DNA from: Vicugna vicugna
Lineage: Eukaryota
Direction: 5' to 3'
DNA length: 34,573 bases
Assembly (NCBI GenBank): GCA_013265495.1
Contig: PNXW01003605.1
Span: 1 to 34,573 of the forward strand
The first letter of the stretch is position 1. Every line of letters begins with the position of its first letter. The notes beneath the pieces were generated by a model. It had not been told where the DNA came from and searched no databases. It saw only the letters and a list, made by a program, of their open reading frames with translations. Shown here piece after piece: positions 1 through 34,573 of this stretch. The position numbers and the translations under genes are program-made.

Positions 1-59
1 GGGCTCACGGAGCCCTCAAAAGCCTTTGGGTTGGGGTGCTCAGAGCACTAGGGGGCACT
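1..59. repeat. Left arm (inner edge, cut by the window) of the outer inverted repeat flanking the EMD-FLNA block
   Basis: Bases 1-59 are the reverse complement of 34515-34573 with one mismatch (pos 46 vs 34528). Similarity stops inward of position 59 and runs off both window ends. Confidence 0.9.
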
Positions 60-1956
60 TAGTTCCCTTATGGAGATCTGGAACCCTGGGAAGTGGGGCC
101 CAGGCTGAAGGGGAGTCCTGGAGGGGGGCCAGAGCCTTTGGGAGCTATCAGAACTCTGGGAGGGGGTGGCTCAGCCCTGGGGCAGGAGGCTTGAAGCCCC
201 ACAGGAGCCTGCAGTCACCTTCCCTCTGGAGGGTGGTGATCAATGCATGTGGTTGCCCTTGGGGAATAAATGAAGAAAGGTGGAGACTGTCTCCTGGGTG
301 GTAACTCTTTCCTTTCTTTCTTCTCTCAAGACAGCACAATGGTTGCCAAGCATACCTAGCCTCCCCTTTCCCTGCAACAGATGGAGGACTGAAGCCCGCA
401 GAGGGCATTCCATCCAGAGGCCTCGGTCTCTCCCCTTCCTTGTGATGCCTCAAGCTCAGCTCTCCTTCCTCCTGTGCTTTCCCTTCTCTCTGCCTCAGCT
501 ACTCCCGAGTGTCAGCACATAAGCCTTGCCATTTCTCTAGGCTTCACCTGCCTCTGCCCAGACTCCTTGGGGCTCCAGCAGTCCCAGGTAGTGAGTGATT
601 GTTGGGGACCATTCTCACAGGCTCAGTCCCTGCTTGTAACATACTTGATTTGGGATCAGTTGCTGAAACAAGATGTCTCACTGTGCCCCTCTGTAGTCCC
701 CATGCACTGGCAACCTGAGTGCTTGTTCTGCTCCTCCCCCAATGCAGGCTCACTGATCTTACCATCAGGCCCTGTTGTCACCGATGAGGAGGCAGCATCT
801 CTGCCCATGCCCACCACCCACCATGAATCATCCAAGCCTCAGCTCTTGCACTGGGATGACAAGGGGCCTGGGGACTCCACGCCAGTTGGCTGGGTGCTGG
901 GGGGGCCAGGTGGGAGTGGCTTGCAGAGGCTGTGGGAGTGGTGAGAAAATCTGAAGCAACTAAGTTCTTTCATTCTTTTCTGTATATATATGTATCTTTT
1001 CTGTATATTTTAAATGCATAAAAATGTGTTACTTTTAGGAAAACACATACATACCAAAAAAGTGCAGGGACAGACTAGGGTGCAGCAAAAAAATGAGCAG
1101 GAGCGTTGGGTGGGAGGGTTCCAGCCCCCGCCCTGGCTGGAGCTCACCATGTGGCCCTGGACAGCCAAGTGCCTGCGAAGACTCAGGAGCCCACAGTGCA
1201 CGTGCAGGTGAGAGGCCAGCCCCGCCACGTCCTGTCTACCATCTGTAGCCAGGAGCCACCAGAGGTGAGGAACTGGTGTCAGGGCCCCACCCTACGGGGA
1301 AGCCCTGGTGGAGCCAGCCTCTCTGCTTTTCAGCCCCCTGCTGGTGGTGTAGAGCCAGAGTGCACGGCCTCACATGGCGTCCTACCCTGGGTTACCTCAG
1401 CACCTGCCGTTAAAGTTGTACCTAAACTTTGAAAATTAGGAAATACCCGTGGCAGAAAACCAGGAGGTAATTGAGAATAGCCAGGTGAGGGACTGGTTTA
1501 CCCGAAGGTGATGGGGCATTTCCGGGTATTGGGAGCCTTCCCCTGTCATTAAACAATCAGCTTTACCCAATAGAAATGGCCCACCAAGCGGAACCCTTTC
1601 CATCTCCCTGCCCTGGGACACCGAGGTGGGCGTCTGCTTTTCCCAGTTAGGACATCCACAACTGACGTCGTCTGTGCCACCTTGCCTGCATTTCCGGGTG
1701 GGCTGTCTGTGGGCTGTAATTCTTAAGTAGTTACAAGAGCTTTGGTAACAAATCAGGAAATGGACCCTACAAGCAAAACACATATGTGCCCATGGGTAGC
1801 ATGTGATCCCTACCCTTAACCGAAAAGAAAAAGGAAGAACCAACAAAGCCAGATGTCAACTCTGGAGACCCAAGCCCCAGAGGCCCTGAGCAGGGGGCAG
1901 CCCAATCCCTCCCCACATTAAAGGGAAGAGCCCACATGTTAAAAATAAACGGTCTT

Positions 1957-1962
1957 TTTATT
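1957..1962 (-). terminator. EMD: EMD polyadenylation signal AATAAA
   Basis: TTTATT on + strand about 370 nt past the EMD stop, followed on the minus strand by a U-rich tract (GTTTATTTTT). Confidence 0.85.
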
Positions 1963-2334
1963 GTGCGTTCATGAAAACAAAGTCAGGGTGGCCTTTGGTT
2001 AATCCCCCCAATGAGGTGACAACGAATCATGCAATGACAACAACCATGTTCTCTCCAGGAGAAGGATCTTGCCCTCCTAGGCCCTTAAGGGTCAGAGGCA
2101 AGCAGGGCCAGGAGGCTCCAGAGGAAGGCCCGCCCAGGCCCACCATGCTGCAGAGGGTCTGGTCCTGCTGCCTCCCTGGCAGGACAAGGCAGGGGAAGCA
2201 AACATTGCCCCTTTCCCAGGACCCCCAAGCTAGAACACAGAAAAGCCCCAACCCCCCTCCCCCAGCAAACACTGCTAAGGCAGTCAGCCAGGACTTCCAA
2301 GAGCAGCTGGCCCCAAAACCACGAAGCCAGACCC

Positions 2335-4160
2335 TCAGGGGTCCGCCCAGAAGGGGTTGCCATCCTCGGCCTGCATGGAGTAGTAAACAAAGAGCAGGAA
2401 GGCAGCGAAGACCAGGAACAGTAGCATCTGACCCCAGAGTGGGACCTGGCGCTCCTGACCCAGACCAGCCCCAGGGGCCTGCTTTTCGGGCCGGATGGCA
2501 CGGCGCGTGAGCCACGAAGGTGGGGGAGATGAAGATGAGGACACTGGAGAGGTAGAGGAGGAGGTGGGGTAATAGGACAGGCCCAGGGAGCTTCTGGAGA
2601 CGTTGGAAACGGGGCGGTAGTGTGCGATGCTCTGGTAGGCACTGTCCCGACCATACACGGGGCGCTCCCTGAGGCAAAGAGGAAAGTGGATAGGTCAGGA
2701 GGGCCTGAGCCCAGAACCAGCCCCAGTCCCTGGCCCTCCCTACTACTCACCTATCCTTGCCTTCTTCTTCGGAAGAGAAAAGACTGTCATCGCGAACCTA
2801 CAGAAGTGAATCAGGGTAAAAAGATACTGCCTGGTGAGGTCAGCGTGGTCCTGTCACATCCCTTAATCCGAACTTCCCTGCCGAACCTACTCTGAATACT
2901 GCTTAAAAGCCGGGGCCTTGCCACCCTCCAGAAGCCTTCTCAGTTCCCGGCCTTATCTGTGGGGCCTTGCCACTTGCTCAGTGACTGTCCTGACTGCCTG
3001 CACCCTACTTTCTGCCCCAGGATTCTCAGAAAGAGCTCAAACCCAGATCCCAGACCAGAGTGTAGGGCATGTCCCAGGTCCTTTAGTCAGACAGTTGTGA
3101 CAGCCCCGCAAAGAAAGGTCCTGACTAGGCAGGCAACTGCTGAGCCCACCTCTCCCTGGAGGCTTAGGGCCACCCCGCAATGTATCCAAACCCAGCGATG
3201 ACCCCCTCAGGTTGTACCCAAGTATAGGGTGCCCGATGGCCAGCTCACCTGGTGGTGGAAGGTGTCAGCATCTGAGAGTGAAGCGGCGGGCTGGCGGAAG
3301 CCCTTGGATGTGCCTACAGACTCAGGCTCCCCGTAAGTCCTGGTGCTTAAGTAACTCTCCTCGTAGTAGTCATCGTTGTAGCCTTGGGAAGGAGGGGTAG
3401 CGGTAGCAGAAGGGGCAGCGGTGTCCCCCGCCTGGCGCGATGGCCCTAATCTGACGCCCACTTGGGGGCCTGTGACATAATTTCTCCCCTCCAAGGCCAC
3501 TATAGGACCATGGGGGTTGAGGTCTCAGGTTCTTCCTGACACCGGGATCCCTGAAGGAGTGGAACGAGGGTGCCAGGGTGCCCACCCCACCCTGGCCTTA
3601 CCCTTGCTCTGGTAAAGTAAAGCGTCCTCTTTCTTGGGCAGATCGTACATATCCGAGTCCACGGACGCCGCATCTAAGTCTGAATGGGGGAGGGGCCAGG
3701 ACCATTTGCTCCAGGCTCCCCTCCCTCTTCCCCGTGCCCCTCCCAACCAGCGGCCCCACCACACCCGCGAGACTCCTTCCTCCCCGTCGCCCAAAGCCTG
3801 TCCCCGTAGGCGGCCAGGTGGAGCTCTGCGGCGGGGGCCTTACCCGAGAACCGATAGGAGAAAGGGGATGCGGACGAGTTCGGGGGCGAGAGCCTCCGCC
3901 TCTGAGTCTCAAACTCGAAGATTTTCTTTTCGTAGAGCTTGCGCGTGGAACCTGGCCAGACAGGGGGCGCAAAGCCGTCAGGGGCGCGGGCTGAGAGCCC
4001 GGGGCAGAGCGGGGAGGGGGCGCGGGGCGAAATGCGGGGAGGGGGCCCGCCCGCAGCCCGCCGCCCGCCGCCGCGTACCCACGACAGGCCCGTGCGGGAT
4101 GTTGTACTGGCGCAGCACGGCGGCTAGCTCGGCGTCCGACAGGCCCGCGTAGTCGTCCAT
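2335..4160 (-). CDS. EMD: Emerin (LEM-domain inner nuclear membrane protein), 260 aa, 6 coding exons
   Basis: Exons (minus): 4160-4079, 3951-3844, 3679-3602, 3382-3249, 2797-2751, 2668-2335. All introns are GT-AG and the total is 783 nt in one frame. Translation: [42 protein letters not shown] (LEM domain) ... [28 protein letters not shown] ... [26 protein letters not shown] (TM) ... NPFWADP*. Confidence 0.98.
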
Positions 4161-5150
4161 GACGGGCAGCGGGCGGCAGAGGCCTAGGGGGTAGCCCGGG
4201 CCTGGCGACACGAGCCGAGCTACGGCTGCCTCGGAACGCGGCGGGGGCAGCGCCAGCGCCTCGGGAGCGGCTGGGCTCACGTCACCCCTGCGTCACGCTC
4301 GCGTCACAGCCGCGGTCTCTGCGGGCCGCGCGCGCTGCGCGGGGCGGAGACAGGCCCGGAGAACCGCCCGCGCAGACTAGTCGAGCCACGGGAACGGGCC
4401 GGGCGGGGCTGGCCAGCCCAGACGTCACAGACGAACGGGATTGGCTGGAGGCAAAAGACGGGCGTAGAGTGCGTCAGCGGCAAAACGGCGCAGACCAGTC
4501 CGGCCGTGGGAGCGGGCGGGGCTGCGCGCCTGGGAGAAGGGGCGGTGTCAGCGGGCCAAGCGTTGTCACACGCTAGCGCGTTCGGGCTTGACACGAGGAG
4601 GGGCGGGGCCTGCGCTCAAGGGGGACGGGCGTAGACCCGTGGGGACGTGGGAGAGGGGCGGGGCCGGCGAGCCGAGGCGTCACCCGCTGGGACATTCGGG
4701 TGAGAAGTGAGGAAGTGAGGAAGTGAGGAGGGGCGGGGCCCGAGGCAGTGAAACCGGCAGAAACTGGCTAGGACGTGGGAGCGGGGCCGGGCCGCGCACT
4801 AGTCGTGCTCGCCCTCTGTGAGTGACGTAGGCTCCGCTCAGTCCCCCCGCAGCCCTCGCGGTCCCCCTTCCCCCGAGATCCAGCGCTTGGGGGTCCCTGG
4901 CCGCGCCCAAGCCGGTCGCTCGGCAGCAGCATGAAGGGGCCCGATCTTAAGGGCAAGCCCTTGGAGAGCGCGGGTCCGGGCGAGGCGCGGCTGCCAGCGC
5001 TGTGCGCGCGTGCGCCACGCCAGCGGAGCCCGTGGCGCCCGGACCCCAGGCCGCCCCCCAGACCCCTTGCCCCAGCTGGCCTGCCCGCTCTGCACTGCCC
5101 TGGGCTGCGCACCTGCGCCCGCCGGTCCCCACCGCCTGCCTCCCTCCCAA
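3750..5150. promoter_or_regulatory. EMD: EMD CpG island and promoter
   Basis: Dense CpG. Repeated CGTCA/TGACG CRE half-sites (~4279, 4290, 4301, 4421, 4471, 4677, 4823), ATTGG CCAAT box at 4440-4444, several GGGCGG GC boxes, tandem GGAAGTGA ETS-like motifs at ~4703-4727. Boundaries are approximate. Confidence 0.8.
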
Positions 5151-5553
5151 CCCGCTCCACCCAGGAGGAAATGGGGCACTGGGCCAGGAGGCCACAGGCG
5201 ATCCAGGAGCAAGCAGCCCTGAAAGGGGCAGGACGTGCCAATGGGCAGTGGCAGAGGCCGCAGGGTGATGCATGCAGAGACAGCGAGTGTCCGTCTGACC
5301 CACCAGCAGTCCACCTGGGGCAGTAGGGGTTTCCTCTCCTGTCTGAATGGGCCCTGAACCCAGTGTGACCCAGGAGGTGGCCGGGCAGGGGTGGGGGGGT
5401 GTCTTCCAGACCCAGAGGGACCTGCGCAGTGGTTCCCTGAGGAACTGCTTGATGGGCTCTGTGCACCTGGGTCTGGGTGGGCTTCACTGTCACGTGGTGC
5501 AGAGGGGGCCCCTGGGACACAGGGGCCAGGGGACTGAAGGGGGCAAACCACCA
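4807..5553. repeat. Inner inverted repeat, left arm (~747 bp)
   Basis: Reverse complement of 10253-10999 with a constant coordinate sum of 15806, so no indels. Mirror ORFs translate identically in several frames (e.g. 4931-5326+ = 10480-10875-). One mismatch seen at 5544/10262. Confidence 0.97.
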
Positions 5554-6837
5554 AGGCCTGATGAGGAGTCTGGACAGTCACTAGGAGTTGGTGAGGACCT
5601 TGATCAGTGAAGAGCTGTCCCATGAAACTGCGAAGGAGGTGACAATCACATTCTAAACAAAGCTAGATGATGGAGTGTGGGGCCAACTGAAGTGCGCCTC
5701 CCAGACCTGGGAGCCTGGGGAGGGGAGGCCCCGTCCTGTCCTCGTAGATGACAGCTGGTAACAGAAGTGAGGAGGGCTCTGGTCAGATCCGGGCAGGTTG
5801 GCCCAGCTGGTGAGGGTCACTGTGGAGGTTTGTTCATGGGGTGAAGAAGATGTAACCATACAGTTAGTGGTGAGAAAATAGGGCCCTGATTTGACTACAC
5901 AGAGCCTCAGAAAATTTGCCCAAAAGTTGCAGGGTTTTCGAGTAAAGGTGAGGCCTACCATATCTCTGGAAGAGGACAAGGCGTGTGGGCCCCGAGACAT
6001 GCAAGGCAGTACGAAAGTCGGGAGAGCCCTAGGCAGGCAGGGTCTTGCTGCTTATCTTTCAGAGCAGGAAGGGAGATGGTGTCAGGGCTCTGGGCTGCTC
6101 AGAGTCTGCCTCATGGAATTTTAAGTTTTGGCAAGATCCAATTCCCCAGCACCTCTCCAAGCCTTCTTCTGCAATGCTGGCCCCTGTCCCGGAGGCTGTC
6201 CTCCCCCATGCCACCCCTCCCCATACAGATCCAAGCTGTTTCCTTATGAGGTCAAAGAATTCTAAGTTTGCCTTCTCCCCTAGGAACACCCCGTCCCCCG
6301 GCACCTACCTTGCCACTCTGCCTTTTATCCCCTCCTCCTCCAGTCACCCCAGTATGAGGTCCCACCACCAGTGGCACCAGGAGCCTGACTTGTGATGGTC
6401 CCCTGTGCCCAAGCCCACCTGGAGACCAAGTCCAGGTGCACTGCAGGCAGACCCATCCCAGACCACCAGAAAGCAGGAGAGCCCTTGACTGTCAGAGCCC
6501 AGAGGCCCTTGGCACCACCCTTATCACGATCACATAGTCGAGTAATTAGGGGCCCAGAGAGGGAGGAGACTTGCGCAAGGGCCCCGAGTGCAGCGATTCA
6601 TTCATGGATTGTTCCCCCAGTTGGTACCTAGTCCTGGGGTTATGATCTGGACAGTGTGGCCCAGAGAGGGTTCTGTGTCAGCAAATGGGCTATTGGGGGA
6701 AATCTGGGGCCTCAAGTGGAGTCTTCCTGGGAACAGGTGGGTAGAAAATTATAGGGAAAAATAATATCAACAAGAATACATTCCTCAGCATTCAGGTCCA
6801 AGGAGACAATTGTTCATTGAGCTGTTAATGTTTTCTT

Positions 6838-6967
6838 TTTCTTTCTTCCTTTTTTTTGGGGGGGTAATTAGGTTTATTTATTTATTCTAATGCAGGTACT
6901 GGGGATTGAACCCAGGACCTTGTGCATGCTAGGCATGCACTCTACCACCAAGCTATACCCTCCCCTC
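6838..6967 (-). mobile_element. tRNA-derived SINE, camelid Vic-1 type, full length with target-site duplication
   Basis: Minus strand reads GGGGAGGGTATAGCTTGGTGGTAGAG (A box) ... GGTTCAATCCCC (B box) ... AATAAATAAATAAACCTAATTACCCCCCC and an A-rich tail. Flanked by a direct repeat TTGAGCTGTTAATGTTTTCTT at 6817-6837 and 6968-6988. Family name is from recalled consensus similarity. Confidence 0.88.
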
Positions 6968-8179
6968 TTGAGCTGTTAATGTTTTCTTAAAGATCAGAAT
7001 CTTAATCCTTTGGTTCAATACAAAACTTAAGTTTTCTCTTCAAGGATGTTAAAAATCTTATAGGTTTTGCCTGGCAACAGAATGCTGTAAAACGTTGCTC
7101 AGATAGTAACAAAAGTCATAAGATGGTGAATATTGTGAAAATTAATGTGTAGGAGGTGGTCACAATTAATATGTACCAGTGAGTGATTAGCTGACCAAAA
7201 GCCTCTCAAAGAACGCCTTGTGTTCCAAGCCTAGAAGACACCAGTTTACCTTGGGACTATTGGCATGGCTAGTTGGAGATTCAGCTTGCCTTGATTCTAG
7301 TGGTTTTCAGGAACTTTCAACACAAGGAGGAAAGGTCTTTAATTTATTACGATCTTTACTAGAGAACAGCTGGTGCTTACAAACCTGCATTCCCTAGACC
7401 TGGAAGAAGTAGAGACCCAGAGATGCATGTGGGGAGCCTTGGCCAGGAGCTTTCTCCCTCCACCCTTTTTCTTTCTCTCCTTTAATGCAGTGGAATTGAA
7501 TAGGAAATGTCAGAGTCCTTTTCAGGTAGCAAGGGAAAGGCTCATTTTGTGAACCACCTGTTTCAGTAACTTGTGTCACCCTGTGTGTGTGCACACAAGT
7601 ACTGGCTCAGGATGTACAGTGTAGTTCTTATTGGGGTTTGTGGGCAAAAGGTTTAAGACACTGCTTTATGTGGCCTTCCCCAAGAAAGTGATACTTGCAT
7701 TGAATACGAAGCTACCAGGAAATAGGTGCATAGAAGAGGAAGAGGGAGCCTGGCAGTGCCAGGGTGTGGCTGTGCCCACCCAGTTCACAGACCCTTGGCT
7801 CTGTGGCTGCCCCACTACAACTGCCCACTCCTGGACTTAAGGACTGCACCTAACTGTGCTCCTGAGAATTCAGTCCGTCTCTGTTGCCCCCGCCCAGGCT
7901 TGGCACCCAGTAGGGGCCAAATCAGTGGCAGTCAGGATGCTAGCTCATCCCGGGTTTCAGGTCCCTGGTCCATGGCAGATTTTTGGCCGTAGGCGCTCAG
8001 TGAACACCTGCAACGGCCCGTTGCCCACCTCCACCCCAGACGGCAGACTCCGACTTGCCTGGCCAGCCCAGGCTTGAGGCAAGGGAAGGGAGCCATGACT
8101 ATGGGCCACCTGGAGGAGGTGGCCTTTCCTGCAACAGGGGCCCTGCAGACCCTCAGGGCTCTTGAGGAGAGCACCCCCC

Positions 8180-8620
8180 TCGCCAGTCGGTGAGCTCATA
8201 GGGCGGGGGGCGTCGCCAGGCGGCCGGGGCGCTGTAGCTCACGGCGCGCCCCCGCCCCCCCCCGCCCCCGCCCCCGGCTCCTGGGCGATTTTACCAATTA
8301 AGGCTTTCTCGCCGGGCCGGGCCGGGCCGGGCCGGGCGCGGGGCGGGGGTGCGGCCAACAAGAAGGCGGGCGGCGGCGGCCCATTCGCGTGGAGGCGCGC
8401 GGCGCGCAGCGGACGCCAGTGGAGCCCCGAGGCGCCCGGTGCGGGCTCACAGGCAAGCCAGGCGCCACCCCGTGGTCGCCAGCCGTCCGCAGGACAGCAG
8501 GTGAGGCCTCCGCGGCCGGCTCCGAGCGGGATGGTCACGGAGCTGCTCGCAGACCGAGGGCGGGGGTGGCGAAGTCCGGCGGCGAATCCTGAGAACTCAG
8601 GCGCGGGCGCGCACCTAGGC
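8180..8620 (+). promoter_or_regulatory. FLNA: FLNA upstream promoter CpG island
   Basis: CpG-dense, with GC boxes, a (GGGCC)n run at 8313-8337 and a perfect CArG box CCAATTAAGG at 8294-8303 about 80-90 bp before exon 1. Confidence 0.85.
8383..8500 (+). other. FLNA: FLNA non-coding exon 1 (5' UTR)
   Basis: Starts ATTCGCGTGGAGGCGCG, resembling the recalled human FLNA mRNA 5' end. Ends in a strong donor CAG|GTGAGG at 8500/8501 and splices to the acceptor TTTCCGTAG|CGCAACC at 11362/11363. The TSS is approximate. Confidence 0.82.
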
Positions 8621-9389
8621 CGGGGCCAGGTGCAGCTGGGGTGCCTTCCCTTGGGGCCGACTTACCTGGTTTACCTGAAAATCTGTGTGTGCCTGGGAGT
8701 GTGGGAGCCCTAAGTCATGGGGGTCCCTGACAGAGGGGGAGTCTGAGCGTTTGGCAGGACACAGGCTCTCCTGCGCGCCGGTGAGCTGGCCACTGCATGG
8801 CTATCTGGGAAGGAGGGGCCCAGAGAGCAGGACATTGTGTGGGCTGAGGGCGAGTGGCCACGTGGAAGGACAATTCACAGCCAGTATGCTTCCTGGGAGG
8901 GCGACAGTGGGCTCCTCGCTGGCACCAGTCCTCTAGGTACCAACTGCTTTGGGCACAGGGAGTTGGCTGCCAGGCTGCTGTGCTCTGTGGGAGGTCAGGC
9001 AGGGGTGTGGCCCACACAGGAAGCAGGGGCTCCTCCAAGAGGCCAGATTCCCAGGCTGGGTCCTGTCCCAGGTTGGCTCAGAGCTGGATGTTCACTGCCA
9101 GCCAGGATGCAAGCAGCAACATCCCCAGATTCCCATGCCACCTGGGTCCAGGAGAAGTAGGTGAAATCCGATGGGAGAGCCACCAGTGTGTGCTCCAGGG
9201 TGCAAGTCAAGATGGGAACTCAGGACTTAAGTGCCCTCACCTGCCATCTGGACTTGCCTTAGTGGCCCATCCTGCCATTCTTCGACTTTCTTCACCAGCT
9301 GAATCGCCCCTGTGGGAGGGCCTGGCCTGGGGTCTGAGGACTGGGGGTGGGGTGGGAGGCGGAGTGTATCTAACATCCAAGAATCTACT

Positions 9390-9399
9390 CCAAATAAGG
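9390..9399. promoter_or_regulatory. CArG box (SRF site) CCAAATAAGG, FLNA intron 1
   Basis: Perfect CC(A/T)6GG match. Confidence 0.55.
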
Positions 9400-10081
9400 G
9401 AAAATATGAAAGAGCTGGATTTTGGCTTCCAGGGACTGCTGGATCTGGGGGCTTTGGGATGGGGCGCCATCTGGTGGTGATACGACGTCCCCTAGGAACA
9501 AGAACCTTCTACACCCCCATCCTTTATCACCCCCAAATAGGGAAAACCTAGGGCTGGAAGCCAGGATGCAGATTCGGTCCCCTTTTCTGCTGCAGTTGGC
9601 TACTGGTCACTTACTCTGACTCAGTGTCCCTGCTCTCTGAAGATTAAGGAGTGAACACAGATGACCCAATTGGATGGCACTTATAAAAGTGAAAATCAGT
9701 TCTCAGTGGAACTCTCTCCTTGGGAACTTGCTTTCCAGTGGGACAGAGGAAGCAGGACAAGTCTCATCTCCTCTTGAATGGGGCCTGGTAGGGAGAAGTC
9801 CCCCCTCTAAAGGTTTCCCTCCCACCTACACTCCAGATCCCAGACACCGTGGTGTGGAATTTTGTGCAGGTGTGTCTGAAAGTGGTCAGGAGAGGAGAGT
9901 GTACAGGTGAGCCTCAGACTGAAAAATGTCATTTGGAACCCCTACCACCACCATTGGTGAGGAAAAACCAGTGGGGTGACAGGCAGCCCCTAAGTGAGCA
10001 TGCAGGAGGGCAGGGGAGACTCTGGCTGGGACTACAGCCCCACTGTGGGTGATGTAGACACCGCAGGTTGTGCGGCGTCAA

Positions 10082-10091
10082 CCATATTTGG
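10082..10091. promoter_or_regulatory. CArG box CCATATTTGG, FLNA intron 1
   Basis: Perfect CC(A/T)6GG match. Confidence 0.6.
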
Positions 10092-10252
10092 GCATGACAT
10101 GCCAGCTGACCCAGGGCCTCCTCTCCCACCGCTCTTTAGCAGATAATTTAGTTAATACTAGTCTGCAGCTCAATCTAAGAATCAAGCAGGAGGGGCAGAG
10201 ACATGCTCCTCAGACACAGGCCACACTCCTCAGCAGGCCTTGGCAGCCGTCA

Positions 10253-10999
10253 TGGTGGTTTACCCCCTTCAGTCCCCTGGCCCCTGTGTCCCAGGGGCCC
10301 CCTCTGCACCACGTGACAGTGAAGCCCACCCAGACCCAGGTGCACAGAGCCCATCAAGCAGTTCCTCAGGGAACCACTGCGCAGGTCCCTCTGGGTCTGG
10401 AAGACACCCCCCCACCCCTGCCCGGCCACCTCCTGGGTCACACTGGGTTCAGGGCCCATTCAGACAGGAGAGGAAACCCCTACTGCCCCAGGTGGACTGC
10501 TGGTGGGTCAGACGGACACTCGCTGTCTCTGCATGCATCACCCTGCGGCCTCTGCCACTGCCCATTGGCACGTCCTGCCCCTTTCAGGGCTGCTTGCTCC
10601 TGGATCGCCTGTGGCCTCCTGGCCCAGTGCCCCATTTCCTCCTGGGTGGAGCGGGTTGGGAGGGAGGCAGGCGGTGGGGACCGGCGGGCGCAGGTGCGCA
10701 GCCCAGGGCAGTGCAGAGCGGGCAGGCCAGCTGGGGCAAGGGGTCTGGGGGGCGGCCTGGGGTCCGGGCGCCACGGGCTCCGCTGGCGTGGCGCACGCGC
10801 GCACAGCGCTGGCAGCCGCGCCTCGCCCGGACCCGCGCTCTCCAAGGGCTTGCCCTTAAGATCGGGCCCCTTCATGCTGCTGCCGAGCGACCGGCTTGGG
10901 CGCGGCCAGGGACCCCCAAGCGCTGGATCTCGGGGGAAGGGGGACCGCGAGGGCTGCGGGGGGACTGAGCGGAGCCTACGTCACTCACAGAGGGCGAGC
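10253..10999. repeat. Inner inverted repeat, right arm (in FLNA intron 1)
   Basis: Reverse complement of 4807-5553. Ends 364 bp before the FLNA exon 2 acceptor. Confidence 0.97.
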
Positions 11000-12160
11000 C
11001 ACCCCATCCCCCGCAGGAGCCGTGGGGAAGGAAAGTCCCTTGTATGGTGTGCCCGCTGGAGGCCAGGTGGTCCAGCGCCAGACACAGCTCAGCCTTTCCT
11101 CGTTGCAGCGTTTCCTGCAGCGCAGGCGCGAGACCGCAGGGCTTGGGCGCAATCTTGCCTACTTGGGGCCCAACGACCCTTCCTGGAGCCTGGGGGTCGG
11201 GTCAAAACCACCAGGGCGGAGGGACTCAGGGGGGCATTCCAACGGGCGGGGTGGGGCGGGGCGGGTGCGGCCCCGAAGCCCCACCCGCAGCCCCGCCTCA
11301 TGGCAGTTCCGCCTCCTAGTCCCGCCCCCTGCCCGCATTTAAAGGGCTCGCTCTTTCCGTAGCGCAACCTCTGCTGTCTGCATCGTCCCGGGCTCGCTGA
11401 GGTGCCTGCGACTTTAATTAAAGGGCCGTCCCCTCGCCTAGGCTGCAGCACCGCCCCTCGGCTCCTCGCGCCTCAAAATGAGTAGCTCCCACTCCCGGGC
11501 GGGCCAGAGCGCTGCGGGCGCGGCTCCGGGCAGCGGTACCGACACGCGAGACGCTGAGATGCCGGCCACCGAGAAGGACCTGGCGGAGGATGCGCCGTGG
11601 AAGAAGATCCAGCAGAACACATTCACGCGTTGGTGCAACGAGCACCTGAAGTGCGTGAGCAAGCGCATCGCCAACCTGCAGACCGATTTGAGCGACGGGC
11701 TGCGGCTCATCGCGCTGCTGGAGGTGCTCAGCCAGAAGAAGATGCACCGCAAGCACAACCAGAGGCCCACCTTCCGCCAGATGCAGCTCGAGAACGTGTC
11801 GGTGGCGCTCGAGTTCCTAGACCGCGAGAGCATCAAGCTCGTGTCAATCGGTGAGGGCGCGGGCCTCCCCGTGGCGCGGGGAGGGTGAGGGAGGGGGACT
11901 CCGTGCGTCTTCCCATCTCCCGGGGGCTGACCCCTGGCAGACACCCTCTTAAAATGCGGCGCTGACCCAGAGGCTCCAGGGGCCGCCCAGATGCATGTGG
12001 GCCTGGAGAACAAAGGCTCGCTGGCCAGCGGTGCGTGCGGACCGCTTGGCGCCCCGCCCGCCTGTCCCGGCTGGCCCACGCCCAGGCTGAGCTCACATCC
12101 TCCACAGGCCGCGCCCCCGCCGCTGCGGCCGCGGTGGGAGAGGGCCTAGTGGGGCGGGCA
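10650..12160. promoter_or_regulatory. FLNA: CpG island over the FLNA intron 1 end and exon 2
   Basis: CpG-dense, with a GC-box/G-run cluster at ~11244-11265 and TTTAAA at 11338-11343. Boundaries are approximate. Confidence 0.7.
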
Positions 12161-15100
12161 CTGGCCAAGCTCTGGCCCTGTGCCCAATGCCCCATCTCTA
12201 ACGAGGCGGAGGCCAGGGCTCTCCACCCCCTAAAGCAGTTTGGAGAGGGCAGTCTGGCCTTCAGGCACCCCTGTGGTTCCTAAACAGGGGATGGAGCTTG
12301 TGGGTTCCATTATCTAGGCTCCCCACCCCCGCTAAAGATAGGGGGCCTTAATTTAGATCTCCCCCTCAGAACTAGGGGGCCAGAGAGGACCATAGCTATT
12401 GAAAGACAAGGTGGGTCTGTGCGCTGGCTAGTGAAGGGAGCTGGCTTGTAGCCTACTTAGACACCAAGTTACTGTTGATTTCTGGCCAAACTCTTCCATG
12501 TAGGACTTGCCTTCCTGCATCTAGAATGCAGGAGTTGGTTGGAAGGTACTCCAGCATGTGCTGGGCTCACTGCCGGCCCGATGTCCGTGTCACTGGGCTA
12601 GTGAGGCTGGAACTGACCAGACCTACTGCATCCCAGGCACTTCTTAAGATGGGAACTGCTCAGGGACCGACACCAGAACTGGTGACTTGGGGAGGGGGCT
12701 ATGCAACAGGGAGGGAAGGGGCAAGAGGTGTTTGTTTTCAGAGGCCTTCCAGATGTCCCTTTGGCCCATGGTCCATGCTGAGCCTGGGAAGGTGAGGGAC
12801 GGAGACTCAGGTTCCCCCAACCACTCAGGGCAGGTCTCAAGGGCCCCACCACTTTCTTTGGAATGCACGTCGTTGAGGCCAAGGAGGCCCACCCCCCAGT
12901 CCCAGCCTCAGTCTAGCCAAGCTGAGTCATCTCTGAGCCTTGGGGGGGGGCAACCGGATGTGGGGAGGCGGGCCACACCCCAGTTGTCTGGGGGGGGTCT
13001 CGTCCTCCCCCTTCCCTTCTTCTCCTCTTGTGAGCTGGCTGGAGCAGGCCTAGTTCCCAGAGCTTTGCCATATAAGGCAAAAAAATGTTGGAAAGCAGCA
13101 GTGATTAGGGGAGGGAGGGGTCAGGCTGGCTGGGGGCTGGGGAAAGACTCTTTTGTGAGGTGGACAGGGAGGGCCTCGGCCAGCCTCCTTTGGACTAGGG
13201 GGAGGGCCCAGCCCAACCTACCAGGGCTGATGAGCTTGGCCTTGTGTGTCCTCTCATGGGTCACAGTGGGCCTCAGGCCTCCTGAGGTCTCCTGTACAAG
13301 ACTCAGGATCCTGGGGGTGAGAGCCTGGTGGGAGGCCCCAGCGGGTCCTGTGCTCTTGGTCTTCTCTGAACCTTCCAGTCACCCCTAGCCTGAAGTCCTC
13401 TCTCCACCCTCCCTTGCTTGCCATCGGGGGACAGCGTTAGGTAGTGGTGTGCGACCAGGAGCAACCCCAGTCCAGGAACATGCTTTGAGTAGCATGGCGC
13501 TGGTCCTCAAAGTGCTGCCTGCTGGATTCAGAGGCTGCCGCATTGATGGACCTTTCCGAGGCACTCATCCCCTTCTTCCCATTCCCAAGTTGACCCACTC
13601 GACAAGTATTTTCTCCTGATTATTGGGGGTAGAGGATGGAGCATGCCAGCAGGAATTTCAAAGATGAGTTGCCCTCTCCCATTCTTGGAGCACCACCCCC
13701 AGCCCCCAATCTCAGGAGGAGGCTGAGACCCAGAAGGGCCTTGGGTGGGGCTTAGAGCACAGAGAGGTTGCTATAGTGATGGGGTACAGGGTGCCCGCCC
13801 TAACCACTTCCCCTGTGGTGAGCTTGGTGGCCACCAGCTCTCAGCCCAGTGGCCCGTTAGGTGGCGAGAACAGGCAGCAGCCGAGCACGCTCCGCTGAGG
13901 CAGCGGGACTTGGGGACCCCACCCATGACTTCTGCCACCCAGGCTCCCGAGCTGAGCCCTGGGCGCCCAACACAGGCTCGCTGGCTTTGCTCCCCCCACC
14001 TCCTCATCCTCCTCCTCCTCCTCCTCGGGCTGGGTGAGGGGCCCCTGGAATGTGTCCTGCCCATCATCCTGGCTGGCAGGCTATCCCTGCTGGGCCCCAG
14101 TGAGTCAGGGCCCTGCAGTCCAACCACTGGTTCCTTGGGGCTCCCAGCCCCTCCCTTGCACCAGGCCTGCTGCCCAACTCCCAGCTGGGCTCTGGGGGGA
14201 GGGGGAGCACTGAGGAAGTGGTGGGGGGTGGGTCTCGCACCCTCCACCCAAAGGGTCCTTGCTTAACACCTCTGCTTTCCCTGCCCCATGCCGTCCACCC
14301 ACTCACCCTGGGGCAGCAGTTGTATTTCCCAACCGCCCCACCAGCCTGCCTTCCCCTTCCTCAGTGCCAGGTCAGGGGCTCTGGCATTGAGGCCTGCTGG
14401 GGCCTGGCTGTTCCTCCTGCCCATTCTCTGGAGACCCCTGGAGATGGGTGGTGGGCTCGTGTGTGGGCAGCTGTGGCGTGCTCATCGGACTCACTCTCCA
14501 GAGCCACCATCTTTGGGGAAGGGGACTCCTCCAGAGACCTCCCCTGGCCCTGTCTGCAGCCAAGCTCTGTCACATGTCCTTCCTCTAGGGCCCCACAGCC
14601 TCGGCTTCTGGCATCACCCCCTCACTGTACTGTATCATCACCATTTGCCCATGGGTGTTTTCCCTTCGAACCTGCTTCACGCCCTTGCAGGGGCCCTGGG
14701 CAGAGAGGGCCCCACCCCACCCTGCGAGGGCCTCTCTCTCCTCCCTGGGGCCCGCTGTGCTCCACACAGCAGTGCCTGGGAGTGGCCTGCCACCCTGTGT
14801 GTGCATGTACACATGTGCACAGGGACGCCCACGGAGGCCCCTGCCTGCCCAGCGCTGCCACTCCTTTCCCTCACAGACAGCAAGGCCATCGTGGACGGGA
14901 ACCTGAAGCTGATCTTGGGCCTTATCTGGACCCTGATCCTACACTACTCCATCTCCATGCCCATGTGGGACGAAGAGGAGGATGAGGAGGCCAAGAAACA
15001 GACACCCAAGCAGAGGCTTCTGGGATGGATCCAGAACAAGCTGCCACAGCTGCCCATCACAAACTTCAGCCGGGACTGGCAGAGCGGCAGGGCCCTGGGC

Positions 15101-18100
15101 GCCCTGGTGGACAGCTGTGCCCCAGGTGAGGGGCGTGGGCGTGCTGGGGCAGACCGGATGGCCCACCAGGAAGTTCTGTGGGCCCCCGACTCACCACCTT
15201 CCTCGTGCCTCAGGCCTGTGTCCTGACTGGGACTCCTGGGACGCCAGCAAGCCTGTGAACAATGCACGGGAAGCCATGCAGCAGGCCGATGACTGGCTGG
15301 GCATCCCTCAGGTACACCCCTGCTTGACCACTTGGGGCCATCCAGGGGCCGAGATCCCGGTGGGGGTCAGTGGCACGCCCCAGGAACCTGAGACTAGAGG
15401 CTAAATGGCCCCTGTCTTCTGCCCATGGCAGGTGATCACTCCTGAGGAGATCGTGGACCCCAATGTGGATGAGCACTCCGTCATGACCTACCTATCCCAG
15501 TTCCCCAAGGCCAAGCTGAAACCAGGGGCTCCCCTGCGGCCCAAACTGAACCCGAAGAAAGCCCGAGCCTACGGGCCAGGTGAGGGAGCCAGGCAGCAGT
15601 GGGTGCTCCTGGGCGACGCCCTCCTCCCTGCGGGTCAGTGTCCTCTCTAAAGATGAGTCTTGAGTCACGTGGCAGCAAGGTTATTAAATGCCCCCGAGAG
15701 TCAGGCAGGAGTGGGTTGAGGGAGGAAGGACCCGTCCGCCTTACTGCGGTGGAGATGAAACCCAGCCCAGGGCATCATACAGGAGTGAGGGCCCAGGCAA
15801 ACACTGGGGCACGTTCCAGAAAACGGGCCCAGGCCTGTCCCACGGCAGGAGCGCAGCTGGGACCTAAGGCTCTGTGCGCTGGGGTTTAAGCTGAACTGAC
15901 TCGCGTGCACAGAGCGTGCCTGCTGGGGCTGCGCTGGGGAGGGGGCGGCGCTCACAGCCTGCGCGGGCCTTTCGCGCCCTCCCCCGGCAGGCATCGAGCC
16001 CACAGGCAACATGGTGAAGAAGCGGGCAGAGTTCACTGTGGAGACTAGAAGCGCTGGCCAGGGAGAGGTGCTGGTGTACGTGGAGGACCCGGCTGGACAC
16101 CAGGAGGAGGTAGGGCCGACGGCATGTGGGGCAGGTGCCACTGTGCCTTCGCTGGCAGGGGCCACTCTCAGCCAGAGCTCACAGGCTCCTTTCCACCTTA
16201 GGCCAAGGTGACAGCCAATAATGACAAGAACCGTACCTTCTCTGTCTGGTATGTCCCCGAGGTGACGGGGACTCACAAGGTGAGCCCTCAGGCCAAGGGG
16301 AAGCTGGTGGCGAGGGCAGCTGCTGTAGGGCCCCACCCCGCCCTCACGTCCTGCCCCTCCTGCGAACAGGTCACTGTGCTCTTTGCCGGCCAGCACATCG
16401 CCAAGAGCCCCTTCGAGGTGTACGTGGACAAGTCCCAGGGTGATGCCAGCAAAGTGACTGCCCAGGGCCCTGGCCTGGAGCCCAGCGGCAACATCGCCAA
16501 CAAGACCACCTACTTTGAGATCTTCACGGCAGGTGAGGGGAGGGTACTGAGGCTGCAAGGTCTGGGGGTGGGGCCGCTGGGGCCTGGAGGCTCTGGGAGC
16601 TGAGATGGTACCTTACGGTAGGCGCTGGCACGGGTGAGGTGGAGGTCGTGATCCAGGACCCTGCTGGACAGAAGGGTACTGTGGTGCCTCAGCTGGAGGC
16701 CCGGGGCGACAGCACGTATCGCTGCAGTTACCAGCCCACCATGGAGGGTGTCCACACGGTGCACGTCACCTTCGCTGGCGTGCCCATCCCTCGCAGCCCC
16801 TACACTGTCACTGTTGGCCAAGGTAGGCCAGTCCTGGCTGTCACATGCTGGGCCATTGCAGCCCAGGCCTCCCTTGGGAGGGAGGCAGCCGGGGCAGGTC
16901 CCTCTCCATCCAGCCCCTGCCCCATCTCCCTGGGTTGTCTGTGCTTCCACTGTCTGGGCGATGTACTCTCTCTCTATTCCCCTTCTGGGGCCCCTCCTCC
17001 TCTTCCACCTCTTGCCCGTCTCCATCTCTCTCTCTCTCTCCACGCTTTCATCTTCGGAAGAGCTCGCTCCAGTTGTCTAGAAACCTGCTGCTCTCTGCTC
17101 TGCCCGCAGGGTCAACGGTACTTGGATCTGTCTTCCTCTGGGAGGGGAGGGCTGGGCTGGAGGTGGGGGACAGATGCAGATGGAGCAGGTGGGAGGAGGC
17201 CTGACATGTCCTGGCCTTGGCCACAGGTCTTAGGGTCACAGTCCGTTCTGGTTCTTTCTTGCGCATCCTTCCCCACCCTCTGTGGCCTGATGGTCCAGCC
17301 ACGTGGGAGGCAAGGGAAGGGTTGCCTAGCTCCAGCTCCCAGCAGCTCAGCTGGCTCTCTGCTCACAGCTTGTAACCCAGGTGCCTGCCGTGCTGTCGGC
17401 CGGGGCCTCCAACCCAAGGGCGTGCGGGTGAAGGAGACTGCTGACTTCAAGGTCTACACGAAGGGCGCGGGCAGTGGGGAGCTGAAGGTCACTGTGAAGG
17501 GTCCCAGTAAGTTGACCTGCAGCTGGGGTGGGCAGTGCTGGCCCCAGGCCACTGCCGGCCAGGCCTGAGGCCCTTCCTCGTCTGGCAGAGGGCGAGGAGC
17601 GTGTGAAACAGAAGGACCTGGGGGACGGCGTCTATGGCTTCGAGTATTATCCCGTGGTCCCTGGCACGTACATCGTCACCATCACGTGGGGAGGCCAGAA
17701 CATCGGGCGCAGGTGAGGCTGTGGGCAGAGCGCTCAGAGGTGGTGCTCTTCTCCCCTGTGGGTTTCGGGCAGGCTGCTGTCCAAGACGGGGTCCCTCAGC
17801 CCTTCCTGATGTGGCTCTCTCCTCGCAGCCCCTTCGAGGTGAAGGTGGGCACTGAGTGTGGCAATCAGAAGGTGCGGGCCTGGGGCCCTGGGCTGGAGGG
17901 AGGCGTCGTTGGCAAGTCAGCCGACTTTGTGGTAGAAGCCATCGGGGACGATGTAGGCACCCTGGGTGAGTTGGAGGCTGCAATGTGGGTGCCTGGGGGG
18001 CAGAGGGTGGCGAGGGCCACCCTTCCAAGGCTCTGGGACACTGATGGAGCTGGCGGCTGTTGTCAGGCTTCTCGGTGGAGGGCCCATCACAGGCCAAGAT

Positions 18101-21100
18101 CGAATGTGATGACAAGGGCGATGGCTCCTGTGACGTGCGCTACTGGCCCCAGGAGGCTGGCGAGTATGCTGTGCACGTGCTGTGCAACAGTGAAGATATC
18201 CGCCTGAGCCCCTTCATGGCAGACATCCGCGAAGCCCCCCAGGATTTCCATCCAGACAGGGTAAAGGGCATGTGCCGCTGGCCCAGGTCTCTGACCTCCT
18301 TCTACCTCTGCGTAGGGGCTGGGCTGGGGGCAGGAAGCCTGGGCTGGTATCCCCGGTGGTGTGCTCCTGCCACTCTGTCTACGGGGGCCTGCACTTGGTC
18401 TCCTGAGATCTGGGTGGCCTCCCATTAGGTGAAGGCACGTGGGCCCGGATTGGAGAAGACAGGTGTGGCTGTCAACAAGCCGGCGGAGTTCACGGTGGAT
18501 GCCAAGCACGGTGGGAAGGCTCCTCTCAGGGTCCAAGTGCAGGTCAGGTGCCCACTCATGGGGGTGGGGTGGGCAGGTGCCCAGGCCTGGGTACTGACTA
18601 GGAGGCCACCTACTACGCCTGCCTTCCAGGACAATGAGGGCTGCCCTGTGGAGGCATCAGTCAAAGACCACGGCAATGGCACTTACAGCTGCTCTTATGT
18701 GCCCCGGAAGCCTGTGAAGCACACGGCCATGGTGTCTTGGGGCGGCGTCAGCATCCCCAACAGCCCCTTCCGGGTGAGCCTGCCCTCTGTGGGCCCCGAA
18801 CTGGCCTGGAGCCTGCTTCCCTAGGGTGCCTGCTTTGTTCTCATCCAGCTCTGTTCGATAGAACTTGAATAGCCTACAGCTGACCCCTCTTGAATGTACA
18901 CCTCGGTAGTTTTGAGTAAGTTCAGAGTTGCGCAGCCATCACCACATCAAAGAGGAAGACGTTTTCGCCATTCCTAAGAGAAACTCCTCCACCCGCTAGC
19001 GCCTCACCCCTCACCCCCGCCCAGCCCTCAGCAACCCCTCATCTGCTTTCCTATAGGAGGTGGCCTTCTGTTCCTGGCTGCTTTCACTCAGCATCCCCTT
19101 TTGTGCTTCTGCCTTTTTATGGCTGACCAGCACTCCGTTGTACGGAGAGACCATGTTTTACTTATCTGGTCATTTGTTGATGGACATTTGGGATTTTCTC
19201 ACCTTTTGGCTGTTGTGAACAGTGCCGCTGTGAACGTTCAAGTACAAGTGTTTGTGTGGATGAGTGATCTTGTTTTTCTGGGTGGACAGATTTCACATCT
19301 GAGTGGAATTGCAGCAGTATGTACTCACTTTATGTGTAATCGTTTGAGGAACCACCAGATGACTTCCTGAGGTGGTTGCACCATTTTGCTTGCCTCCTGA
19401 TGGTGGGTGAAAAAGCCCCAGTGGCTCCTGCAGGCTGGTCATGCCCCTGCGCTTGCCCCATGCCCTGCAGGTGAACGTGGGAGCAGGCAGCCACCCAAAC
19501 AAGGTCAAGGTGTACGGTCCAGGAGTGGCCAAGACAGGGCTCAAGGCTCACGAGCCCACCTACTTCACTGTGGACTGCACGGAGGCCGGCCAGGGTAAGG
19601 CCCCGCCTCAAGAGTGGGTAGGCGAGTGGGCAAGGCATCTCTGTGAGTCCCAGCCTCCACCCCCTCCCCCACTACAGGCGACGTCAGCATTGGCATCAAG
19701 TGCGCCCCTGGCGTAGTGGGCCCCACCGAGGCCGATATTGACTTTGACATCATCCGCAATGACAATGACACTTTCACAGTCAAGTATACACCCCGTGGGG
19801 CTGGCAGCTACACCATCATGGTCCTCTTTGCTGACCAGGTGGGTGCTGCTGCTCCCGGTCCCTCACTCTGCTGGGTGTTGGGGTGCTGCCCCCCTCTCAG
19901 TCTTTCCCCTCCCACCCACTGCAGGCCACGCCCACCAGCCCCATCCGTGTCAAGGTGGAGCCCTCCCATGATGCCAGCAAGGTGAAGGCCGAGGGCCCTG
20001 GTCTCAGTCGCACTGGTGAGGACGAGTACCGTGTGGGGAGGTCGCGGGGCAAGACCCAAGGTACCCCTACAGGGTCTCTCACTGTGTCTCCTCAGGTGTT
20101 GAGCTTGGCAAACCTACCCACTTCACGGTCAATGCCAAAGCTGCTGGCAAAGGCAAGCTGGATGTCCAGTTCTCCGGGCTGGCCAAGGGGGACGCGGTGC
20201 GTGATGTGGACATCATTGACCATCATGACAATACCTACACTGTCAAGTACACTCCCGTGCAGCAGGTAGCCACCCGGCCCCCTGTCGCTGCACCTTCCAC
20301 CACACCTGCTGAGCCTTTGGGCCTCCTCGCTTGGTGGGCTTGGTGGGCAGCTCTAGGGGCCTTCCCACACACTCTTGTTTCCTACCTGGGAGGGAGTGGG
20401 CATGGGAGTCTGGGGGGCAGTGGGAGAGCAAAGCCAGTGTTTCTCTGATGTCCCCTCCCCATGCCCAATTTCAGAAGCCATGGGCCAGGGAGACCAAAAT
20501 CATGACCCATGACTCTGCCTTCTGTACCCCTCCCAGGGCCCAGTGGGCATCAATCTCACTTATGGAGGGGACCCTATCCCCAAGAGCCCCTTCTCAGTGG
20601 CGGTGTCTCCAAGCCTGGACCTGAGCAAGATCAAGGTGTCCGGCCTGGGAGAGAGTAAGTAGTTGTGTTCCTGGTCACAGTCACTGAGAACATGCCCTGG
20701 GGCTGCCTGGGTAGGGCGGCACGGTTCTCTCCCTCTTTTCATCATCTCAACAGAGGTGGATGTTGGCAAAGACCAGGAGTTCACAGTTAAGACGAAGGGT
20801 GCTGGTGGCCAAGGCAAAGTGGCCTCCAAGATCGTGGGCCCCTCTGGGGCAGCAGTACCCTGCAAGGTGGAGCCAGGCCTGGGGGCTGACAACAGTGTGG
20901 TGCGTTTTGTGCCCCGTGAGGAGGGGCCCTATGAGGTAGAGGTGACCTACGACGGTGTCCCTGTGCCCGGCAGCCCCTTTCCTCTGGAAGCTGTGCCCCC
21001 CACCAAACCTAGCAAGGTAATTGGGTTTTGGGGGGCCACCTCATCTTCTCTAGACTTACCCTCACCCTTTCTCGCTTTTGTCCTTTTGAGCAATGGCCCT

Positions 21101-24100
21101 GCTCTGGCCTGCCTGTGCCCCTGCCTGGTTGGGGAGGGAAGCTGGGACAAGAGGAGGTAGATGGAAGGTCAGGCTGGGGGTCTTAGGGTCAAGGGTCAGG
21201 GAGGTTCTCCTGACTTGCCCCTCCTCCCTCAGGTGAAAGCCTTTGGGCCGGGGCTACAGGGGGGCAGTGCAGGCTCCCCTGCCCGCTTCACCATCGACAC
21301 CAAGGGTGCCGGCATGGGCGGCCTGGGCCTGACGGTGGAGGGCCCCTGCGAGGCCCAGCTTGAGTGCCTGGACAACGGGGATGGCACATGCTCTGTGTCC
21401 TATGTGCCTACTGAGCCTGGGGACTACAACATCAACATCCTCTTCGCTGACACTCACATCCCTGGCTCCCCGTTCAAGGCCCATGTGGTTCCCTGCTTTG
21501 ACGCTTCCAAGGTCAAGTGCTCGGGCCCTGGGCTGGAGCGGGCCACCGCCGGTGAGGCAGGCCAGTTTCATGTGGACTGTTCAAGTGCAGGCAGCGCAGA
21601 GCTGACCATTGAGATCCGCTCCGAGGCCGGGCTGCCGGCTGAGGTGCACATCCAGGACCATGGCGACGGCACACACACCATCACCTACATCCCCCTTTGC
21701 CCCGGGGCCTACACCGTCACCATCAAGTACGGTGGCCAGCCCGTGCCCAACTTCCCCAGCAAGCTGCAGGTGGAGCCTGCGGTGGACACCTCGGGTGTCC
21801 AGTGCTACGGGCCTGGAATCGAGGGCCAAGGTGAGGGGCCGTGGCATGGGGCAGGGAGCCCAGGGGAGCCCGGGCCCCTGGAGCCCCGCACTTCCTCTCC
21901 ATGCCTCTCTGCAGGCGTCTTCCGAGAAGCCACCACTGAGTTCAGCGTGGATGCCCGGGCTCTGACGCAGACTGGAGGGCCGCACGTTAAGGCTCGTGTG
22001 GCCAACCCCTCAGGCCACCTGACCGAGACCTATGTGCAGGACTGTGGTGATGGCACCTACAAAGTGGAGTACACGCCTTATGAGGAGGGTGCGTGCTGGA
22101 GCACCTGAGGGCTGAGGGGCAGGGGTAGGGCGGCCCAGGCTCCTCCTGACCCAGCCCGCCCTCCTCCAGGACTCCACTCTGTGGATGTGACCTATGACGG
22201 CAGCCCTGTGCCCAGCAGTCCCTTCCAGGTGCCTGTGACTGAGGGCTGCGACCCATCCCGAGTGCGTGTCCATGGGCCAGGCATCCAGAGTGGCACCACC
22301 AACAAGCCCAACAAGTTCACCGTGGAGACCAGGTGAGTGAGAGCCCAAGGGGCAGAGGCTGCCGTGGGCCTTGGAACCCCGGGGAGTAACAGCGATCTGT
22401 TTGGCCTAGGGGAGCTGGCACGGGGGGCCTGGGTCTGGCTGTAGAGGGCCCCTCCGAGGCCAAGATGTCCTGCATGGACAATAAGGATGGCAGCTGCTCA
22501 GTCGAGTACATCCCCTACGAGGCCGGCACCTACAGCCTTAATGTCACCTATGGTGGCCACCAGGTGCCAGGTGAGGAGGTGGGCCAGCTGGGGCTGGGCT
22601 GGGACCACCTGCCCACCATCCACTGTGTCTCATATGGCTGCCATCCTTCCCGTCCCCCTACCCAGGCAGTCCTTTCAAGGTCCCTGTGCATGATGTGACA
22701 GATGCATCCAAGGTCAAGTGCTCTGGGCCTGGCCTGAGCCCAGGCATGGTCCGCGCCAACCTCCCTCAGTCCTTCCAGGTGGACACGAGCAAGGCCGGTG
22801 TGGCCCCACTGCAGGTCAAAGTGCAGGGGCCTAAAGGTGAGTGTTCACATGCCTGGGAGCAGGAGTCAGGTCAGGAGGGCATGGTCGTCTTTGAGGGGCC
22901 AGGGAAGGAGACCGGAGGCTCGGCACACAGAGGGTGGGGCTAGTGTGCTGGCAGTTGATGGAGAATCCTCAGGGGACACTGCCGCCAGTGCCTAGGGTCA
23001 GGGGACTGAAAGGAGGTAGAACAGACAGGACGTGGCCACTGAGCAGATGTGGCAGGAGGGAGGGAGAGCAGGGGTCTGAGGTGGCACTCGGGCTCAGGGC
23101 CATTCCTGGGGACGGGCCAGTGAGGGAAACTGAGGTCTAGACCTGGGTTGGAGGCTGGGTACACAGCCAAGGTTCAGCTTCTAGTGTCGTGGGCCTGGAG
23201 GCCCAGGACTAGCTGAGGCTCTGTCTCTGGGACTGGGGCCAGGCCTGGTGGAGCCAGTGGATGTCGTGGACAATGCTGATGGTACCCAGACCGTCAACTA
23301 TGTGCCCAGCCGTGAGGGGCCCTACAGCATCTCTGTGCTGTATGGGGAAGAAGAGGTTCCCCGAAGGTAAGAGTCAGGGCCCACTGCCTGTGGGGAGGGG
23401 CCCCCGGCTGGGTGCCAAAATTCTTTCTGACCACTTTTAACATCCCGGCCCAACAGCCCCTTCAAGGTCAAGGTGCTGCCTACGCATGATGCCAGCAAGG
23501 TAAAGGCCAGTGGCCCTGGGCTCAACACCACTGGTGTGCCTGCCAGCCTGCCTGTGGAGTTCACCATTGATGCGAAGGATGCAGGGGAGGGTCTGCTGGC
23601 TGTCCAGATCACGGTGAGCTGACCACATGGGTGGCCACCTGGCCTTGCTGTTTTGCAGCTCCGGCCACATGGAAGGCGAGGAAGGGGAAGGGCCCAGGCT
23701 GGAGTGGTGGGTGGTGTGGGGCATGCAGCCTGGGGCAGATGGCCCAGTCCGGCTCTCTCTGATCTCCCTTGGGAGCTTTGTGCAGGGGCAGGTCCCCTGC
23801 CTCTGGGATGGTAATGACAGACAGGGGCTTCCCCACGCACGCACTTGCTCACTTCTAACTGAGCTCGTTATGGTACTGAAGCCCTTCTAGTGCCTCAACT
23901 TGCCCACCTGGAACATTCTCTCGGGCCAGGTATGAGGCTAGGCTGGTGAGACCTTCTGGGGGAGTTCCTCCTAATGCTTGGCAGACCCTGGGGTGGAAGG
24001 TGGGAGCTGAGAGGTGCTCATGGGGATAAAGGAGAATGGGTGCCAAGTTTTCTGGCCTTGCCTGTTGTCACATGGGGGAGCACTGGGCATTTGAGGGCTT

Positions 24101-27100
24101 TTCTTCTGGGCCCTGCCCATGGGGGAGTAAGGGACAGTGTAGGATGCAGGCAGCCGTTTTGGGCCAAGGTGGTTGAGTGGCTCGCAGGTGTCCTTGCAGT
24201 AGCAGTGCTTGACCCTTGATGCTTTGAGAGGGCCTGAGGTAATCCCGGGCCTGACTGAGCTTGGGCCAACTGCCTCCCCTGGGCTCTGCCACACAGGACC
24301 CCGAGGGCAAGCCCAAGAAGACGCACATCCAAGACAACCATGACGGCACGTACACGGTGGCCTACGTGCCAGACGTGACGGGCCGCTACACCATCCTCAT
24401 CAAGTATGGTGGCGATGAGATCCCCTTCTCCCCATACCGTGTCCGGGCTGTGCCCACTGGGGATGCCAGCAAGTGCACCGTCACAGGTGAGCCTGCCCGC
24501 CAGCGGCCACGGCACTCAGCACGGGGCTTGGGTGTGCCTGTGTGCAAGGGCTCGCTGCTTGGGGCGGCGTGTGGGAGTGGGGGCCGCCCCCTTGAGTGAC
24601 TCACCTGACCTTTCTCCTTGCTCTCTGCCCTCTCACCTCAGTGTCAATCGGAGGTCACGGGCTAGGTAAGCTGCTTGCTGGGGCCACTCCCAATGCCCCT
24701 CCTGCCCAGAGGGCAGCTTCCTTTCCTCTTCCGTGCTGATTCCCAGGACAGTTCCAGCTGCAGCTCTTGGCAGGGACAGAGGGGGGAACTGGAGGGTTAG
24801 GGCCCAGGGAGGCCTCCGGAGCTGAGCATGAGCACTCCAGCCCTCCCCTTCTCTGGGCCTCCGTTTCCCCATCTGAGAAGTCGGGTTGCAGCTGAGAGCT
24901 TTGGGGTGTGGTGCATCCTGAGAGGCACCCCACTGGGGGCTCTGGGGTCTGGGGATCTGGGCACCCCCGGGAAGTCCCAGGGGTGGGCAGCAAACCCTTT
25001 CTTTTCACTTCCTCCTTCTGTGTTAAGGGCTCTCACATGGGGTCTCCCTCAAGCCACGGGAGTCCCCGGCCCTGGCCAGATCCACAGACCCCCACCCCTA
25101 CCTCCCAGAGGCCTCTGCGTCCCGGGCCGGGGGAGGCGCAGACTGCATGAGTGGGCGGGGCTGGCTAGTAGTGCGGCAGCACCGGCGTCGACTGCTTGGG
25201 CGGCCAGCATGGCGGGGCCCGGCCCAGCCTCAGAGCCCCAAAGTGCACTCGGTGGCCCACCCACCCTCTCCACATCCTTCCCTCCCCCTACTCCCTCAGC
25301 AGTGACGTTATTCAGATGGTCCCCAACTAGGCATGGAGATCCTCCTGCTCAGGCATGGGAGGGGAGAGCCAGCCCAGGCCAAGGGCACCTATGAGAGGCA
25401 GTAACTACACGGGAGCCTCGGAAGGCTGCAGGCCTGGAGCTTGGGCGAGGCGGCCAGGGATAAAGTTAGAGGGTGGCTGGGGTTTTGTGGCAGGGGTTGA
25501 GGGACTCTAGAGCGGGCCTCGGATTTGAGATGACAGGCATGTGTGCCTAGGGCAGGGGGACAGGGCCTTGGGGACCATGGGCAGGGTCAAGACTTAGCTG
25601 ACAGAGTGGTCTCAGTTTACCTGGCCACTGTGTGCAGAATGGAGGCAGAGAGCCCAGCTGGGGAGCTGAAGTCACTTTTGGACCAGTTGGAGGGGTAGCT
25701 TGGTCTAGGCCAGTGATGGGGGACTTGAGAGGGGAACCAAATTGGGGGGTGTACTTTGAGGATAGAGCAGCTGAGACATGCTGATGGGCTGGGCGCTGGG
25801 CAGGGGAAGTGGGGAGTCCAGGCTAACTGTGAGGCCAGAAGCCTGAGCCACTAGCTAGACCGTGGGTCCACGTTCCAAGCAGGGAGAAAAGGTGTGGCTG
25901 CATGTGAGGTGAGGCCTCCCCGGGCAGGGTGGGCAGTAATGGGCCAGGTCTAGAGCTCAGGAGAGCTGCGGAAGGCCAGCATGGAGCTCAGCAGAGTGAG
26001 AGCCCTTGGCAGAGATGAGAGCTCAGCGGCAGGCTGGCTGGGGGTTGGGGGGTCCTTGAACTTAGCCCCTGAGTTGGTTTCGGTGCTCCCAGCTGCTTCC
26101 CTAGCAGAGGCTGGGCTACAGAAAGCACTTTCGCTGCCAGGCCTCACAGCCCACAGCCCCCCAAGCCTCCACGGCTGAGCCAAGATCATAACGTCACTGT
26201 CCCCCACTTTCCTCGGGCACTCTGGGGCCCTGGAGGCTGCTCAGCTGCTCCGCTCTTGCAACCTAGCAGCCGTGGCTCTGGCTTGGGCGTCCTGTCCCCT
26301 TCCCCCTGGGTGCTGCCGCTGCCACTGCCTGCTGCGCTGTGCTGCCTGGGTGCTAACCCTGCTGCCTACCTGCTTCCCTGCTCCCAGCTCCTGCCTGCAA
26401 CGGGCCATGCCCAGCCGTCCCTTTCTGCAAGCCTCCAAGCGAGAGTTCTCAGTTGTCAGGAAACTCCAATTTCACCTTCAGGCCGGGGTGGGGCGGGAGG
26501 CGAGTGTCACATTCCCCCACGCTGCAGCAGGACTCCGCCTCACTGCGTCTGCACACAGCACTGGGGGCCAGGCCACAGGGGCGAAGGCAGCTGTGGGCCC
26601 AGCTGGAGCACTGGCATTGGTCAGTGTGGTCCATGGCGCCAGCTGAGGCCAAGTTGGCAGGGGAGGTGGCGGCCAATGCTGGTGCCCTGACAGCATGTGG
26701 CCCTCCAGGCCCTTCCTTCCTCTCAAGACACCTGAGTTCCATCCGTCAGGCCTTCCCCACATAGGGGATTTCCCCAAGATAGCACTGCCTGGCTTGAGGT
26801 GGCTCAGGGGAACCTTTCCTGCCTTCTGAGAAATTACTCACCATCCCAGCTTGGGGGGGGGGTGGGGGCAGGAGGCCTGGCTATGCTTGGTGGCAGTAAG
26901 AGGCCTGGGCGGGTGGCAAGTGGACAGGAGCAGGCCGAGCACCAAGCTCATGCACTGGCCCCCACTTTGGGGACCCACCCTGCCCCACCAGGTGCTGGCA
27001 TCGGCCCCACCATCCAGATTGGAGAGGAGACAGTGATCACCGTGGACACCAAGGCGGCGGGCAAAGGCAAGGTGACCTGCACCGTGTGCACACCTGACGG

Positions 27101-30100
27101 CTCTGAGGTGGACGTGGATGTGGTAGAGAATGAGGACGGCACCTTCGACATCTTCTATACGGCTCCCCAGCCTGGCAAATACGTCATCTGTGTGCGCTTT
27201 GGCGGCGAACACGTGCCAAACAGCCCCTTCCAAGTGACGGTCAGGAGGGGCCAGGGGTGAGGGGTCTGGGCAGGGCCTGGCCTGCCCCCTGCCCTGGGGC
27301 TCATGTGTGACCAGGGTCTCTAGCTCTTGTACGTTGCTCTGCAGGCTCTGGCCGGAGATCAGCCCATGGCACAGACCCCACTGCGGCCTCAGCAACTGGC
27401 CCCACCATACACCTATGCCCAGGGTGGCCAACAGACCTGGGTATGGCCTGGCCCACCTCTTCCTAGCTTACCTAGCCCTAGGGGACACTTGGGGACTGGC
27501 CAGCTGGGTGTCCCGTGTGGCCCTGTTCTGCTGCCTTTGTGGAGGGACCCCATATCCTCCCACTTGGGACTCCCCTCCCTTCAACAGCTCCCGACCCAGG
27601 CCCTTTGTGTCCACTGCAGGCTCCAGAAAGACCCTTGGTGGGTGTCAATGGGCTGGATGTGACCAGCCTGAGGCCCTTCGACCTTGTCATCCCCTTCACC
27701 ATCAAGAAGGGCGAGATCACTGGTGAGCAGGGCGGGAAGGAGCTCTAGGGAGGCCAGGGTGTGCCGACGGGCTGCCCTGACCCCAACCCCACTGCCCTGC
27801 AGGGGAGGTACGGATGCCTTCGGGCAAAGTGGCGCAGCCGGCTATCACCGACAACAAAGATGGCACTGTGACCGTGCGCTACGCGCCCAGCGAGGCTGGC
27901 CTGCATGAGATGGATATCCGCTACGATAACATGCACATCCCAGGTGCGTCACGCAGCCAGCCGTCACCACCTCACAAGGGCCTGGGGCTGGGGGAAGGAC
28001 TTGGGGACAACCCAAGGCCCCCGTTCCACATAGCCCCCTTCCTGCCTTAGGAAGCCCCCTACAGTTCTACGTGGATTATGTCAACTGTGGCCACGTCACA
28101 GCCTACGGGCCTGGCCTTACCCATGGGGTGGTGAACAAGCCTGCTGTTTTCACGGTCAACACCAAGGATGCAGGAGAGGGTGAGCGTTGGCTCTAGTCTT
28201 AACCTGCCTGTGTGTTGTGAGATGCCATCATCTAATAGAGAACTGTATGCTGGAGACACTCCCCAAAGGGCATTCCCCACCCTGCCACCTGGGCCTCTCC
28301 TTGCCTGTTGGGGCTTCTCATTGGTGCAGTGTCTCTGGTCACAGTTCCCACCCTCACCCACAACTCTCTCCAGGGGGCTTGTCCCTGGCCATTGAGGGCC
28401 CATCCAAAGCAGAAATCAGCTGTACTGACAACCAGGACGGGACGTGCAGCGTCTCCTACCTGCCTGTGCTGCCTGGTGACTACAGCATCCTGGTCAAGTA
28501 CAATGAGCAGCACATCCCAGGAAGCCCCTTCACTGCCAGGGTCACAGGTACGTGGTACCTGGAGCAATGACAGAACGAGGCAGGTGGCAGGGTAGGCGCA
28601 GTCTCCCTCTGTGCCTGGACACACAGTGACTGTCCCCCACCAGGTGATGACTCGATGCGCATGTCCCACCTTAAGGTGGGCTCTGCCGCTGACATCCCCA
28701 TCAATATCTCGGAGACGGACCTCAGCCTGCTGACAGCCACGGTGGTGCCGCCCTCGGGCCGGGAGGAACCCTGTCTGCTGAAGCGGCTGCGCAATGGCCA
28801 CGTGGGTAAGAGGCTGGGGAGCCGCACCTTCTGGAAAGGAAGGAGGCTGGCAGGGGGTGGGCAAACCTTTCCCTGGCTGATGGCCCCACCCTATGTTGTG
28901 CCCAGGGATCTCGTTCGTGCCCAAGGAGACAGGAGAGCACCTGGTGCACGTGAAGAAGAATGGTCAGCATGTGGCGAGCAGCCCCATTCCAGTGGTGATC
29001 AGCCAGTCGGAGATTGGGGATGCCAGCCGTGTGCGGGTCTCAGGCCAGGGCCTTCATGAAGGCCACACCTTTGAGCCTGCAGAGTTTATCATCGACACCC
29101 GTGATGCAGGTGGGCGGTGGTGGCCTGGAATCTGGGGTGGGACCACTCTCTTTAGCCTCCTAACTCAGGCGTATCCCTCCTGCAGGCTATGGTGGACTTA
29201 GCCTGTCCATCGAGGGTCCCAGCAAGGTAGATATCAACACAGAGGACCTGGAAGATGGCACATGCAGGGTTACCTACTGCCCCACAGAGCCTGGAAACTA
29301 CATTATCAACATCAAGTTTGCCGACCAGCACGTGCCTGGTGAGGGCAGTGCCCACGCACCCTCCCCCATGGCTGGGCGACCCTCCTTGCCATACTCTGGG
29401 CTTTGCCTGCAGAATGTAACCTGTGTGGGATGTGGGCTGTGTTTTCTTCCTACAGGCAGCCCCTTCTCCGTGAAGGTGACAGGCGAGGGCCGGGTGAAAG
29501 AGAGCATCACACGCAGGCGACGGGCTCCTTCGGTGGCTAATGTTGGCAGTCATTGTGACCTCAGCTTGAAGATCCCTGGTAGGAGCTATAGCAGGGCCAG
29601 GAAGGGGTCCTGGGGAGTCCTGGGTGCCAGCCCTAGGTGGCCCCAAGCAGAGGGCTGGGGCCTGGGTCTCCTGCTCACCAGGCTACCCCTCACCTACAGA
29701 AATTAGCATCCAGGACATGACAGCCCAGGTGACCAGCCCATCAGGCAAGAGCCATGAAGCTGAGATTGTGGAAGGCGAGAACCATACCTACTGCATCCGC
29801 TTTGTGCCTGCTGAGATGGGCATGCACACAGTCAGCGTCAAGTACAAGGGCCAGCACGTGCCTGGGAGCCCTTTCCAGTTCACCGTGGGACCCCTGGGAG
29901 AAGGAGGAGCCCACAAGGTCCGTGCCGGGGGCCCTGGCCTGGAGAGGGCTGAAGCTGGAGTGCCAGGTAGGCCTACTTCCTGAGGGGCTCTTGGTCTTCT
30001 GGGGGAGGGTCGGGGGGTGGGGAGGAAGTAGCCAGCAGCCATGCTGGTCTCAGCCATGCTCAGAGAGGGCTGAGGCCAGGACAGCAGCCCTCCATGAGGA

Positions 30101-33029
30101 CACACTACTTTCCCACAGCTGAATTCAGCATTTGGACCAGGGAAGCAGGCGCTGGGGGCCTGGCCATTGCTGTTGAGGGCCCCAGCAAGGCCGAGATCTC
30201 CTTTGAGGACCGCAAGGATGGCTCCTGTGGTGTGGCCTATGTGGTCCAGGAGCCAGGTACTGAAGCCCTGGCTGGGCCTGGGGAGGCAGTTCCTGGGTGT
30301 GGGTATTGGTCTGGGTCTATGCAGACATCCCTGCCCAGCTCCCACCCTTTACTGTGAGGTCCCAGGGCCACTTAGGCTGTTTGGGAGAGACAGCAGGTTT
30401 GAATGCTGACAAGTGGGGGCCTCCCAGCATGCCCTCTGTTCTCTCTCCCTGCCCAGGTGACTACGAGGTCTCAGTCAAGTTCAACGAGGAGCACATCCCA
30501 GACAGCCCCTTTGTGGTGCCTGTGGCTTCTCCGTCTGGTGACGCCCGCCGTCTTACTGTTTCTAGTCTTCAGGTGAGACACCGAGAGAAACCGCCCGTCT
30601 GGGGCTCCTGGGCCCGGCCAGACCAGAGCCGCCGCACAGAGCAGGCCTTGGCCCTGTGTCAAGTGACCCGCCCAGCCCAGCTCGGAGCGCCGGGCTTCTG
30701 CTCTGGCCGGGTGCAGCCCACGCTTGGGGTCGGCAGGAAGTACCCCTGACCGCCACGTGGAGTTTTTCTCGTGTCTCAGGTCTAAAGGCTTTGAACAGAA
30801 GCCTGTGCCCCTTGAGCACCAGGGCTGAGGTTTAAAGAGGGACAGCCTGCTAGGGCTGCATGCTGCCCGCAGGGCGGGGCCACCCTGCTTCCTGCTGCCC
30901 CTGTGTGTGAATGTGGAGCGTGGGTTTGGGAGTGGGGGTGTGTGTGCCTGTAGCTTGCTGCCCCTTGAGAATAGGTGGCTCTCCCTCTTTAAACCAAGTT
31001 GGACGCCAGATGGGTAAGTGCAACCCTGTGGGCCTTCTGCTTCTGGGGCCCTGTCTTCCCTTGCTCCAGCCTCAGCCCCCTAACCACATCTGCTGTGCTT
31101 CCAGGAGTCAGGGCTAAAGGTCAACCAGCCAGCCTCTTTTGCAGTCAGCCTGAATGGGGCCAAGGGGGCGATCGATGCCAAGGTGCACAGCCCCTCAGGA
31201 GCCCTGGAGGAGTGCTATGTCACAGAGATTGACCAAGGTGAGGCCCTGTCCCTGCCCGGCCACCCAGCCATCTGCCCTGGCCCCGCTGGGAGCAGTGGGC
31301 CGCCCCTGGGCCCGTCCCGCTGGCTGGAAGCAGGCTGAGAGTACAAAAGGCAGACACAGACTCTGGAAGCAGCCCGGACAGGGCACAGGTGCCTGGCTTC
31401 TTCAGCCAGGCAGCCCTTTCCCCTCGTTACCTAAGCCCTTGGGAATCTGGCTCAGCTTCACCCTTGAGGCTTCAGGAAGCCTGTGCTGTGGAGTGTGGGT
31501 GTCTAGCATGGTCCCCAGAAAAAGCTGAGTGGGCCACCTAAAGCTACTGGACTCACTCTGGTGGACAAGGGAAGCTCCTCAGATGCCACGTGCTCGGTTG
31601 GAGGAGGGACCCCGGGCCCACAGCATGCTCCTCTGTTCCTCAGATAAGTATGCCGTGCGCTTTATCCCACGGGAAAATGGCATCTACCTGATTGATGTCA
31701 AGTTCAACGGCACCCACATCCCTGGAAGCCCCTTCAAGATTCGAGTTGGGGAGCCCGGGCATGGAGGGGACCCAGGCCTGGTGTCCGCCTATGGAGCTGG
31801 CCTGGAAGGCGGCATCACAGGTAGGTCAGTGGGTGCAGCTTCTGGTGTGTGAACGTGGCTGTTAGGGCCCCTCCTCCCAGCTCTCAGTGACAACAGGAGG
31901 CGTGTGGAGGTGACCAGGCTACGCTGGGCCGGGGGTGGGGGTGGGGAACAGGCTGGACCAGCTCTGCCTAACCTCCTGTGCCCCCAGGGAGCCCAGCTGA
32001 GTTTATTGTGAACACAAGCAATGCAGGAGCAGGTGCCCTATCAGTCACCATCGACGGGCCCTCCAAGGTGAAGATGGATTGCCAGGAGTGCCCTGAGGGC
32101 TACCGCGTCACCTACACGCCCATGGCACCTGGCAGCTACCTCATCTCCATCAAGTATGGTGGCCCCTACCACATTGGGGGCAGCCCCTTCAAGGCCAGAG
32201 TCACAGGTGAGCCATGCACCAGACTGCTGCCACCCACCCAACTCAATGCCTGGCACTCTGGCCACCTCTGACCCACCTGCTCTGCCCTACAGGTCCCCGT
32301 CTCGTCAGCAACCACAGCCTCCATGAGACATCATCAGTGTTTGTAGACTCCCTGTCCAAGACTGCCGGTGTCCCCCAGCATGGGGCCCCAGGCCCAGGCC
32401 CCTCCGATGCCAGCAAGGTGTTGGCCAAGGGTCTGGGGCTAAGCAAGGCCTACATGGGCCAGAAGAGCAGCTTCACGGTGGACTGCAGCAAAGCAGGTGG
32501 GCACCCAGGCCCCAGCCCTTGGCCAGTGCCTGGGAACATGGGAAGGGGTGAAGTGGGGGTGGGACAAATGCCTTTTGGGGCATGGCTGTCACTTCTAGAG
32601 CAACTTCCCACCTGGGCTTCCCTGCCATCTCCTCTACCCTTCAGGAAAGTGCCTTCGAGGAGCTGGAGTTTCCCCTATTGGTTTGGGGTGGGGGTGCTGG
32701 CAGCTCGGCAGAAAGGGCTGTCACCTGAAAATGGGTGAGGTGGGAAGGGGAGACTCCAGAACAGGAGGAGAGATCAGTGCAGTCACAGCTGAAGGGAGGG
32801 GACTTGGAGCCTGGAACTGAGGCGCCTTCCCCTACCCCTAGGCAACAACATGCTGCTGGTGGGGGTACATGGGCCACGGACGCCCTGTGAGGAGATCCTG
32901 GTGAAGCATGTGGGCAGCAGGCTCTACAGTGTCTCCTACCTGCTCAAGGACAAGGGGGAGTACACGCTGGTGGTCAAATGGGGTGATGAGCACATCCCAG
33001 GCAGCCCCTACCGTGTCCTGGTGCCCTGA
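11478..33029 (+). CDS. FLNA: Filamin A, 2647 aa (CH1-CH2 actin-binding domain + 24 filamin Ig repeats), 47 coding exons
   Basis: Coding exons: 11478-11850, 14877-15125, 15214-15311, 15432-15579, 15991-16109, 16202-16279, 16370-16532, 16622-16822, 17369-17506, 17589-17712, 17829-17965, 18067-18260, 18429-18542, 18630-18773, 19471-19594, 19678-19838, 19925-20015, 20096-20265, 20537-20654, 20754-21016, 21233-21830, 21915-22088, 22170-22332, 22410-22570, 22666-22836, 23243-23366, 23457-23613, 24297-24486, 24642-24665, 26992-27239, 27345-27440, 27620-27722, 27803-27943, 28051-28179, 28374-28547, 28644-28805, 28906-29109, 29186-29338, 29456-29578, 29700-29966, 30119-30256, 30457-30572, 31105-31237, 31644-31820, 31988-32206, 32293-32496, 32842-33029. 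All introns are GT-AG; 7944 nt in one frame. Starts [39 protein letters not shown] and ends [12 protein letters not shown]. Confidence 0.99.
13068..13077. promoter_or_regulatory. CArG box CCATATAAGG in FLNA intron 2 (candidate enhancer)
   Basis: Perfect CArG, with AP-1 TGAGTCA at 12923-12929 and MCAT-like GGAATG at ~12860 nearby. Confidence 0.6.
13999..14026. repeat. Short (CCT)n microsatellite
   Basis: acctcctcatcctcctcctcctcctcctc. Confidence 0.7.
17061..17117 (+). other. FLNA: FLNA poison cassette exon (9N), 57 nt, in-frame TAG
   Basis: AAG|AGCTCG...TCAACG|GTACTT, preceded by a long CU-rich tract (~16965-17055). After exon 9 (phase 1) it reads GAG CTC GCT CCA GTT GTC TAG, with the stop at 17078-17080. 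Position matches the known PTBP1-repressed neuronal FLNA poison exon. Confidence 0.8.
18850..19400 (-). mobile_element. Old L1 (L1M/L1MB-like) 3'-end fragment in FLNA intron 15, antisense
   Basis: Typical antisense L1M 3' motifs: tgtaca..gtagttttgagtaagttcagagttgcgcagccatcacca; tttcactcagcat; gttgatggacatttggg..ttttggctgttgtgaacagtgccgctgtgaac; ggttgcaccatttt. Subfamily is not resolved. Confidence 0.8.
24642..24665 (+). CDS. FLNA: FLNA 24-nt alternative microexon 30 (VSIGGHGL)
   Basis: Polypyrimidine tract then CAG|TGTCAATCGGAGGTCACGGGCTAG|GTAAGC. Frame-preserving; corresponds to the known 8-aa FLNA isoform difference. Confidence 0.9.
   Translation, partial: CQSEVTG
24845..24885 (-). mobile_element. 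Possible MIR core fragment
   Basis: ctctgggcctccgtttccccatctg resembles the MIR core (ctcagtttcctcatctgtaaaatg). The match is very short. Confidence 0.4.
25400..26000 (-). mobile_element. Degenerate L2 LINE fragment in FLNA intron 30
   Basis: Purine-rich stretch with L2 antisense motifs (ctggccactgtgtgcagaatggaggcag..; gcttggtctagg; gctgatgggctgg; gcctgagccact; gtctagagctcaggagag). Boundaries are approximate. Confidence 0.65.
29456..29578 (+). CDS. FLNA: FLNA exon 40 (123 nt): the 41-aa segment absent in the var-1 isoform; carries RRRRAPS (Ser2152)
   Basis: Symmetric phase-1 exon encoding [41 protein letters not shown]. Confidence 0.85.
30548..30803 (+). other. FLNA: FLNA Q2341 (Q/R) A-to-I editing site with intronic editing-complementary sequence
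   Basis: The last codon of exon 43 is CAG (30570-30572; c.7021-7023, codon 2341). Sequence ~30548-30592 is imperfectly complementary to ~30760-30802. Confidence 0.8.
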
Positions 33030-33308
33030 GCTCTGTGCCAGCCAGCAGCTCCCAGGATGAGAAGTGCCCCTGCGCCCACCCTCTGCCACCCGAGCAGCAA
33101 CCCCACCTCAGCCCTGGAGCCCTGGCCACCCTGTCACTGCAGCCGACCCTGCCCTGTGCTGCACTCACCTGCCTCCACTCCAGCAAAGGAGAGAGGCGAG
33201 CAGAGGGAGCCCTCTGGTGGCCCTGCCTATCTTCTTTGGTTCTGGGAGGGGTGAGGGGTGGGGGTCCTGTGCACAACCACCCGCTAGTTCTCTTCCCTAG
33301 CCAAGAGG

Positions 33309-33314
33309 AATAAA
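33309..33314 (+). terminator. FLNA: FLNA polyadenylation signal AATAAA
   Basis: AATAAA 280 nt after the stop, followed by a GU/U-rich downstream element (gtgtctctagctttct). Confidence 0.88.
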
Positions 33315-34514
33315 ATTCTGCTTCCATTCTCTTGGGAGTGTCTCTAGCTTTCTGGCAAAGGGCCCGACAGGGTGGATGGAAGTGTGGGCCCAGAACACAG
33401 GCTGCTGGATCTCCAGGCCAGCCCCCTCCGACTGCCTGGCCCCCGTGGCTCCTGCTTCCCAACACCTTTGCCCCACCTACCCAGCCAGCCACTACTGACT
33501 CCGGGAGGCTCCATCTGCCTTGCCTCCTCTCTGCCTCCCTGGGTTCAGGCAGTACAGGGCAAGAGGTGTATTCCCCCTCAGGACAGGGCCTGCTGCTAGT
33601 GAACTTGTTCCAGGCCACACCAGGAACAGGTGTTGCCTGATGGGAAGGCCAGGCTACAGGAGGTATAAAGTGCTGGGTGGGAGAACCAGATAAGCAGGAC
33701 TTAAATCACAGTGGGCCCTGGCCATCCTCCTGGCATCTTAAATGTGTCACTATCCCCTGGATAGGGCACTGTCATAAGGCTCCCTGCCCTGGGGGTAAGG
33801 CTGTGGGTCTGAAGGTTCCTCAGTGGACAGATGGACATATTCAGGGCACTGCCCATTGGTCACAGAGTTTGTCCCATTCCCACTTGAGCTCCAGGTGTCC
33901 TCGCCTGTCCTGCACTACGTCCCTGGGTGAGCCTTGCCCTGGTTCCCTCTTGCCATCATCACACTAGGGCATCACACTAGCCCCTGTTTCTCTGTCCATC
34001 ACTTCCCACATCCCTGCGCAAGTGTCTCCCACTATAAAAAAGAAACCAAATCACCCGTGCCCCATCCCAAGCCCTCCTAAACTTTCCTGCCTTATGCACA
34101 CAACTCTGATGTTCCACTTGCAGCCACGCAACCCCCCACCCCACCCCGGCAACCTCAACCGCCATCTGGAGAGAAGGGCCTCAAAGTCAGCCAAGGCTAA
34201 CATATTCAGGCCTCTCACAACTGGGCAGCTCCAAGCATGCTAGTCATGCCCCGCTTCTGGAAGCACTTTCTAGACCAGGATGAGCTGACAGATCCCAGGC
34301 AGGGTTGCTTCTCAGCCACAGAAAAGCATGAGCTCTGGGAGGGAGAAGAGGAGGATCAGGAAGTGGACAATGGCCGGCTCCTTAAGACCCAGACCAAGGG
34401 CTTCACCCAGGTCCAGCCCCTCCTAAGCAGAGAGGGAGCAGGCACAGCAGAGGCAGCCACTGATCCACAGGAAAGTAGCATGGGGCACCACTGTTCCGGC
34501 ACCTGGGCTGGCCT

Positions 34515-34573
34515 AGTGCCCCCTAGTCCTCTGAGCACCCCAACCCAAAGGCTTTTGAGGGCTCCGTGAGCCC
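34515..34573. repeat. Right arm (inner edge, cut by the window) of the outer inverted repeat
   Basis: Reverse complement of 1-59 (58/59). Confidence 0.9.

What the first reader, a model, noticed from the sequence alone, without database searches (positions are those of the whole stretch)
1..34573. Nested inverted-repeat architecture: the window ends are themselves an inverted pair
Seen: bases 1-59 match the reverse complement of 34515-34573 (58/59) and the match runs off both ends. Known: in human and other eutherians the FLNA-EMD block lies between large inverted duplications kept similar by gene conversion and has inverted recurrently. Inference: these are the inner edges of that duplication in this species. 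With the inner pair, two independently flippable levels give up to four locus configurations.
Basis: partly seen in the sequence, partly recalled or inferred. Interest (0 to 1): 0.7.

Follow-up and report, generated by a model that had tools for sequence, protein, structure and literature searches.

The report
Camelid EMD-FLNA block between inverted repeats
This camelid sequence is the EMD-FLNA gene pair of the X chromosome, cut off at the inner edges of what is most likely the inverted duplication already known to flank and flip these genes in other mammals; a second, smaller inverted pair around the probable FLNA promoter is present, but no flipping was seen.

Summary
Observation confirmed. 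Bases 1-59 match the reverse complement of 34515-34573 at 58/59; 1-45 are identical and the match runs off both ends at the same base. The window is a camelid EMD-FLNA block. Its 34,455-nt spacer is 0.92 times that of human palindrome P24 (HsInv0389), so the ends are most likely the inner edges of the known flanking duplication (about 85%).

The base-exact symmetry suggests a draft assembly that stopped at a collapsed repeat. It did span the 737-nt inner repeat, so the outer one is probably longer. I obtained no sequence beyond the window, so arm length, orthology and orientation are untested.

The inner pair (737 nt identical, diverged inner tail) brackets the probable main FLNA promoter and exon 1. 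A relative's FLNA-side arm differs by about 1.5%, so the identical arms imply conversion, a young copy or assembler collapse. An inner flip would turn the FLNA promoter towards EMD, so it is probably not neutral. 'Four configurations' is geometrically possible but unobserved. Verdict: a new member of a known kind, with one untested twist.

The parts
1..59 (+). Left outer arm, inner edge (45 nt identical, mismatch at 46, 13 more identical); runs off the window
34515..34573 (-). Right outer arm, inner edge; reverse complement of 1-59; 1,201 nt after the FLNA AATAAA; runs off the window
2335..4160 (-). EMD (emerin): six coding exons 4160-4079, 3951-3844, 3679-3602, 3382-3249, 2797-2751, 2668-2335; 260 aa, open frame, GT-AG introns
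   Evidence: model; LEM, E 3e-8; last exon 100% identical to Camelus ferus emerin X2
4807..5543 (+). Left inner arm, identical core (737 nt), next to the EMD promoter CpG island; CpG-rich at its outer end
5544..5587 (+). Diverged inner tail of the left arm (one mismatch, 12-nt indel, then 24/28 identity)
5588..10205 (.). Inner spacer, about 4.6 kb, the segment an inner inversion would flip
8150..8500 (+). CpG island with six GC boxes and a candidate FLNA non-coding exon 1 (about 8385-8500, donor GT at 8501); inferred main FLNA promoter
   Evidence: position fits the human CAGE promoter; no transcript evidence here
10206..10262 (-). Diverged inner tail of the right arm
10263..10999 (-). Right inner arm, identical core, in inferred FLNA intron 1; also present in a relative (P0119)
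11478..33029 (+). FLNA (filamin A) coding span, ATG 11478 to TGA 33027-33029; 29 merged filamin-matching blocks, all on +; the full exon chain was not built

Best explanation
The window is the whole spacer of the FLNA-EMD palindrome of a camelid X chromosome. Shown: two 59-nt inverted ends enclose EMD and FLNA. Inferred: these are the inner edges of two long, near-identical arms, and the record stops 45 nt past the last difference between the arms because a k-mer assembler could not tell them apart beyond that point. By analogy with human P24, arm-to-arm gene conversion keeps the arms alike, and an occasional crossover between them inverts the 34.5-kb block without breaking either gene. Inside lies a second, older-looking 0.78-kb inverted duplication with a homogenised 737-nt core. 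It places the same sequence upstream of the EMD promoter and in FLNA intron 1. It is long enough to recombine, but a crossover would point the FLNA promoter and exon 1 at EMD, so most exchanges that persist should be non-crossover conversions. The locus probably toggles between two common states (outer flip), not four.
For: Gene identities. Geometry: spacer 34,455 nt against human 37,619 nt, ratio 0.916. Prior: inverted repeats flank FLNA-EMD in human and 15 other mammals (PMC8327919, passage). Draft behaviour: P24 is scored 'Missing' in Pan_tro_3.0 and Mmul_8.0.1 and 'Accurate' in the long-read Clint_PTRv2 and Mmul_10 (supplement rows). The exact repeat at the ends is 45 nt and symmetric to the base, and the same record carries the 737-nt inner repeat with no N. 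Both pairs show an identical core with a decaying inner edge. In a relative the FLNA-side arm differs at 6 of 183 codons read in one frame, about 1.5% in DNA; about 11 arm-to-arm differences would be expected under independent evolution and 0 of 737 are seen. Human NAHR inversions use repeats from 654 bp (PMC6748972, passage).
Against: Only 59 nt of each outer arm is visible, and nothing outside the window could be fetched. Repeat sequence is reported not to be orthologous in all species, so the camelid arms may be an independent duplication. Perfect identity of the inner arms could be produced by an assembler merging copies. P0119 lies on 5 contigs up to 3,376 nt long and runs through both junctions of the FLNA-side arm. 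A DNA k-mer contig should break there if the relative had two identical arms, so either those contigs come from FLNA pre-mRNA or the relative lacks an identical second arm; this was not resolved. The k-mer break argument rests on general knowledge of assemblers; the assembly method is not known.
Confidence: 0.85

Rival explanations
1. Both ends are short or interspersed repeats (two opposed copies of a SINE, LINE or LTR fragment, or a small local duplication), not the edges of a large duplication.
For: Only 59 nt are visible. Assemblies also break at interspersed repeats (general knowledge). Genome-wide copy number could not be tested.
Against: There is no other copy in the window (best other hit 12 nt, E 0.08). 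Rfam finds only the tRNA-like element at 6891-6962 in 2100-34573 and nothing at the right end. Two separate insertions would rarely be 58/59 identical and end at the same base. The position matches the known repeat. A 737-nt repeat was spanned in the same record.
Confidence: 0.08
2. One reading: both levels invert independently and all four arrangements segregate in camelids, the inner one acting as a promoter cassette that swaps between FLNA and EMD.
For: The inner arms are 737 nt and 100% identical, above the 654-bp lower end of human NAHR inversions. All four states of a nested inversion were seen elsewhere on the human X (10.1101/2021.12.20.472354, figure legend). After a flip the exon-1 donor would lie 3,146 nt from the EMD ATG, against 2,978 nt from the FLNA ATG now. 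A TATA-like site and GC boxes before FLNA exon 2 could keep FLNA expressed. P0119 carries the left-type residue at the one arm variant while joined to the FLNA flank.
Against: No flipped junction was observed. P0119 starts exactly at the right-tail ATG (10252), whereas a left tail offers an in-frame ATG further upstream, so the unflipped state with an ancestral base is the simpler reading (inference). The flip removes the probable main promoter from FLNA, whose loss of function causes disease in humans.
Confidence: 0.1
3. The inner pair is partly an assembly product: a real but diverged (or single-copy) sequence was written twice from one collapsed contig, so the nesting is weaker than it looks. 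This rival concerns the inner level only.
For: The ends suggest a short-read k-mer assembly (inference), and such assemblers merge near-identical copies (general knowledge). The relative's contigs pass through the arm unbroken.
Against: The inner tails are homologous but differ (mismatch, 12-nt indel, 24/28 identity), which copy-pasting of one contig would not create. 14 of 24 listed runs hold 0.95-0.98 of 1,088 sampled words of 1-10000, among them three studies with no row flagged as a possible source. That supports the left arm and spacer as real DNA but does not test the junctions.
Confidence: 0.15
4. The ends are terminal inverted repeats of a mobile element, virus or vector.
For: The repeats are terminal and inverted. 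The 59-mer can form small hairpins.
Against: The content is two ordinary host genes. There is no exact match of the first 24 nt in viral contigs or metagenome contigs, and no match of the 59-mer in 72,556 plasmids. Folding is not better than shuffles (z -1.3).
Confidence: 0.01

Closest known systems
Human X palindrome P24 / inversion HsInv0389 (FLNA-EMD; Small 1997 and Caceres 2007, both seen only as cited in PMC8327919, PMC3961182 and two bioRxiv papers)
   Same: [quoted passage not shown]
   Different: Arm length (10.05 and 10.09 kb in hg38) and orthology are unknown here, and no orientation data exist for this window. None of the passages I read mentions an inner pair, but I could not read Caceres 2007.
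Nested inversion on the human X with all four states (10.1101/2021.12.20.472354, figure legend)
   Same: An inner inversion inside an outer one, four combinations.
   Different: A different locus, and there the states were observed; here none was.
HsInv0030 (CTRB1/CTRB2) and HsInv0241 (AQP12A/B): inversions that exchange a first exon or promoter (PMC6748972 passage; PMC3961182 section 14)
   Same: Inverted repeats bracket first exons, so a flip rewires the gene starts.
   Different: Those swap exons between paralogues. Here one promoter would move between two unrelated genes, FLNA and EMD.
Short identical inverted promoter blocks on the X, such as the TCEAL pair in this genome (scan notes e1-7855935 and e1-7855936, unchecked)
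   Same: About 1-kb identical inverted arms at CpG-rich gene starts, read as gene conversion.
   Different: There the arms contain the promoter and exon 1 of paralogues. Here they lie beside the promoters of unrelated genes.

Membership tests
FLNA-EMD flanking inverted duplication (P24 / HsInv0389 type) | Spacer holds FLNA and EMD, divergently transcribed | tested here: met
FLNA-EMD flanking inverted duplication (P24 / HsInv0389 type) | [quoted passage not shown] | tested here: met
   Edges lie 1,486 nt after the FLNA stop and 2,276 nt after the EMD stop; spacer 34,455 nt
FLNA-EMD flanking inverted duplication (P24 / HsInv0389 type) | Arms are kilobases long | tested here: inconclusive
   Only 59 nt visible; indirect support from symmetric ends and the spanned 737-nt repeat; no outward sequence found
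FLNA-EMD flanking inverted duplication (P24 / HsInv0389 type) | Arm identity above 99%, kept by gene conversion | tested here: inconclusive
   58/59 at the edge; too short to judge, and no orthologous arm for comparison
FLNA-EMD flanking inverted duplication (P24 / HsInv0389 type) | Arm sequence orthologous to other eutherians; TKTL1 and RPL10 on the outer sides | not testable with these tools
   No flanking DNA held; no note on these neighbouring loci among the 146 notes for this genome (one search returned only an RPL10 retrocopy)
FLNA-EMD flanking inverted duplication (P24 / HsInv0389 type) | Both orientations occur within or between species | not testable with these tools
   All 24 listed runs are kept as contigs; no reads were laid on the window
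NAHR inversion substrate (inner pair) | Inverted repeats of 654 bp or more and above 90% identity | tested here: met
   737 nt at 100%; range from PMC6748972
NAHR inversion substrate (inner pair) | Arms more alike than orthologues (concerted evolution) | tested here: inconclusive
   0 of 737 between arms against about 1.5% to a relative's FLNA-side arm; the relative's other arm was not seen; collapse or recent copying not excluded
NAHR inversion substrate (inner pair) | Flipped junctions exist | tested here: inconclusive
   P0119 is the only outside datum; it fits the unflipped state best
Interspersed repeat (SINE/LINE/LTR) at both ends | Other copies or a recognisable tRNA-derived head | tested here: not met
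   No other copy in the window; no Rfam hit at the right end; genome-wide copy number not testable
Viral or transposon terminal inverted repeats | Match to viral or vector ends; element-encoded proteins | tested here: not met
   content is EMD and FLNA

The most novel reading that the evidence does not exclude
The 737-nt inner repeat is a live inversion switch nested in the FLNA-EMD palindrome. In some camelid X chromosomes the main FLNA promoter and exon 1 point at EMD, while FLNA runs from a proximal promoter before exon 2. The flipped state would yield either full-length emerin with a new 5' end (acceptor-like sites at 4444 and 4529) or, by splicing to EMD exon 2, a message whose first in-frame ATG (Met74) gives a 187-aa emerin without the LEM domain. 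That would be a heritable or somatic promoter swap between two unrelated mammalian genes.
Probability: 0.1. Interest if true: 0.75.

Novelty: new member of a known kind. Interest (0 to 1): 0.3.

Why it matters
The outer pair most likely adds camelids to a well-studied case of an old palindrome that flips recurrently; on its own that is confirmatory. It also warns that the orientation of EMD-FLNA in this assembly cannot be read from this record. The inner pair matters more. If it inverts, it rewires the promoter of a disease gene (FLNA) to a nuclear-envelope gene (EMD). If it never inverts despite perfect identity, it is a compact test of whether selection, not repeat length, decides which inverted repeats toggle. 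Junction PCR or long reads could answer either question.

Tried and rejected
Extending the window: no own genome is held. The first 24 nt found 0 matches in metagenome contigs and viral contigs. An alignment of 11 emerins found 596 pattern matches in metagenome contigs, none confirmed. The 59-mer found nothing in plasmids. The right-end 274 nt found no look-alike in the scan's windows, and the 'relatives' look-up was empty.

Rows with small shares (X19-X24) are not used.

Caceres 2007 was not held under DOI, PubMed id or PMC id; Clapham 2012 was not held. Searches for an inner repeat or a camelid description returned 0, 2, 3, 3, 5 and 24 papers (15 of the 24 listed). None of the passages I read describes one. 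The library lacks most subscription papers, and I did not read the camelid genome papers listed.

A coding role for the inner arms was rejected: no Pfam hit for the 131-aa ORF, that exact sequence is not in the collection, and the relative's copy changes frame inside the arm. A special hairpin at the ends was rejected (z -1.3). The other 19 inverted pairs are 25-42 nt at 71-92% and were treated as chance or filamin-repeat paralogy.

Full report
Observation. The first 59 bases match the reverse complement of the last 59 at 58 positions (E 2e-22). Positions 1-45 are identical, 46 differs and 47-59 are identical. Base 1 pairs with base 34573. Further inward there is no similarity (best score 28, against 21-29 in 20 shuffles). 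In 20,000 simulated end pairs the longest exact terminal run was 7 nt. The inner pair is 4807-5543 with 10263-10999, identical over 737 nt, then a mismatch, a 12-nt indel and 24 of 28 matches. These are the only exact repeats of 31 nt or more in the window, which contains no N.

Genes and organism. EMD lies on the minus strand: six exons give an open 260-aa frame with a LEM domain. Its last exon is 100% identical to Camelus ferus emerin isoform X2, against 95-96% for the best whale and ass hits, and the model matches that isoform at 233 of 234 residues. The organism is therefore a camelid. FLNA lies on the plus strand from ATG 11478 (best PDB match filamin-A, E 2.5e-77) to TGA 33027-33029. Filamin matches form 29 merged blocks, none on the minus strand; I did not build the full exon chain.

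Fit to the known repeat. Human palindrome P24 has arms of 10,050 and 10,086 nt and a spacer of 37,619 nt holding FLNA and EMD (PMC8327919, supplement rows). The window's spacer is 34,455 nt, a ratio of 0.916, with edges 1,486 nt after the FLNA stop and 2,276 nt after the EMD stop. The same paper says inverted repeats flank these genes in 15 further mammals but are not orthologous in all of them (passage). The human inversion, HsInv0389, is polymorphic and recurrent (PMC3961182, passages; 10.1101/2021.12.20.472354, passages; 10.1101/2020.04.20.051185, first half of the text). I could not read Caceres 2007 and know it only through these citations.

Why the ends are symmetric. A window cut at arbitrary points would almost never end at mirror positions of two arms. 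A k-mer assembler does end there: the unique contig stops about one k-mer past the last difference between two copies, here 45 nt past position 46. This is inference from general knowledge of assemblers; the method used here is unknown. The same record runs through the 737-nt inner repeat, so whatever stopped it at the ends is probably longer. Primates show the same pattern: P24 is 'Missing' in Pan_tro_3.0 and Mmul_8.0.1 and 'Accurate' in the two long-read assemblies. No own genome is held and scans found nothing. Against an interspersed repeat, the 59-mer has no other copy in the window, and the only Rfam hit in 2100-34573 is a tRNA-like element at 6891-6962.

The inner level. The spacer holds a CpG island with six GC boxes and a candidate non-coding exon ending at a donor at 8500/8501. 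In human, a FLNA CAGE promoter is listed at chrX:153,602,991-153,603,011 (PMC4682858, table passage) and an exon-2 primer at hg19 153,599,438 (PMC8719250, passage), about 3.56 kb apart if both use hg19. The primer site is at 11637-11653 here, 3.27 kb from the candidate exon start, again a ratio near 0.92. So the island is probably the main FLNA promoter; no transcript evidence was obtained. A flip would place the donor on the minus strand, 3,146 nt from the EMD ATG. Splicing to EMD exon 2 would give a message whose first ATG is out of frame (35 codons) and whose second, Met74, gives 187 aa without the LEM domain. Acceptor-like sites at 4444 and 4529 would keep emerin whole. FLNA would be left with a TATA-like site at 11338 and nearby GC boxes. 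Human NAHR inversions use repeats from 654 bp (PMC6748972, passage), so the arms are long enough. Loss of FLNA function causes disease in humans, so this flip is unlikely to be neutral.

One outside datum. A search with a frame open across the arm returned 1 protein among 2,663 candidates: P0119, a gene call on 5 contigs, the longest 3,376 nt. It follows the FLNA-side arm from 10252 into the FLNA flank to 11359. It differs from the window at 6 of 183 codons in the arm and 7 of 120 in the flank, and changes frame inside the arm, so it comes from a relative, presumably another camelid, and the frame is not a gene. About 11 differences would be expected between the window's arms if they had evolved apart for that time; there are none in 737 nt. 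With the diverged tails, this favours an older duplication homogenised by conversion, but a recent copy or assembler merging is not excluded. Two points cut the other way. First, P0119's contigs cross both arm junctions, which a DNA k-mer contig should not do if two identical arms were present; FLNA pre-mRNA would explain it, but their origin is unknown. Second, P0119 has the left-type residue at the one arm variant. It starts at the right-tail ATG position, and a left tail has an in-frame ATG further upstream, so I read it as the unflipped state with an ancestral base.

Reads. 14 of 24 listed runs hold 0.95-0.98 of 1,088 sampled words of bases 1-10000. Three rows are flagged as possible sources; three studies (P1, P4, P5) and one row without a study have no such flag. 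All 24 are kept as contigs and none was laid on the window, so junctions, depth and orientation are untested.

Comparison and verdict. The outer pair works like, and is probably a member of, the FLNA-EMD palindrome family: gene content and geometry are met, while arm length, orthology and toggling are untested. Nested inversions with four states and inversions that exchange first exons are known on other human loci. My searches found no description of an inner pair at this locus, within a library that lacks Caceres 2007 and most subscription papers. Supplements of the bioRxiv papers, 6 of 18 files of PMC6748972 and 2 of 13 files of PMC8327919 were not searched and may bear on this. Scan notes on similar structures are unchecked and are not counted as support. 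Best reading 0.85; four live states 0.10; new member of a known kind; interest 0.3.

Noticed in passing
window 6870-6967: A tRNA-like element (Rfam RF00005, 6891-6962, minus strand) next to a T-rich tail in the inner spacer. It is probably a tRNA-derived SINE; the name Vic-1 (camelid SINE) is recalled, not tested. Its orientation could mark the state of the inner spacer.
   Followed up: partly
window 11214-11451: A TTTAAA at 11338 and five GC boxes just before FLNA exon 2: a possible second FLNA promoter outside the inner spacer.
   Followed up: partly
window 10058-11362 (+), 4768-5577 (-), 4838-5662 (-): Long stop-free frames (434, 269 and 274 aa) run through the GC-rich inner arms. A relative's copy changes frame, so they are not genes.
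   Followed up: yes
window 10750-10983 and the mirror positions in the left arm: The arm carries a CRE-like TGACGT, an NRF1-like site and a GC box at its CpG-rich outer end. EMD and the FLNA exon-2 region therefore share an identical upstream block in the same transcriptional sense.
   Followed up: no
window 4700-4729 and 8311-8347: Short tandem arrays (GTGAGGAA x3.9; GCCGG x7.2) lie in the EMD and the probable FLNA promoter islands.
   Followed up: no
proteins P0025 and P0095: Camels have further emerin-like proteins. P0025 is a 260-aa copy with 235 identities to the window's emerin, in a cluster from three Camelus species. P0095 is a 197-aa form listed under two accessions on two contigs. 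Both are probably retrocopies.
   Followed up: no
   Followed up: no
window about 33957-33980: An 11-nt direct duplication separated by 2 nt lies between the FLNA 3' end and the right outer arm.
   Followed up: no

What the first reader, a model, noticed from the sequence alone, without database searches (positions are those of the whole stretch)
4807..10999. Near-perfect 747-bp inner inverted repeat brackets the FLNA promoter and exon 1: candidate invertible promoter cassette between EMD and FLNA
Seen: 4807-5553 and 10253-10999 are reverse complements with no indels and one mismatch found. The 4.7-kb spacer (5554-10252) contains the FLNA CpG promoter, non-coding exon 1 with its splice donor, and three perfect CArG boxes. 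Known: homologous recombination between near-identical inverted repeats of several hundred bp inverts the spacer. Inference: in the flipped state the SRF-type FLNA promoter and exon 1 would point at EMD, possibly splicing to the EMD exon 2 acceptor at 3951, while FLNA would lose exon 1 and rely on the exon-2 CpG island. That would be a DNA-level promoter switch between two cytoskeleton/nuclear-envelope genes. I know the large outer FLNA-EMD duplication, but I do not recall a description of this smaller inner one and cannot verify that it is new.
Basis: partly seen in the sequence, partly recalled or inferred. Interest (0 to 1): 0.9.

Follow-up and report, generated by a model that had tools for sequence, protein, structure and literature searches.

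The report
Small inverted repeat bracketing FLNA promoter
Two almost identical 747-base copies in opposite orientation really do flank the filamin A promoter and first exon next to the emerin gene, but this looks like an ordinary inverted duplication that could occasionally cause a damaging flip, not a designed genetic switch.

Summary
4807-5553 and 10253-10999 are reverse complements, 746 of 747 bases alike, with no indels. These are the only two copies in the 2.03-Gb assembly.

The arms lie 646 nt upstream of the emerin ATG and 363 nt upstream of the FLNA exon 2 acceptor. The 4,699-nt spacer holds a CpG island, a consensus donor at 8500/8501 and three CArG boxes.

Homology runs 34 nt further inward at only 28/34 identity, after a 12-nt insert. 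An assembly copy error would not leave this. It fits either an old repeat homogenised by gene conversion or a template-switch duplication seeded at a short homeology.

One copy sits in intron 1 and one upstream of the promoter, the same geometry as the 1,041-bp int1h repeats behind the F8 intron 1 inversion. I read it as a latent substrate for homologous recombination. A flip would cut FLNA's promoter and exon 1 from its coding exons, and any FLNA-exon1-to-EMD-exon2 RNA would lack emerin's start codon.

I found no evidence of flipping.

Verdict: a new member of a known kind, of modest interest.

The parts
4807..5553 (+). Arm 1 of the inner inverted repeat. It lies upstream of the EMD promoter. 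Its outer, CpG-rich end faces EMD, with 646 nt between the arm and the emerin ATG.
   Evidence: 746/747 identity to arm 2; only two copies in the assembly. for CpG content and the distance to the ATG at 4160.
10253..10999 (-). Arm 2 of the inner inverted repeat. It lies inside FLNA intron 1. Its outer, CpG-rich end faces FLNA exon 2, 363 nt from the acceptor and 478 nt from the ATG.
5554..5587 (+). Diverged inward extension of the homology on the left side. It matches its right-side partner at 28/34 with a 1-nt gap.
   Evidence: Score 20; 0 of 1000 shuffles reached it (maximum 14); Gumbel p about 5e-6.
10206..10240 (-). Diverged inward extension of the homology on the right side.
10241..10252 (.). 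12-nt insert with no counterpart at arm 1. It separates arm 2 from the diverged extension.
5554..10252 (.). The 4,699-nt spacer that a recombination between the arms would invert.
   Evidence: Its two ends are single-copy in the assembly.
8201..8600 (+). CpG island taken as the FLNA upstream promoter plus non-coding exon 1. The exon would end at the donor CAG|GTGAGG at 8500/8501. A CArG box lies at 8294.
   Evidence: The exon call rests on sequence inspection only; there is no RNA evidence.
9390..9399 (+). CArG box in the spacer part of FLNA intron 1.
10082..10091 (+). CArG box in the spacer part of FLNA intron 1.
11363..11850 (+). FLNA exon 2. The acceptor is ccgtag|CGCAAC, the ATG is at 11478 and the donor is at 11850/11851. 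GC boxes and a TTTAAA element lie just upstream (about 11240-11346).
   Evidence: One search matches Filamin-A 2wfn_A residues 1-125, E 1.2e-77.
4079..4160 (-). Coding part of EMD exon 1. The ATG is at 4160-4158 and the donor lies after 4079. The exon 2 acceptor is at 3952/3951.
   Evidence: One search matches the Emerin LEM domain 6ghd_G, E 2.4e-8.

Best explanation
This is a genuine germline inverted duplication of about 0.75-0.8 kb, nested in the spacer of the large FLNA-EMD palindrome. One copy sits upstream of the FLNA promoter, abutting the EMD promoter. The other sits in FLNA intron 1, just upstream of exon 2. The arms are 99.87% alike for one of two reasons that I cannot separate: arm-to-arm gene conversion keeps an older repeat homogeneous, or the duplication is under about 1 million years old and arose by a template switch seeded at a short homeologous stretch.

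It works as a passive substrate for non-allelic homologous recombination, not as a programmed switch. A crossover within the arms would invert the 4.7-kb spacer. Inferred consequences of such an inversion:
- FLNA's upstream promoter and exon 1 would be detached from exons 2 onward. The geometry matches the F8 int1h/intron-1 inversion.
- FLNA would depend on the promoter-like GC-box/TTTAAA region at exon 2.
- Promoter-1 transcription would run through the identical arm into the EMD promoter and gene.
- A transcript spliced from FLNA e1 to EMD e2 would lack emerin's ATG.

I therefore expect the flipped allele to be rare and selected against on this X-linked essential gene, and the canonical orientation seen in the assembly to be the norm.
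For: Shown:
- 746/747 identity with sharp ungapped borders.
- Exactly two copies in the 2.03-Gb assembly. The own-genome search does detect true dispersed repeats: the SINE at 6780-7100 gave 2594 first-look candidates. The inner flanks are single-copy.
- A diverged 34-nt inward continuation at 28/34 follows a 12-nt insert. 0 of 1000 shuffles reached its score; Gumbel p about 5e-6. Nothing further is detectable, either deeper inward (p 0.09) or outward (p 0.51).
- Divergence is heterogeneous: 1/747 against 6/34 mismatches, Fisher p 3e-8. A mechanical assembly copy would not produce this.
- Gene positions and identities.
- The stretch 4400-11400 is held at 0.95-0.99 of 683 sampled words by 14 DNA-like runs in 6 studies, under two organism labels. 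Nine of the 14 are not flagged as a possible source.

From papers (passages only):
- Human NAHR inversions use IRs from 654 bp (PMC6748972).
- The outer FLNA-EMD inversion recurs at about 6e-5 per generation (10.1101/2021.12.20.472354).
- F8 Inv1 arises from a 1041-bp repeat in intron 1 and an extragenic copy (PMC7098248).
Against: - No read-level confirmation.
- The sampled-word shares cannot verify them either. By my arithmetic only about 6 of the 683 words would span the two junctions of one arm, so a run lacking one arm would still score about 0.99.
- The window is a small stand-alone contig ending in unresolved repeats, and the arms are GC-rich. Both are settings where assemblies err.
- No orthologous locus could be examined. 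The age, the ancestral copy and gene conversion all remain untested.
- The 'old repeat' reading rests on 34 sites.
- Exon 1 and both promoters are called from sequence features only.
- The claim that a flip would be deleterious is an inference from FLNA biology and the F8 analogy.
Confidence: 0.62

Rival explanations
1. Assembly artefact. One arm is a false inverted copy placed by the assembler or polisher in a GC-rich, hard-to-assemble region of a small unplaced contig. The real genome has only one copy.
For: The window is an entire 34,573-b contig whose ends are themselves unresolved inverted copies, found on no other contig. The arms are 70% G+C. No reads could be laid to verify the junctions.
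Against: Both arms are embedded in unique sequence and there are no Ns. The copies differ at one base. Beyond arm 2's inner edge lie a 12-nt insert and then 34 nt of diverged (28/34) homology to the sequence beyond arm 1, which a mechanical copy would not create. A 4.7-kb unique spacer is not the usual false-palindrome signature (established knowledge, not tested here).
Confidence: 0.12
2. A polymorphic or recurrently toggling inversion. The spacer exists in both orientations among individuals or related species, as the outer FLNA-EMD inversion does, with little or mild fitness cost because FLNA can use the exon 2-proximal promoter.
For: Arm length and identity lie within the range of human recurrent NAHR inversions, 654 bp to 24.2 kb at over 90% identity (PMC6748972). 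If the repeat is old, repeated conversion implies repeated arm-to-arm recombination. GC boxes and a TTTAAA element directly upstream of exon 2 could serve as a second promoter.
Against: The assembly holds only one orientation and no alternative contig. A flip removes FLNA's CpG-island promoter and exon 1 and mimics the pathogenic F8 Inv1 geometry. The arms are about 15 times shorter than the human outer repeats, so the rate should be much lower (inference).
Confidence: 0.12
3. One reading: a functional DNA-level promoter switch. Flipping, somatic or germline, is used to redirect the SRF-type FLNA promoter to EMD.
For: Only the geometry. The promoter-like CpG island, the exon 1 donor and three CArG boxes lie in the invertible segment. 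After a flip, promoter-1 transcripts would read the identical arm and then enter EMD (derived from the coordinates).
Against: The arm ORFs gave no Pfam match (0 families in 4 ORFs), and I know of no mammalian site-specific system of this kind. The arms are 747 nt, not short recombinase sites. EMD keeps its own promoter and its ATG-bearing exon 1, so the chimeric RNA would skip the start codon. FLNA would lose its upstream promoter. No orientation or RNA data could be obtained.
Confidence: 0.03

Closest known systems
F8 int1h-1/int1h-2 repeats and the haemophilia A intron 1 inversion (Xq28)
   Same: A roughly 1-kb repeat (1041 bp) has one copy in intron 1 and one copy outside the gene. Intrachromosomal recombination inverts the segment carrying the promoter and exon 1 and prevents full-length mRNA (PMC7098248, passages). 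Here one 747-nt arm lies in FLNA intron 1 and the other upstream of the FLNA promoter.
   Different: The F8 copies are 140 kb apart; here they are 4.7 kb apart. The F8 inversion is documented in patients; here no inverted allele has been seen. In this case the ATG is in exon 2 and a second promoter-like region lies next to it, so the loss might be partial (inference).
The large outer FLNA-EMD inverted repeats (human X palindrome P24) and their recurrent inversion
   Same: Same locus. Near-identical inverted arms whose recombination flips the intervening DNA. The inversion recurs in humans at about 6e-5 per generation and across eutherians (10.1101/2021.12.20.472354; PMC8327919). The window's own ends, 1-59 and 34515-34573, are the start of such outer arms.
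   Different: The outer arms are about 11 kb in human (recalled from Small 1997, which I did not see). They flip both whole genes without breaking either. The inner arms are 747 nt and would cut FLNA between exon 1 and exon 2. The inner repeat is nested inside the outer spacer, and I found no description of it.
Human polymorphic NAHR inversions flanked by small inverted repeats (the InvFEST/HsInv set)
   Same: IRs over 90% identical, from 654 bp to 24.2 kb, with mostly recurrent inversions (PMC6748972).
   Different: Those are defined by the observation of both orientations. Here only one orientation is known.
Bacterial invertible promoter switches (fimS, hin-type phase variation)
   Same: A promoter sits inside a DNA segment bounded by inverted repeats, so orientation decides which gene is driven.
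   Different: Those use short repeats and a dedicated site-specific recombinase, and they flip at high, regulated rates (established knowledge). Here the arms are 747 nt, no recombinase is present, and any flip would depend on general homologous recombination.

Membership tests
NAHR-competent inverted repeat pair (inverted low-copy repeat or small palindrome) | Two copies on the same chromosome in inverted orientation | tested here: met
NAHR-competent inverted repeat pair (inverted low-copy repeat or small palindrome) | High identity over several hundred bases or more. Known human cases are over 90% identical and at least 654 bp. | tested here: met
   746/747. The range comes from PMC6748972.
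NAHR-competent inverted repeat pair (inverted low-copy repeat or small palindrome) | Both orientations of the spacer observed among individuals or species | not testable with these tools
All listed runs are kept as short-word contigs that cannot span a 747-nt arm. No orthologous loci were reachable.
NAHR-competent inverted repeat pair (inverted low-copy repeat or small palindrome) | Arm-to-arm gene conversion (concerted evolution) | tested here: inconclusive
   1/747 against 6/34 mismatches, Fisher p 3e-8, fits conversion of an old repeat. It equally fits a young duplication seeded at a short homeology. Other species are needed to decide.
Segmental duplication in the conventional sense | At least 1 kb long at 90% identity or more (conventional threshold, recalled) | tested here: not met
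   The arms are 747 nt, or 781-794 nt with the diverged extension. The repeat would be missed by standard segmental-duplication tracks.
Programmed invertible promoter switch (site-specific recombination) | Short recombinase-bound inverted repeats and a cognate recombinase | tested here: not met
   The arms are 747 nt. The 4 long arm ORFs gave 0 Pfam families. The rest of the window is FLNA and EMD.
Programmed invertible promoter switch (site-specific recombination) | Both orientations coexist and each drives a productive transcript | not testable with these tools
From the sequence, the EMD-ward chimera would skip emerin's ATG.
Transposon with terminal inverted repeats, or composite transposon | Multiple genomic copies, target-site duplication, and a transposase between the repeats | tested here: not met
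   Only the two arms exist in 2.03 Gb. The bases flanking the outer ends share no direct repeat. The spacer holds the FLNA promoter region and a SINE, and no transposase was seen.

The most novel reading that the evidence does not exclude
The inner repeat is an old mini-palindrome, kept alike by gene conversion and nested inside the spacer of the FLNA-EMD palindrome. Like the outer repeat, it toggles recurrently among individuals or related species. This would produce X-linked alleles in which the CArG-bearing FLNA promoter and exon 1 face EMD while FLNA runs from its exon 2-proximal promoter. That would be a natural promoter-swap polymorphism between a cytoskeletal gene and a nuclear-envelope gene.
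Probability: 0.07. Interest if true: 0.7.

Novelty: new member of a known kind. Interest (0 to 1): 0.3.

Why it matters
If real, this species carries inside FLNA-EMD the same kind of architecture that causes the F8 intron 1 inversion in people. It is a sub-kilobase inverted repeat, below the 1-kb cut-off of segmental-duplication catalogues, positioned to separate an essential X-linked gene from its promoter. That makes it a concrete, testable candidate for a recurrent loss-of-function or expression-altering allele of FLNA. It is also a small natural system for asking how short and how close inverted repeats must be to stay homogenised and to invert. It is not evidence of a new regulatory mechanism.

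Tried and rejected
1. Laying public reads or contigs on the spacer plus arm 2. It was counted and the cap is one. Junction support, orientation in other individuals and FLNA-e1 splice partners therefore remain untested.

2. Run listing. Fourteen DNA-like runs hold 0.95-0.99 of the sampled words, and five RNA runs hold 0.20-0.40. None was laid. The shares cannot show junctions, orientation or which parts are transcribed, so I draw no expression or habitat conclusion from them.

3. Orthologous loci. A metagenome-contig scan with the FLNA exon 2 peptide returned 2 loci at 64-65% identity, which are not mammalian FLNA orthologues and were not used. A genome-contig scan returned none. Caceres et al. 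2007 is not held.

4. Older, longer homology around the arms. There is none beyond the 34-nt inner extension.

5. Arm as a coding or RNA element. The 4 long open frames across the arms gave 0 Pfam families at E <= 0.1. I attribute their length to C-rich composition. Rfam at gathering score gave only a tRNA-like hit in the spacer.

6. Arm or flanks as dispersed repeats. Rejected.

7. Earlier notes of this scan. Five look-ups returned nothing on this locus. The 'FLNA' word search returned only unrelated algal findings.

8. Sampling the assembly for a background rate of near-perfect inverted repeats. I considered this and dropped it. At most 2 Mb could be fetched, too little to detect a realistic artefact rate.
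Full report
**The observation**

The repeat finder on the whole window reports one long inverted pair, 4807-5553 and 10253-10999. Each arm is 747 nt and 4699 nt lie between them. A base-by-base comparison finds a single mismatch, 5544 C against T in the reverse complement of arm 2 (position 10262). There are no indels, and the ungapped flanks on both sides match only at random level.

The window is the whole of contig C1642 of a 2,026,803,740-base, 12,405-contig assembly. A search of that assembly with the arm finds exactly the two arms and nothing else. The same search method does see true dispersed repeats: the SINE-like stretch 6780-7100 gave 2594 first-look candidates, and 40 of the 40 scored matched elsewhere. 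The 600 nt inside each arm border are single-copy.

**The surroundings**

- *FLNA.* On the plus strand an open frame with ATG at 11478 matches the first 125 residues of human Filamin-A chains (2wfn_A, E 1.2e-77). It is preceded by an acceptor, ccgtag|CGCAAC, at 11362/11363 and followed by a donor at 11850/11851.
- *EMD.* On the minus strand the ATG at 4160-4158 opens 27 codons that match the emerin LEM domain (6ghd_G, E 2.4e-8). The donor follows 4079 and the next acceptor is at 3952/3951.
- *CpG islands.* Three are present: about 3800-5200 (EMD), 8201-8600, and 10600-12200 (FLNA exon 2).
- *The middle island.* It ends in a consensus donor CAG|GTGAGG at 8500/8501 and carries a CArG box at 8294. 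Two more CArG boxes lie at 9390 and 10082. The window has 4 against 1.14 expected from 100 shuffles, and 1 of 100 shuffles reached 4.

Reading the middle island as FLNA's upstream promoter with non-coding exon 1 is reasonable, but it rests on sequence features only.

Arm 1's outer edge therefore lies 646 nt from the emerin ATG. Arm 2's outer edge lies 363 nt from the FLNA exon 2 acceptor and 478 nt from the FLNA ATG. Arm 2 takes up 747 of the 2862 nt of FLNA intron 1.

Because the genes are head to head, each gene sees the arm in the same orientation upstream of it, with the arm's CpG-rich end nearest the gene. This follows directly from the coordinates.

**A new detail at the inner border**

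Gapped alignment carries the homology inward. After arm 2 comes a 12-nt insert (10241-10252) with no counterpart. Then 5554-5587 aligns to the reverse complement of 10206-10240 at 28 of 34 bases with one 1-nt gap.

- None of 1000 shuffles reached the score of 20 (maximum 14), and a Gumbel fit gives p about 5e-6.
- Nothing further is detectable deeper in the spacer (p 0.09) or outside the outer borders (p 0.51).
- Mismatch density is 1/747 in the arms against 6/34 in the extension (Fisher p 3e-8).

Taken at face value with a neutral rate of 1-2.2e-9 per site per year (my assumption), the extension's Jukes-Cantor distance of 0.20 would mean tens of millions of years. The arms' distance of 0.0013 would mean 0.3-0.7 million years. 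With only 34 sites this is a pointer, not a date.

Two readings fit:
- An old repeat of about 0.8 kb whose main body is kept alike by gene conversion, while the 34 nt cut off by the 12-nt indel drift freely.
- A young inverted duplication made by a replication template switch that was seeded at a short pre-existing homeology and left a 12-nt junction insert.

Either way this feature argues for a biological origin. A mis-assembly that copied one arm would not also create diverged homology beyond it.

**Artefact or real**

I could not obtain read-level proof. The run search found 14 DNA-like runs under two organism labels in 6 studies. They hold 0.95-0.99 of 683 sampled words of 4400-11400, and 9 of the 14 are not flagged as a possible source. 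All of them are kept as short-word contigs.

By my arithmetic only about 6 of the 683 words would span the two junctions of one arm, so these shares cannot discriminate between one arm and two.

The points that favour an artefact are the small stand-alone contig, its unresolved ends (1-59 and 34515-34573 match at 58/59 and occur on no other contig) and the 70% G+C of the arms. I put the artefact at about 0.12.

**How it most likely works**

The arrangement has one copy in intron 1 and one upstream of the promoter. This is the arrangement of int1h-1 and int1h-2 at F8, where a 1041-bp repeat in intron 1 recombines with an extragenic copy and abolishes full-length mRNA (PMC7098248, passages).

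Repeats of this size are recombinogenic. Human polymorphic NAHR inversions use IRs from 654 bp to 24.2 kb at over 90% identity (PMC6748972, passages). The outer FLNA-EMD inversion recurs at about 6e-5 per generation (10.1101/2021.12.20.472354, passages). One preprint abstract reports it even in somatic cells (10.1101/2020.04.20.051185, abstract).

I therefore read the inner repeat as a passive NAHR substrate. From the coordinates, a flip would have these effects (inferred):
- It would turn the 8.2-8.5 kb promoter and exon 1 toward EMD.
- The transcript would read the same 1.75 kb of intron and the same arm sequence as before. It would then read the EMD promoter and EMD exon 1, which has no acceptor, and then reach the exon 2 acceptor.
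- A chimeric FLNA-e1/EMD-e2 RNA would lack emerin's ATG.
- FLNA would be left with the GC-box/TTTAAA region directly upstream of exon 2.

For an essential X-linked gene, the expected result is a deleterious or at best hypomorphic allele. This is an inference from established FLNA genetics and the F8 analogy.

Nothing points to a regulated switch. The arms are long repeats rather than recombinase sites, the arm open frames have no family match (0 of 4), and only the canonical orientation is present in the assembly.

**Comparison with what is known, and novelty**

The literature I could search describes only the large outer repeats:
- PMC8327919 (passages): FLNA and EMD lie in the spacer of palindrome P24. 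Inverted repeats flank them in 15 further mammals but are not all orthologous.
- PMC3961182 (passages).
- PMC8719250 (passages): rearrangement breakpoints in FLNA intron 1 by microhomology, with no inner repeat mentioned.

Four searches found no description of a small repeat bracketing the FLNA promoter. Caceres 2007 and Small 1997 were not available to me, and a repeat under 1 kb falls below the usual segmental-duplication threshold (recalled).

I file this as a new member of a known kind. It meets the structural criteria of an NAHR-competent inverted repeat. It fails those of a site-specific invertible switch, a transposon and a formal segmental duplication. The defining observation of two orientations could not be tested.

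**Verdict**

- Observation: confirmed.
- A tolerated polymorphic toggle: possible (about 0.12).
- Best reading: a real, latent inversion substrate (about 0.62).

Interest is modest at 0.3. It would rise sharply if long reads showed both orientations, or if the repeat proved ancient and shared across mammals.

Noticed in passing
window 1-59 and 34515-34573: The window is an entire contig. Its two ends are inverted copies of each other (58/59), presumably the first bases of the large outer FLNA-EMD repeats. These 59 nt occur on no other contig of the assembly, so the outer arms seem to be unassembled or unjoined.
   Followed up: partly
window 6891-6962 (minus strand), within 6780-7100: A tRNA-Ala(AGC)-like sequence (Rfam tRNA, 42.1 bits; also called by ARAGORN). 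It is the head of a high-copy SINE, with 2594 first-look candidates in the own genome and matches at 82-92% identity. It is a SINE insertion in the AT-rich middle of the spacer, not a tRNA gene.
   Followed up: yes
window 11240-11362: Several GC boxes and a TTTAAA element lie 20-120 nt upstream of the FLNA exon 2 acceptor. They look like a second, exon 2-proximal promoter overlapping the acceptor region. No RNA evidence was available.
   Followed up: no
window 4270-4810 (minus strand): The EMD upstream region is built of recurring GC-box / CCCACG modules with several TGACG half-CRE sites, plus a (GTGAGGAA)x3.9 microsatellite at 4700-4729. The outermost 30 nt of the arm carry a similar TGACGTAG site, a weak hint that arm 1 may be the native copy.
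   Followed up: no
window 10058-11359 (plus strand) and 4771-5577 (minus strand): Unusually long stop-free frames (434 and 269 codons) run through the arms toward each gene. They have no Pfam match, and I attribute them to the C-rich composition of that strand.
   Followed up: partly
window 13068-13077: A fourth perfect CArG box lies downstream of FLNA exon 2, outside the invertible segment.
   Followed up: no
window 16442-32445: A seven-member direct-repeat family of 40 nt (GATGCCAGCAAGGT...GGCCCTGG) marks the starts of filamin Ig repeats in FLNA exons. It is ordinary internal repetition of the gene.
   Followed up: no
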